DNA of 64,000 nt from the NCBI GenBank assembly GCA_024679065.1, contig JAGIQG010000012.1, positions 87,296,001-87,360,000 on the forward strand. The letters run 5' to 3'. Shown here in pieces: positions 1-64,000 of this stretch. A program made the position numbers and the translations under genes. The stretch's first letter is position 1. Each line of letters opens with the position of its first letter. Under the pieces are notes generated by a model. It ran no database searches and was not told where the DNA came from. It saw only the letters and a list, made by a program, of their open reading frames with translations. This DNA is from Sphyrna mokarran. Lineage: Eukaryota.

Positions 1-458
1 TTTCTGGAAGGTTAGAACATTCTGAGATTAAAGACACATGTTTGTCTCTAACGAGAAGGCAGGGATTAACCAACACAAGAATGCAATTGAAGAATATCTT
101 CAGAGGAGGACCATGAGGGCAGAATCTTCATTGGGAATGGGCCTGGCCATCTCGTTCTCAATGGATAGTATCTCTTTTCAGTTAAATTATTAGAGTTAAT
201 GTTCAGTTAAGAGTTGAAGTTTTGCAACTGTTGCAAGTTTGAGTTTGGAACCTAAGGTGCTAGCTAAACTGAAGTTTCTTTGGGAGAATTTGAGTTAACG
301 CCTATCCTTGGTTTGTCACAGTAAATTAATTAACTGGAAAGAGTTTAAATTAGTAAGATTGGGGAATTAATAATGGAAAATAAGGAGATAGCAGATGACC
401 TGAACAGACATTTTGCATTGGTCTCCACTCAATCGGATCAATGTAACATCTCAGAAAT
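1..458 (-). repeat. Inverted segmental duplicate of 24609-25066 (upstream flank of leader exon 1)
   Basis: 1-458 is the reverse complement of 24609-25066, same length, with only a few substitutions. The match runs off the left edge and ends at 458 where a CR1 fragment begins. Confidence 0.95.
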
Positions 459-1447
459 TGCCAGTTACTAGCAGTGTACCACAGGGGGCAGTGCTGAGTC
501 CTCTCTTATTTGTGATTTTTATCAATGACTCAGAGGAGGAGACTGAAGGGTGGGTTAGTAAATTTGCTGATGACACCAACATTGGTGGAGTAGTGGATGA
601 GATGGAAGTTTATTGTAGGCTGCAAAAAGACATTAATAGGATGTAGAACTGGGACGAAAAGTGGCAGATGGAGTTTAACCCTGATAAGTGCGAGGTGATT
701 CATTTTGGTTGGACAAATTTGAATGCGGATTACAGGGTCAATGGCAGGGTTCTGAGGAATGTGGAGAAATAGAGAGATCTTGGATTCATATCCACAGATC
801 TCTGAAGTGGATAGAGCCATGAAGAAGGCCTATAGTGTGTTAGCGTTTATAAATAGGGGTTTGAGTTTAAGAACCATGGGGTTATGCTGCAACTGTACGG
901 ACGTTGGTGAGGCCACATTTGGAATATTTTGTTCAATTCTGGTCACCTCACTTTCAGAAGGATGTGGAAACATTGGAGAGAGTGCAGAGGAGATTTACCA
1001 GGATGCTGCCTGGTTTGGAGGGTAGGTCTTACGAGAAAAAATTGAGGGAGGTGAGGCTTTTTTCTTTTGAGTGGAGGAGGATGAGAGGTGACTTAATAGA
1101 GGTTTATAAGATGATGAATGGGATAGATAAAGTGGATGTTCAGGGATTATTTCCTCGAGTGGGTATAGCTGTCACTAAGGGACATAACTATCAGGTTCAT
1201 AGTGAGAGATATAGGAGGGCTGTCAGGTAGATTCTTCACTCAGAGAGTGGTTGGGCTGTGGAATGCACTGCCTGCTGTGATAGTGGAATCGGACACTTTA
1301 GGAACTTTCAAGCGGTTATTGGTTAGGCACAGGGAGCACATCAGAATGATAGGGAGTGGGTAGTTGGACCTCGGGTTTGGACAAAGCTTGGCACAACATT
1401 GAGGACTGAAGATCCTGTACTGTGCTGTACTGTTCTATGTTCTATGT
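459..1447 (+). mobile_element. 5'-truncated CR1 LINE (RT C-terminus and 3' tail)
   Basis: VPQGAVLSPLLF, KFADDT and VRPHLEY..QFWSP motifs; ends in TTCTATG repeats. Confidence 0.92.
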
Positions 1448-1684
1448 ATTCAATTGAAGGACCTCTCCACTGCCCCCCCGCCAGCCCTACCCCCGCAGTT
1501 ATTCAATTTACCAGCATGTTGGACTCAGACCAGTTCAGTTGAAGGTGGTCCCAATGGTAGGAGTCCCCAGTATTGGGCAGTGCCCCATGAATCAAAACCA
1601 ATCTCTCCCACACCAGACTTTGAGCCTCACATGCAAATCTCTAATCATAGTTACTGTGTGCCCATTCACCTGTAGCTCTGGTAA

Positions 1685-4600
1685 TAGAACAAAAACCTAA
1701 AAAACAGAGCAAAAAGGCAGTGCTTATAGGGGACTCCTTAGTGAGGGGGGCAGACAAGCGTTTTTGTGGACGCAGACGGGAATTGCGGATGGTGATATGT
1801 CTCCCTGGAGCTGGGATTCGGGAAGTCTCTGGACCCGTCCCAGACATCCTGAAAGGAGAGGGTGAGGAACTGGAAGTTGTAGTACATATAGGTACTACTG
1901 ACATAGGCAGGAAGAGGGAAGTGGACATGAAAAGGGATTATAGGGAACTGGGTAGGCAGCTGAGAGAGAGGAAAGCGAAGGTAGTAATCTCAGGATTGCT
2001 GCCTGCGCCTCGGGAGAGTGAGAGCAGGAATAGTATGAGGTGGAGGTTGAATACGTGGCTGAGGGACTGGAGCAGGGGGCAGGGATTCCGGTTCCTGGAT
2101 CATTGGGACCTCTTTAGGGGCAGGTGTGACCTGTACAGCAAAGACGGGTGGCACCTGAATCCCAGGGGGACTAATATCTTGGCGGGAAGACTGGCTAGGG
2201 CTACTGGGGGGACTTTAAACTAGAAAGATTAGGGGGAGGGAATAGTGATGTGGAGATTGGGAGCAAGGAAGTTAGCTCCCAGGTAGGGAAGGGCTCTAGG
2301 CAGGATGAGAGGCAGGTTAGACGAGTGGGGGAGAAGGGAAATGTCCAGTCTGAGGGGCTGAGGTGTGTCTATTTTAATGCCAGGAGTGTAGTAAATAAGG
2401 TGGATGAACTTAGGGCGTGGATTGCTGCTTGGGATTGTGATGTGGTGGCCATTACAGAGACTTGGATGTCTCAGGGACAGGACTGGGTACTACAGGTCCC
2501 GGGATTCAGATCCTTCAGGAAGGACAGGGAGGGAGGCAAAAGAGGTGGTGGAGTGGCACTGTTGATCAGGGACAGTGTCATGGCTGCAGAGAAGGTGGAT
2601 ACCGAGGAGGGAATGTCTACGGAGTCTCTGTGGGTGGAAGTTAGGAATAGCAAAGGGTCGGTGACGTTGCTGCGTGTATTCTATAGGCCGCCCAATAGTG
2701 ACAGGGAAGTTGAGGTGCAGATAGGGAAACAGATACTAGAGAGATGTAGAAATAACAGAGTTGTTGTGATGGGAGACTTCAATTTCCCAAACATCGACTG
2801 GAATATTCCAAGGGTAAGGGGTTTGGATGGGGAAGAGTTTGTTAGGTGTGTTCAGGAGGGTTTCCTGACACAGCATGTGGACAAGCCTACGAGAGGAGAG
2901 GCTGTACTGGACCTGGTACTAGCTAATGAACGAGGACAGGTGATGGATCTCTCGGTAGGAGAGCATCTTGGGGATGGAGATCATAATTCTATCTCCTTCA
3001 CCCTTGCATTGGAAAAGGATAGGATCAGGCAGGCTAGGAAGGTGTTTGTCTGGAATAAGGGGAAATATGAAGACATCAGGCAGATGTTGGGGCGAATAAA
3101 CTGGAAGGAGGTGTTCTTGGGGAAAAGCACAGAAGGAAGATGGCAGATATTCAAGGAATGCTTGTCTGGAGCTCTGCACGACAACGTTCCGGTGAGACAA
3201 GGAGGTTTTGGTAGGTCAAGGGAACCGTGGTGCACGAAGGCTGTGGTGAACCTAGTCAGGAAGAAAAGAAAGGTGTATAAAAGGTTCAGAGAGCTAGGAG
3301 ATGTTGGGGATCTAGAGAAGTATAAGGCTTATAGAAGAGAGCTTAAAAAGGAAATTAGGAGAGCCAGAAGGGGTCATGAGAAGGCCTTGGCTGGCAGGAT
3401 TAAGGAGAATCCCAAGGCCTTCTACAAATATGTGAAAAGTAAAAGGATGAGAAGAGAAGGGATAGGACCTATAAAAGGTGAAGGGGGAAAAGTCTGTATG
3501 GAACCGGAAGAAATGGCAGACGTGCTTAGTACTTTGCCCCAGTATTCATGGTGGAAAGTGATCTGGGAGGATGCACTACAAGTTTGCGGCAGACTGAAAA
3601 GATTGAGTATGTAGATTTTAAGGAAGCAGATGTGTTAGAACTTTTAAATGCTATCAAGATAGACAAGTCTCCGGGACCAGATGGGATGTACCCCAGGTTA
3701 TGGTGGGAGGTGAGGGATGTCATTGCAGAGCCCCTGGCAATGATCTTTGCGTCGTCGATGGAGACGGGAGAGGTTCTGGAGGATTGGAGGATTGCGGATG
3801 TGGTCCCTATTTTCAAGAAAGGGAACAGGGATAGTCCTGGAAATTACCGACCGGTGAGCCTGACCTCAGTGGTTGGTAAGCTGATGGAGAGGCTTCTGAG
3901 GGACAAAATTTACGAGCATTTGGAGAAGTTTAGGTTGATTAGAAATAGTCAGCATGGTTTTGTAAAAGGCAGGTCATGCCTTACAAGCTTAATTGAGTTC
4001 TTCGAAAATGTGACTGACACATTGACGAAGGAAGAGCAGTGGACGTGGTGTACATGGACTTCAGCAAGGCATTTGACAAGGTCCCACATGCAAGACTTCT
4101 TGAGAAGGTGAGAAGGCATGGGATCCAAGGGGCTTTGGCCTTGTGGATCCAGAACTGGCTTGCCTGCAGAAGGCAGAGGGTGGTTGTGGATGGCTCTTTT
4201 TCTGCATGGAGGTCGGTCACCAGTGAAGTGCCCCAGGGATCTGTTCTAGGACCCTTGCTGTTTGTCATTTTCATAAATGACCTGGATGGGGAAGTGGAGG
4301 GATGGGTGAGTAAGTTCGCCGATGACACGAAGGTCGGTGGTGTTGTGGATGGTCTGGAGGGATGTCAGAAATTGCAGCATGACATCGACAGGATGCAAGA
4401 CTGGGCGGAGAAGTGGCAGATGGACTTCAACATGGATAAATGTGTTGTGGTCCATTTTGGCAGATCCAACGGGATGAATGAGTACACTATCAAATGTAGG
4501 AGTCTTAGCTGTGTGGAAGAGCAGAGGGATCTTGGGGTCCGGGTCCATAAGACTCTCAAATCGGCCTCCCAGGTGGAGGATGTGGTTAAGAAAGATTACG

Positions 4601-5211
4601 GTGTACTGGCCTTCATTCATCGAGGGATTGAGTTCAGGAGTCAGGAGGTAATGCTGCAGCTTTATAGGACCCTTGTCAGACCACACTTGGAGTATTGTGC
4701 GCAGTTCTGGTCGCCTCACTATAGGAAGGACATGGAAGCTATTGAAAGGGTGCAGAGGAGATTTACAAGGATGTTGCCTGGATTGGGAAGCATGCCTTAT
4801 GAAGACAGGTTGAGGGAGCTGGGACTGTTCTCCCTGGAGAGACGAACGTTGAGAGGTGACCTGATAGAGGTTTACAAGATATTGAGAGGATTAGGTAGGG
4901 TGGACTCTCAGAGACTATTTCCCAGGGCTGAAGAGGACACAGATTTAAGGTGCAGGGAAGCAAATACAGAGGGGATGCTAGGGGAAAGTTTTTCACTCAG
5001 AGGGTGGTGAGTGAATGGAATCGGCTGCCTTCGGTGGTGGTCGAGGCGAACTCGCTGGGGTCTTTTAAAAGACTTCTGGATGAGTATATGGTATCCAATG
5101 GGATTGGGGGTTATAGATAGGTCTATGGCTGGGTAGGTTTTGATGTGTTCGGCACAACTTGTGGGCCGAAGGGCCTGTTTGTGCTGTAGTGTTCTATGTT
5201 CTATGTTCTAT
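1685..5211 (+). mobile_element. Near full-length CR1 LINE: ORF1 esterase part plus frameshifted ORF2 (APE endonuclease + RT)
   Basis: ORF 1720-2223 has GDSL, HIGTTD and DGWH (SGNH esterase). ORF 2250-3614 has FNARS, ITETW, GDFN and DHN. ORFs 3548-5010 have [25 protein letters not shown] and FADD. (TTCTATG)n tail. Confidence 0.95.
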
Positions 5212-5790
5212 AGTACATAGAACACTGCAGCACAAACAGGCCTTTCAGCCCACAAGCTGTATTGATCATATCCCTGCCTACCAAGCTTATCTATAACTCC
5301 CAATCCCATTAAATTCCATGTACTCATCCAGAAGTCTCTTAAAAGACCCCAATAAGTTTGCCACTACCACCACCGATGGCAGCCGATTCCATTCACTCAC
5401 CACTCTCTGAGTGAAAAACTTACCCCTAGCATCTCCTCTGTACTTACCCCCCAGCACCTTAAACCTGTGTCCTCTTGTAGTGACCGTTTCTGCCCTTGGA
5501 AATAGCTTCTGAGAATCCATCTCATCTATTCCTTTTAAGATCTCTATCATAGATCAATCTTCTTATCAACCTTCATGTCTCTAGGGAGAAAAAAACCTAG
5601 CTCCCTCAAGCTATCTTCATAAGGCATGCCTCCCAATCCAGGCAATATCCTTGTAAATCTCCTCTGCACCCTCTCAATAGCTTCCATATCCTTCCTGTAG
5701 TGAGCGACCAGAACTGCACACAGTACTCCAAGTGAGGTCTGATAAGAGTCTTATAAAATTGCAGTGTTATCTCCCGACTCCTAAACTCAA
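5212..5790 (-). mobile_element. CR1 3' fragment, tail-to-tail with the previous element
   Basis: ORF 5287-5550 TRGHRFKV..FFTQRVV; reverse tail CATAGAAC. Confidence 0.88.
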
Positions 5791-6459
5791 GTCAGGATGG
5801 TGAGTGACTTGGAGGGGAACTTGCAGGTGGTGGTATTCCCCTGTATTTGCTGCCCTTGTCCTTTCAGATGGAAATGGTCATGGATTTGGAAAGTGCCCTC
5901 CATCCTCTGTGTGAAAGAATTGTCTCTGTGGACCCTTTTGTACTTTTCCCCTCTTTCGGGTTGTACTGTGAGTGTTCTACTCATAATCTGACTCAGTCAG
6001 GAAATTACTGAATTCTGAAGGGAATTGATGGGAGGGATGTGAAGAAATTCTTCCACAATAAGAGCAGCTCTACCTGATGGACAGACAGTGATGAGAATGT
6101 GGATTGCACAGTCACTCAAAAACAGCTTCTTCCCTGCTGCCAAGGGATCTCTGAATGGGCCTATCATACATTAAGCTGATTTTTCTCTACACACTAGCTA
6201 TGACTGCAACACTATATTCAACAACATCTCCTTTCTTTCCCTCTCTGTACTCTATGAACGGTATGCTTTGTCTGCACAGTGCTCAAAAAAACAATACTTT
6301 TCACTGTATCCAGATACATATGACAATAATCAAATCAATTCAGAGCAATGGTTGAAGCCAGTGGATATATTACATTGAAAGGAACTTTGTTGTGTCTGTG
6401 AGGGAGAAGGGGACAGAGAGATTGTGAGGCAGAAAGAGCTGATTAAAACACTTGAAATT

Positions 6460-6835
6460 TGGAAGTTGAGGAGGTGGCCTGATAGAAGTTTACACAATTA
6501 TGAGAGGCATGGACAGAATGATAGTTGGAGTCTTTTTCCCAAGATAGAAATGTCAATTATTCGGGGACAGACGTTTAAGGTAAAAGGGGAAATGGTTAAA
6601 AGAGATGTGGGACACAAGTTTTCTTACACAGAGGGTGGTAAGTGTCTGGAATGCGCTGCCAGAGGAGGTGGTAGAAGCAGATACAATAGCAAAGTTTAAG
6701 AGGCATCTTGACAGTTATGTGAATAGGCAGTGAATAGAGCAATAGGGACCACATAGAGACAAAAGATTTTTACAATTGCATCGTGCTGTCGCAGGCTATG
6801 TGGGCTAAAGGGCCTGTTCCTCTGCTGTAGTTTCA
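6460..6835 (+). mobile_element. Degraded CR1 3' fragment
   Basis: LFPKIEMSIIRGQTFKV; tail GGGCTAAAGGGCCTGTT. Confidence 0.75.
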
Positions 6836-6889
6836 ATGGAATGTAATTCAATGCTTCATTCTTCAACAAGCTCTGTTGGAACCAGGGCA

Positions 6890-7462
6890 TGATGTAGAGA
6901 TGCCGGCGTTGGACTGGGGTAAACACAGTAAGAAGTCTGACAACACCAGGTTTAATCTAATCCATTTATTTGATAGTAAACTCACAAGCTTTTGAGGTTA
7001 CCCTCTTCGTCAGGTGAATGAGGTGTTCTGGTCTCAGACAGCACATAGAACAGAACAGATAGTTTACAGATTACTGATTAGAATGCAAATCTTTACACCT
7101 AACCTGCTATTCAAGTCTTAAAGTGACTAACAATGTGAGTGGAAGGAGCACTGAGCACAGGTTAGAGAGATGTATATTGTCTCCAGACAGCACAGTAAGT
7201 GAGGTTTTGCAAACCCAGGTAAATCATGGGGGTTACAGATAGTGTGACATGAACCCAAGATCCCAGTTGAGACCATTCCCATGTGTGTGGAACTTGGTTA
7301 TTAGTCTCTGCTCAGCGATTCTGCGCTGTCCTGTGTCACAAAGGCTGTCTTGGAGATTGCTTACCAGAAGGTCAGAGGCCGAATGCCCGTGACCGCTGGA
7401 GTGTTCACCAACAGGAAAGGAACAGTCTTGCCTGGTAATTGTTGAGCGATGAACCAGGGCAA
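6890..7462 (-). mobile_element. Penelope-like retroelement fragment (GIY-YIG C-terminus and terminal repeat)
   Basis: ORF 7233-7535 ends VGEH..RRIAEQRLITKFHTHGNGLNWDLGF; homologous to 62310-62800. Confidence 0.8.
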
Positions 7463-7785
7463 TCATAGAATCATAGAATCCGTACCGTACAGGAGGAGGC
7501 CATTCAGCTGGGCAAGCCTGCACCAACAATACCACCCAGACCCTATACCCATAACCTCATGTATTTACCCTGCTGATCCCCCTGACACTAAGGGGCAACT
7601 CATCATGGCCAATGCACCTGACTTGCACATCTTTGGACTGTGGGAGGAAACCGGAGCACCCGGAGGAAACCCACGCAGGCAAGGGGAGAATGTGTAAACT
7701 CCACACAAGCCATGATCCAAAGTGGGAATTGAACCTGGGACCCTGGTGCTGTGACAGTGCTAACCACAATGCCACTGTATCACCC
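7463..7785 (-). mobile_element. HE1-like V-SINE
   Basis: tRNA-like head, V-domain (TGCGTGGGTTTCCTCCGGGTGCTCCGGTTTCCTCCCACAGTCCAAAGA on minus) and CR1-type tail. Confidence 0.88.
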
Positions 7786-7964
7786 TGTCGTGTAATAAAG
7801 AACAAAGAACAAATAATATCGAAGCAAGTATTTTGCTGCTATTCAAAATTGGAGAAAAAGGTACATCACAGTCTTAAAATTAATCTTTAACACTGAGACT
7901 GGATTAGATAAATGAATGAAGATATAAAATGTTGAAGGGATGGGGAGGAGTGTTGGTAAACACA

Positions 7965-8268
7965 TTAGAAATCCTATAGTGCAGAAGAAGGCCATTCAGT
8001 CATTGAGGATGCACTGAGCACAATCCCATCCCAATCCTATCCCTATAACCCCACATACTTATCTTGCTAATCACCTGACCACTAAGGGTCAATTTAGTAT
8101 GACCAATCAACCTTCATCTTTGGACCAGACCTGAGCACCCAGAGGAAACCCACGCAGATACAGGGAGAACGTGCAGACTTCACACACACAGTGACAGAGG
8201 CCAGAAACAAACCAGTGTCACTGGCACTGTGAGGCAGCAGTGCTAACCACTGTGTCACCGTGCTGCCC
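7965..8268 (-). mobile_element. HE1-like V-SINE
   Basis: GGGCAGCACGGTGACACAGTGGTTAGCACTGCTGCCTCACAG head on minus, plus V-domain. Confidence 0.85.
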
Positions 8269-8746
8269 AATCCAATGAGATTTTGCCAATATGGAGGTAA
8301 AGATCAATGATCGGCTGAGTTAATATTATATATTTTTGTTTCTTATGTGAATTTCCCCTGTGTGAGAACAACAGATTTCCAATTGGGGGAAAATCCTCTT
8401 AGTTTCTGTAACATAAAGGGGTGGCATAGTGGCTCAGTGGGTTGGCATTGCTGCCTTACAGCCCCAGGGACCCGTGTTCAATTCCAGCCTTGGGAACTCC
8501 CTTCCTAATGGCATGGTGGGTTTGTATGGTGAAATGTTTGGACAATACAGAGGGCAGCGTTAGACAGGGAAATCAATTACATTCCTTACATATTATTCAA
8601 ATATTCAAATACATTCTGCAAACTAACGGTGTTTTCTGTCTTTCCACATTCTTGATTTTTGGATGTGAAAAGTTGTTTAAAGTGTTTACATTCCGGTTTT
8701 GATTCTAGTTTGGATTAGCTTTAAGTGATTGATTTTTCACCCACAG

Positions 8747-9091
8747 CACAGAGGCCAGTCCTGGTTCAGTCTCCCCACTGTGCACAGTGTGAGGGAGAGA
8801 GCTGGACTGTGAGCATCCAGTGCCACATGGAGAAGGTCAATGTGAGTAAAGTGACTGTTAACTAGCACAAAGCCTAGGCTGCATCAAGAAAGGAAATGCT
8901 AATAACACATGATGTTCCCAACCACATTTACTGTAACCCAGGAGTTAGATGGTGTTTTCAGCTTTCCCGAGATGTCAGTAATAATAGCTACATGCTGACT
9001 ATTACAGATGTAGAATTGCATGATGCTGCTGGCTACATTTGCAGTGTGCATGGGTCTGTCTATGGAGCAGGAACACAGTTAAATGTAAGCA
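8747..9091 (+). pseudogene. Pseudo-exon of a joined VJ-type Ig V-set domain (psiV0)
   Basis: Acceptor ttttcacccacag and donor A|GTAAGT (phase 1/1, 345 nt). Reads QRPVLVQSP...VSIQCHM...VN*H...FQLSRDVSNNSYMLTITDVELHDAAGYICSVHGSVYGAGTQLNVS. The C-strand Trp codon is TAG (8863), there is a second stop at 8875, and there are apparent compensating frameshifts near 8775-8800. Confidence 0.88.
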
Positions 9092-9499
9092 GTAAGTGAA
9101 TATGAGCTGTTACTGGCACCTTCACTGTAACAGCATCATTCCCAGTACCTGTTAATGATCAATTTGCAGGGGGAGGGTTGGGTGATCAGATTGGGGGTAG
9201 CACTGGTGGAGATGGTAACTCCAGAAATAAGCAGTTTAATGTTCAGGAGATTTGGGGAATCTAAAATCCTGCAGCACTCCTGAAGCAACTCTCCAACCTC
9301 AGAGAATAGCTGCAATGAACAGCTTGAGTGAAATCGCCTTTAAACACAGAAAAGTCAAGTCTTTATGTTAAGATGGGAGCTCAGCTGTAACCAACCTCAA
9401 TGTCCTTGAATTCAATCATCCAGTGAATGTGGAATATATACAATGGGATAAGATCTCCACACTGCCTCAACTCGTCTGCTTAATCCTGTTTAGGTTGAA

Positions 9500-9780
9500 C
9501 TTAAAGTTTATCTATTGATGTCAAAAGTAAGTTTACATTAACACTGCTATGAAGTTACAGTGAAAATCCCCTAGTTGCCACTCTCTGGCACCTATTTGGG
9601 TACACTGAGGGAGAATTTAGCATGGCTAATGCACCCTAACCAGTACGCCTTTCAGACTGTGGAAGGAAACTGGAGCACCTGGAGGAAACCCACGCAGATA
9701 CGGGGAGAATGTGCAAACTCCATACAGACAGTGACTCAAGCTGGGAAATCGAACTCAGATCCCTGGCACTGTAAGGCAAT
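9500..9780 (-). mobile_element. V-domain SINE with a non-CR1 tail
   Basis: V-domain GGAGGAAACCCACGCAGATACGGGGAGAATGTGCAAACTCC; tail differs from the HE1-like copies. Confidence 0.75.
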
Positions 9781-9797
9781 GTCATTCTTAGCTCTAG

Positions 9798-10033
9798 ATT
9801 CCACTGTTCCAACACACTCACAACCCACAATCCCTTACATACAGCCCTCCGCACTCATAGATGTTTACACACAGCCCTGCCCACACACAGACTCACACCC
9901 AGAGCCTACTCACAGACTAGACCCCAGCACCTCTTATCCACAGCCCTCACCCACAACCCTACCTACAGACTCCCACCCACAGACGCCCACAAATCCTCCT
10001 TCCCAGGAACAGACTGCAGCCACAAGGCTGTGA
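9798..10033 (+). other. CA-rich, Pro/Thr/Ser-rich open frame; possible terminal exon relic followed by polyA signals
   Basis: AG at 9796-97 gives phase 1 entry; TGA at 10031-33; AATAAA at 10058 and 10236. Confidence 0.3.
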
Positions 10034-10469
10034 GCCTCTGTATAGTTTTAACCTGTAAATAAAGGAGTTGTTTTGGGGTGGATTGAATTAGTTTGTACAT
10101 TAAGGATGTATATTTGGATGGATTTGAATGTTGAGCAACAGTTTTTATTAAAGTTGTTGAATGTACAACTTCGAGATTCAGAGATGAGTTGTATAAATTG
10201 AGCCAAACTGACACAGTTGATGAATTTCTACAATCAATAAACTTTATCTTGTTAGATTAAAAGAATTCCATTATTCCACAAGCAATGAACCTGTTTGAAG
10301 TTGTGGATTTGCTCTGACTCCAAACCTTGTAGCTATTCCATTAAGTAACATTCCCCAGTGATTAATCTATTGACAAACAGTTCTGATGTTGGGTTCCTGG
10401 CACTGTGAGACAGCAGTACTAACCACTGTGCCACTGTGCCACCCCATTATTCTGAATACAACCCTACCT

Positions 10470-11460
10470 AGAACATAGAACGTGGAACAGTACAGCACAG
10501 TACAGACCCTTCGGCCCTCAATGTTGCGCCGAGCTATGTCCAAAGCCAAGTTCAAGCTCCTATCATTCTGGAGTGCTCCATGTGCCTATCCAGTAACCAC
10601 TTGAAAGTTCCTAAAGTGTCCAAACTCCACTATCACAGCAGGCAGCGCATTCCACACACCAACCACTCTCTGAGTAAAGAATCTACCTCAGACATCTCCC
10701 CTATATCTTCCATCATGAACCTTATGGTTATGCTCCCTAGTAACAGTACATCCATCCAAGGAAATAGTCACTCAATGTTCACTCTATCTACTCCCCTCAT
10801 CATCTTATAAACCTCTTTTAAGTTGCCGCTCATCCTCCTCTGCTCTAAAGACAAAAGCCCCAGCTCCCTCAACCTTTTCTCATAAGACCTACCCTCCAAA
10901 CCAGGCAGCATCCTGGTAAATCTCCTCTGCACTCTCTCCAGTGCTTCCACATCCTTCTTATAGTGAGGTGACCAGAACTGAACACAATATTCCAAATATG
11001 ATCTCACAATGTCCTGTATAGTTGCAGCATAATCCCACCGTTCATAAACTCAAACCTCCTGTCATTAAACACTAACACACTATAAGTCTGCTTCACAGCT
11101 CTATCCACTTGTGGCAACCTTCAGAGATCTGTGGATATGAACCCCAAGATCTCTCTGTTCCTCCACATTCCTCAGAACCCTGCCAATGACCCTGTAATCC
11201 ACATTCAAATTTGTCCGACCAAAATGAATCACCTCGCACTTATCAGGGTTAAACTCCATCTGCCACTTTTCATCCCAGTTCTACATCCTATTGATGTCTT
11301 TTTGCAGCCTACAATAATCTTCCACCTCATCCACTACTCCACCAATGTTGGTGTCATCAGCAAATTTACTAACCCACCCTTCACCCCCTCTTCCAAGTCA
11401 TTGATAATAATCACAAATAGCAGAGGACCCGGCACTGATCCCTGTGGTACACCCACCGGC
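10470..11460 (-). mobile_element. CR1 3' fragment
   Basis: ORF 10768-11007 [15 protein letters not shown]; reverse tail. Confidence 0.9.
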
Positions 11461-11496
11461 AAGTGGACCCCAGTCTGAAAATTTTCCCTCCACTAT

Positions 11497-13240
11497 CAGG
11501 GCCAGTCATAGACAGCAGTGGGAAGTTGTGCGTGGAGCCTGAAGAGATTTGTGAGGCACTGAATAAATATTTCTCTTCGGTATTCACGCAGAGTGCTGGA
11601 AATGTAGCTATGGAGAACACTGAGGCACAGGGTTGCAAATTGGGAAGTATTGTAGTAGATAGGGAGGATGTGCTAGAAATTCTCGAGGGTTTGAAGTTGG
11701 ATAAGTCCCCTGGGCCGGACGGGATTTACCCTAGGATTCTCTGGGAGGCAAGAGAGGAGATTGCAGAGCCTCTGGCTCTGATCTTCAGGTCCTCGTTGGT
11801 TACGGGTGTGGTTCCGGAGGACTGGAGGATAGCGAATGTGGTCCCATTGTTTAAGAAGGGGAAGAGAGACCTTCCAGGGAATTATAGGCCAGTGAGTCTT
11901 ACTTCTGTTGTGGGCAAAGTATTGGAGAGAATTATTAGGGATAGGATTTATAGTTATTTAGAGAGAAATGAATTGATTGGGGATAGTCAGCATGGTTTCG
12001 TGAAGGGTAGGTCATGCCTTACTAACCTCATTGAGTTTTTTGAGAAAGTGACCAGAGAGGTGGATGGGGGTAAGGCGGTTGATGTAGTATATATGGACTT
12101 TAGTAAGGCGTTTGATAAGGTGGCCCATGGAAGACTTCTACAGAAAATGCAGATGTGTGGAATAGAGGGTGATTTAGCTAATTGGATTAGGAATTGGCTG
12201 GCAGATAGAAGACAGAGGGTGGTGGTTGATGGAGATATTCATCGTGGAGTTCGGTGACAAGTGGTGTACCTCAGGGGTCTGTTTTGGGGCCCCTGCTGTT
12301 TGTAATTTTTATAATGATCTGGATGAGGGTATTGAAGGATGGATTAGTAAATTTGCGGATGACACCAAAGTCGGAGGAGTGGTAGATAGTGAAGAGGGGT
12401 GTTATAGTTTGCAGAGAGACTTGGACAAGTTGCAGAGCTGGCCGAGAGGTGGCAAATGGAGTTTAATGTGGAAAAGTGTGAGGTAATGCACTTTGCAGGA
12501 ACAATAAATGTGTAGAGTATAGGGCTAATGGTAGGGCTCTTAATAGTGTTGAGGAACAGAAGGATCTTGGTGTATGTGTCAATAGATCCCTGAAAGTAGG
12601 CAGTCAAGTGGATAAAGTTGTTAAGAAGGCATATGGAGTCTTAGCTTTTATTGGTAGGGGGATTGAATTTAGGAGCCGCAGCATCATGTTGCAACTGTAC
12701 AAAACTCTAGTGCGGCCGCACTTGGAGTATTGTGTGCAGTTCTGGTCGCCACATTATAAGAAAGATGTGGAGGCATTGGAGGGGGTACAGAGGAGGTTTA
12801 CTAGGATGTTGCCTGGTATGGAGGGCGGGTCCTATGAAGAGAGGTTGAAGGATTTGAGGTTGTTTTCGTTAGAAAGGAGGCGGCTAAGGGGGGATCTTAT
12901 TGAAGCATATAAAATGATTAGAGGTTTAGATAGGGTGGACAGTGATATCCTTTTTCCTAGGATGGAGAAAGCTAGCACGAGGGGACACAGCTTTAAATTA
13001 AGGGGTATGAGTTATAGGACGGATATCAGAGGTAGGTTCTTTACTCAAAGAGTGATTATGGAGTGGAATGCCCTGCCTGCAGCTGTTGTAGATGCGCCAA
13101 GTTTGGTGGCGTTTAAGAGGTTAATTGATAAGTATATGGAAGAGAAGGGAATGGTTTAGTTTGGAGGGGCATTGCTTTTTATTTTGGTCGGCACAACATC
13201 GAAGGCCGAAGGGCCTGTTCTGTGCTGTATTGTTCTATCG
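11497..13240 (+). mobile_element. Young 5'-truncated CR1 (RT)
   Basis: ORFs 11463-12257 and 12608-13159 carry RT motifs and end in KYMEEKGMV. Confidence 0.93.
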
Positions 13241-13850
13241 CCCTCTGCCTTCCATGAGACAGCCAGTTACTTATCCAATCGTCCAAATTTCCTTCTATCC
13301 CACACCTCCTTACTTTCTTCATAAGCCTACCATGAGAAATCTTATCAAACATAGAAAAAATCCATGTATACAACATCAACTGCTCTATCTTTGTCTACAC
13401 ACTTAGTTACTTCCTCAAAAAATTCAAATTTGTGAGGCAGGACTTACCCCTCATGAAACTGTGCTATCCCTGATTAAGTTGATCTTTCCAAACGGTCATA
13501 AATCCTATCTCTCAGGACCCTTTCCAATAAATTACCGATCATTGAAGTAAGACTAACTGGCCTAAAATTACCAGGTCATTCCTATTTTTTTCTTGAGGAG
13601 AGGAACAAAATTTGCCACTCTCTAGTCCTCTGATACAAAATCACTGTGGACAGTGAAGACCCAAAGATCAAAGCTAAAGGTTTCACAATCTCATTCCTTG
13701 CCTCCCAAATGTATCCCATCTGGCCCAGGGGAGTTGGCGACCTTCAGGTTTTTCAAAATTGTTAAAACACCTTCCCTCATAACATCTACCTCCTCCATTC
13801 TATCAGCCTGTATCACACTCTCATCCTGAAAAACATGGCCCCTCTCCTTA
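13240..13850 (-). mobile_element. Old CR1 ORF2 fragment
   Basis: FDKISHGRL..WISNWL on minus. Confidence 0.75.
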
Positions 13851-16212
13851 GAACATAGAACATTACAGCGCAGTACAGACCCTTCAGCCCTCGATGTTGT
13901 GCCGACTAATGTAACCCATTTTATGACCCTCTAACCTAAACTATTCCAATGTTATCCATATGCCTATCCACTGACCATTTGAATGCCCTTAAACTTGACG
14001 AGTCCACAACTGCTGCAGGCAGGGCATTCCACGCCCTTACTACCCTCTGAGTAAAGAACCCACCTCGAGCATCTGTCCTATAACTACCACCCCTTAATTT
14101 AATGCTATGTCCCCTTGTGTTATCCATCTCCATCCGAGGAAAAAGGCTCTCATTATCCACCCTATCTAACCCTCTGATCATCTTATATCTCTCAATTAAG
14201 TCACCTCTTAGCCTTCTTCTCGCTAATGAAAATAAGAGTCCCTTAGCCTTTTCTCATAAGACCTACCCATCATACTAGGCAACATCCTGGTAAACCTCCT
14301 CTGCACCCTTTCCAATGCCTCCACATCTTTCTTATAATGTGGCGACCAAAACTGTACACAATACTCCAAGTGCGGCCACACCAAAGTTTTGTACAGTTGC
14401 AACATGACATCTCGACTCCGAAATTCAATCCTTCTACCAATAAATGAAAACACACTATATGCCTTCTTAACAACCTTATTCAACTTGAATACCAACTTTC
14501 AGAGATCTATGCACCTGTACACCGAGATCTCTCAGCTCATCTACACTACTAAGAATCCTACCATTACCCCTATATTCTGCACACATATTACTTTTACCAA
14601 AGTGAATCACCTCACACTTTTCCACATTAAACTCCATTTGCCACTTCTCGGCCCAGCTCTGCAACTTATCTATGTCCCTCTGCAAACTGTAACATCCATC
14701 CTCACTGTCTACAACTCCTCCGACTTTGATGTCGTCAGCAAGTTTACGAACCCATCCCTCTACACCCTCATCCAGGTCATTTATAAATATAACAAACAAC
14801 AGTGGCCCCAAAACAGATCCCTGAGGTACACCACTAGTAATTAAACTCCAGGTTGAATATATCCCATTAACGACCACCCTCTGTCTTCTATCAGCTAGCC
14901 AATTCCTAATCCAAATTGCTAAATCTCCCTCAATCCCATGCATCTGCATTTTCTGCAGTAGTCTTCCATGGGAAACCTTATCAAACGCTTTGCTAAAATC
15001 CATATACACCACATCAACTGCCTTACCCTTATCCACCTCTTGGTCACATTTTCAAAAAACTCAATAAGGTTTGTGAGGCATGACCTTCCCTCCACAAATC
15101 CATGCTGACTATCCCTAATCAATTCATTTCTTTCCAAATGACTATAAATCCTATCCCTTATAATTCTTTCCAAAACTTTCCCCACAACAGATGTCAGGCT
15201 CACTGGTCTATAATTTGCAGGATGGTTTCTGCTCTCCTTCTTAAACAAGGGGACAACATTTGCCATCCTCCAGTCTTCCAGCACTACACCTATAGCCAAC
15301 GACGACATGAAGATCAAAGCCAAAGGCTCTGCAATCTGCTCTCTAGCCTCCCAGAGTAAAAAGCTTTAGGGTTCTCCTTTATCCTATCCGCCAAAGTCTT
15401 CTCACGTCCTCTTCTAGCTCTTCTTATCTCCCTCTCTAGCTCCCTCCTGGCTAATTTATAACTCTCCTGTGCCCTAACCGAGCCTTCACGTCTCATCTTT
15501 AAATAAGCCTCCTTCTTCCTCTTTACTAATGAACTAACTTCCTTAGTACACCAAGGTTCCCTGGCTCTACCACTTCCTCCCTGCCTGATAGGTACATATT
15601 TATCAGGGACTCGCAGTAGCTGTTCCTTGAATAAGTTCCACATTTCAGATGTTCCCAGCCCCTGCAGTTTCCTACTCCACCCAATGTATCCTAAATCTTG
15701 CCTAATAGCCTCATAATTACCTTTCCCTCAGCTGTAACTTCTTCCCTTTGGTATATGTCTATCCCTTTCCATCACTAAGGTAAACATAACTGAATTGTGG
15801 TCACTATCACCAAAGTGCTCACCCTACCTCCAAGTCTAACACCTGGTCTGGTTCATTACCCAGAACCAAATTCAATGTAGCCTCACCTCTTGTTGGCCTA
15901 TCTACATACTGAGTCATAAAACCCTCCTGCACACATTGCACAAAAACTGACCCCTCTAACGTGCTTGAGCTATAACTTTTCCAATCAATATTTGCAAAGT
16001 TAAAGTCCCCCATAATAACTACACTGTTACTTTCACTTCTGTCCAGAATCACCCTTGCAATCTTTTCCTCCACTTCCCTGGAAATTTTTGGAGGCCTATA
16101 AAAAACTCCCAACACGGTGACCTCTCCTCTCCTTAGTGAACACTGAAGAAAAGTATTTATTCAATGCCTCTCCGATCTCTTCTGACTCCATGCACAAGTT
16201 CCGACTACTATC
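13850..16212 (-). mobile_element. CR1 ORF2 (endonuclease-RT), internally deleted
   Basis: Minus ORFs 13936-16115 with GDFN, YRPVSLTS and PQGSVLGP; tail at 13850. Confidence 0.92.
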
Positions 16213-17070
16213 CTTGACCGGCTCAAACCTCACATAGAACATAGAACATAGAACATTACAGCACAGAACAGGCCCTTCGGCCTTCGATGTTGTGCCGACC
16301 AAAATAAAAAGCAATGCCCCTCCAAACTAAACCATTCCCTTCTCTTCCATATACTTATCAATTAACCTCTTAAACGCCACCAAACTTGGCGCATCTACAA
16401 CAGCTGCAGGCAGGGCATTCCACTCCCTAATCACTCTTTGAGTAAAGAACCTACCTCTGATATCCGTCCTATAACTCATACCCCTTAATTTAAAGCTGTG
16501 TCCCCTCGTGCTAGCTTTCTCCATCCTAGGAAAAAGGCTATCACTGTCCACCCTATCTAAACCTCTAATCATCTTATATGCTTCAATAAGATCCCCTCTT
16601 AGCCGCCTCCTTTCTAACGAAAACAACCTCAAATCCTTCAACCTCTCTTCATAGGACCTGCCCTCCATACCAGGCAACATCCTGGTAAACCTCCTCTGTA
16701 CCCTCTCCAATGCCTCCACATCTTTCTTATAATGGGGGACCAGAACTGCACACAATACTCCAAGTGCGGCCGCACTAGAGTTTTGTACAGTTGCAACATG
16801 ATGCTGCGGCTCCTAAATTCAATCCCCCTACCAATAAAAGCTAAGACTCCATATGCCTTCTTAACAACTTTATCCACTTGACTGCCTACTTTCAGGGATC
16901 TATTGACACATACACCAAGATCCCTCTGTTCCTCAACACTATTAAGAGCCCTACCATTAGCCCTATACTCTACACATTTATTATTCCTGCCAAAGTGAAT
17001 TACCTCACACTTTTCCACATTAAACTCCATTTGCCACCTCTCGGCCCAGCTCTGCAACTTGTCCAAGTCA
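16213..17070 (-). mobile_element. Young CR1 3' fragment
   Basis: ORFs 16327-17066; (CATAGAA)n tail. Confidence 0.92.
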
Positions 17071-17850
17071 CCTTGGTCATTCTTTCATTTCTCACATAAG
17101 AGTAAAAAGCCTTGGGCTTTTCTTTTATCTGACCCATCAAGGACTTCTCATGGTCCCTCCTTGTTCTCTAAGCCCTTTTCTCAACTCATTCCTTGCTACC
17201 TTATAACTCCCAGGTGAACCAACTGAACTTTGTTTTCTCATCCTTACACACGCTTCCTTTTTCCTCTTGACAAGATGTTCAGCCTCCTTTGTGAACCACG
17301 GTTCCCTCACTCGGCCATTTCCTCTCTGCCTGACAGGGACATACCCATCAAGGACACGCAATATTTGTCCCTTGAACAAGCTCCACTTTTCACTTGTGTC
17401 TTTACCTGACAGTTTCTATTCCCATCTTATGCTCCCTAATTCTTACCTAATCGCATCATAATTACCCCTTCCCCAATTATAAACCTTGCTGTGCCATGTG
17501 ACCCTACCCTTCTCCATTGCAATAATTGAAGGACACCGAATTGTGGTCACTATCTCCAAAGTGCTCTCCCACAAACAAATCTAACACTTGGTTCATAACT
17601 CAGTACCAAGACCAATGTGGTCCCACCTCTGGAAGCTTAGTCACATGTTGTGTCAGGAAAATCTCCTGCACACACTGTACAAAAACTACAAGAACTATTC
17701 GATCTATCAATATTTGGAAAGTTAAAGTCACCCATGATAACTACCCTGTGACCTCCACACCTATCCATAATCTGCTTTGCCATTTCCTCCTCCACATCTC
17801 TATTACTATTTGGGGGCCTATAGAAAACTCCTAACAAAGTGACCCCTGTT
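17070..17850 (-). mobile_element. CR1 endonuclease/linker fragment
   Basis: GVFYRPPNS..GDFNFPNID; REPWFTK. Confidence 0.82.
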
Positions 17851-18180
17851 CCTTTTTTTTCCTGAACTTCTGAAATGTTAACTACCCTTGAATATTCGGA
17901 CCCCAGCCTTGGTCACCCAGCTGCCATGTCTCCATAATGCACAATATATCATTTCTTAGTTTTTCAAAGATTTTGTGTTACACCAGGCATTTTTCTTTCC
18001 TGTTGCTGCTGCAGTGGCACAGTGGTTAGCACTACTGCCTCACAGTGTCAGGGACCCGGGTTCAATTCCAAACATGCCTGTCTGGAGTTTATATGCTCTC
18101 CCAGTGCATATGGGAGTTTGCTCCGGGTGTTCCGGTGTAATTCCTACAATCTGTCAGTAATTTCTACAGAGGTTTCAGAC
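17850..18180 (+). repeat. Orphan copy of the intron-1 duplicated block, including a SINE head
   Basis: Homologous to 35340-35660 and 43285-43600 (CTGAACTTCTG..GAATATTC..CCTTGGTCACCCAGCTG..CAGAGGTTTCAGA). Confidence 0.85.
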
Positions 18181-18184
18181 ACTT

Positions 18185-19748
18185 AGAACATAGAACATAG
18201 AACAATACAGCACAGAACAGGCCCTTCGGCCTTCGATGTTGTGCCGACCAAAATAAAAAGCAATGCCCCTCCTAACTAAACCATTCCCTTCTCATCCATA
18301 TACTTATCAACTAACCTCTTAAACGCCACCAAACTTGGCGCATCTACAACAGCTGCAGGCAGGGCATTCCACTCCCTAATCACTCTTTGAGTAAAGAACC
18401 TACCTCTGATATCCGTCCTATAACTCATACCCCTTAATTTAAAGTTGTGTCCCCTCGTGCTAGCTTTCTCCATCCTAGGAAAAAGGCTATCACTGTCCAC
18501 CCTATCCAAACCTCTAATTATCTTATATGCTTCAATAAGATCCCCCCTTAGCCGCCTCCTTTCTAACGAAAACAACCTCAAATCCTTCAACCTCTCTTCA
18601 TAGGACCTGCCCTCCATACCAGGCAACATCCTAGTAAACCTCCTCTGTACCCTCTCCAATGCCTCCACATCTTTCTTATAATGTGGCGACCAGAACTGCA
18701 CACAATACTCCAAGTGCGGCCGCACTAGAGTTTTGTACAGCTGCAACATGATGCTGCGGCTCCTAAATTCAATCCCCCTACCAATAAAAGCTAAGACTCC
18801 ATATGCCTTCTTAACAACTTTATCCACTTGACTGCCTACTTTCAGGGATCTATTGACACATACACCAAGATCCTTCTGTTCCTCAACACTATTAAGAGCC
18901 CTACCATTAGCCCTATACTCTACACATTTATTGTTCCTGCCAAAGTGCATTACCTCACACTTTTCCACATTAAACTCCATTTGCCACCTCTCGGCCCAGC
19001 TCTGCAACTTGTCCAAGTCACTCTGTAAACTAAAACACCCCTCTTCACTATCTACCACACCACCAACTTTAGTATCATCTGCAAATTTACTGATCCATCC
19101 CTCAATACCCTCATCCAGATCATTTATAAAAATTACAAACAGCAGGGGCCCCAAAACAGACCCCTGAGGCACACCACTTGTCACCGAACTCCACGATGAA
19201 TATCTCCCATCAACCACCACCCTCTGTCTTCTATCTGCCAGCCAATTCCTAATCCAATTAGCTAAATCACCCTCTATTCCACACATCTGCATTTTCTGTA
19301 GAAGTCTTCCATGGGCCACCTTATCAAACGCCTTACTAAAGTCCATATATACTACATCAACCGCCTTACCCCCATCCACCTCTCTGGTCACTTTCTCAAA
19401 AAACTCAATGAGGTTAGTAAGGCATGACCTACCCTTCACGAAACCATGCTGACTATCCCCAATCAATTCATTTCTCTCTAAATAACTATAAATCCTATCC
19501 CTAATAATTCTCTCCAATACCTTGCCCACAACAGAAGTAAGACTCACTGGCCTATAATTCCCTGGAAGGTCTCTCTTCCCCTTCTTAAACAATGGGACCA
19601 CATTCGCCATCCTCCAGTCCTCCGGAACCACACCCGTAACCAACGAGGACCTGAAGATCAGAGCCAGAGGCTCTGCAATCTCCTCTCTTGCCTCCCAGAG
19701 AATCCTAGGGTAAATCCCGTCCGGCCCAGGGGACTTATCCAACTCCAC
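18185..19748 (-). mobile_element. Young 5'-truncated CR1 with an uninterrupted RT domain
   Basis: 490-aa open frame 18276-19748; (CATAGAA)n tail. Confidence 0.95.
18276..19748 (-). CDS. CR1 ORF2 reverse transcriptase, C-terminal part (5'-truncated)
   Basis: [38 protein letters not shown] and DLGV with no stops. Confidence 0.8.
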   Translation of the reverse strand: MELDKSPGPDGIYPRILWEAREEIAEPLALIFRSSLVTGVVPEDWRMANVVPLFKKGKRDLPGNYRPVSLTSVVGKVLERIIRDRIYSYLERNELIGDSQHGFVKGRSCLTNLIEFFEKVTREVDGGKAVDVVYMDFSKAFDKVAHGRLLQKMQMCGIEGDLANWIRNWLADRRQRVVVDGRYSSWSSVTSGVPQGSVLGPLLFVIFINDLDEGIEGWISKFADDTKVGGVVDSEEGCFSLQSDLDKLQSWAERWQMEFNVEKCEVMHFGRNNKCVEYRANGRALNSVEEQKDLGVCVNRSLKVGSQVDKVVKKAYGVLAFIGRGIEFRSRSIMLQLYKTLVRPHLEYCVQFWSPHYKKDVEALERVQRRFTRMLPGMEGRSYEERLKDLRLFSLERRRLRGDLIEAYKIIRGLDRVDSDSLFPRMEKASTRGHNFKLRGMSYRTDIRGRFFTQRVIREWNALPAAVVDAPSLVAFKRLVDKYMDEKGMV

Positions 19749-20029
19749 TTAGTGGGACAGCCTTTGTGTCTCCATTTGGAGCCACTGTTCTGCTCAATCC
19801 CACCTTCAGCCCCACCTTTCAGGCCATTGTCATCAGTAAAATCCTCTCTCTCCCCATGGTTATTACCCTTGGGATGAACCCACCTCACTCCCTTCAATCC
19901 AAGGCTCACAGATAGCAACGGCTACAATTGCTTTCACCAATCATTGGCATCATTGGATGGGCCACTCAGGCACCATCAGGCCCTGCTATCTCCTCCCAAA
20001 AACATTCACTACTCCGGCATCATCCTGGA

Positions 20030-20426
20030 ATGCAAGGGAAACTCTTTCCATCTTTTCTCCATTCACAAACATCCCCTTACATCCCTCTCCTGTCAACCCA
20101 CTGGCTCACGGCAAAACTCTCTCGAGGTTCAGCTGGGGTCTGTAGTTTCCGTGTGTCTGCCCTCATCTCTCTCCCCTCTCTCCCCGGGGTGTGGGTCCTG
20201 CATTGCAGAGTATTATGAATGATCACAGCATCCCCAGCAGTGGCAATGCTCCTATAGTTTAGCTTTAAATGGTACTAAATACTCTGGATGTCAGGCTCCA
20301 GCTGATGTGAGGAGCCAATGAACAGCGCAGTCAGAGCAGGCTGACCACAGAAACCACGACAATGAGCAGCGAGAAAAAGTGTATGTTCTGCTCCCATCTT
20401 GGTGAATGGGTGTGGGTTAAACACAC
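20030..20426 (+). repeat. Duplicated unique block D (copies at 33330-33722 and partly 35703-35813)
   Basis: Direct near-identity, e.g. GGAAACTCTTTCCATCTTTTCTCCATTCACAAACATCCCCTTAC..GGTTAAACAC. Confidence 0.9.
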
Positions 20427-20444
20427 ACTTCATTGTAAAAGATT

Positions 20445-21560
20445 GTCAAAAGATACAGCACGATAGAGATCAGCTACAGATATGTGCGGAGAAATGGCAG
20501 ATGGAGTTTAATCTGGGTAAGTGTGAGGTGCTGCATTTTGGGTAATCAGATGTTAAGGGTAAGTATACAGTTAATGGCAGGACCCTGAACAGCACTGATG
20601 TACAGAGGGATCTTGGAGTTCAAGACCATCGCTCCCTGAAAGTGACCACACATGGCGATAGACTGGTAAAGAAGGTGAATGTCATGCTTGCCTTTATTGG
20701 TCGGGGCATTAAGTACAAGGGTCAGGGGGTCATATTGTAGTTTATAAAGCTTTGGTGAGGCCACACTGAGAGACTTGCATCCAGTTCTATTTGCCACATT
20801 ACAGGAAGGATGTGGATGCTTTGGAAAGGATACAGAAGAGGTTTACCAGGATGCTGCCTGTATTAGAGGCAATGAACTATAAGGAAAGGCTGGACAAACT
20901 AGGCTTGTTTTCGAGGGAGCGGCGGAGGCTGAGGGGAGACCTGATAGAATTCTATAAAATGATGAGAGGTATAGATAGGGTTGGCAGTCAGAATCCTTTT
21001 CCCAGGGTTGAAATTTCTAATACGAGGGGACACGCTCTTAACGTGAGAGAGGGTGAAAGTTCACAGGAGATGTGAGGGGTGAGTTTTTTCCACAGAGTGT
21101 GGGAGGTGTCTGGAACACGCTGCCAGGGGCGGTAGTGGAATCAGAGACGATGGGGAGGTTTAAGGGGCTTTTAGATAAGCACATGAATCTGCAAGGAATA
21201 GTGGGATATGGAGCAAGGACAGGAGAAAGGGATGAGTTTAATTTGGCCTCATGTTCTGCACAACATCCTGAGTTGATTTCTGGTCTCCACATTCCAGGAA
21301 AGATGTTGTGTGGAACCTTGGGAATGTGTTGCTTTGTTAAGGGTGCTACACAAATGCAAAGCATTGTTGTTCATTGGAGGCCTGTTTCCATGCTGTAAAT
21401 TTCTATGACTCTACGTCTCTAACACCTTCTTTAGATTTTAACATTCCCATTAACACTCCCTTTCTCTTATATTCCTGATATCTTTGTCAATCTCTCCTTA
21501 GCTCTGACATATCGCTGACCTTCTATTCTATTCCACCTCCTCCAACCCCCCTCTCCAACT
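20445..21560 (+). repeat. Degraded CR1 3' end plus flank; 20731-21560 duplicated at 32221-33050
   Basis: ORFs 20791 and 32281 are nearly identical, including shared defects and flanking sequence. Confidence 0.88.
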
Positions 21561-23830
21561 CTCGATGTTGTCCTGAGCTATATCCAAACCCAAGGTCCAG
21601 CTATCCCATTCCCTACCATTCTGATGTGCTCCATGTGCCTATCCAATAACTGCTTGAAAGTTCCTAAAGTGTCCGACTCCACTATCACAGCAGGCAGTGC
21701 GTTCTACATTCCAACCACTCTCTGAGTGAAGAATCTACCTCGGACATCCCTCCTATATCTCCCACCATGAACCTTACAGTTATGCCCCCTAGTAACAGCT
21801 ACATCCGCCTGAGGAAATAGTTCTGAATGTTCACTCTATCTACTCCCCTAATCACCTTATGAACTTCTCTTAAGTCACCTCTCATCCTCCTCTGCTTTAA
21901 AGGAAAAGGCCTCAGCTCCCTCAACCCAGGCACATGAGCGGAATAGGGATGGAGGGATATAGAAGACTGAGTTAAATAAGGATCATGAGCCTTGGGACGT
22001 CCCTAGGAATTGCATGAGTTGTGCATGATAATGACGTATTTTTCTTTTATCTTGCAGGTGCTCCCCCCCCAAACAAATCTAACGCTTGGCCCAGTTCATT
22101 ACCCAGTACCAAGTCCAATGTGTCCCCACCTCTTGTTGGCTTGTCCACATATTGTGTCAGGAAACTCTCCTGCACACACTGCACAAAAAGTATCCCATCC
22201 GAACTATTCGACCTATAAAGATTCCAATCAATATTTGGAAAGTTAAAGTCACCCATGATAACTATCCTGTGACCTCCTCACCTATCCATAATCTGCCTTG
22301 CCATTTCCTCCTCCACATCTCTATTACTATTTGGGGGCCTATAGAAAACTCCAAACAATGTTCCTGATCCTTTCCTATTTCTAACTTCAGCCCATATTAC
22401 CTCAGTAGGCAGATCCCCCTCAAAATGCCTTTCAGCAGCCGTTAAACTAACCTTGATTAACAATGCTATCCTCCACCTCTTTTATGGCCTTCCCTACTCT
22501 CACTGAAACATTTATACTCTGGAACTGCCAACAACCATTCCTGTCCCTGTTCTAACCATGTCTCCGTAATGGCCACAACATCATAGTCCCAAGAACCAAT
22601 CCAAGCTCCAGGTTCACCTACCTTATTCTGGATGCTCCTTGCATTGAAATAGATACACTTCAACACAGTATCCTGTCTGCCTGTACACTCCTGTGGCCTT
22701 GAAAGCTTTCTCAGTACCTCACTACCCTCAACATTGGCTTTTGAACTACAGCTCATTTTCCCATCCACCTGATAAATTAGCTTAAACCCCCCTGAAGAGC
22801 AGATGCAAATTTCCCTCCCAGGATATTGGTGCCCCTCTGGTTCAGGTGCAAACTGTCCTGTTTGTACAGGTCACATCTTCCCAAGAATGTTCTCCAATTA
22901 TCCATGTAAATGAAACCCTCTCTCCTACACCATCCCTGCAGCCACGTGTTAATCTGCATTCTCTCTCTGTTCCTCAACTCACTCGCACCGGGCTCCGGCA
23001 ACAAAGCAGAGATAACCGCATGCTTTATCCTGGCTCTCAGCTTCCATCCTAGTTCCCTAAATTCCTGTTTCAAATCCCCGTACCTTCTCTTAACTATGTC
23101 ATTGGTACTGATGTGCACCATGACTTGTGACTGTTCCCTTCCTCTTCAAGGATCCTGAAAACACGGTCTGAGATGTCACGGAGCCTTGCACCTGGGAGGC
23201 AACATACCATCTGTGAGTCTCTTTCGCTGCTGCAGAACCTCTTCTCTGTGCTTCTAACTATTGAGACCCCAATAACTGATCTCCCCAATTCCCTTCTGAG
23301 CCACAGGGATGGAGGCAGTGCTGGAGATCCAGTTACCTTAGCTTACCAATGGTAGGTCACTCCCCCTGAACAGTAACCAATGCTGTGTACTTGTTGCCGA
23401 GGGAACGACCACAGGGAATCCCTGTACTGACTGCTTCCTCCCAGCCCCTCTCACCTTCACCATCCATCTTCATTCTCCAGAGTAACTGCATCCATGAAGC
23501 TTCTATCTATGATCACCTCTGCCTCCCGAATGATCCAAAGTTGATCCAGCTCCAGCTCCAGTTGCCGAACGCGGTTTTTGAGGAGCTGGAAATGGGTGCA
23601 CTTCCCACAGGTGAAATCAGCAGAGACACTGATGGCGTCCCTCACCTCGAACATCCTGCAGGAGAAATATTGCACTGCCTTCCCTGCCATCCCCTCTCGA
23701 TAACTTGCAGATAAAACAAGAAAACAATAGAAAGAGCCTGCCTGATATTCACTCACCCCCTTTAGGTTAAAGGAGGTGGAAGGATCACTACAAGTGTAGT
23801 GTCTCGGGTTTAGGAACCATTCAACTTATA
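21560..23830 (-). mobile_element. CR1 fragments: 3' piece, then 5' half with degraded ORF1 and endonuclease
   Basis: Minus ORFs 22047-23756: SCRMFEV..CGKC, VCCLPGA, FNARSI, GDFN. Confidence 0.85.
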
Positions 23831-25811
23831 TACAGATAAAAATAATAGTATCGGAGTGGGGCTGCGGGTGCAACAGGACAGATGAGAGGTCACATGATGG
23901 GAGATAACTCTTTTTTGGTCAGCCTTCAGTGGTTTCCAAAATGTTCCAAACTTGAGGATGAGAGAGTGCAAGCTGGGCCTCTACTCATTAGAGTTCAGAG
24001 GAATGGGATAATCAAATTGAAGCATCAGTTTCTCAGGGGGTTTGACGAGATGTGCTCTGAGAAAACATTTCCTCTTTTGGGAGAATCGAGAAGGAGGGGC
24101 AGAGTGTGAGATGAGGGGAAATGGAGTGAGGAGAAACTCCTTCTATCTTCTTGTTAATCTTTGGAATTCTCTTCCCCACAGAGAGAGAAAGAGAGAGGGA
24201 GACAGTTGGTCACTGAATATATTCAAGGTTGAGTTAAACAGATTTTTGATCAATAATTAAGTCAATGATTGTGGGAAGTGGACAGGGAAGTGGATTTAAA
24301 ATTGCCATCCAATGAGCAATAATATTATTGAATGGTGGAGTTCTGCCCAGTGGGCTGAAGGGCTGACTGACTCTTGCTCCAATTTCTTAGGATTTTACAT
24401 TGTTTTTGATGCCCTAGCATTTCCTCAGTGTCTCAGTGTTAATGTTGTTTTAACCCTCCTATAATAGCTTTACTACCTTTACAGCTAAACAAATGAAAAA
24501 TATTACTGTTGCAGAACCTGCCACTCCAATAATTTTCCCAGTAACACTTCACTGCTAATTATATTTTTCGTGAGTTCCTCCCACTGTTCCATTTCGTCTT
24601 TTACACTTATTTCTGAGATGTTACATTGATCCGATTGAGTGGAGACCAATGCAAAATGTCTGTTCAGGTCATCTGCTATCTCCTTATTTTCCATTATTAA
24701 TTCCCCAATCTTACTAATTTAAACTCTTTCCAGTTAATTAATTTACTGTGACAAACCAAGGATAGGCGTTAACTCAAATTCTCCCAAAGAAAATTCAGTT
24801 TAGTTAGCATTTCAGATACCAAACTCAAACTTACAACAGTTGCAAAACTTCAACTCTTAACTGAACATTAACTCTAATAATTTAACTGAAAAGAGATACT
24901 ATCCATTGAGAACGAGATGGCCAGGCCCATTCCCAATGAAGATTCTGCCCTCATGGTCCTCCTCTGAAGATATTCTTCAATTGCATTCTTGTGTTGGTTA
25001 ATCCCTGCCTTCTCGTTAGAGACAAACATGCGTCTTTAATCTCAGAATGTTCTAACCTTCCAGAAAGTTCTGCAATAATCAGCCAATGGTGTAACCAGAA
25101 ACCGATCACATTATCAGGCCAGGCCAATGGAGTTCCTGACAGAAAATTCCAGAATGCTTGGTTTAAATGGCACTTTAGGTCACATAGCCATCAGCCATAT
25201 ATGGATACGGCAGGAAATCTCAGCATCACAGAGTGCAGAGTTATCCAAACATTCTCCCGTATTTGATCAGCACAGCGAGTGTCAGGTCACAGCTCACAGA
25301 CCAGTTCACAGCTCACAGCAACTTTACAGTTACATCTGTGTTTGATTATAACTGGACCAAAATCCCAGCATGCTTAACTCTCACACAATTGCTCTTACAG
25401 CCAATATTGCTGTTCTCATTCTTAAATCACTGCTGTAGCTGTTCTTTCTGCCTCCACTCCAGATACATTTTTCAACAGACTAATACTCACTTTATGAGTT
25501 ATTTTACTTTTGAAATGTCCGTCGGAATTGTTCTAGCAGTTTGTAATATTCCTAGCTCACTTTCACATATATTCTATTTTCCATTAGGCTTTTTGCTGCT
25601 GTTTGCATTCTCTCCAATCCTCTGACCTGCTTTCCATCCTGATGCAATTCTGTGCCTTCTCTTTACTTTTGACACCATCAACTAAAAGAGAGAACGTGTG
25701 ATCACTCTGGTTCTTATGTTTCTTGCTCTTCGTCCTATCTTTGTATGTTATCTGATAAACTGACCAATAATGGAGAACTCGCACTGAATGTATAATTAGT
25801 TTCATTCTAAA

Positions 25812-26446
25812 TTAAACCTCTCACTTTGAAAAGTTCCACCCAGGAAGGGGAGCTGGAGTGGTTAATTGTGTTCCTCTTTATCTACACTTTAACTTTATTC
25901 GCTGATAAAGAAAAGGATATGAAACCAGCTGCAGTTGTTGGGACACCTTGTGTTTCAATGTGTTTACTGGACACACAATAAACGGTGTGGAGAAACAGGA
26001 TTGTCACTCTGTCGAGATGATCAGTAAAACTCTTTTTGTTCTAACTCTGTCTCTCTGTGTTTCTGGGGGTAAGTACAAGTTATTGTTTGGTTTGGAGAAG
26101 TTTCACTTGAGATTAAAATAACTCTCCCTGGTTTGTGCTGCTGTGTGTGTCAGCTCCTGTATTGTGTGTGGATTCCACAGTTAGAACATTCAGAACTGGA
26201 TATGAGTCTTACAGGAGAATTTATCATTGTATTGAGATAGTTTAGTGTATCTGACACAGAATTACACAGACTGGGAACACGGATCACAGAACTGAGTGTT
26301 CCACCATTCTTTCCAGTTTAATGGGACCATGGGTTTGACTGACAGTCTGTACATTAATTGGGCGTATTCGTGGGCACTGCGAGACACCAGTATTAAACAC
26401 TGTGCCACCGTTCCACTCCACCACTAGCAACACTGTCCCAACACCT
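25812..26446 (+). repeat. Promoter/leader/intron-start block, copy 1 (copies at 34714-35330 and 42480-43280)
   Basis: Direct three-way homology; core around the exon nearly identical. Confidence 0.93.
26017..26068 (+). CDS. Signal-peptide (leader) exon L1, MISKTLFVLTLSLCVSG-G
   Basis: GAGATGA start context, basic residue then hydrophobic core, 52 nt, phase-1 donor G|GTAAGT compatible with all V exons. Confidence 0.85.
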
Positions 26447-26905
26447 AGAACAAAGAACAAAGAACAAAGAACAAAACAGCACAGGAAACAGGCCCTTCGG
26501 CCGCCACCCCGATGTTCCCAACTCTACCCGTGATCCCTGTCCATGTTTATAGATCTATAGGTTAAAAACCAAATTTGAGACAATTTAGAGAGAATTTGTT
26601 TTGCCAATTAGCCTAAGAGCACATCTTTGGGATGTGGGAGGAAACCAGAGCATCCGGAGAAAACCCACGCAAGCACGTGGAGAATGCGCAAACTCCCACA
26701 GACACAGGCCCAAATCCATGTATCTGCACAGCACAGCGATAGTCACTGAGCTGTCGTGTTGCCCATCAAATGGTCCAGGTCAAGCGTACACTAACGACGT
26801 GAAGCACTAGGATACTCTCGAAAAAATATCCAAGAGCAGCCCTCTCACGACCCATCATGTGTATGCCCCTCGTTAGACAACAAGGTGGACCAAAGCACCT
26901 GTACG
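26447..26905 (-). mobile_element. 3' portion of a SINE-containing CR1 3'UTR family, (TTCTTTG)n tail
   Basis: Homologous to 46740-47155 and 48172-48640. Confidence 0.75.
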
Positions 26906-27246
26906 ATAAAAACAAGTACATCAATATCATCATCTATTTACACACTTCCCAGGGATTCCCAAGGCTCATGATCCCTATTTTAAATCAGTTTTCTATACCC
27001 CTCCATTCTTTTCCTGAACTTTCTGAATGTTGACTATCCTTGAATATTCAGTCCCCGGCCTTGGTCATCCAGCTGCCGTGTCTCTGTAATGCCTATTAGA
27101 CCATTTCTGTTTGCTTCTATTTGTGTCATCAATTCATCTATTTATTGGGAACGCTGTGAGCATTCAGAGTGTTTTTCATTCTGTATTTTGAACATTATTG
27201 GGTATTTTGATTCGATTTGATGTCGGCCTTTGTTTCTGCAGCCTTC

Positions 27247-27780
27247 ATAGAACATAGAACATAGAACAATACAGCACAAACAGGCCCTTCGGCCCATGAG
27301 TTGCGCCGATCACATCTACCAATCCACAGACCTATCTATAACCCCCTATCCTATTCTTTTCCATATACTCATCCAGAAGTCTTTTAAAAGACCCCAGTGA
27401 GTTTGCCTCAATAACCTCCGACGGCAGTCGGTTCCATTCACTCACCACCCTCTGAGTGAAAAACCTACCCCTGACATCTCCTTTGTATTTGCTTCCCTGC
27501 ACCTTAAATCTGTGTCCTCTCGTAGTGACCATTTCAGCTCGGGGAAATAGTCTCTGAGAGTCCACCCTATCTATTCCTCTCAACATTTTATAAACCTCTA
27601 TCAGGTCGCCTTTCAACCTACGTCTCTCCAGTGAGAAGAGTCCCAGCTCCCTCAATCTATCTTCATAAGGCCTGCCTCCCAATCCAGGCAGCATCCTTGT
27701 AAATCTCCTCTGAACCCTCTCAATAGCCTCTACATCATTCCTATAATGAGGCGACCAGAACTGCGCACAATACTCTAACT
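27247..27780 (-). mobile_element. CR1 3' fragment
   Basis: ORF 27332-27694; (CATAGAA)n tail. Confidence 0.9.
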
Positions 27781-28156
27781 GGGAGTATTATATCCTTCGA
27801 TTATTGCTTTTCAAATTCCCATTCCAAGCTTTTTCTCCCATCTGAATTCCCAGCCAGGATTACTCAGGCTGCCACCTTATTGGCTGATATTACCTACATT
27901 AAAACTTCCAAAGAAGGTCATTGTCTAGAAAGCACCTTGAGACGATGAGTAGGTGTGAGGAGTGCTGTATGATTACAAGTCTTTCTTGCTTTTACTGTCA
28001 GATTATTAATGAATTCTGGCTCATTACAAAATCAAATATGTCCCTTAATGTGTCTGAAACATATTCAGAAACTGTTCAATCCACAACAATTCCTGGCCGT
28101 GAACACACACAGTGACATGGAACGTTGTTACTGATAACAACAGTCTCAGTAAATTC

Positions 28157-28740
28157 CCAGACAGAGGTTTCAGATCAGATGGGAAATGAGAGTATAACTA
28201 GTACACAGCAACAAGCCACATCCTGTCATCAAATTCATAAAATCACCAGTTATACCCGAACCTCAACACCATGACAAGTGAATTACAGATTGTAATGTCT
28301 AAGGTGTGTTTCCGTCACCGTTCAGTGATAATCCCACAGCATCATGTTCAATCCTTCTTCCTTTGTCTGGAGAACTTCATTGTGTCTCTAACCAGCTCAT
28401 TCGCTATTGCCCCAAGACTGCTCTGAATTAGATCTTGTTTTGTGTCAATAGATCTGATTGTTGTCCCTGTCCCTATTCTTGTGTTCCATCTTAGTTTCTC
28501 AAAGATTTTGAGTTACCCTGGAATATTTCCCTTTCCTGTTGCTGCTACGGTGGCACAGAGATTTGCACTGCTGCCTCACAGTGTCAGGGACCCGGGTTCA
28601 TTTCGGATCTCGGGTAACTGTGTAGAGTTTGGGTGTCCTTCCACTTTTTTGTGGCTTTCCTTCGAATGCTCTGCTTTACTCACACACTCCAAAGATATTT
28701 AGTTTAAATTGATTGATTAAATTGCTCCTTAGTGTCCAAA
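28157..28740 (+). repeat. Intron-1 block C ending in an HE1-like SINE, duplicated at 43588-44170
   Basis: CAGACAGAGGTTTCAGATCAGAT..CAAGCCACATCCTGTCATC.. shared. Confidence 0.88.
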
Positions 28741-29329
28741 CATGATGAGGTTAGATGGATTTGAAATGAGAAATCTGTGGTGTCATTGGGATAGGACCGT
28801 GTATGATGCTATTTTGGAGATTCTGTACAATCTGAATGGGTCAAACAGCTTCTTCTGCAGTGATTCTGTGATTCTATTCTATATTGCTGTGCTAATTCAC
28901 TTTGTGTTCCACATTGCTTCTCTTTATTCTGAACTTCTGTTGCCCGGTTACAGATTTCTGAATCTATTTTGGTGAAACGTGAACTCATTGATTTCCTGTC
29001 AGTTGAGTCTATCTGCTCCATCTTCTCTTACTTCCATTTTTAATGACAGGATTTGGATTTCACTGTCAGTAAACCTTCACTGCTGCCTGAAACTCTCTTC
29101 CCATTTTCCGTCTGGGTGTTTGAATTGCTGAAGCTCTGCTTCATTCTGTCCCAGACTTCTTCTCCAGTTCAGTGGGTGCAAGAGTGTAGCGACTGAGACC
29201 ATCTAGAGTTAAGTTTTCACTGCTGCAAACCTCTCCATTCACAGCTCCAGCTGTCCAGCTTGATTTCTCTATTCTCCATAGCAGCTGAGTCCTGGGGAAT
29301 GAGTGCTTTTTATTCCAGCTGGGTGTCGC

Positions 29330-29720
29330 TATAAGACCAGCATTTATTGTCTATCCTTAATTCCCTTTGGGATGGTGATGGTGAGCTATGTTGCTAGACA
29401 AATAATGTGGATACAACAGCAACTTAGGGAACAAATATGCTGCACAGAATAACTAACCAGCTGACTCCCCAAAGCCTGTCCACCAAGGCACAGGTCAGGA
29501 GTGTGATGGAATATTCTCCACTTGTCTGGAAGATGCAGTTCCAATAACATTCAAGAAACTCAACACCATCCAGGACAAATCAGCCTGTTTGATTGGCACC
29601 CCATCCACCACCTTCAACATTCACTCCCCCCACCAATGGACACACAGTAACAGCCGTGTGTACCATCTACAAGATGCACTGCAGAAACTCACCAAGGCTC
29701 CTTTGACAGCACCTTCCAAA
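29330..29720 (+). mobile_element. Fragment of a second CR1/L2-group LINE lineage
   Basis: AQVRSVMEYSPL..KLNTIQDK; same family as 56320-57385. Confidence 0.7.
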
Positions 29721-30159
29721 CTTCATTTGATTTGATTTGTTATTGCCACACATATTAGTCTTCAATGAAAAGTATTGTTTCTTGTGTGCTGTGCAGTCAG
29801 AGCATACCATTCATAAAGAAGGACAGAACAGAGTTAAAAGTGAAGTCTTACATCAGATCTAGGGTGCAGAGAAAGATCAATTTAATATGAGTGGATCCGT
29901 GCGAAACCATTCCCACCTGAGCTCCTTCCTAACAGCACTCTGGGTGTCCATTCCCAGAAGGATTGCAGCAGTTCAAAAATGCAACCAGACACCACCTTCT
30001 GAAGGGCAATTGGCAATGGGAAATAAAGTTGGCCGAGATATCAATATTTACATTAATTTTATTGTATTGTTGTTTTCTATAATTCTCACGTATGTGACAA
30101 TGCTGTGCCTCTTAAAAATGTATTTTAATCATGTTTCTGGTTATCCTGTTATAGAAAGG

Positions 30160-30500
30160 ATATTACTAAATTCAAAAGAGTTCAGAAAAGATTTACTTGG
30201 ATACTACTGGGACTTGGGTTATAAGGGGAGGCCGGATAGACTGGGACATTTTTTTTCTGGAGTCTAGAAAGCTGAAGGAGTGATCTTATAGAGGTCTATA
30301 AAATAATGAGGGGCACAGATCAGCTGGATATTCAATATCTTTTCCCAAAGGTAGGGGAGATTGAAAGTAGAGGGCATAGTTTTAAGGTGATAGGGGAGAG
30401 ATACAAAAGGGTCCAGAGGAGCAATTTTTTTCACACAGAGGGTGGTGAGTGTTTGGAACAAGCTGCCAGAAGCAGTCGTAGAGTGAGTACAATGTTGTCT
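30160..30500 (+). mobile_element. Degraded CR1 3' fragment
   Basis: LFPKVGEIESRGHSFKV. Confidence 0.75.
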
Positions 30501-30509
30501 TTTGAAAAG

Positions 30510-31273
30510 TGCACACCCCCAACCTACCTGGATCGCTGCTCTCCATCCATATCCTTCTGACCCGCACTCATTAGACAGCCTGCAACACCTCCCTGGCTTT
30601 CCTGGTCTGCTGAGGAGTGGGGGGCTCAGATGGATCTTTGGTTGGTTGGGGGTGGAGATTATCTAATGTTCATCCTCCCCTCTCCCCCCATCACCATCAC
30701 CACCATAATCGATGTAGGTTGGGGATGTGCTCTGCCAAAGGCAGCTGTCTCCTGCGGGGGACTCTGATTGTGAGGGGGTCCTGCCTCCCGGGGGGGTCCA
30801 ACTGGGGTGGTGGGGGGAGGGGGTGGCTGTGTCCCGGTCGCAGGAGGGGTGTGCTTTGCCAAGTGGTGCCCTCTCCAGGTGCGGTTGAATCACGGGGGGG
30901 TCAGATCTGCTTGGGGTGGTTATGGGGGGTCTGTGAAGGGTGCTCGAGGAGGATGGGCTTCAGAGGTTCCCCTGCAGAACAGGAATCTGCTTTGGATTTT
31001 TATTCTGCAGGTTTGGTAACGGCACGGATCTGGAATGGACCCGAAGGCGTTAAAGTGGGATTTGGGGATAGAGTTCGGCCCGTGGGTCATTACGTCAATT
31101 TAATGCTAATTCATTTAAATCGTCAGGCTGCCTGATTGGTGCACGGACTCGATCCACGCCCAAATCCGGTGTCAGTAAAGGTGCAATCTGCTCGGATTTG
31201 GATGCAGATCGCCTTATAGGCCCAATACCGAATTTACCACAATTTCACATCCATTTTTGGTAAAATCAGGCCC
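30510..31273. mobile_element. GC-rich insertion, probably one end of a non-autonomous DNA transposon
   Basis: Abrupt GC/G-run-rich segment ending GGTAAAATCAGGCCC followed by TTA, a Harbinger-like terminus; no matching left end seen. Confidence 0.4.
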
Positions 31274-31449
31274 TTAATGTCAAACTCTCCCATGTTATAA
31301 TCACTGTTTGCTAAATATCCCCTTCCAGTCAGATTCTGAATTAAACCTGTCTGATTATTCATTATTAAATCCACACAAACCCCAGACTGACTGGGGGCTG
31401 GGGGAACAAACAATTGCCGGGGCATTGAGTACAAGGGTCAGGGTGTCAT

Positions 31450-32210
31450 AAGAAAAAAGAACAAAGAAAATTCCAGCACAGGAACAGGCCCTTCAGCCCT
31501 CCAAGCCTGCATCGACCATTCTGCCCGACTGAACTAAATCCCTCCACCCTTCCGGGGACCATATCCCTCTATTCCCATCTTATTCGTGTACCTGTCAAGA
31601 CGCCCCTTAAAAGTCACTACCATATCCTCTTCCACTACCTCCCCTCAGCAACAAGTTCCAGGTACCCACCATTCTGTGTAAAATGTCTGCCTCTTCCATC
31701 TCCTTTAAACTTTGTTCCCTGCACCTTAAACCTGTGCCCTCGAGTAATTGACTCTTTGACCCAGGGAAAAAGCTTCTGACTATCCACTCTGTCCATGCCC
31801 CTCAGAATCTTGTGCACTTCTATCAGGTCACCCCTCAACCTCTCTCGCTCCAATGAGAACAAATCAAGTTTCTCCAACCTCTCCTCATAGCTAATGCCCT
31901 CCATACCAAGCAACATCCTGGTAAATCTTTTCTGTACCCTCTCCGAAGCCTCCATATCCTTCTGGTAGTGTGGTGACTAGAATTGAACACTATATTCCAA
32001 GTGCAGCTTCACTAAGGTTCTATAAAGCTGCAACATGACTTGCCAATTTTTCAACTCAAAATACCCCAGCCGATGAAGGCAAGTATGCCGTATGCCTTCT
32101 TGACTGCCGTCTCCACCTGCATTGTCACTTTCAGTGACCTGTGTACCTGTACACCCAGATCCTTTTGCTTATCAATACTCTTCACAGTTCTGCCATTTAC
32201 TGTATAGGGT
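31450..32210 (-). mobile_element. CR1 3' fragment
   Basis: ORF 31635-31955; reverse tail. Confidence 0.85.
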
Positions 32211-33929
32211 CTGCATCTGACATATTGCAGTTTATAAAGCTTTGGTGAGGCCACACTGAGAGACTTGCATTCAGTTCTATTTGCCACATTACAGGAAGGA
32301 TGTGGATGCTTTGGAAAGGATACAGAAGAGGTTTACCAGGATGCTGCCTGGATTAGAGGCAATGAGCTATAAGGAAAGGCTGGACAAACTAGGCTTGTTT
32401 TCGAGGGAGCGGCGGAGGCTGAGGGGAGACCTGATAGAATTCTATAAAATGATGAGAGGTATAGATAGGGTTGGCAGTCAGAATCCTTTTCCCAGAGTTA
32501 AAATGTTTAATACGAGGGGACACGCTCTTAATGTGAGAGAGGGTGAAAGTTCACAGGAGATGTGAGGTACGAGTTTTTTACACAGAGAGTGGTAGGTGTT
32601 GGAACACGCTGCCAGGGGTAGTAGTGGAAACAGAGATGATGGGGAGGTTTAAGGGGCTTTTAGATAAGCACATGAATCTGCAAGGAATAGTGGGATATGG
32701 AGCAAGGACAGGAGAAAGGGATGAGTTTAATTTGGCCTCATGTTCTGCACAACATCCTGAGTTGATTTCAGGTCGTTACATTACAGGGAGGATGTTGTGT
32801 GTGGAACCTGGGAATGTGTTGCTATGTTAAGGGTGCTACACAAATGCAAAGCATTGTTGTTCATTGGAGGCCTGTTTCCATGCTGTAAATCTCTATGACT
32901 CTACATCTCTAACACCTTCTTTATACTTTAACATTCCCATTAACATTTCATTTCTCTTATATTCCTGATATCTTTCTCAATCTTTCCTTAGCTCTGACCT
33001 ATCACTGACCTTCTATTCTACTCCACCTCCTCCACCTCCCTCTCCAACTCTCTCGTTCATCACATTTCTATCCTTCAGTTCTGTAGAAGAGTCACACAGA
33101 CTCAAAACATTAACTCTGTTTCTCTCTCCACAGACGCTGCCAGACCTGCTGAGTTTATCCAGCACTTTCTGTTTTAATTAGAAATTACAGTTTGTTTGGC
33201 ATGAACATTGAGAGTTTTATGGTGAATGTTACTGATACTAGCATTTTTATTGAATCAAAACAGAAACGGAATTGAATTTCTGATTTATGTTGTGGATTTT
33301 TACTAACGGATATTTCCTGCAGATGCAAATGCAAAGGAAACTCTTTCCATCTTTTCTCCATTCACAAACATCCCCTTACATCCCTCTCCTGTCAACCCAC
33401 TGGCTCACATCAAAACTCTCTTGGGGTTCAGTTGGGGCCTGTAGTTTCCGTGCGTCTCCCCTCGTCTCTCTCCCCTCCCCCCCGGTTTGGGTCCTGCATT
33501 GCAGAGTATTATGAATGATCACAGCATCCCCAGCAGTGGCAATGCTCCTATAGTTTAGCTTTAAGTGGTACTAAATACTCTGGATGTCAGGCTCCAGCTG
33601 ATGTGAGGAGCCAATGAACAGCGCAGTTAGAGTAGGCTGACCACAGAAACCACGACAATGAGCAGCGAGAAAAAGTGTATGTTCTGCTTCCATCTTGGTG
33701 AATGGGTGTGGGTTAAACACATGCTGCTGTTCAAGCCGCGGGGGTGGGGGTGTTGTTTTTTCCCAGTCAGCTCCCATGTTGTCAGTTTTCTCCCCTCTTT
33801 AACACTCTGCCCAGGATCGAGTTTCTGGTTATTTGTCCTCATGAATCCTCCTTTGCTTTGATGTAAATGGAGTTTATTTTCTCTCCTGTAGACAATCCTG
33901 TGAGGATTGTCTATGTTTAAGGGACTATT

Positions 33930-34617
33930 CCGAGTTCATAGGACGCTCAAAGTAGCTGTGCAGGTTGAAGCTGTCGTTCGGAAGGCGTTTGGTATACTGG
34001 CCCTCATCAATCGAGGAATTGAGTTTAGGAGTCGAGAGATAATGTTATCGCTATATAGAACCCTGGTCAGATCCCACTTGGAGTACTGTGTACAGTTCTG
34101 GTCGCCTCACTACAGGAAGGATATGGACGCCATGGAAAGGGTGCAGAGCAGATTTACAAGGATGTTGCCCAGATTAAGGAGCATGTCTTATGGGGACAGG
34201 TGAAGGGAGCTTAGCCTTTTCTCCTGGGAGAGACGAAGGATGAGAGGTGACCTGACAGAGGGTGTATAAGATGTTGAGAGGTATTGATCGGGTGGATTGT
34301 CAGAAGCTTTTTCCCAGGGCTGAACTGGCGGTCACAAAAGGACACAGGTTTAAGATGCTGGGGAGAAGGTACAGAGGAGATGTCAGGGGTCAGTTTTTCA
34401 CTCAGAGGGTGGTGGGTGTGTGGAATGGGCTGCTGGCAACGGTGGTGGAGGTGGATTTGATAGGGTCTTTTAAGAGACTTTTAGGTAAGTACATGGAACT
34501 TAGAGGGTTATCGGTAATCCCTCATAATCTCTAAGTTAGGGACGTGTTTGGCACAACTTTGTGGGCTGAAGGGCCTGTATTGTGCTGCAGTTCTCCTAAG
34601 TTTCTGTGTTTCTATGT
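33930..34617 (+). mobile_element. CR1 3' fragment inserted upstream of L2 only
   Basis: ORFs 33907 and 34262; absent from the paralogous block at 42310-42330. Confidence 0.88.
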
Positions 34618-34903
34618 AAATGCCAGTTGTTATTGTTACCAAGAGACAGAGGATTTGGTTCCAGTGATTTTCAATAAATATTCCAACGAACAGCATTAAT
34701 GTCCCTGAAAACATTCCAATCCAGGACAGGGAGTAACCACTGGCTCATTGTCACCGTTTCCTCTTTATCTACACTTTAACTTTATTCACTGGTGAAGAAA
34801 TGGATATGAAACCAGCTGCAGTTGTTGGGACATTTTGTGTTTCAATGTGTTTACTGGACACACAATAAACGGTGTGGAGAAACAGGATTGTCACTCTGTC
34901 GAG

Positions 34904-34955
34904 ATGATCAGTAAAACTCTTTTTGTTCTAACTCTGTCTCTCTGTGTTTCTGGGG
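34904..34955 (+). CDS. Signal-peptide exon L2 (identical to L1)
   Basis: Same 52 nt, donor GTAAGT. Confidence 0.8.
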
Positions 34956-36574
34956 GTAAGTACAAGTTATTGTTTGGTTTGGAGAAGTTTCACTTGAGAT
35001 TAAAATATCTCTCCCTGGTTTATGCTGCTGTGTGTGTCAGCTCCTGTATTGTGTGTGGATTCCACAGTTAGAACATTCAGAACTGGATATGAGTCTTACA
35101 GGAGAATTTATCATTGTATTGAGATAGTTTAGTGTATCTGACACAGAATTACACAGACTGGGAACACGGATCACAGAACTGAGTGTTCCATCATTCTTTC
35201 CAGTTTAATGGGACCATGGGTTTGACTGACAGTCTGTACATTAATTGGGTGTTTTTGTGGGCACTGTGAGGCAGCAGTGTTAAACACTGTGCCACCGTTC
35301 CACCCCACCACTAGTAACACTACCCCACCTCCTGTTTCATATTTTTCTGAACTTCCGCATTGTTGACTTTCCTTGAATATTCAGTCCCCGGCCTTGGTCA
35401 CCCAGCTGCCGTGTCTCCGTAATGCCGATCATGTCATTTCTTAGTTTTTCAAAGATTTTGTGTTACCTCAGGATATTTTCCTTTCCTGTTGCTGCTGCAG
35501 TGCCACAGTGTTTAGCACTGCTGCCTCACAGTGCCAGGGACCCGGGTTCAATTCCAAACATGCCTGTCTGGAGTTTGCATGTTCTCCCCGTTTCTGTGGG
35601 GTTTTCCTCTGGGTGTTCTGGTTTCCTCCCACATTCCGAAGAGGTCCAGACAGAGGTTTCAGATCAGATGGGAAATGAGTGTATATCTAGTACACAGCAA
35701 CAAGCCAATGAACAGCGCAGTTAGAGTAGGCTGACCACAGAAACCATGGCAATGAGCAGCGAGAAAAAGTGAATGTCCTGCTTCCATCTTGGTGAATGGG
35801 TGTGGGTTAAACATAGAACATAGAACATAGAACATAGAACATTACAGCGCAGTACAGGCCCTTCGGCCCTCGATGTTGCGCCGGCCAGTGGACCCTCTAA
35901 CCTAAACTATTCCAATATCATCCATATGCCTTTCCACTGAACATTTGAATGCCCCCAAAGTAGGCGAGTCCACAACTGCTGCAGGCAGGGCATTCCACGC
36001 TCTCACCACCCTCTGTGTAAAGAACCTGCCTCTGACATCCGTCCTATAACTACCACCTCTTAATTTAAAGTTATGTCCCCTCGTGTTGGTCATCACCATC
36101 CGAGGAAAAAGGCTCTCACTATCCACCCTATCCAATCCCTTGATCATCTTATACGCCTCAATTAGGTCACCGTGTAACCTTCTTCTCTCTAATGAAAATA
36201 ACCTCAGTTCCCTCAGCCTTTCCTCATAAGGCCTTCCCACCATACCAGGCAACATCCTGGTAAACCTCCTCTGCACCCTTTCCAATGCTTCCACATCTTT
36301 CTTATAATGCGGCGACCAGAACTGTACGCAATACTCCAAGTGCGGCCGCACCAGAGGTTTGTACAGTTGTAACATAACCTCACGGCTTCTAAATTCAATC
36401 CCTCTACCAATAAAAGCTAACACACCATACGCCTTCTTAACAACTTTATCAACCTGGGTGCCAACTTTCAAAGGGCTATGTACTTGTACCCCAAGATCCC
36501 TCTGCTCGACAACACTATTAAGGGTCCTTCCATTAACTCTATCTTTCATATGCCTATTATTCCTACCAAAGGAA

Positions 36575-38645
36575 TACTTATCAAGGAGCAGCTGCTGCGA
36601 GTCCTTGATAAGTATGTCCCTGTCAGGCGAGGAGGAAATGGTCGAGTAAGAGAGCCTTGGTGTACAAAAAAAGTTGATTTGTTGGTTAAAAGGAAAAAGG
36701 AGGCTTATGTCAGGATGAGGCTTGAAGGCTCGGTTAGTGCAATGGATAGCTATAGATTAGCCAGGAGGGAGCTAAAGAGTGAATTGAGGAGAGCTAAGAG
36801 AGGACACGAGAAGACTTTGGCTGATAGGATTAAGGAGAATCCTAAAGCTTTCTTTAGATATGTTAAGAATAGAAGATTGGTTAGGACAAGACTAGGGCCA
36901 GTCATAGACAGCAGTGGGAAGTTGTGCGTGGAGCCTGAAGAGATTGGAGAGGCACTGAATAAATATTTCTCTTCGGTATTCACGCAGGGTGATGTAAATG
37001 TAGTTATGGAGAACACTGAGGTACAGGGTAGCAAACTGGAAAGTATTGAAGTAGATAGGGAGGATGTGCTAGATATTCTCGAGGGTTTGAAGTTGGATAA
37101 GTCCCCTGGGCCGGACGGGATTTACCCTAGGATTCTCTGGGAGGCAAGAGAGGAGATTGCAGAGCCTCTGGCTCTGATCTTCAGGTCGTCGTTGGTTACA
37201 GGTGTGGTTCTGGAGGACTGGAGGATAGCGAATGTGGTCCCATTGTTCAAGAAGGGGAAGAGAGACCTTCCAGGGAATTATAGGCCAGTGAGTCTTACTG
37301 GGCAAAGTTGTGGGCAAAGTATTGGAGAGAATTATTGGGGATCGGATTTATAGTTATTTAGAGAGAAATGAATTGATTGGGGATAGTCAGCATGGTTTTG
37401 TGAAGGGTAGGTCGTGCCTTACTAACCTCATTGAGTTTGTTGAAAAAGTGACTAAAGAGGTGGACGGGGGTAAGGCGGTTGATGTGGTATATATGGACTT
37501 TAGTAAGGCGTTTGATAAGGTGGCCCATGGAAGACTTCTGCAGAAAATGCAGATGTATGGGATAGAGGGTGATTTAGCTAATTGGGTTAGGAATTGGCTA
37601 GCAGATAGAAGACAGAGGGTGGTGGTTGATGGGAGATATTCATCGTGGAGTTCGGTGACAAGTGGTGTACCTCAGGGGTCTGTTTTGGGGCCCCTGCTGT
37701 TTGTAATTTTTATAAATGATCTGGATGAGGGTATTGAAGGATGGATTAGTAAATTTGCAGATGACACTAAAGTCGGTGGAGTGGTAGATAGTGAAGAGGG
37801 GTGTTATAGTTTGCAGAGGGACTTGGACAAGTTGCAGAGCTGGGCCGAGAGGTGGCAAATGGAGTTTAATGTGGAAAAGTGTGAGGTAATGCACTATGGC
37901 AGGAATAATAAATGTGTAGAGTATAGGGCTAATGGTAGGATTCTTAGTAGTCTTGATGAACAGAGGGATCTTGGTGTGTATGTGCATAGATCCCTGAAAG
38001 TAGGCAGTCAAGTTGAGAAGGTTGTTAAGAAGGCATATGGAGTCTTAGCATTTATTGGTAGGGGGATTGAATTTCGGAGCCGCAACGTCATGTTGCAACT
38101 GTACAAAACTCTAGTGCGGCTGCACTTGGAGTATTGTGTGCAGTTCGGGTCCCCACATTATAAGAAAGATGTGGAGGCTTTGGAGAGGGTACAGAGGAGG
38201 TTTACCAGGATGTTGCCTGGTATGGAGGGCAGGTCTTATGAGAGAGGCTGAGGGATTTGAGGTTGTTTTCGTTAGAAAGGAGGCGGCTAAGAGGGGACCT
38301 TATCGAAACATATAAGATGATTAGAGGTTTAGATAGGGTGGACAGTGATAGCCTTTTTCCTAGGATGGAGAAAGCTAGCACGAGGGGACACAGCTTTAAA
38401 TTAAGGGGTGATAGTTATAGGACGGATATCAGAGGTAGGTTCTTTACCCAAAGGGTGATTCGGGAGTGGAATGCCCTGCCTGCAGCAGTTGTAGATGCGC
38501 CAAGTTTGGTGGCGTTTAAGAGGTTAGTTGATAAGTATATGGAAGAGAAGGGAATGGTTTAGTTTGGAGGGGCATTGCTTTTTATATTGGTCGGCACAAC
38601 ATCGAAGGCCGAAGGCCTGTTCTGTGCTGTAATGTTCTATGTCCT
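36575..38645 (+). mobile_element. Young 5'-truncated CR1 nested in opposite orientation
   Basis: ORFs 36478-38562 end KYMEEKGMV; host RT resumes at CAAAGTGAATCACC. Confidence 0.92.
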
Positions 38646-40868
38646 ACTATGTTCAAAGTGAATCACCTCACACTTATCCGTATTGAATTCCATTTGCCAC
38701 CTCACGGCCCAACTCTGCAACCTATCTATGTCCCTCTGCAAACTGTAACATCCATCCTCGCTATCTACAACTTCCCACACTTTAGTATCGTCAGCAAATT
38801 TACAAATCCAACCCTCTACACCCTCATCTAGGTCATTTATAAAATTGACAAACAGCAGTAGCCCTAAAACAGATCCTTGAGGTACACCACTTGTAACTGC
38901 ACTCCAGGTTGAATATTTCCCATCAACCACCACCCTCTGTCTTCTATAAGCTAGCCAATTCCTAATCCAAACTGCTAAATCACCTTCAATCCCATGCATC
39001 TGCACTTTCTGCAGTAGCCTACCATGGGTAACCTTATCAAACGCTTTGCTAAAATCCATATACACTACATCAACTGCCTTACCCTTATCTACCTCTTTGG
39101 TCACCTCCTCAAAAACTCAATAAGGTTTGTGAGGCACGACCTACCCTTCACAAAACCGTGCTGACTATCCCTAATCAATTTATTCCTCCCTAGATGCTTA
39201 TAAATCCTATCCCTTATAATTCTTTCCAAGACCTTGCCCACAACAGAAGTCAGGCTCACCGGTCTATAATTTCCAGGATGGTCCCTACTCCCCTTTTTGA
39301 ACAAAGGAACAACATTTGCCATCCTCCAGTCTTCCGGCACTATACCTGTAGCTAACGACGACATGAAGATCAAAGCCAAAGGCTCTGCAATCTCCTCTCT
39401 AGCCTCCCAGAGAATCCTCGGGTAAATCCCATCTGGCCCAGGGGACTTATCAATTTTCATACCCTCAAGATTCGCTAACACCTCCTCCTTATGAACCTCA
39501 ATCCTACCCAGTCTACAACCTGGTATCGCAGTATTCTCCCGACAACATTGTCTTTCTCCTGAGTGAATACTGACGAAAAATACTCATTCAGTGTCTCTCC
39601 TATCTCCTCAGGCTCCACACACAATTTCCCACTGCTATCTCTGACTGGCCCTAATCTTGTCCTAACCAATCTTTTATTATTTATATACCTGTAAAAAGCT
39701 TTAGGATTCTCCTGAATCCTATCCGCCAAAGTCTTCTCGTGTCTTCTTCTAGCTCTTCTCAACTCCCTCTTTAGCTCCTTCCTGGCTGATTTATAGCTCT
39801 CTATTGCCCTAACTGAGCCTTCACATCTCATCATTATATAAGCCTCCTTCTTCCTCTTCACCAGAGATTCAACTTCCCTAGTACACCATGGTTCCCTCAC
39901 TCGACCACTTCCTCCCTGCCTAGCAGGTACATATTTATTACGGACATGCAGAAGCTGTTCCTTAAATATGCTCCACATTTCAGATGTCCCCAGCCCTTGC
40001 AATATCCTGCTCCACCCTATGCATCCTAAATCTCTCCTAATAGCCTCATAATTACCTTCCCCCAGCTATAACTACTGTTATTCGGTACGTGCCCATCCCT
40101 TTCCATCACTAAGGTAAACGTAACCGAATTGTGGTCACTATCACCAAAGTGCACACCCATCTCCAAGTCTAACACCTGGTCTAGTTCATTACCCAATACC
40201 AAATCCAATATAGCCTCACCTCTTGTTGGCCTATCTACATACTGACTCATGAAACCTTCCTGCACATGTTGAACAAAAACTGACCCCTCTAACATACTTG
40301 AACTATAGCTTTTCCAATCGATATTAGAAAAGTTAAAGTCCCCCATTACAACTATCCTGTTACTTTCACACCTATCCAGGATCAACTTTGCAATCCCTTC
40401 CTCTACTTCTCTGGAACTTTTTGGAGGCCTATAAAAACTCCCAACAGTGTGACCTCTCCTTTCTTGTTTCTAATCTCAGCCCACACTACCTCAGCAGACA
40501 AGTCCACATCAAACGTCTTTTCTGCCACCGTAATGCTGTCCTTAACTAACAATGCCACTCCTCCCCCTCTTCTACCACCACCTCTGCTCTGATTGAAACA
40601 TCTGAACCCCGGAACCTGCAACAACCATTCCTGCCCCTGCTCTATCCACGTCTCTGAAATGGTCACAACATCGAAGTCCCAAGCACCAATCCAGGCTGCA
40701 AGTTCATCCACCTTATTGCGTATGCTCCTCGCATTAAAGTATACACATTTCAAACCACCCTCCCGTTTGCCACTATACTGCTGCGACCTAGAAACCTTAT
40801 CCGTGACCTCCCTATTCACATCCTCCTGTATACTGGCACAACAATTCAGGTTCCTATCGCCCCCCGAA

Positions 40869-41789
40869 TCAGTTTAAACCCCCCCGAATAGCACTGGTAA
40901 ATTTACCCCCCAAGATATTGGTACCTCTCCGGTTCAGGTGCAGACCATCCCTCTTGTAGAGGTCCCACCTTCCCCAGAATGAGCCCCAATTGTCCAAATA
41001 CCTGACCCCTTCCCTCCTGCACCATCCCTTTAGCCACGAGTTCAAATGTTCTCTCTCCCTATTCTTTTCTATGCTATCCTGCGGCACAGGTAACAAACCA
41101 GAGATAACCACTCCGTTAGTTTTAGCCCTAAGTTTCCACCCTAACTCTCTGAATTCCTGCTTTATATCCCCATCCCTTTTCCTACCTACATCATGAGTAC
41201 CTACATGCACCACAACTTGGGGCTGGTTCCCCTCCCCCTTAAGGATCCCGAACACTCGGTCAGAGATATCACTGACCCCAGCGCCCAGGAGGCAACATAC
41301 CAACCGCGAGTCCCGCTCCTTCCCACAGACTCTCCTATCTATCCCCTTAACTAGGGAGTCCCCAATCACTAATCCAGATCTTTTCTTCCCCCTTCCCACC
41401 TGAGCATCAAGGACAGGCTCAACTCCCGAGACCTGTACTCCATGGCTTACCCCGGTTGTGTCTACATCCCCAACAGCATCCAAAGCAGAATACTTATTGC
41501 TTAGAGGAACAGCCTCAGGGGAACTCTGCACTGACTGCTTCTTACCCCTTCTAACAGTCACCCATGTATCACATTTAGGAGCAACTATCTCCCTGTAGCT
41601 TTTATCAACAGCCATCTCTGCTTCCCTAATAATTCTTAATTCCTCCAGTTCCAGCTCCAGGTCCCTAACACGGTCCTCAGGGAGGTGGAACTGGATGCAC
41701 CTCTGGCAGGTGTAATCAGCTGGGACACTACCAGTGTCCCTCACCTCAAACATCCCACAGGAGGTACATCGCACTGCCTGCACTGCCAT
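40869..41789 (-). CDS. CR1 ORF1p (Zn finger, leucine zipper, SGNH esterase)
   Basis: CTSC..CQRC, LELELEEL heptads, GDSL, HVGTHD and DGLH; 306-aa open frame. Confidence 0.85.
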   Translation of the reverse strand: MAVQAVRCTSCGMFEVRDTGSVPADYTCQRCIQFHLPEDRVRDLELELEELRIIREAEMAVDKSYREIVAPKCDTWVTVRRGKKQSVQSSPEAVPLSNKYSALDAVGDVDTTGVSHGVQVSGVEPVLDAQVGRGKKRSGLVIGDSLVKGIDRRVCGKERDSRLVCCLLGAGVSDISDRVFGILKGEGNQPQVVVHVGTHDVGRKRDGDIKQEFRELGWKLRAKTNGVVISGLLPVPQDSIEKNREREHLNSWLKGWCRREGVRYLDNWGSFWGRWDLYKRDGLHLNRRGTNILGGKFTSAIRGGLN

Positions 41790-42682
41790 CCCTATTACTT
41801 CCTTTACCCAGAAACAAATATAAACTTAAACTTACCTGCTCACACTGCTAGTCTCCTTTTTTTATTAGGTTAGAGGAGGGGGGAGGGTTGGCATACTCTA
41901 CACGTGTAGAGTATCCGGATTCTTCACCTTCCCAATTTATGGAGGTCCAGGTGGAAAAAAAAACTCCTGCACAGGCCTCCCTGTGACTACTTCCTGTTTC
42001 CGGTTTTAAGAGTTAAAAATAAAACCAGACACGATTTTGGAAAGAAAACAGAAATTTACTCACAGCTCTCCTCACACCAGCCGCTCCCAAGGAACAAACA
42101 CATGCTGATGTTCAAGCCGTGAGGGGGTGGGGGTGGGGAGTGGGGTGGGTGGAGGGTGAGAGTTCCAATCAGTCCCCATGTTGTCAGTTTTCTCTCCTCT
42201 TTAACACTCTGCCCAGGATCGAGTTTCTGGTTATTTGTCCTCATGTCTCTTTCTTTGCTTTTAGGTTATTTTCTCTGTTGACAATCCTGTGAGGATTTTC
42301 CTCGTTTAAGGGGCTATATAAATACTGGTTGTTGTTATTACCAAGAGACAGAGGATTTGATTCCGGTGATTTTCAATAAATGTTCCAACTATCTACATTT
42401 CTGTAACTATTGTCTCTCTCACTGTGTGAATTCTTCATGTTAAACCAGCTTATTGTAGGGAGCTTCACACAACAAATGATAAACCTCACTTATAACAGTT
42501 CCACCCAGGAAAGGGAGTAACCACTGGCTCATTGCTTTTCTCTTTATCTACACTTTAACTTTATTCGCTGGTGAAGAAAAGGATATGAAACCAGCTGCAG
42601 TTGTTGGGACATTTTGTGTTTCAATGTGTTTACTGGACACACAATAAACGGTGTGGAGAAACAGGATTGTCACTCTGTCGAG

Positions 42683-42734
42683 ATGATCAGTAAAACTCTT
42701 TTTGTTCTAACTCTGTCTCTCTGTGTTTCTGGGG
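42683..42734 (+). CDS. Signal-peptide exon L3 (coding sequence identical to L1/L2)
   Basis: Same 52 nt; donor is GTAATT (+5 G>T). Confidence 0.78.
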
Positions 42735-43026
42735 GTAATTACAAGTTATGGTTTGGTTTGGAGAAGTTTCACTTGTGATTAAAATAACTCTCCCTGGTTT
42801 GTGCTGCTGTGTGTGTCAGCTCCTGTATTGTGTGTGGATTCCACAGTTAGAACATTCAGAACTGGATATGAGTCTTACAGGAGAATTTATCATTGTATTG
42901 AGATAGTTTAGTGTATCTGACACAGAATTACACAGACTGGGAACACGGATCACAGAACTGAGTGTTCCATCATTCTTTCCAGTTTAATGGGACCATGGGT
43001 TTGACTGACAGTCTGTACATTAATTG

Positions 43027-43190
43027 AACATAGAACATAGAACATTACAGTGCAGAACAGGCCCTTCGGCCTTCGATGTTGCGCCGACCAATTAGGAACA
43101 AGCAGTGACCCTCTAACCTAAACCATTCCCTTTTCATCCATAAACTTATCTATTAACCTCTTAAACGCCACCAAACTTGGCGCATCTACA
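43027..43190 (-). mobile_element. Short CR1 3' end with AATTG target-site duplication, specific to copy 3
   Basis: Empty site ACATTAATTGGG in copies 1 and 2. Confidence 0.88.
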
Positions 43191-46039
43191 ATTGGGTGTA
43201 TTTGTGGGCACTGTGAGGCAGCAGTATTAACCACTGTGCCACCGTTCCACTCCACCACTAGCAACACTCCCCCACCTCCTGTTTTTTATTTTTCTGAACT
43301 TCTGCAATGTTGACTATCCTTGAATATTCAATCCCCGGCCTTGGTCACCCAGCTGCTGTGTCTCTGTAATGCCGATCATGTCATTTCTTAATTTTTCAAA
43401 GATTTTGCGTTACCCCAGGATATTTTCCTTTCCTGTTGCTGCTGCCACAGTGTTTAGCACTGCTGCTTCACACTGTCAGGGACCCGGGCTCAATTCCAAA
43501 CATGCCTGTCTGGAGTTTGCATGTTCTCCCAGTGTCTGTGGGGGTTTCCTCTGGGGGTTCTGATTTTCTCCCACATTCCGAAGAGGTCCAGACAGAGGTT
43601 TCAGATCAGATTGGAAATGACAGTATAACTATTACACAGCAACAAGCCACATCCTGTCATCAAATCTACATAATCACCAGTTACACCCAAACCTCAACAC
43701 CATGACAAGTGAATTACAGATTGTAATGTCTAAGGTGTGTTTCCCTCACCGTTCAGTGATAATCCCACAGCATCATGGTCAATCCTTCTTCCTTTGTCTG
43801 GAGAACTTCATTGTGTCTCTAACCAGCTCATTCCCTATTACCCCAAGACTGCTCTGACCTGGATGTTGTTTTGTGTCAATAGATCTGATTGTTGTCCCTG
43901 TCCTTATTCTTGTGTTCCACCTTAGTTTCTCAAAGTTTTTGTGTTATCCCAGAATATTTTCCTTTCCTGTTGCTGTTATGGTGGCACAGTGATTGGCACT
44001 ACTGTCTCACAGTGTCAAGGACTCAGGTTCAATTCCAAATTTGGGTAACTGTGTGGAGTGTCACGTTCCCTCCATGTCTGCGTGGATTTGTTCTGGGTGC
44101 TCTGGTTTCCTCTCACAGTCCAAAGATGTGTGGATAATGTGGATTGGTCATGGGAAATTGCCCCTTAGTGTCAGGATGATTAGCAGGGCAAATACATGGA
44201 CTCATTGTTCCCTGGAGCAAGTTGAGTGGAGGAGTGATTTGTGACTGGTGCAATACAGTAAGCGATTGAATCTATTTTTAATTTTTCGCAGGTTTTTTTT
44301 CTTTTTGCCAGTAGTTTAACTTTAAAATGGAATTAAGTCGCGGGATGAGCTGGGATGGGCACGCGTTATATAAAAGGAAGGCTGCACCATACAGCGGGCA
44401 GCGTCAGGAGCGGGCAATGGAGTGAGAGGGAGCAGAGTGAAGGCTGAAAGGTCTTTGTCTCAATGGGCTGCGGCAAAAACAGGCAGAGACAGGGTAGGTT
44501 GTGGTTTTGGTTCTTTCAAAAATATAAAGGAGAGGGTAAGTATGAGTGAGAGGCCAGTTTGTTTCGGTGTCGGATGTGGGAGTTCCTGGAGATACCTAGC
44601 CTCCCGGAAGTCCATATCTGTGCCAGGTGGGTGGAACTGCAACTCCTGAGGGACCGTGTCAGGGAACTGGAGCTGTGGCTCGATGACCTTAGTTTAGTCA
44701 GGGAGAATGAGGAATTAATAGAGAGAAGTTATAGGCAGGTAGTTATACAGGGGCCTCGAGAGAAAGACACGTGGGTCACGGTAAGGAAGGGTAAAAGTCA
44801 GAAGGCTGACATACCAGGGAATACCCCAGTGACTGTCTCCCATAACAGTAAGGCCTGGGTGACAGATAGGATAGGGGAGGGGAGTGAGCAGCCAGTGAAT
44901 GGGATCCCCGTGGTTGTCCTCCTCCAAAAGAGGTATATTGTTTTGGATACTGTGGAAGAGGATGACCCTCCATGGGTAAGCTATAATGACGTGATCGTTG
45001 GCATGGAGACAGAAGGGAAAGAGGGGGATGAAGAGAGCAATAGTGGTGGGGGACGCGATGATTAGAGGCACACAGGCGGTTCTGTGAGCACGAACGAGAC
45101 TCCAGGATGGTAGTCTGCCTCCCTGGTGCCGAGGTTCTGGACGTCTCTGAGCAGATAGGAAGCGTATTAAAAAGGGAAGGTAATCAAACAGATGTCATTG
45201 TGCACATTGATGAAAATAGCATAGAAAGAAAGAGCAGGGGGGTCCTACGAGAGCAATTCGGGGAATTGGGTGCTAGGCTAAAAAGTAAGACCCACAAAAC
45301 CAAAACAAAAAAAAAACAAACACAAAAAACCCACATTGCACTGTACAAAACTCTAGTGCGGCCGCACTTGGAGTATGTGTGCAGTTCTGGTCCACATTAT
45401 AAGAAAGATGTGGAGCATTGGAGAGGTACAGAGGAGGTTTACAGGATGTTGCCTGGTATGGAGGGCAGGTCTATGAAGAGAGGTTGAAGGATTTGAGGTG
45501 TTTTCGTTAGAAAGGAGGCGGTAAGGGGACTATTGAACATATAAGATATTAGAGGTTTGATAGGGTGACAGGATAGCCTTTTCCTAGAGGAAAAGCTAGC
45601 ACGAGGGGACACACTTTAAATTAAGGGGTATGAGTTATAGGACGGATATCAGAGGTAGGTTCTTACTCAAAGAGGATTAGGGAGTGGAATGCCCTGCCGC
45701 AGCGTTGTAGATCGCCAAGTTGTGGCGTTTAAGAGGTTAGTTGATAATATATGGAAAAAATGGTTTATTAGGAGGGCATTGCTTTTTATTTTGGTCGGCA
45801 CAACATCGAAGGCCGAAGGGCCTGTTCTGTGCTGTATTGTTCTATGTTCTATGTTCTATGTTCTACGGTAGCAATCCCTGGACTGCTCCCAATGCCTAGT
45901 GTTAGTGAGGCTAGGAACAGGGAGATTGTACAATTGAATGCGTGGCTAAAGGACTGATGCAGGAGGGAGGATTTCAAATTCGTGGATCACTGGGAGGTCT
46001 TCAAGAGAGGATGCACCTGTACAAGAAGGATGTACAAGA

Positions 46040-47155
46040 CGGCCGGAATACTGTAGAGGGGAGTTATAGGATAAAAGGTAAAACTATCCGGAGTATAGAG
46101 ACTCAGAGAGACCTGGGGGTGCTGGTTCACATGTCTCTGAAGGTGGCAGTACAGGTGGAAAAGGTGATAAAGAAAGCGTATGGTATGTTAGCCTTCATAG
46201 GAAGGGGTATAGAATACAAGAGTAGGAGTCTGATGTTGCAAGTGTATAGAACGTTGGTTAGGCCTCACTTGGAGTACTGCGTCCAGTTCTGGTCGCCGTA
46301 CTACAGGAAGGATGTGGAGCCCTGGAGAGAGTGCAGAGGAGATTTACCAGGATGCTGCCTGGTATGGAAGGGCTGTCTTACGAGGAAAGGTTGAACGTAC
46401 TGGGGTTGTTTTCCCTTGAAAGACGTCGGCTGAGAGGGGATCTATTAGAGGTATATAAGATTATGAGGGGTATAGATAGAGTAAATGGTGGTAAGCTTTT
46501 TCCACCATTAGATTCGGATAGAACGAGGGGTCACGGCCTTAGGGTGAGGGGGGCTATGTATAAGACTAATATTAGAGGGCATTTTTTCACACAAAGGGTA
46601 GTGGGGGTGTGGAATGCACTACCGAGTAAGGTGGTGGGAGCAGGCACGCTAGGGTTGTTTAAGGGTCTCTTGGACAGCCACATGAGCGGTCTGCAGATAG
46701 AGGGATATATGAGGACTGTTTAAATACTTTAATTGTTTCCACAGGCTATTCGGTCCACCTTGTTGACCAACAAGGTGCATGCATTCGGCAGGTCGTGCGA
46801 GGGCTGCTCCTGGAGGTTACTTCAGGAGTGGCCTAGTGCTTCACGTCGTTAGTGTATGCTTAAACTGGACCATCAGATGGGCAACATGACAGCTCAGAGA
46901 CTATCGCTGTTGCTGTGCAGACACATGGATTTGGGCCTGTGTCTGCGGGAGTTTGTGCGTTCTCCCCGTGGTTGCGTGGGTTTTCTCCGGGTGCTCCGGT
47001 TTCCTCCCACATCCCAAAAATGTGCTGTTAGGCTGATTGGGTAACAAATTGTCCCTATATTGGTCTCTATATGTCATTAAGATGATAGGACGCGGGCTCG
47101 TTGGGCCGAAGGGCCTGTTTCCCGTGCTGTGTTGTTCTTTGTTCTTTGTTCTTTG
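46040..47155 (+). mobile_element. CR1 3' end whose UTR contains a V-SINE-derived segment
   Basis: RT to 46723, unique spacer, degenerate SINE head, V-domain, (TTCTTTG)n. Confidence 0.85.
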
Positions 47156-48171
47156 TTTATACCCGAACTGGAAGGGCACCAATGTTCTGGCTCCCTATCC
47201 TTCCTTTTTACAGGCACATGCCTGTCCTGCAGCCCCATCAACTGCTCCTTAAAAGACACCCACATGCCAGATGTGGATTTACTCTCAAACAGCCTCTTCC
47301 AATCAACGGCCACGAATTCCTGCCTAATCCAGCTATAGTTAGCCTTTCCCCAATTTAGCACCCTACCCGTAGGACAACACTTTGCTAGAGGGTTTAAACT
47401 AATGTGGCAGAGAGACTGGGGACGAGCTCAGGGCCAGGACGAGGCTAGCTAAGAGGAAGAGCATTCTGGAAAAGGATGACCTCACTGGGCGTGGAGGTCT
47501 GGAGTGTGTCTGCTTCAATGCGAGGATTGTAACGGGTAAAACAGATAAACTTAGGGCCTTAATGCTTCCGCAAAATTTGGATGAAGTTGAGGTGACAGAG
47601 ACTTGGTTAAAAGTATAGGATTGGCAGCTGAATATTCCAGGGTATAAGTGTTTTCGGTGAGACAGAGGAGGGGCTAAAAGAGGTGGGGGAGTAGCAATAT
47701 TAGTCAGGGAGCATATTACAATGGTGTAGAGGGTGGACAATTTAGAGAGATATTGTAACGAAGCGCTGTGGGTGGAGCTCACAAACAGGAAGGGCGCAGT
47801 CACTATGATGAGGGTGTATTACAGGCTACCCAACAGCCCACGGGAAATGGAGGAATGGATATGTAAGGAGATTCTGGATAGGTACAGAAAAAATAGGGTT
47901 GTTGTAGTGGGAGATATTAATTTCCCTGGTACAGACTGGAAAGTGCTTAGGGCTGAGGGTCTGGACAAGGTGAAGAATTTGTAAAATGTGTACAGGAAGG
48001 TTCTTTGGAACAACATGTAGATAGCCCAACTAGAGAGAGGGGGTTATACAGGACCTAGTACTGAGGAATGAGCCCAGTCAGATTGTCAAAGTTTCAGCAG
48101 GGGAACATGTTGCAAATAGTGACCACAATTCTGTAAACTTTAGGATAGTAATGGAAAAGGATAAGTGTTAC

Positions 48172-49505
48172 AACAAAGAACAAAGAGCAACACAGCACGG
48201 GAAACAGGCCCTTCGGCCCAACGAGCCCGCGCCGCCATCCTAACGTCCTAATGACATATCCTTGTCTTTAGGCTATGCCTATTGTTGAAGATTCCCATAT
48301 AGGGACCAATATAGGGACAATTTGTTACCCAATCAGCCTAAGAGCACATTTTTGGGATGTGGGAGGAAACCGGAGCACCCGGAGAAAACCCACGCAACCA
48401 CGGGGAGAACGCGCAAACTCCCGCAGACACAGGCCCAAATCCATGTGTCAGCACAGCAACAGCGATAGTCTCTGAGCTGTCATGTTGCCCATCAGATGGT
48501 CCAGTTTAAGCATACACTGACGACGTGAAGCACTAGGCAACTCCTGAAGCAACCTCCAAGAGCAGCTCTCGCACGACATGCCGCATGCATGCCCCTTGTT
48601 GGTCAACAAGGTGGACCGAATTGCCTGCGGAAACAAATAAGACTTAATTAAACATGCTAAAAAAAACTAAGACATTCCCGAAACTAAAAGATAGTCTACT
48701 ACTATTTGGTCCTCCCGATATTCAAACAGTCCTGCTATATCCCTCTATCTGCAGACCGCTCATGTGGCTGTCCAAGAGACCCTTAAACAACCCTAGCGTG
48801 CCTGCTCCCACCACCTTACTCAGCAGTGCATTCCACACCCCCACTACCCTTTGTGTGAAAAACTGGCCTCTAATATTCGTCTTATACATAGCCCCCCTCA
48901 CCCTGAGCCCGTGACCCCTCGTTCTATCCATTTCTAATGGTGGAAAAAGCTTACCACCATTTACTCTATCTATACCCCTCATAATCTTATATACCTCTAA
49001 AAGATCCCCTCTCAGCCGACGTCTTTCAAGGGAAAACAACCCCAGTGTTTTCAATCTTTCCTCGTAAGACAGCCCTTCCATACCAGGCAGCATCCTGGTA
49101 AATCTCCTCTGCACTCTCTCCAGGGCCTCTACATCCTTCCGGTAGTACGGCGACCAGAACTGGACGCAGTACTCCAGATGAGGCCTAACCAACGTTCTAT
49201 ACACCTGCAACATCAGACTCCTACTCTTGTATTCTATACCCCTTCCTATGAAGGCTAACATACCATACGCTTTTTTTACCACATTCTCCACCTGTACTGA
49301 CACCTTCAGAGACTTGTGAACTTGCACCCCCAGGTCTCTCTGCATCTCTATACTCCGGATAGTTTTACCTTTTATCCTATAACTCCCCTCTACATTATTC
49401 CGGCCAAAATGCATCACCTCGCATTTATCCGGATTAAATTCCATTTGCCATCTATCTGCCCAATCTACCAGCCTATCTATGTCATGTTGTATTGCCAGGC
49501 ACTGC
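48172..49505 (-). mobile_element. Second copy of the SINE-containing CR1 family
   Basis: ORF 48722-49500 nearly identical to 45942/46331; same UTR layout. Confidence 0.85.
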
Positions 49506-49605
49506 NNNNNNNNNNNNNNNNNNNNNNNNNNNNNNNNNNNNNNNNNNNNNNNNNNNNNNNNNNNNNNNNNNNNNNNNNNNNNNNNNNNNNNNNNNNNNNN
49601 NNNNN
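49506..49605. other. Assembly gap (100 N)
   Basis: Run of N. Confidence 1.
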
Positions 49606-51334
49606 ACATCCTACGGGTAGTGTGCTAAATTGGGGAAAGGCTAACTATAGCCGGATTAGGCAGGAATTCGTGGCCGTTGATTAGAAGAGGCTGTTTGAGA
49701 GTAAATCCACATCTGGCATGTGTCTTTTAAGGAGCACTTGATGGGGCTGCAGGACAGGCATGTGCCTGTAAAAAGGAAGAAGAGGAAAGGTAGGATTCGA
49801 GAATCGTGGATAACCAGGGAAATTGAGGGTCTGATCAAAAAGGAAAGAGAGATGTACGTTAGGACCAGGCAACTGAAAACAGACGGAGCACTGGAGGAAT
49901 ACAGAGAAAGTAGGAAAGAACTCAAACGGGGAGTTCAAAGGGCAAAAAGGGGTCATGAAATGTCCTTGGCAGGCAATATTGAGGAAAATCTTAAGGCATT
50001 TCATTTATAAGTTTGGAACAAAAGAGTTGTCAGGGAAAAATTTGGACCTCTCAGGGACAAAGAAGGTGAATTATGCCGAGAGCCCAAGGAAGTAGCGGAG
50101 ATCCTCAATGCATCAGTATTCACAAAGGAGAGGGACGTGTTGACTGGGAGTGGTTCAGAGGGAGGTGTTGACCTATTAGAGTAAATCTCCATTACAAGGA
50201 AGCAAGTGTTAGGTTTTTGAGGGAACATTAAAACTGACAAATCTCCAGAGCCTGATGGCATCTATCCTAAATAGCACAGGGAGACAAGAGATGAAATTGC
50301 TGGGCCTCTAACAGAAATCTTTGTCTCTTCATTGGATACAGCTGAGGTCTCTGAGAATTGGAGGATAGTGAATGTGGTCCCATTATTTAAGAAGGGTAGC
50401 AAGGATAACACAAGTAATTATAGGCCAGTGAGCTTGACATCTGTGGTAGGGAAATTGTTGGAGAGGATTCTTACAGATAGGATATATGTACATTTAGAAC
50501 AGAACAATCTCATTAGCAATAGACAGCATGGTTTTGTAAGAGAGAGGTCATGTCTCACAAATTTGGTGGAGTTTTTTGAGGAGGTGACTAAAACGGTTGA
50601 TGAGGGAAGGGCCTTGGATATCATCTATATGGATTTTAGTAAAGCGTTTGACAAAGTCCTTCACGGCAGGTTGGTGCATGAGGTTAAATCTCATGGAATA
50701 AAAGGAGAGGTGGGTAGGTGGGTAGAGAACTGGCTTGGCCACAGAAGACAGAGAGTAGCAGTGGAAGGGTCTGTTTCCGGCTGGAAGTCTGTGACCAGTG
50801 GTGTTCCACAGGGCTCTGTACAGGGACCTCTGCTATTTGTGATATATCTCAATGATTTAGTAGAAGGGTAAGTGGTGTGATCAGCACGTTTGTGGATGAA
50901 ACGAAGGTGTCTGGACTTACAAATAGCGATGAACATTGTCAGAGAATACAGCAGGATATAGATAGGCTGGAAAATTGGGCAGAGAAATGGCAAATGAAAT
51001 TTAATCCAGATAAATGCGAAGTGATGCATTTTGGTAAGGCTTATGTAGGGGGGAGCAAAGAACAAAGAACAAAACAGCATGGGAAACAGGCCCTTCGGCC
51101 CAACGAGCCTGCGCCACCACCTCGATGTTCCCACTTCAACCCGTGATCCCTGTCTATGTTTATAGATCTATGGATTAAAAACCAAATTTGAGACAATTTA
51201 GGGAGAATTTGTTTTGCCAATTAGCCTAAGAGCACATCTTTGGATGTGGGAGGAAACCGGAGCACCCAGAGAAAACCCACGCAAGCACGGGGAGAATGCG
51301 CAAACTCCCACAGACACAGGCCCAAATCCAATGT

Positions 51335-52630
51335 AGCTCATTGTTCTCTGGGACAGAGTGTTTGGAAGTGCTGGTGGCTGAGTGTGAATTTTTCAATTTG
51401 CTTTTTTTTCTCTCTCTGTTCTTGAGTGCTTTTTGCTGCTGTAGTTAGGCGTGGGGCTAGCTGGGAAGGGAACCAGGGAGTATAAAAAGAAAGTGGCAGT
51501 AGACAGCGGGCAGCATCAGGAGTGGGCAGTGGAGTGAGTAGGGAAGCAGAGTGAAATATAAGGGCTTTGGCTTGGGGGCTTAGGCGAGAGCAGGCTCAGG
51601 CACAGTGTGCTACTGGTTTTCCAGTACATTCACACTTCCAAAGGTGTTCATGACAATGGCAGGGATTAAGGGAAGACGCCTCACCTGCGTATGGTGTCAT
51701 ATGTGGGAGTTCCTGGAGGCGAGATCTCTCCCAAAAGTCCACGTATGCCTCAAGCGTTTGGAGCTGCAGCGTCTGAGGGCTCGGGCCAAGCAACTAGAGT
51801 GGCAATTGGAGGATGCATTTTTAGTCAGGGAGAACGAGGCAATCATGGAAGAGATGCAGATTAATGTTGCGGAGCCAGAGCTAAGGAGGGGGGAACCTGA
51901 CCCTTACAGGTGGATTATTGTAAGGAAGGGGAAGCTACACAATAAATGGCAGAACCATCAAAAGTACAGACAACACGGAGGGACCTGGGTGTGCAAGTCC
52001 ACAAGTCCTTGAAAATGGCACTACAAGTGGAGAAGGTGTTAAAGAAGGCATATGACATGCTTACCTTTGTAGGACAAGGTATAGAATATAAAAATTGGCA
52101 TCTGATGTTACAGCTGTATAGAATGTTGGTTAAACCACATTTGGAATACTGTGTCCAGTTCTGGTTGCTGCACTACCAGAAGGACGTGGAGGCTTTGGAG
52201 AGAGTGCAGAGAAGGTTTACCAGGATGCTGCCTGGTATGGAGAGTCTTAGTTATGAGGAGAGATTGGGTAAACTGGGGTTGTTCTCCCTGGAACGACAGC
52301 GAATGAAGGGAGACCTAATTAAAGTGTATAAAATTATGAGGGGTGAGGATAGGGTGAACCGTGGGAAGATTTTTCCCAGGTCAAAGGTGACAAACACAAG
52401 GGGTCACAGGTTCAAGGTGAGGGGGTTGGAGGGGGCAAGGTTTAACTCAGATATCAGAGGGATGTATTTTACACAGAGGGTGGTGGGGACCTGGAATGCA
52501 CTGCCAAGCAGGGTGGTGGAGGTGGACACGCTGGAAATGGAGGGTATACAAATGACTGGTTCAGTTGGACCAATGAGCGGTGCAGGCTTGGAGGGCCAAA
52601 GGAGCTTTTCCTGTGCTGTATTGTTTTTTG
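51335..52630 (+). mobile_element. Internally deleted CR1 (5'UTR and ORF1 N-terminus joined to the RT 3' end)
   Basis: CVWC..CLKRLELQRL, then RRDLGVQVHKSLK and tail. Confidence 0.85.
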
Positions 52631-53052
52631 TATAGGGATAGCACCTGAATAAGATGCTCTTTTGGAGAGTCAGTGCAGTGTCAATGGGCCAAATGGCCTC
52701 TTTCCCATAAAGGCAGCCTTTCCTCAGTTCTTTCCTCAGCCTTTCTCTGCTCCTGACGTCACTAAACTCTCTACAGGTGGGATAAGAGAATCCCACCCAA
52801 AATCTGGGATGTGTAGCTTTCTCTGAGACAGCTGTTCCACAGTGTGAGGACAACATTGTATTTCACTGTTACATCAACACATCTGCATTGCTGAGGACAG
52901 CACAGTGTAACCCCCAGGATATAGAGCAGGAACAAACTAACGCAGCAAGATCAATCTTAGAAACTGTTCCCTCCCTTTAACACAGAAACTCTACTGCCTG
53001 GACTGTCCCTTTAAATACTCACGGGAATTTGAAACCTTCAGCTCAGAATTTA

Positions 53053-53319
53053 ACTCACTGATTTCTGTCACTCACTGATTTCCGTCACTCACTGATTTCT
53101 GTCACTCACTGATTCGTGTCACTCGCTGATTTCTGTGACTCACTGATTCCTGTCACTCGCTGATTTCTGTGACTCACTGATTTCTGTCACTCGCTGATTT
53201 CTGTGACTCACTGATTCCTGTCACTCGCTGATTTCTGTGACTCGCTGATTCCTGTCACTCACTGATTTCTGACACTCGCTGATTTCTGTCACTCACTGAT
53301 TTCTGTCACTCACTGATTT
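53053..53319 (+). repeat. 17-bp minisatellite (ACTCACTGATTTCTGTC), about 16 copies, abutting the V1 acceptor
   Basis: Directly visible tandem array. Confidence 0.95.
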
Positions 53320-53338
53320 GTTTTTCCTCTGTTTAAAG

Positions 53339-53683
53339 GTGCGAATGTTCCAGTCGTTATCCAGTCTCCGAGTGTGGAACGTGTCACAGAGGGTCAGACT
53401 GCCCGGTTACAGTGCACCCTGAGGAACGCCGCAGTGACACACAGTCTTGTTTCCTGGTTCCAGGAGCTACCTGGGAAAGATAGGGAGAGAGTTTTAGTAG
53501 ATGAACCATCGAACATCATAACCCGGAAACCAGGTTTCACTGAGCGATTCCAGTCTTCCAGAGACACCTCCAATAACAGCTTCATTCTGACAATCACCAT
53601 GGTGCAGCCCAGTGACACTGCCGTCTATTACTGCTTAGTGCATTCATCACTCTGGGGGAAAGGAAGCCGGCTGAATGTAACCA
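53339..53683 (+). CDS. Joined VJ-type Ig V-set domain exon V1 (non-rearranging antigen-receptor-like)
   Basis: tttttcctctgtttaaag acceptor and A|GTAAGT donor. Reads ANVPVVIQSP..ARLQC..VSWFQ..RFQSSRD..FILTI..DTAVYYCLVHSSLWGKGSRLNVT, with canonical Cys, Trp, Cys and WGxG, and no RSS. Confidence 0.92.
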
Positions 53684-53859
53684 GTAAGTAGAGTTTTATT
53701 CCAATAATCCACAGCAATAACCTCTTCCAGATGAGTGAGTTGGAGATGAGGTTATGATGATGTGTGGGCTTTGGGGTTACAATAGGAACAGGGAGAGGCT
53801 GAGATTGGGAAGTGTAATAGGAGCTGTTCCCCATTCAGACACACATCACTGTATACTGA

Positions 53860-55215
53860 TAAGAACATAAGAAATAGGAGCAGGAGTCGGCCATCCAGCC
53901 CCTCGAGCTGCCCCACCATTCAATAAGATCATGGCTGATCTGTAGTGGTTCAGTACCACTTTCCCACTTTCTCCCTGTAATTCTTAATTCCCTTGTTAAT
54001 TAAAAACCTATCCATTCTTGACTTGAACATATTCAGTGAGGAAGCCTCCACCACCTCATCAGGCAGAGAATTCCAAAGATTCACCACCCTTTGTGTGAAG
54101 AAACTCCTCCGCAACTCTGATCTGAACCACTACCCGCCCCTAATATGGAGGCTGTGCCCTCTAGTCCTGCTATCTTTGCAAAGCGGGAAGAGTCTCTCAA
54201 CCTCTACCCTATCTATCCCCTTCATTATCTTATATGTCTCTATAAGATCTCCTCTCAGCCTTCTAAACTCCAAAGAGTACAAACCCAGCCTATTCAATCT
54301 CTCCTCATAATCAAAACCCCTCATCTCCGGTATCAGCCTAGTGAACCTTCTCTGCACCCCCTCCAAGGCCAATATATCCTTCCTCGAATGCGGTGACCAA
54401 AACTGCACACAGTACTCCAGCTGCGGCCTCACCAGCCCCCTATACAGCTGCAACAGAACCTCCCTACTTTTATATTCTATCCCCCTCGCTATAAAGTCCA
54501 ACATTCCATTCACCTTCTTAATCACCTGCTGCACCTGCATACTGTGTTTTTGCGATTCGTGCACAAGGACCCCCAGGTCCCTCTGCACCATCACATGCTG
54601 CAGCTTTTCTCCATTTAAATAGTAATCCTTCCTACCATTATTCTTACCAAAGTGGATAACCTCACACTTGCTAACATTATACTCTATCTGCCTGTTTCAC
54701 GCCCACTCACTCAACCTATCCAGATCCCTCTGCAGGCTTTCCACACCCTCCACGCAATTTGCTTTTCCACTCATCTTCATGTCATCAGCAAATTTCATCA
54801 CCCTGCACTCAGCCCCTTCCTCCAGATCGTCTATGTAAATGGTAAATAGTTGCGGCCCCAGCACCGATCCCTGGGGCACTCCACTAGTCACCAGCTGCCA
54901 ATCAGAATAGCACCCGTTAATACCTACTCTCTGCTTCCTATTAGACAACCAATCCTCTATCCAGTCTAACACCCCACCCTCAATTCCCTGCACCCTAAAC
55001 TTCTGCAGCAATCTTTTGTAAGGCACCTTATCAAGTGCCTTTTGGAAATGCAAAAACACCACATCCACCGGTTCCCGTCTATCTACCGCACTAGTCACTT
55101 CCTCATAGAACTCCAATAAATTCATCATAGAACTCCAATCGACTTCCTCTTAACGAATCCACGCTGCATCTGCTTGATCAAATAGTTTGTATCCAGGTGC
55201 CTCCTTATTTCTGCT
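53860..55215 (-). mobile_element. CR1 3' half (AAGAACATAAGAA-tail subfamily)
   Basis: ORFs 54130-54594 and 54697-55128. Confidence 0.9.
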
Positions 55216-55460
55216 TTGACGACAGAAAATCCTGATCCTGCTATCCCAGCTCCTATCCTTATCCCAGATATTTTCACTCATTTCCTCACACAAATGTGTT
55301 GTGTTTGCTGTGAATCAGTAATGAGCCACACCAGTCTTACAAACTGTTACACAAAAACCTCAGGAGAACAGAGATCCTCTCACTTTAACACAGAAACTCT
55401 ACTGCCTGGACTGTCCCTTTAAATACTCACGGGAATTTGAAAGCTTCAGCTCAGAATTTA

Positions 55461-55646
55461 ACTCACTGATATCTGTCACTCTGATTTCTGTCACTCACTG
55501 ATACTCACTGATATCTGTCACTCACTGATTTCTGTCACTCACTGATATCTGTCACTCTGATTTCTGTCACTCACTGATTTCTGTCACTCACTGATTCCTG
55601 TCACTCACTGATTTCTGTCACTCACTGATTTCTGTCACTCACTGAA
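55461..55646 (+). repeat. Same 17-bp minisatellite, about 11 copies, abutting the V2 acceptor
   Basis: Directly visible tandem array. Confidence 0.95.
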
Positions 55647-55667
55647 TTGTTTTTCCTCTGTTTAAAG

Positions 55668-56012
55668 GTGCGAATGTTCCAGTCCTTATCCAGTCTCCGA
55701 GTGTGGAACGTGTCACAGAGGGTCAGACTGCACGGTTACAGAGCACCCTGAGGAACGCCGCAGTGACACACACTGATGTTCACTGGTACCGGGAGCTACC
55801 TGGGAAAGATAGGGAGAGAGTTTTAACACAGGATACAGGGAATAACATACACCGGAGCCCAGGTTTCACTGAGCGATTCCAGTCTTCCAGAGACACCTCC
55901 AATAACAGCTTCATTCTGACAATCTCCATGGTGCAGCCCAGTGACACTGCCGTCTATTACTGCTCAGTGTGGGGAGATATCAGTGGCAATGGGACACTGC
56001 TGAATGTAACCA
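55668..56012 (+). CDS. Joined VJ-type V-set exon V2 (paralogue of V1; B-strand Cys replaced by Ser)
   Basis: Same splice sites as V1; ..ARLQSTL..TDVHWYR..DTAVYYCSVWGDISGNGTLLNVT; open frame. Confidence 0.85.
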
Positions 56013-56319
56013 GTAAGTCCAGTTTACAGAAATATCTGCCTGAAGGAATCACCACTTGTAACTGTGTGGGAAGTGAGTGTGTGAGAAATATCACAAACCC
56101 CTGGGTTAAAGGGAACACGTTAGAAAAATAGACTGGGTGATCTCATGCACTTTTGTCAAAGAATAAAAATTGTGCATCGCTCCTGATTTCTCAGTCTTCA
56201 ATTCTTTGACATTTTCTCTGTTTCTCTGTTTCTGTTTGTTTCTAATCTTTCTCCCTCTCCTTTGTTTACTCAGCTTTTTGTCAGAGTGCTGTCTCCAGCT
56301 GTTTCTGTTTTATATTCAT

Positions 56320-57385
56320 TCTTGGTGGGTGTTACTGGTTAGGGTCCATCCCTAGTTACCCTTCAGAAGGTGGTGGTGAAACAGCCTCTTGATCTGTTAC
56401 AGCCCATGTGGTGTAGGTACATTCACAGTGCAGTCAGGATTGGAAATTCCAGGATTCTGACCCAGAGACAGTGAAGGAACGGTGATATATTTCCAAGTCA
56501 GGATTGTGAGTGACTCGGAGAGAAGCCTCCAGGTGATGATGTTCCCCATGTGCCTCCTGCCCTTGTCCTTTTAGAGTCAAAATCATCAAGTTGTAGAGTC
56601 ACAGAGCGCAGAAATGGTAGAGGTTATAGATTTAGAAGGTTCTGTTAAAGGAGCCTTGGTGAGTTCCTGCAGTGTATCTTGTAGATGGTACACACGCCTG
56701 TCACTGTGTGTCCATGGTGGTGGGAGTGAATGTTTAATGTGATGGGTGGTGTCCCCATCAAGCACTTTGGCTTTGTTCTGGATGGTGTCAAGCTTCTTAA
56801 GTGTTATTGGAGCTGCACTCATCCAGGCAAGTGGAGAGTATTCCATTACATTCCTGACTTGTGCCTTGTAGGTGGTGGACAGGCTTTGGGGAGTCAGGAG
56901 GTGAGTTACCCTCTGCAGTTTCCCAGTCTCTGACCTGCTCTTGTAACCATAGTTTTTACAGGGCTGGCCCAGTTCAGTTTCTGGTCAATGGTAACCCCCA
57001 GGATGTTGACAGTGGGGGATTCAGTGATGGAAATGCCATTGAATGTCAAGGGGTGATGGTTAGATCCTCTGTTGTTAGAAATGTTCATTGCCTGGCACTT
57101 CTGTGGGGAAATGTTACCTTCCATATAACAGCCCAAGTCTGAATGTTGTCCAGGTTTTGCTGTGTGCAGGAACAGGCTTCTTCAGTAATGGAGGAGTAAT
57201 GAATGGTCCAATCATTAATGAACATTCCCACTCCTGACCTTATGATGGAGGGAAGGTCATTGATGAAGCAGCTGAAGATGGTTGGGCCGAGGACACTTCC
57301 CTGAGGAAATCCTGCAGTGATGTCCTGGAGCTGAGATGATTGACCTCCAACAATCTTCCTTTGTGCTGGATATGACTGCGGATGG
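56320..57385 (-). mobile_element. Second CR1/L2-group LINE lineage, 3' part
   Basis: NILGVTIDQKLNW; MEYSPLAWMSAAP..KLDTIQNKA. Confidence 0.82.
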
Positions 57386-57626
57386 AGAGGAAAAGGTGAG
57401 GAAAGCAGTGGATATGATGGGATTCAGGGAATTAGGGATTTCAGGGAATATGATGTAGGAGATGGGAAATGAACAGGGAAGCACTGGAGGCTGTGATCAG
57501 GGAGGAGGAATGGTTGAGGTTTTGAGCTTGGCACACTGCTGGGTATTAGGAATAGGGAGAGTCTTAGGGATGAGGAGCAAACATTAGGTGAGACAACAAT
57601 GTCCACATCCTGGGAAAAAGAATGCT

Positions 57627-60070
57627 TAAGAACATAAGGAATAGGAGCAGGAGACGACCATGGCTCCTCTCGAGCCTGCTCCACTATTCAATAAGATCAT
57701 GGCTGATCTGCAGTGGTTGAGTTCCACTTTCCCACTTTCTCCCCGTAACCCTTAATTCCCTCGTCAATTAAAAACCTATCCACTCTCGATTTGTACATAT
57801 TCGGTGAGGGAGCCTCCATCACCTCATTAGGCAGAGAATTCCAAAGATTCACCACCCTTTGCGTGAAGAAATCCCTCCACAACTCCGATCTGAACCCCAC
57901 CCCCCTCACATCTTGAGGCTGTGCCCTCTAGTCCTGCTATCTTTGCTAATCAGGAAGAGTCTCTCAACCTCTACCCTAACCATCCCCTTCATTATCTTAT
58001 ACGTTTCTATAAGATCCCCTCTCAGCCTTCTAAACTCCAAAGAGTACAAACCCAGCCTATTCAGTCTCTCCTCATAATCCAACGCCCTCATCTCCGGTAT
58101 CAGCCGAGTAAACCTTCTCTGCACCTCCTCCAAGGCCAATATATCCTTCCTCGAATGTGGCGACCAAAACTGCACACAGTACTCCAGCTGCGGCCTCACC
58201 AGTACCCTATACAGCTGCAAAAGTATCTCCCTACTTTTATATTCTATCCCCCTAGCTATAAAGGCCAATATTGCATTCGCCTTCTTAATCACCTGCTGCA
58301 CCTTCATACTGTGTTTTTGCGATTTGTGCACGAGGACCCCCAGGTCCCTCTACATCGTTGCATACTACAGCTTTTCTCCATTTAAATAGTAGTCTTTCCT
58401 ACCATTATTCCTACCAGAGTGGATAACCTCACACTTGCTAACATTATACTCCATCTGCCAGGTCCTCGCCCACTCACTCAACCTATCCAGATCCCTCTGC
58501 AAGTTTGCACACCCTCCACGCAATTTGCTTTTCCACTCATCTTCATGTCATCAGCAAATTTCATCACCCTCAAATAGTTGAAGCCCCAGCACCGATCCCT
58601 GGGGCACTCCGCTAGTCACCAGCTGCCAATCAGAATAGCACCCATTAATACCTACCCTCTGCTTCCTATTAGACAACTGATCCTCTATCCAGTCTAACAC
58701 CCTACCCTCAATTCCCTGCACCCTAACCTTCTGCAGCAATCTTTTGTGAGGCATCTTATCAAACGCTTTCTCGAAATCCAAAAACACCACATCCACCGGT
58801 TCCCCTCTATCTACTGCACTAGTCACTTCCTCATAGAACTCCAATAGATTCGTCAAACACGACTTCCCCTTAACGAATCCGTGCTGCGTCTGCCTGATCA
58901 AACTGTTCGTATCCAGCTGCCTCATTATTTCCGCTTTGACTACAGATTCAAGCATTTTTCCTACTATAGACATTAAACCAACCGGCCTATAATTCCCTGC
59001 CTTCTGTCTGCTACCCTTTTTAAACAGCGGCATAACATTTGCCGTTTTCCAATCTTCCAGCACTTTTCCAGAGTCCAGCGAATTCTGAAAGATAATTACC
59101 AGGGCATCCACTATCACTTCTGCCATTTCCTTTGAGAATCCTGAGATGCATTCCATCCGGCCCTGGGGACTTATCTACCCTCAGCCCCATTAGCCTATCA
59201 ACCTCTATAGTGACTGTAATCTCATCAAGGACCTCATCTCCTATCGCCCTTCTATCCTTAATTTCGGGCAAGCTATTTACGTCCTCCTCTGTAAAGACCG
59301 ACACAAAAAACTTATTCAAGGTCTCCGCCATATCCTTATCATCCACGATTAAACCACCCCTCTCATCCTCCAAGGATCCAACATTAACTCTGGCCATCCT
59401 CCTATTCTTTATATACTTATAAAAACTCTTACTGTCCTTTTTGATATTTCGAGCTAGTTTAGCCTCATATTCCGTCTTTCCTTTTTTAATCACCTTCTTA
59501 GTCATTCTTTGCTGTTGTTTAAAACTTTCCCAATTCTCTGAATGCCCACTATTTGTAGCTGCTCTGAACGCTTCAGCTTTTGATTTAATACTCTCCTTAA
59601 TTTCCCTGTAGAACCACGGCTGATTTTCCCTTCTCCTACAGTCCTTCTTCACCATCGGAATATATTTCTGCTGAGCACTGAAAAAGATCTCTTTAAAAAT
59701 CCTCCACTGTTCCTCAGCCGTCCCACCAACCAGCGCACTCCTCCAATCACAGTTGCCAATTCCTCTCTCATCCTATCGTAGTCCCCTCTGTTCAAACATA
59801 GTACACAGGTCCGGGACGCTACTACCTCATCCTCCATCTGCATTATTAATTCTATCATACTATAATCACTCGTCCCTAGAGGATCCCTCACATGAATATC
59901 CCTAATTCTACCTGCCTCATTACATAGTACCAGGTCCAAGATAGCATGGTCTCTCGTCGGTTCTGTAACATACTGTTCAAAGAACCCATCCATACAGCAT
60001 TCCAAAAACTTTTCCTCCAGCCCGCCGTGTTCAACTTGCGTCGCCCAGTCAATGTGCAGATTGAAATCAC
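57627..60070 (-). mobile_element. CR1 ORF2 (endonuclease-RT), same subfamily as 53860
   Basis: ORFs 57697-60119 with GDFN, PGPDG, QHGF and PQGSVLG. Confidence 0.92.
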
Positions 60071-60071
60071 C

Positions 60072-60395
60072 CAGGGTGGATAGTGATAGCCTTTTTCCTC
60101 GGATGGAGAAAGCTAGCATGAGGGGACATAGCTTTAAATTAAGGGGTGGTCGTTATAGGACGGATGTCAGAGGTAGGTTCTTTACCCAGAGGGTGGTAAG
60201 GGTATGGAATGCCCTGCCTGCTGCAGTTGTAGATGCGCCAAGTTTGGGGGTGTTTAAGAGGTCAGTGGATAGGTTTATGGATGAAAAGGGAATGGTTTAG
60301 GTTAGAGGGTCATTGCTTTTTCTCCATTGGTCGGCACAACATCGAGGGCTGAAGGGCCTGTACTGCACTGTAATGTTCTATGTTCTATGTTCTAT
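60072..60395 (+). mobile_element. Young CR1 3' end
   Basis: ORF 60052-60300 ends DEKGMV; TTCTATG tail. Confidence 0.9.
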
Positions 60396-61683
60396 TACTA
60401 ACACCATCCCATTTCTGCACACATCTCTTATTTGTTTGTTTATAGACCGCCCCACCTCAAAGTTGCTGTTAGGGGGCCTATGGACCACACCAGCGTCTTT
60501 CTCCCCTTACTATTTTTTATCTCCACCCAGCTTGACGCTGGAATCTGTAGAAGGAGCGGAGCCAAATTGTATCTTTAGAATTGGGAGCCACGTGTCAGGC
60601 CATTTTATCTCCAGAAACAACTGTCTGGCTATCTGTTCAGTATCCCACTGTTTATGGAGTTATCAGATGTGCTTATTATGAATGCTTGGCTGAGTTCCAA
60701 ACCGACTATGGAGCTAGTCAATTCAATAAAATTCACATGGGTTGAAGCAAAGTGCTCCTGTTTATGACAGGCATTTTGGAAGCTTCAGGAAGTTTCTTTT
60801 TTGTAGTTTTTCAATGCCTGTTTGTATACTTGAACACAGTTAAGAGATGTTGAAAAGAATAAAACTTTACCCATTGATATTTATTTCACACTTTTCTGAG
60901 GTTGTAAGATGAATAGTTTTTTTTCTGAAGCAGAATTTCAAAGCCTCTTTGCCCATTGTGTCAGTTTCAGAAACATTTCAATGAATTCTCAGACGTTCAT
61001 GTAGCACATTGCTTCTCTGTGTGGAGAATACTGGGAGAGTGGGTGTGGAGCATGGATGGGACAATGGAAGGGGCCTGGAGTTGCAGCAAGCATAAGGATC
61101 TGGAGGGATACGATGGGGCATGGAGGAGGCTTGAGGGTTATAAAGAAGAGTGGGATCTTGGAATGAATTTCCACAGATCGCTGAAGAAGGCAGGACAGGT
61201 GGATAATGGAGGGATAAGTTCCGGATCCCTGTGTCTCTTTTTATCAATTCACAACAATCCCAGAAGGGGAAAATCCAGGCCAGATAAAGAAGAGGATTAG
61301 CAGCAGTAAATCAGCCCGTGTGTGGACACACTGTAATTATTATACAGGAAATTTTAAACTTTATACCTTTACTTTCATCTTTCATTCATCTTTTTAAACA
61401 ATAACTTGAGTTTTTCCAATAATCAGCTGTGAAGATTGTGAAGTTTATTTGTTCAATAGTTTGTTTTCTGTGGGTGGGAATGTGCACTGAATGGATAATA
61501 TCTGCAAATTCTAGAACATTCAGCAGGTCCCCTTTTGTCCCCTCATTCCCTCCCTCATTGTTAACAATAATTTCCATGTTGGGAAAGTGAGAGAATTCTC
61601 TGCAAATCATTATTGTAACCAGAAGAAGATTTCTAAAATGTTGCATTTTGAGTTCTCTGATTTTTCTTTCTCAATATTAACAG

Positions 61684-62031
61684 CTCCATTGTCTGACCCA
61701 GTCCTCATGCAGTATCCAACAGTCAGCAAGGTGACAGAGGGTCAGACTGTCGACTTACAATGTGCCATGTACACTGCCAGTGTGATTGACACTGATGTCC
61801 ACTGGCATTACCAGAGAGCTGGCTACCACAGTGAGTGGCTGATCAGCCAGTTTGTGAATGGCACCGTTACCAAGTCCCGGGATTCCCACCACCGTTTCCA
61901 GCCTTCCCGGAATGTCAGCAGCAACAGCTACATTCTGACCATTGTGAATGTGACCCTCAATGATACAGCTGTGTACAGATGCAGTGTGTGGAGCTACATC
62001 TATGGAGCAGGGAGCCAGCTCAATGTCATTG
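61684..62031 (+). CDS. Joined VJ-type V-set exon V3 (divergent paralogue)
   Basis: ttttctttctcaatattaacag acceptor and G|GTAAAG donor, phase 1/1. Reads PVLMQYPTVSKVTEGQTVDLQC..DVHW..RFQPSRN..YILTI..DTAVYRCSVWSYIYGAGSQLNVI, with four N-glycosylation sequons. Confidence 0.9.
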
Positions 62032-62309
62032 GTAAAGTCAATGCTGAGTGACTGGTGTGTACATGGAATGGAAGGAAGCAGACAGAATGGCAGAGGGCTC
62101 ATGCAGGCTTTTGTTCCAGAGATTGGATTAGGTTGGGCTGGTTCAGAAGTCAGGCCTGGAGGGACATCAGTGAGAAACTGAATCACAGAATTGTAGAGGA
62201 GACTATTCGGCCCATCATGTCTTCACCATCGCTCTGAGTGCTCCACTCATCTCGCGCCATTCCCCCGCCTTCTCCCTGTAACACTGAACATTTCTCCACT
62301 TTAGATAAT

Positions 62310-63110
62310 ACCAGGTTAAAGTCCAACACGTTTATTTGGTAGCACAGACACTAGCTTTCAGAACGCTGACCCTTCATCAGGTAAGTGGGAATTCTATTCA
62401 TAAACAGGGCATATAAAATCACAAATTCAATTTACAAAGTAATGGTTGGAATGTGAGTCTTTACAGGTAATCAAGTCTTAAAGGGACAGATAATGTGAGT
62501 GGAAAGTGGGTTCAGCACAGGTTAAAGAGACGTGTATTGTCTCCAGACAGGACAGTTTGTGAGATTTTGCAAGCCCAGGCAAGTCATGTGGGTTACAGAT
62601 AGAGCGACATGAACCCAAGTTCTGTGATTGAGGCTGTCCTCATGTGTGTGGAACTTGGCTATCAGTCTCTGCTCAGTGACTCTGCGCTGTCATTTGTCAT
62701 GAAGGCCATCTTGGAGAACGCTTACTCAAAGATCAGAGGCTGAAGTGTTTGCCAACAGGAAGAGAACACTCTTGCCTGGTGATTGTCGAGCGATGTTCAT
62801 TCATCTGTTGTTGTAGCGTCTGCGTGGTCTCCCCAATGTACCATGCCTCGGACATCCTTTCCTGCAGCGAAACAGGGAGACAACATTGGCTGGGTTGCAA
62901 GTGTATATATCGTGTACCTGGTGGATTGTGTTCTCACGTGAGATGATGGCATCCGTGTCAAACATCCGGCATGTCTTACAGAGGTTGCTGTGGCAGGGTT
63001 GTGTGGTGTTGTATTCACTGTTCTCCTGAAGGTTGGGTAGTTTACTGCGAACAATGGTCTGTTCGAAATTGTGCGATTGTTTGAAGGCAAGAAATAGGGC
63101 TTGTAAAATC
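62310..63110 (-). mobile_element. Penelope-like element, GIY-YIG region
   Basis: PCHSNLCKTC..YTCNPANVVSLFRCRKGCP; 3' part homologous to 6890-7460. Confidence 0.82.
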
Positions 63111-63329
63111 TCATGATCTGTCCTGGACCCAAACCACTCACTGTGTGAATCTGTCTCCACCACACTCACAGACAGTGCATTCCAAATCCTCACCACTCGC
63201 TGTGTGAAAATGTTTTTCTTAATTTCGCTTTGATAAATTCCTTTATTTTGATACCCTGTGTTTCTCGATTTCACATTGGGAGCAGTTTCTCCCGATCTCT
63301 CTGTCAGACCTCCAGTGATTTTGAATTTG

Positions 63330-64000
63330 TGTCAAATTTGAAGAAACGAGACAGGATCTAAAAAGAGTGGATTGGGACAGGCTGTTCTCTGGTAAGGATA
63401 TGATTGGTAAGTGGGAGGCCTTCAAAGGGGAAATTTTGAGAGTGCAGAGTTTGTATGTTCCCGTCAGGATTAAAGGTAAAGTGAATAAGAATAAGGAACC
63501 TTGGTTTTTGAGGGATATTGTAATTCTGATAAAGAAAAAGAGAGAGATGTGTGACATGTATCGGCAACAGGGAACAAATAAGATACTAGAGGAGTTTAAA
63601 AAATGTAAGAAACTATTTAAGAAGGAAATCAGGAGGGCTAAAAGAAAACATAAGGATGCTTTGGCAGTCAAGGTGAAGGATAATCCTAAGAACTTAACTT
63701 CTACAGGTATATTAAGAGAAAAAGGATAGTAAGGGATAAAATTGGTTCTCTTGAAGATCAGAGTGTTCAACATTGTATGAAACCAAAAGAAATGGGGGAG
63801 ATATTAAATGGGTTTTTTGCATCTGTATTTATGAAAGAAACTGGTATGGAGTCTACAGAAATAAGGCAAACAAGTAGGGAGATCATGGAACCTTTACAGA
63901 TTAAAGGGGAGGAGGTGCTTGCTGTCTTGAGGTAAATCAGAGTAGATAAATCCCCAGGAGTGGACAGGGTATTCCCTCAGACCTTGAAGGAGATTAGTGT
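63330..64000 (+). mobile_element. CR1 ORF2 linker fragment running off the window
   Basis: WDRLFSGK..KEPWF..EIRRAKR; DKSPG near the end. Confidence 0.85.

Follow-up and report, generated by a model that had tools for sequence, protein, structure and literature searches.

A predicted, likely inhibitory receptor gene with three VJ-type domains behind three identical leader exons in Sphyrna mokarran

Introduction

A stretch of 64,000 nucleotides of the Sphyrna mokarran genome (contig JAGIQG010000012.1, positions 87,296,001 to 87,360,000; here termed the window) carries three leader exons in tandem, L1, L2 and L3, followed by three V exons, V1, V2 and V3 (Table 1). This arrangement raises the question of what is encoded: a single multi-V chain provided with several first exons, or a set of V domains chosen by alternative splicing as a diversifier independent of RAG, both of which had been proposed in an earlier note on this DNA. 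Little is known of NK and innate inhibitory receptors in sharks, and the main texts of openly accessible literature searched yielded no published description of such a multi-V family or of tandem leaders. Here we define a gene model for the locus, trace the copies of its leader exons, and compare the predicted product with relatives in other cartilaginous fish and with established receptor systems.

Results

A gene model with three VJ-type domains and a tyrosine-bearing tail

Exons joined in the order L3-V1-V2-V3-TM-tail form an open frame of 483 aa in which all AG/GT sites are intact, and the predicted product is a membrane receptor of type I that carries three Ig domains of VJ type. The lengths of V1, V2 and V3 are divisible by 3, each domain includes a J-like strand, and the phase compatibility claimed earlier is confirmed, leader donors being phase 1 and V1-V3 phase 1-1. 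In V2 the B-strand Cys is replaced by Ser, and the canonical disulfide is absent. The gene runs past the window end, its TM and tail exons lying beyond. These exons, the V pseudo-exon at 8749-9093, five further identical leaders and the inverted twin of block X had escaped the earlier note. The TM segment directly follows V3, with no C1 domain in the gene model, the relatives or contig X18.

Table 1. Features of the locus. Positions are those of the window; window-equivalent positions continue the same numbering beyond it.
Feature	Position	Strand	Remarks
V pseudo-exon, other subtype	8749..9093	+	two stops; near palindrome centre, same cluster
L1 leader exon, distal copy	26017..26068	+	52 nt, phase-1 donor GTAAGT
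L2 leader exon, middle copy	34904..34955	+	52 nt, phase-1 donor GTAAGT
L3 leader exon, proximal copy	42683..42734	+	52 nt, phase-1 donor GTAATT
Old LINE with nested insertions	44300..51050, ends approximate	+	fills most of L3-V1 intron
Assembly gap, 100 N	49506..49605	.	inside nested repeat insertion
Block X (holds V1-V3)	49606..62036	+	12,431 nt identical to inverted copy
V1, single-exon VJ domain, type B	53339..53683	+	Pfam V-set, AG/GT-bounded
V2, single-exon VJ domain, type B	55668..56012	+	Pfam V-set, AG/GT-bounded
V3, single-exon VJ domain, type C	61684..62031	+	best conserved; Pfam V-set, AG/GT-bounded
V3-TM intron, beginning	62032..64000	+	runs to window end
TM exon	window-equivalent 67165-67315		beyond window
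Tail exon 1	window-equivalent 68040-68083		PVYATV; beyond window
Tail exon 2	window-equivalent 69012-69055		beyond window
Tail exon 3	window-equivalent 77713-77835		CSYVEL, ITSM TEYSTV, stop; beyond window

Among the tail motifs, TEYSTV fits the ITSM consensus TxYxxV/I (PMC11599192). PVYATV and CSYVEL are only ITIM-like. Judged by the ITIM consensus, both miss the usual hydrophobic residue or Ser at Y-2. LYYADI, a motif of paralogues, conforms to that consensus. By analogy with SIRP-alpha and PD-1 the tail is likely inhibitory, in that its ITSM and ITIM-like tyrosines may recruit SH2 proteins such as SHP-1/2.

The separation of leaders from V exons was borne out on both counts on which it had been reported. 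The interval 9200-53300 is without a V-profile domain match, and a search of it for remnants of V, TM or tail exons found none, blastn giving one 13-nt chance match; the V1-V2 and V2-V3 introns are likewise without a leader-like match. No heptamer or nonamer was found in the first 60-80 nt beyond the V1-V3 exon ends, the sole heptamer match lying inside V3. A rearranging Ig/TCR locus was rejected on these grounds, V and J-like strand being contained in one exon with neither flanking signals nor C1.

Leader exons as copies of a duplicated block

L1, L2 and L3 are identical at 52/52 coding nucleotides, as previously asserted, and each encodes the same 17-residue signal peptide; because the leaders are identical, the protein is not diversified by leader choice. 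The promoter blocks ascribed to each of them proved to be shared upstream sequence, present as described, but explicable as duplicated DNA in which promoters are putative. Some 150-200 nt upstream are common to all three leaders. Between L2 and L3 homology continues in additional pieces, reaching roughly -1.1 kb at L2 and -0.5 kb at L3, and the homology of L1 with both ends at -204.

The leader block, its coding sequence identical throughout, recurs in eight copies on both strands of a cluster of ~220 kb, five of them beyond L1-L3, and the cluster as a whole is duplicating and partly palindromic, with orphan exons and pseudo-exons. Comparison of the copies revealed 18 variable sites in 430 nt of flank and none in the 52 coding nucleotides, an outcome in keeping with chance (p=0.11; Fisher p=0.24 versus flanks), and the longest invariant run, of 145 nt, is intronic. 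The coding identity of the leaders does not exceed that of the flanking DNA. L1, L2 and L3 differ pairwise at 7-9 of 482 nt. The closest copies of L2 lie beyond the window, with 5 differences over the same 482 nt as against 7-9 to L1 and L3. The region that holds L1 duplicates, in inverted orientation and at 97-99% identity, an arm with two leaders adjoining the left side of the window, and L1 and L2 mirror the two tandem leaders on that inverted arm. The GTAATT donor of L3 appears also in an orphan leader at window-equivalent 114605, and one further leader copy has no V exon within 145 kb behind it.

We consider it probable that the locus comprises one gene, L3-V1-V2-V3-TM-tail, encoding a likely inhibitory receptor, with L1 and L2 likely to be spare leader copies from segmental duplication. 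L3 would be the leader normally used, and L1 and L2 would be silent or, at most, redundant promoters for the same protein. An unlikely alternative is that L1-L3 all act as working promoters and first exons spliced onto V1, conferring more dose or a wider tissue range. Each leader does retain an intact ATG, frame, donor and the common upstream segment, the donor of L1 and L2 (GTAAGT) being better than that of L3 (GTAATT), and the two-leader arrangement recurs on the inverted arm. Set against this are coding nucleotides no more conserved than their flanks, the loss of L1 homology beyond -204, the plainly orphaned block copies elsewhere in the cluster, and the single leader of this type in the protein models of named relatives, in which identical tandem leaders would be invisible.

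The L3-V1 intron and block X

The distance from L3 to V1, given earlier as about 10.6 kb, measures 10,604 nt; other L-V introns in the cluster are about 2.4, 5.8, 6.4 and 12 kb. Multi-copy sequence accounts for 73% of this intron, including the LINE, which we take to be of CR1 type. An intact copy of the LINE elsewhere aligns with 47417-48169 and then with 49609-50400 at an offset of 1-2 nt, spanning the gap, and because the element crosses in register, L3 truly lies upstream of V1. The caveat that the gap might undermine this join is therefore largely settled, but the identity of the TM and tail exons that follow V1-V3 is uncertain, because block X has an identical, inverted twin (G000:C224:87258207-87270669) leading into a different TM exon.

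The twin also starts at a 100-N gap, at 87,270,670 of the contig, and may be an assembly artefact. In a broader form of this explanation, which we regard as quite improbable, part of the arrangement would stem from the assembly: through a heterozygous inversion or a collapsed repeat, block X would have been placed twice, and leaders from different gene copies or haplotypes may have been lined up, or exons hidden in a gap. The perfect identity over 12,431 nt from the same start base at two gaps, where neighbouring arm blocks are 97-99% alike, is consistent with such an event, as is the V2'-V3 intron of the inverted arm, which breaks off at the other gap. L1-L3, however, occupy a single gap-free stretch, with the pairwise differences noted above and with differing repeat insertions; the LINE is continuous over the L3-V1 gap; and a flipped middle contig would still leave L1-L3 before identical V1-V3. 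Neighbours of the locus, as scanned in 100 of 591 unique ORFs outside 87.58-87.80 Mb, include genes of nAChR alpha-4/2 type, DUF4772 (which we assume to denote the ZNF395 family), HlyIII/PAQR and MCM3.

Exon junctions in contigs from sequencing runs

Contigs were drawn from four of 24 listed runs; those presumed to be RNA derive from other individuals or species. Contigs of the presumed-RNA runs end at exon borders. They join a V2-type end to V3 in all three such runs (3/3), V3 to TM in X18, and the leader to the start of a V exon; of the 10 type-B exons compared with this start, V1 (and its twin) alone matches it exactly. The V-to-V joint in X1 involves not the V1 end but a V1a-type end, corresponding to an exon of the inverted arm; the middle and 3' end of V1 are uncovered there, the middle shown being V2-type and the end V1a-type, and V1-type pieces are present in DNA run X2. 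One contig links the end of V3 to the start of V3. No L-V2, L-V3 or V1-V3 junction occurs among the contigs listed (X1, X11, X18), which is not evidence of their absence, such contigs being unable to exclude rare exon skips.

Relatives in other cartilaginous fish

Two RefSeq models, P0018 of 480 aa from Mustelus and P0026 of 495 aa from Carcharodon, display the order leader-B-B-C-TM and a tail of the same type. Mustelus asterias XP_078086639.1 and Carcharodon XP_041034642.1 share with the Sphyrna mokarran gene its leader type, B-B-C order, TM and three-tyrosine tail, and the Mustelus asterias model matches V3 at 94% identity; the Heterodontus models XP_067901724-27 represent a paralogue. At least two family V domains per chain are found in 52 of 53 homologues, and their linear order is kept across sharks and rays. 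Automatic annotation names these relatives SIRP-alpha-like, pIgR-like, IgSF3-like or uncharacterised. No multi-V family of this kind was seen outside cartilaginous fish in our searches.

Of 10 pairs of relatives compared, five consist of two models that differ by one whole V, and in three of these five near-consecutive accessions mark the two models as isoforms of a single gene. The skips so annotated are those of another paralogue (A-B-C-B, A-B-B-C), in which domain number alone changes; as read from the models, whole-V skipping in relatives is ordinary cassette skipping that generates variation in domain number.

Taken with the open gene model and the consecutive-exon contig junctions, relatives of the same layout support the proposal of one multi-V chain, whereas V choice as a RAG-independent diversifier is not supported, there being only three V exons, in a linear order that is conserved across sharks, and leaders that are identical. 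That alternative splicing (L-V1, L-V2, L-V3 and skips) generates a repertoire here is very improbable indeed: the uniform 1-1 phase, the whole-V differences in relatives and the contig joining V3 to V3 would accord with it, but Ig-domain exons are normally of phase 1-1, three exons allow 7 combinations at most, domain order is conserved in sharks and rays with junctions seen consecutive, and the annotated skips belong to another paralogue and affect domain number alone.

Comparison with known receptor systems

The closest named V domains are those of the sigma-2 Ig light chain, also called sigma-cart (shark sigma-2 and sigma-2-like chains), at 41-47% identity to V1 and V2 and 35-41% to V3; other IgL, VH and TCR rows show 21-39% identity to V1-V3. 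In one account (PMC5985310), sigma-2 V and J are described as germline-joined in gar, coelacanth and turtle. The V-J-C1 light-chain layout of sigma-2 is not that of the Sphyrna mokarran gene, which differs in having no C1, tandem V domains, a TM and signalling tail, and a shorter CDR3 loop. A lower-bound search of this assembly found no close sigma-2 V, just C fragments of 61% on two other contigs. Two trees were constructed, of 62 rows and then of 43 after removal of 19 redundant, long or broken rows, from sets without identified NKp30, SIRP, NITR, CD8 or UrIg rows. The family groups with sigma-2, coelacanth VJC and a long-branch TCR-alpha at 86/85, and a grouping of family, sigma-2 and coelacanth is neither rejected nor shown (p-AU 0.41). 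The trees leave the relationship of the family V domains to sigma-2 undecided.

UrIg and UrIg2 are non-rearranging shark VJ-C1 genes with a single-exon VJ and split leader, comprising one VJ and 3 to 11 C1 and located in the MHC or an Ig/TCR complex (PMC12227049). The present gene resembles them in its single-exon VJ, split leader, lack of rearrangement and gene-conversion-like homogenisation, but is all-V, belongs to a multigene family, has tyrosine motifs in its tail and is flanked by nAChR, ZNF395-family, PAQR and MCM3 genes. With three V domains and zero C1, identity with UrIg/UrIg2 was rejected. In a lower-bound search, 0 of 24 proteasome matches lay on the contig of this gene, for comparison with the linkage of UrIg/UrIg2 to the MHC or to IgH/TCR/PSMB5.

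Ectodomains of inhibitory receptors vary in composition, being V-C1-C1 in SIRP, V-I in NITR and one V in PD-1. The Sphyrna mokarran gene is like SIRP-alpha, PD-1 and teleost NITR in its V-type ectodomain with J-like strand, its tail with ITIM-like and ITSM motifs, and its membership in a clustered birth-and-death family, and by this analogy likely works as those inhibitory receptors do. Membership in the SIRP family was rejected, P0018 having three V-set stretches without C1-set and V1-V3 being V-set by Pfam; NITR was rejected since all three domains are full VJ-type with no I-type second domain; a CD28/PD-1 identity was considered and not adopted. No bona fide SIRP, PD-1 or NITR member appeared among named profile-search matches, where the only such names were automatic SIRP-alpha-like labels on the family's own models. 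The matches listed from searches of the PDB, by sequence and by fold, were generic V domains of antibodies and TCRs (best Z 20.1, rmsd 2.0, 115 aligned); no NKp30, SIRP or UrIg2 chain was among them, which excludes nothing. An atlas search recovered generic V-set clusters and a cluster that is probably the family's own.

In clustered protocadherins and Dscam, alternative exons encode different ectodomains. The present locus, where multiple first exons or exchangeable Ig exons follow one another, resembles these systems superficially: its first exons all encode the same signal peptide, and its V exons are joined in series.

Discussion

The tandem leaders that drew attention to this locus are likely ordinary duplication debris, apt to mislead annotation; more importance attaches to the gene family behind them. 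Diversity in this family would arise as genes are duplicated and germline V exons undergo shuffling and conversion among themselves, with some cassette skipping.

A possible, though somewhat doubtful, reading is that the family represents unnamed inhibitory receptors, distributed throughout cartilaginous fish, whose tandem VJ exons stem from the sigma-2 lineage and which diversify through the shuffling and conversion of exons and the skipping of whole domains. On this view, either an antibody exon already joined in the germline would have been co-opted back into innate signalling, or an unsplit VJ exon ancestral to light chains would have been retained. Intact single-exon VJ genes have been sought as relatives of the exon split by the RAG transposon (PMC12227049). 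A multigene, all-VJ family with an ITSM, nearest to sigma-2, offers a testable candidate, and may reflect traffic of receptor genes between adaptive and innate systems.

Exon organization and relatives of a probable multi-V gene

The window spans G000:C224:87,296,001-87,360,000 in a 2.77-Gb genome. Exon coordinates, phases and predicted domains bear out an earlier note that three identical leader exons precede three phase-compatible V exons. In each V exon we also find a J-like strand within the single exon. Its further claims, that no V exon lies among the leaders and that V2 and V3 have no leader in front, also held: profile and DNA searches of 9200-53300 revealed no V, transmembrane (TM) or tail remnants, and no leader-like match was found between the V exons. 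The predicted structure of V3 is confident (pLDDT 90.4).

Leader and V exons of the window
Exon	Positions	Features
L1	26017-26068	52 nt; 17-residue signal peptide; phase 1 end
L2	34904-34955	52 nt; same sequence as L1; phase 1 end
L3	42683-42734	52 nt; same sequence as L1; phase 1 end
V1	53339-53683	phase 1-1; complete V-set domain; J-like last strand
V2	55668-56012	phase 1-1; complete V-set domain; J-like last strand
V3	61684-62031	phase 1-1; complete V-set domain; J-like last strand

Placing 53 homologues along the 464 kb that surround the window located one TM exon and a further three exons for the tail (c1-c3), 3-14 kb beyond its end. Together, L3-V1-V2-V3-TM-c1-c2-c3 form an open frame of 483 aa with AG/GT at all junctions. 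Among its predicted tail motifs, TEYSTV matches the ITSM consensus as given in PMC11599192, while PVYATV and CSYVEL are simply ITIM-like. RefSeq models from Mustelus asterias (480 aa; V3 identity 94%) and Carcharodon (495 aa) agree with it in leader type, in the order of the V domains and in the tail. At least two V domains of this family per chain are present in 52 of the 53 homologues. Named relatives are cartilaginous fish throughout: sharks or rays in every row naming a species among the best 120 profile matches (one row names none), and one chimaera member of the family.

In V2, its twin in an inverted copy of the V1-V3 block and the related exon V2', the B-strand Cys kept in the Mustelus counterpart is replaced by Ser, so the canonical disulfide cannot form. 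Arrays of a 17-nt tandem unit lie immediately before the acceptors of V1 and V2 (53053-53319 and 55461-55648) and also precede the related exons V1a and V1b, with about two units left in gene C. The V3 donor (62032-62037) reads GTAAAG, where two other assembled V3 copies and a contig from X2, a run guessed to be DNA, have GTAAGT; the extra A may be a homopolymer error.

Splice junctions in sequencing runs

Three runs guessed to be RNA (X1, X11 and X18), derived from other individuals or species, were aligned to the locus, as was X2. All three RNA-like runs cover the V3 exon and not its introns, and in all three a V2-type 3' end is spliced to V3, which continues into the TM exon in X18 and into a fourth V in X11. 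An X1 contig joins a leader to a V start with no difference over 53338-53386, an exact fit to V1 alone (hence also its twin) among ten type-B exons compared; at an X1 V-to-V joint, the upstream end is of the type of V1a, which sits on the inverted arm. Consecutive splicing thus exists, in contigs that can neither exclude V skips nor identify the leader copy used. In another X1 contig (depth 11.7) the end of V3 (61684-62031) is joined to its own start, a joint not among the contigs listed for the DNA run and the two other runs; it may represent either two V3 exons in tandem or a circular RNA formed by back-splicing of this exon, which is in frame and 348 nt long.

Of the two options in the earlier note, a single multi-V chain draws support from the consecutive junctions, the open 483-aa model and relatives of the same layout. 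The best reading, and one we hold with some confidence, is a single gene for a multi-V receptor that is probably inhibitory, the additional leaders being spare copies left by duplication; by analogy, the function of the family likely resembles that of SIRP-alpha or PD-1.

Duplicated leaders and alternative readings

The leader block occurs in at least eight copies within ~220 kb, on both strands, in a cluster that also carries extra TM exons and one leader with no V behind it; the contig bears 23 V exons, several of them broken. The L1-L2 stretch is an inverted copy (97-99%) of an arm immediately left of the window, which likewise carries two leaders in tandem. Across eight leader copies, variable sites number 18/430 in flanks and 0/52 in coding sequence (Fisher p=0.24, not significant), and the longest invariant run is intronic, so the identity of the leaders reflects recent duplication or conversion. 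That L1-L3 are working alternative promoters, as the note's alternative first exons would have it, we consider unlikely. L1 retains only ~200 nt of the common upstream block. The leaders being identical, choice among them cannot alter the protein. A V pseudo-exon of another subtype, with two stops, lies at 8749-9093, close to the midpoint of a large palindrome (arms from ~458 and ~24609).

Less likely still is that the arrangement is an assembly product. Positions 49606-62036 (12,431 nt) are identical to an inverted copy at G000:C224:87258207-87270669, each twin beginning at a 100-N gap, amid arm blocks only 97-99% alike; very recent conversion, heterozygous inversion or false duplication could account for this. 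Whichever way the middle contig is turned, L1-L3 stay ahead of V1-V3, but flipping it would change the TM and tail partner; on the other arm, a search of 22 kb found no last tail exon. A misjoin between L3 and V1, of which the note warned, is contradicted by a LINE whose intact copy elsewhere aligns to 47417-48169 and resumes at 49609 with an offset of 1-2 nt: one element, split by a nested insertion, flanks the gap, and L3 and V1 are truly collinear. Their separation of ~10.6 kb stands (10,604 nt as assembled, gap included; 73% multi-copy) but is no oddity for this family, given spacings of ~2.4, 5.8, 6.4 and 12 kb between leader and V elsewhere in the cluster.

V choice by splicing as a RAG-independent diversifier, the note's other option, is highly improbable: one whole V does differ in five of ten relative pairs compared, three of these being predicted isoforms of one gene by near-consecutive accessions, but Ig-domain exons are phase-symmetric in general, and these pairs, which come from a different paralogue, vary only in how many domains they have. 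Such differences amount to ordinary skipping of cassette exons and not to a mechanism for building a repertoire.

Genomic neighbourhood and family identity

To one side of the cluster lies a nicotinic receptor alpha-4/2-type gene, to the other DUF4772, PAQR and MCM3 genes. The family has a second sub-cluster (G000:C224:87.88-87.97 Mb; L111-L119) ~0.5 Mb away beyond ZNF395-family, PAQR and MCM3 genes, with four V exons and two other leader types; in X1, the end of one of these V exons is joined by splicing to a V start. V1 (53339-53683), V1a and the gene-B V are mosaics of one framework with differing CDR-like segments, a sequence pattern that suggests gene conversion between exons.

Comparison with the defining features of known families argued against SIRP, NITR and rearranging Ig/TCR genes, no recombination signals having been found beside the V exons in the case of the last. 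UrIg/UrIg2, as described in PMC12227049, likewise did not fit. Elsewhere, a single-exon VJ (L061; G000:C994:514813-515184, minus strand), followed 2 kb further on by a C exon and showing 41% identity to sigma-2 V, lies near a proteasome subunit on a contig bearing TCR/IgH V segments; it could be UrIg2 or a different gene that does not rearrange.

Beyond their own family, the best single-domain matches among the 10 looked up are Ig light chains of sigma-2 type. Their identity is 41-47% to V1 and V2, and 35-41% to V3; other IgL, VH and TCR rows reach 21-39%. In gar, coelacanth and turtle, sigma-2 V is already joined to J in the germline (PMC5985310). Trees group the family only weakly with sigma-2, and the group also takes in long-branch TCR-alpha rows (86/85; p-AU 0.41). 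A lower-bound search of this assembly for a close Ig sigma-2 V exon found none and picked up only C-exon fragments of 61% identity, on C1018 and C1027. Kinship with sigma-2, as read from these sequences, is a lead and not a result. No published description of the multi-V family was found in the main texts searched, and the interest of the locus lies in this unnamed family and its possible sigma-2 link, not in the tandem leaders.
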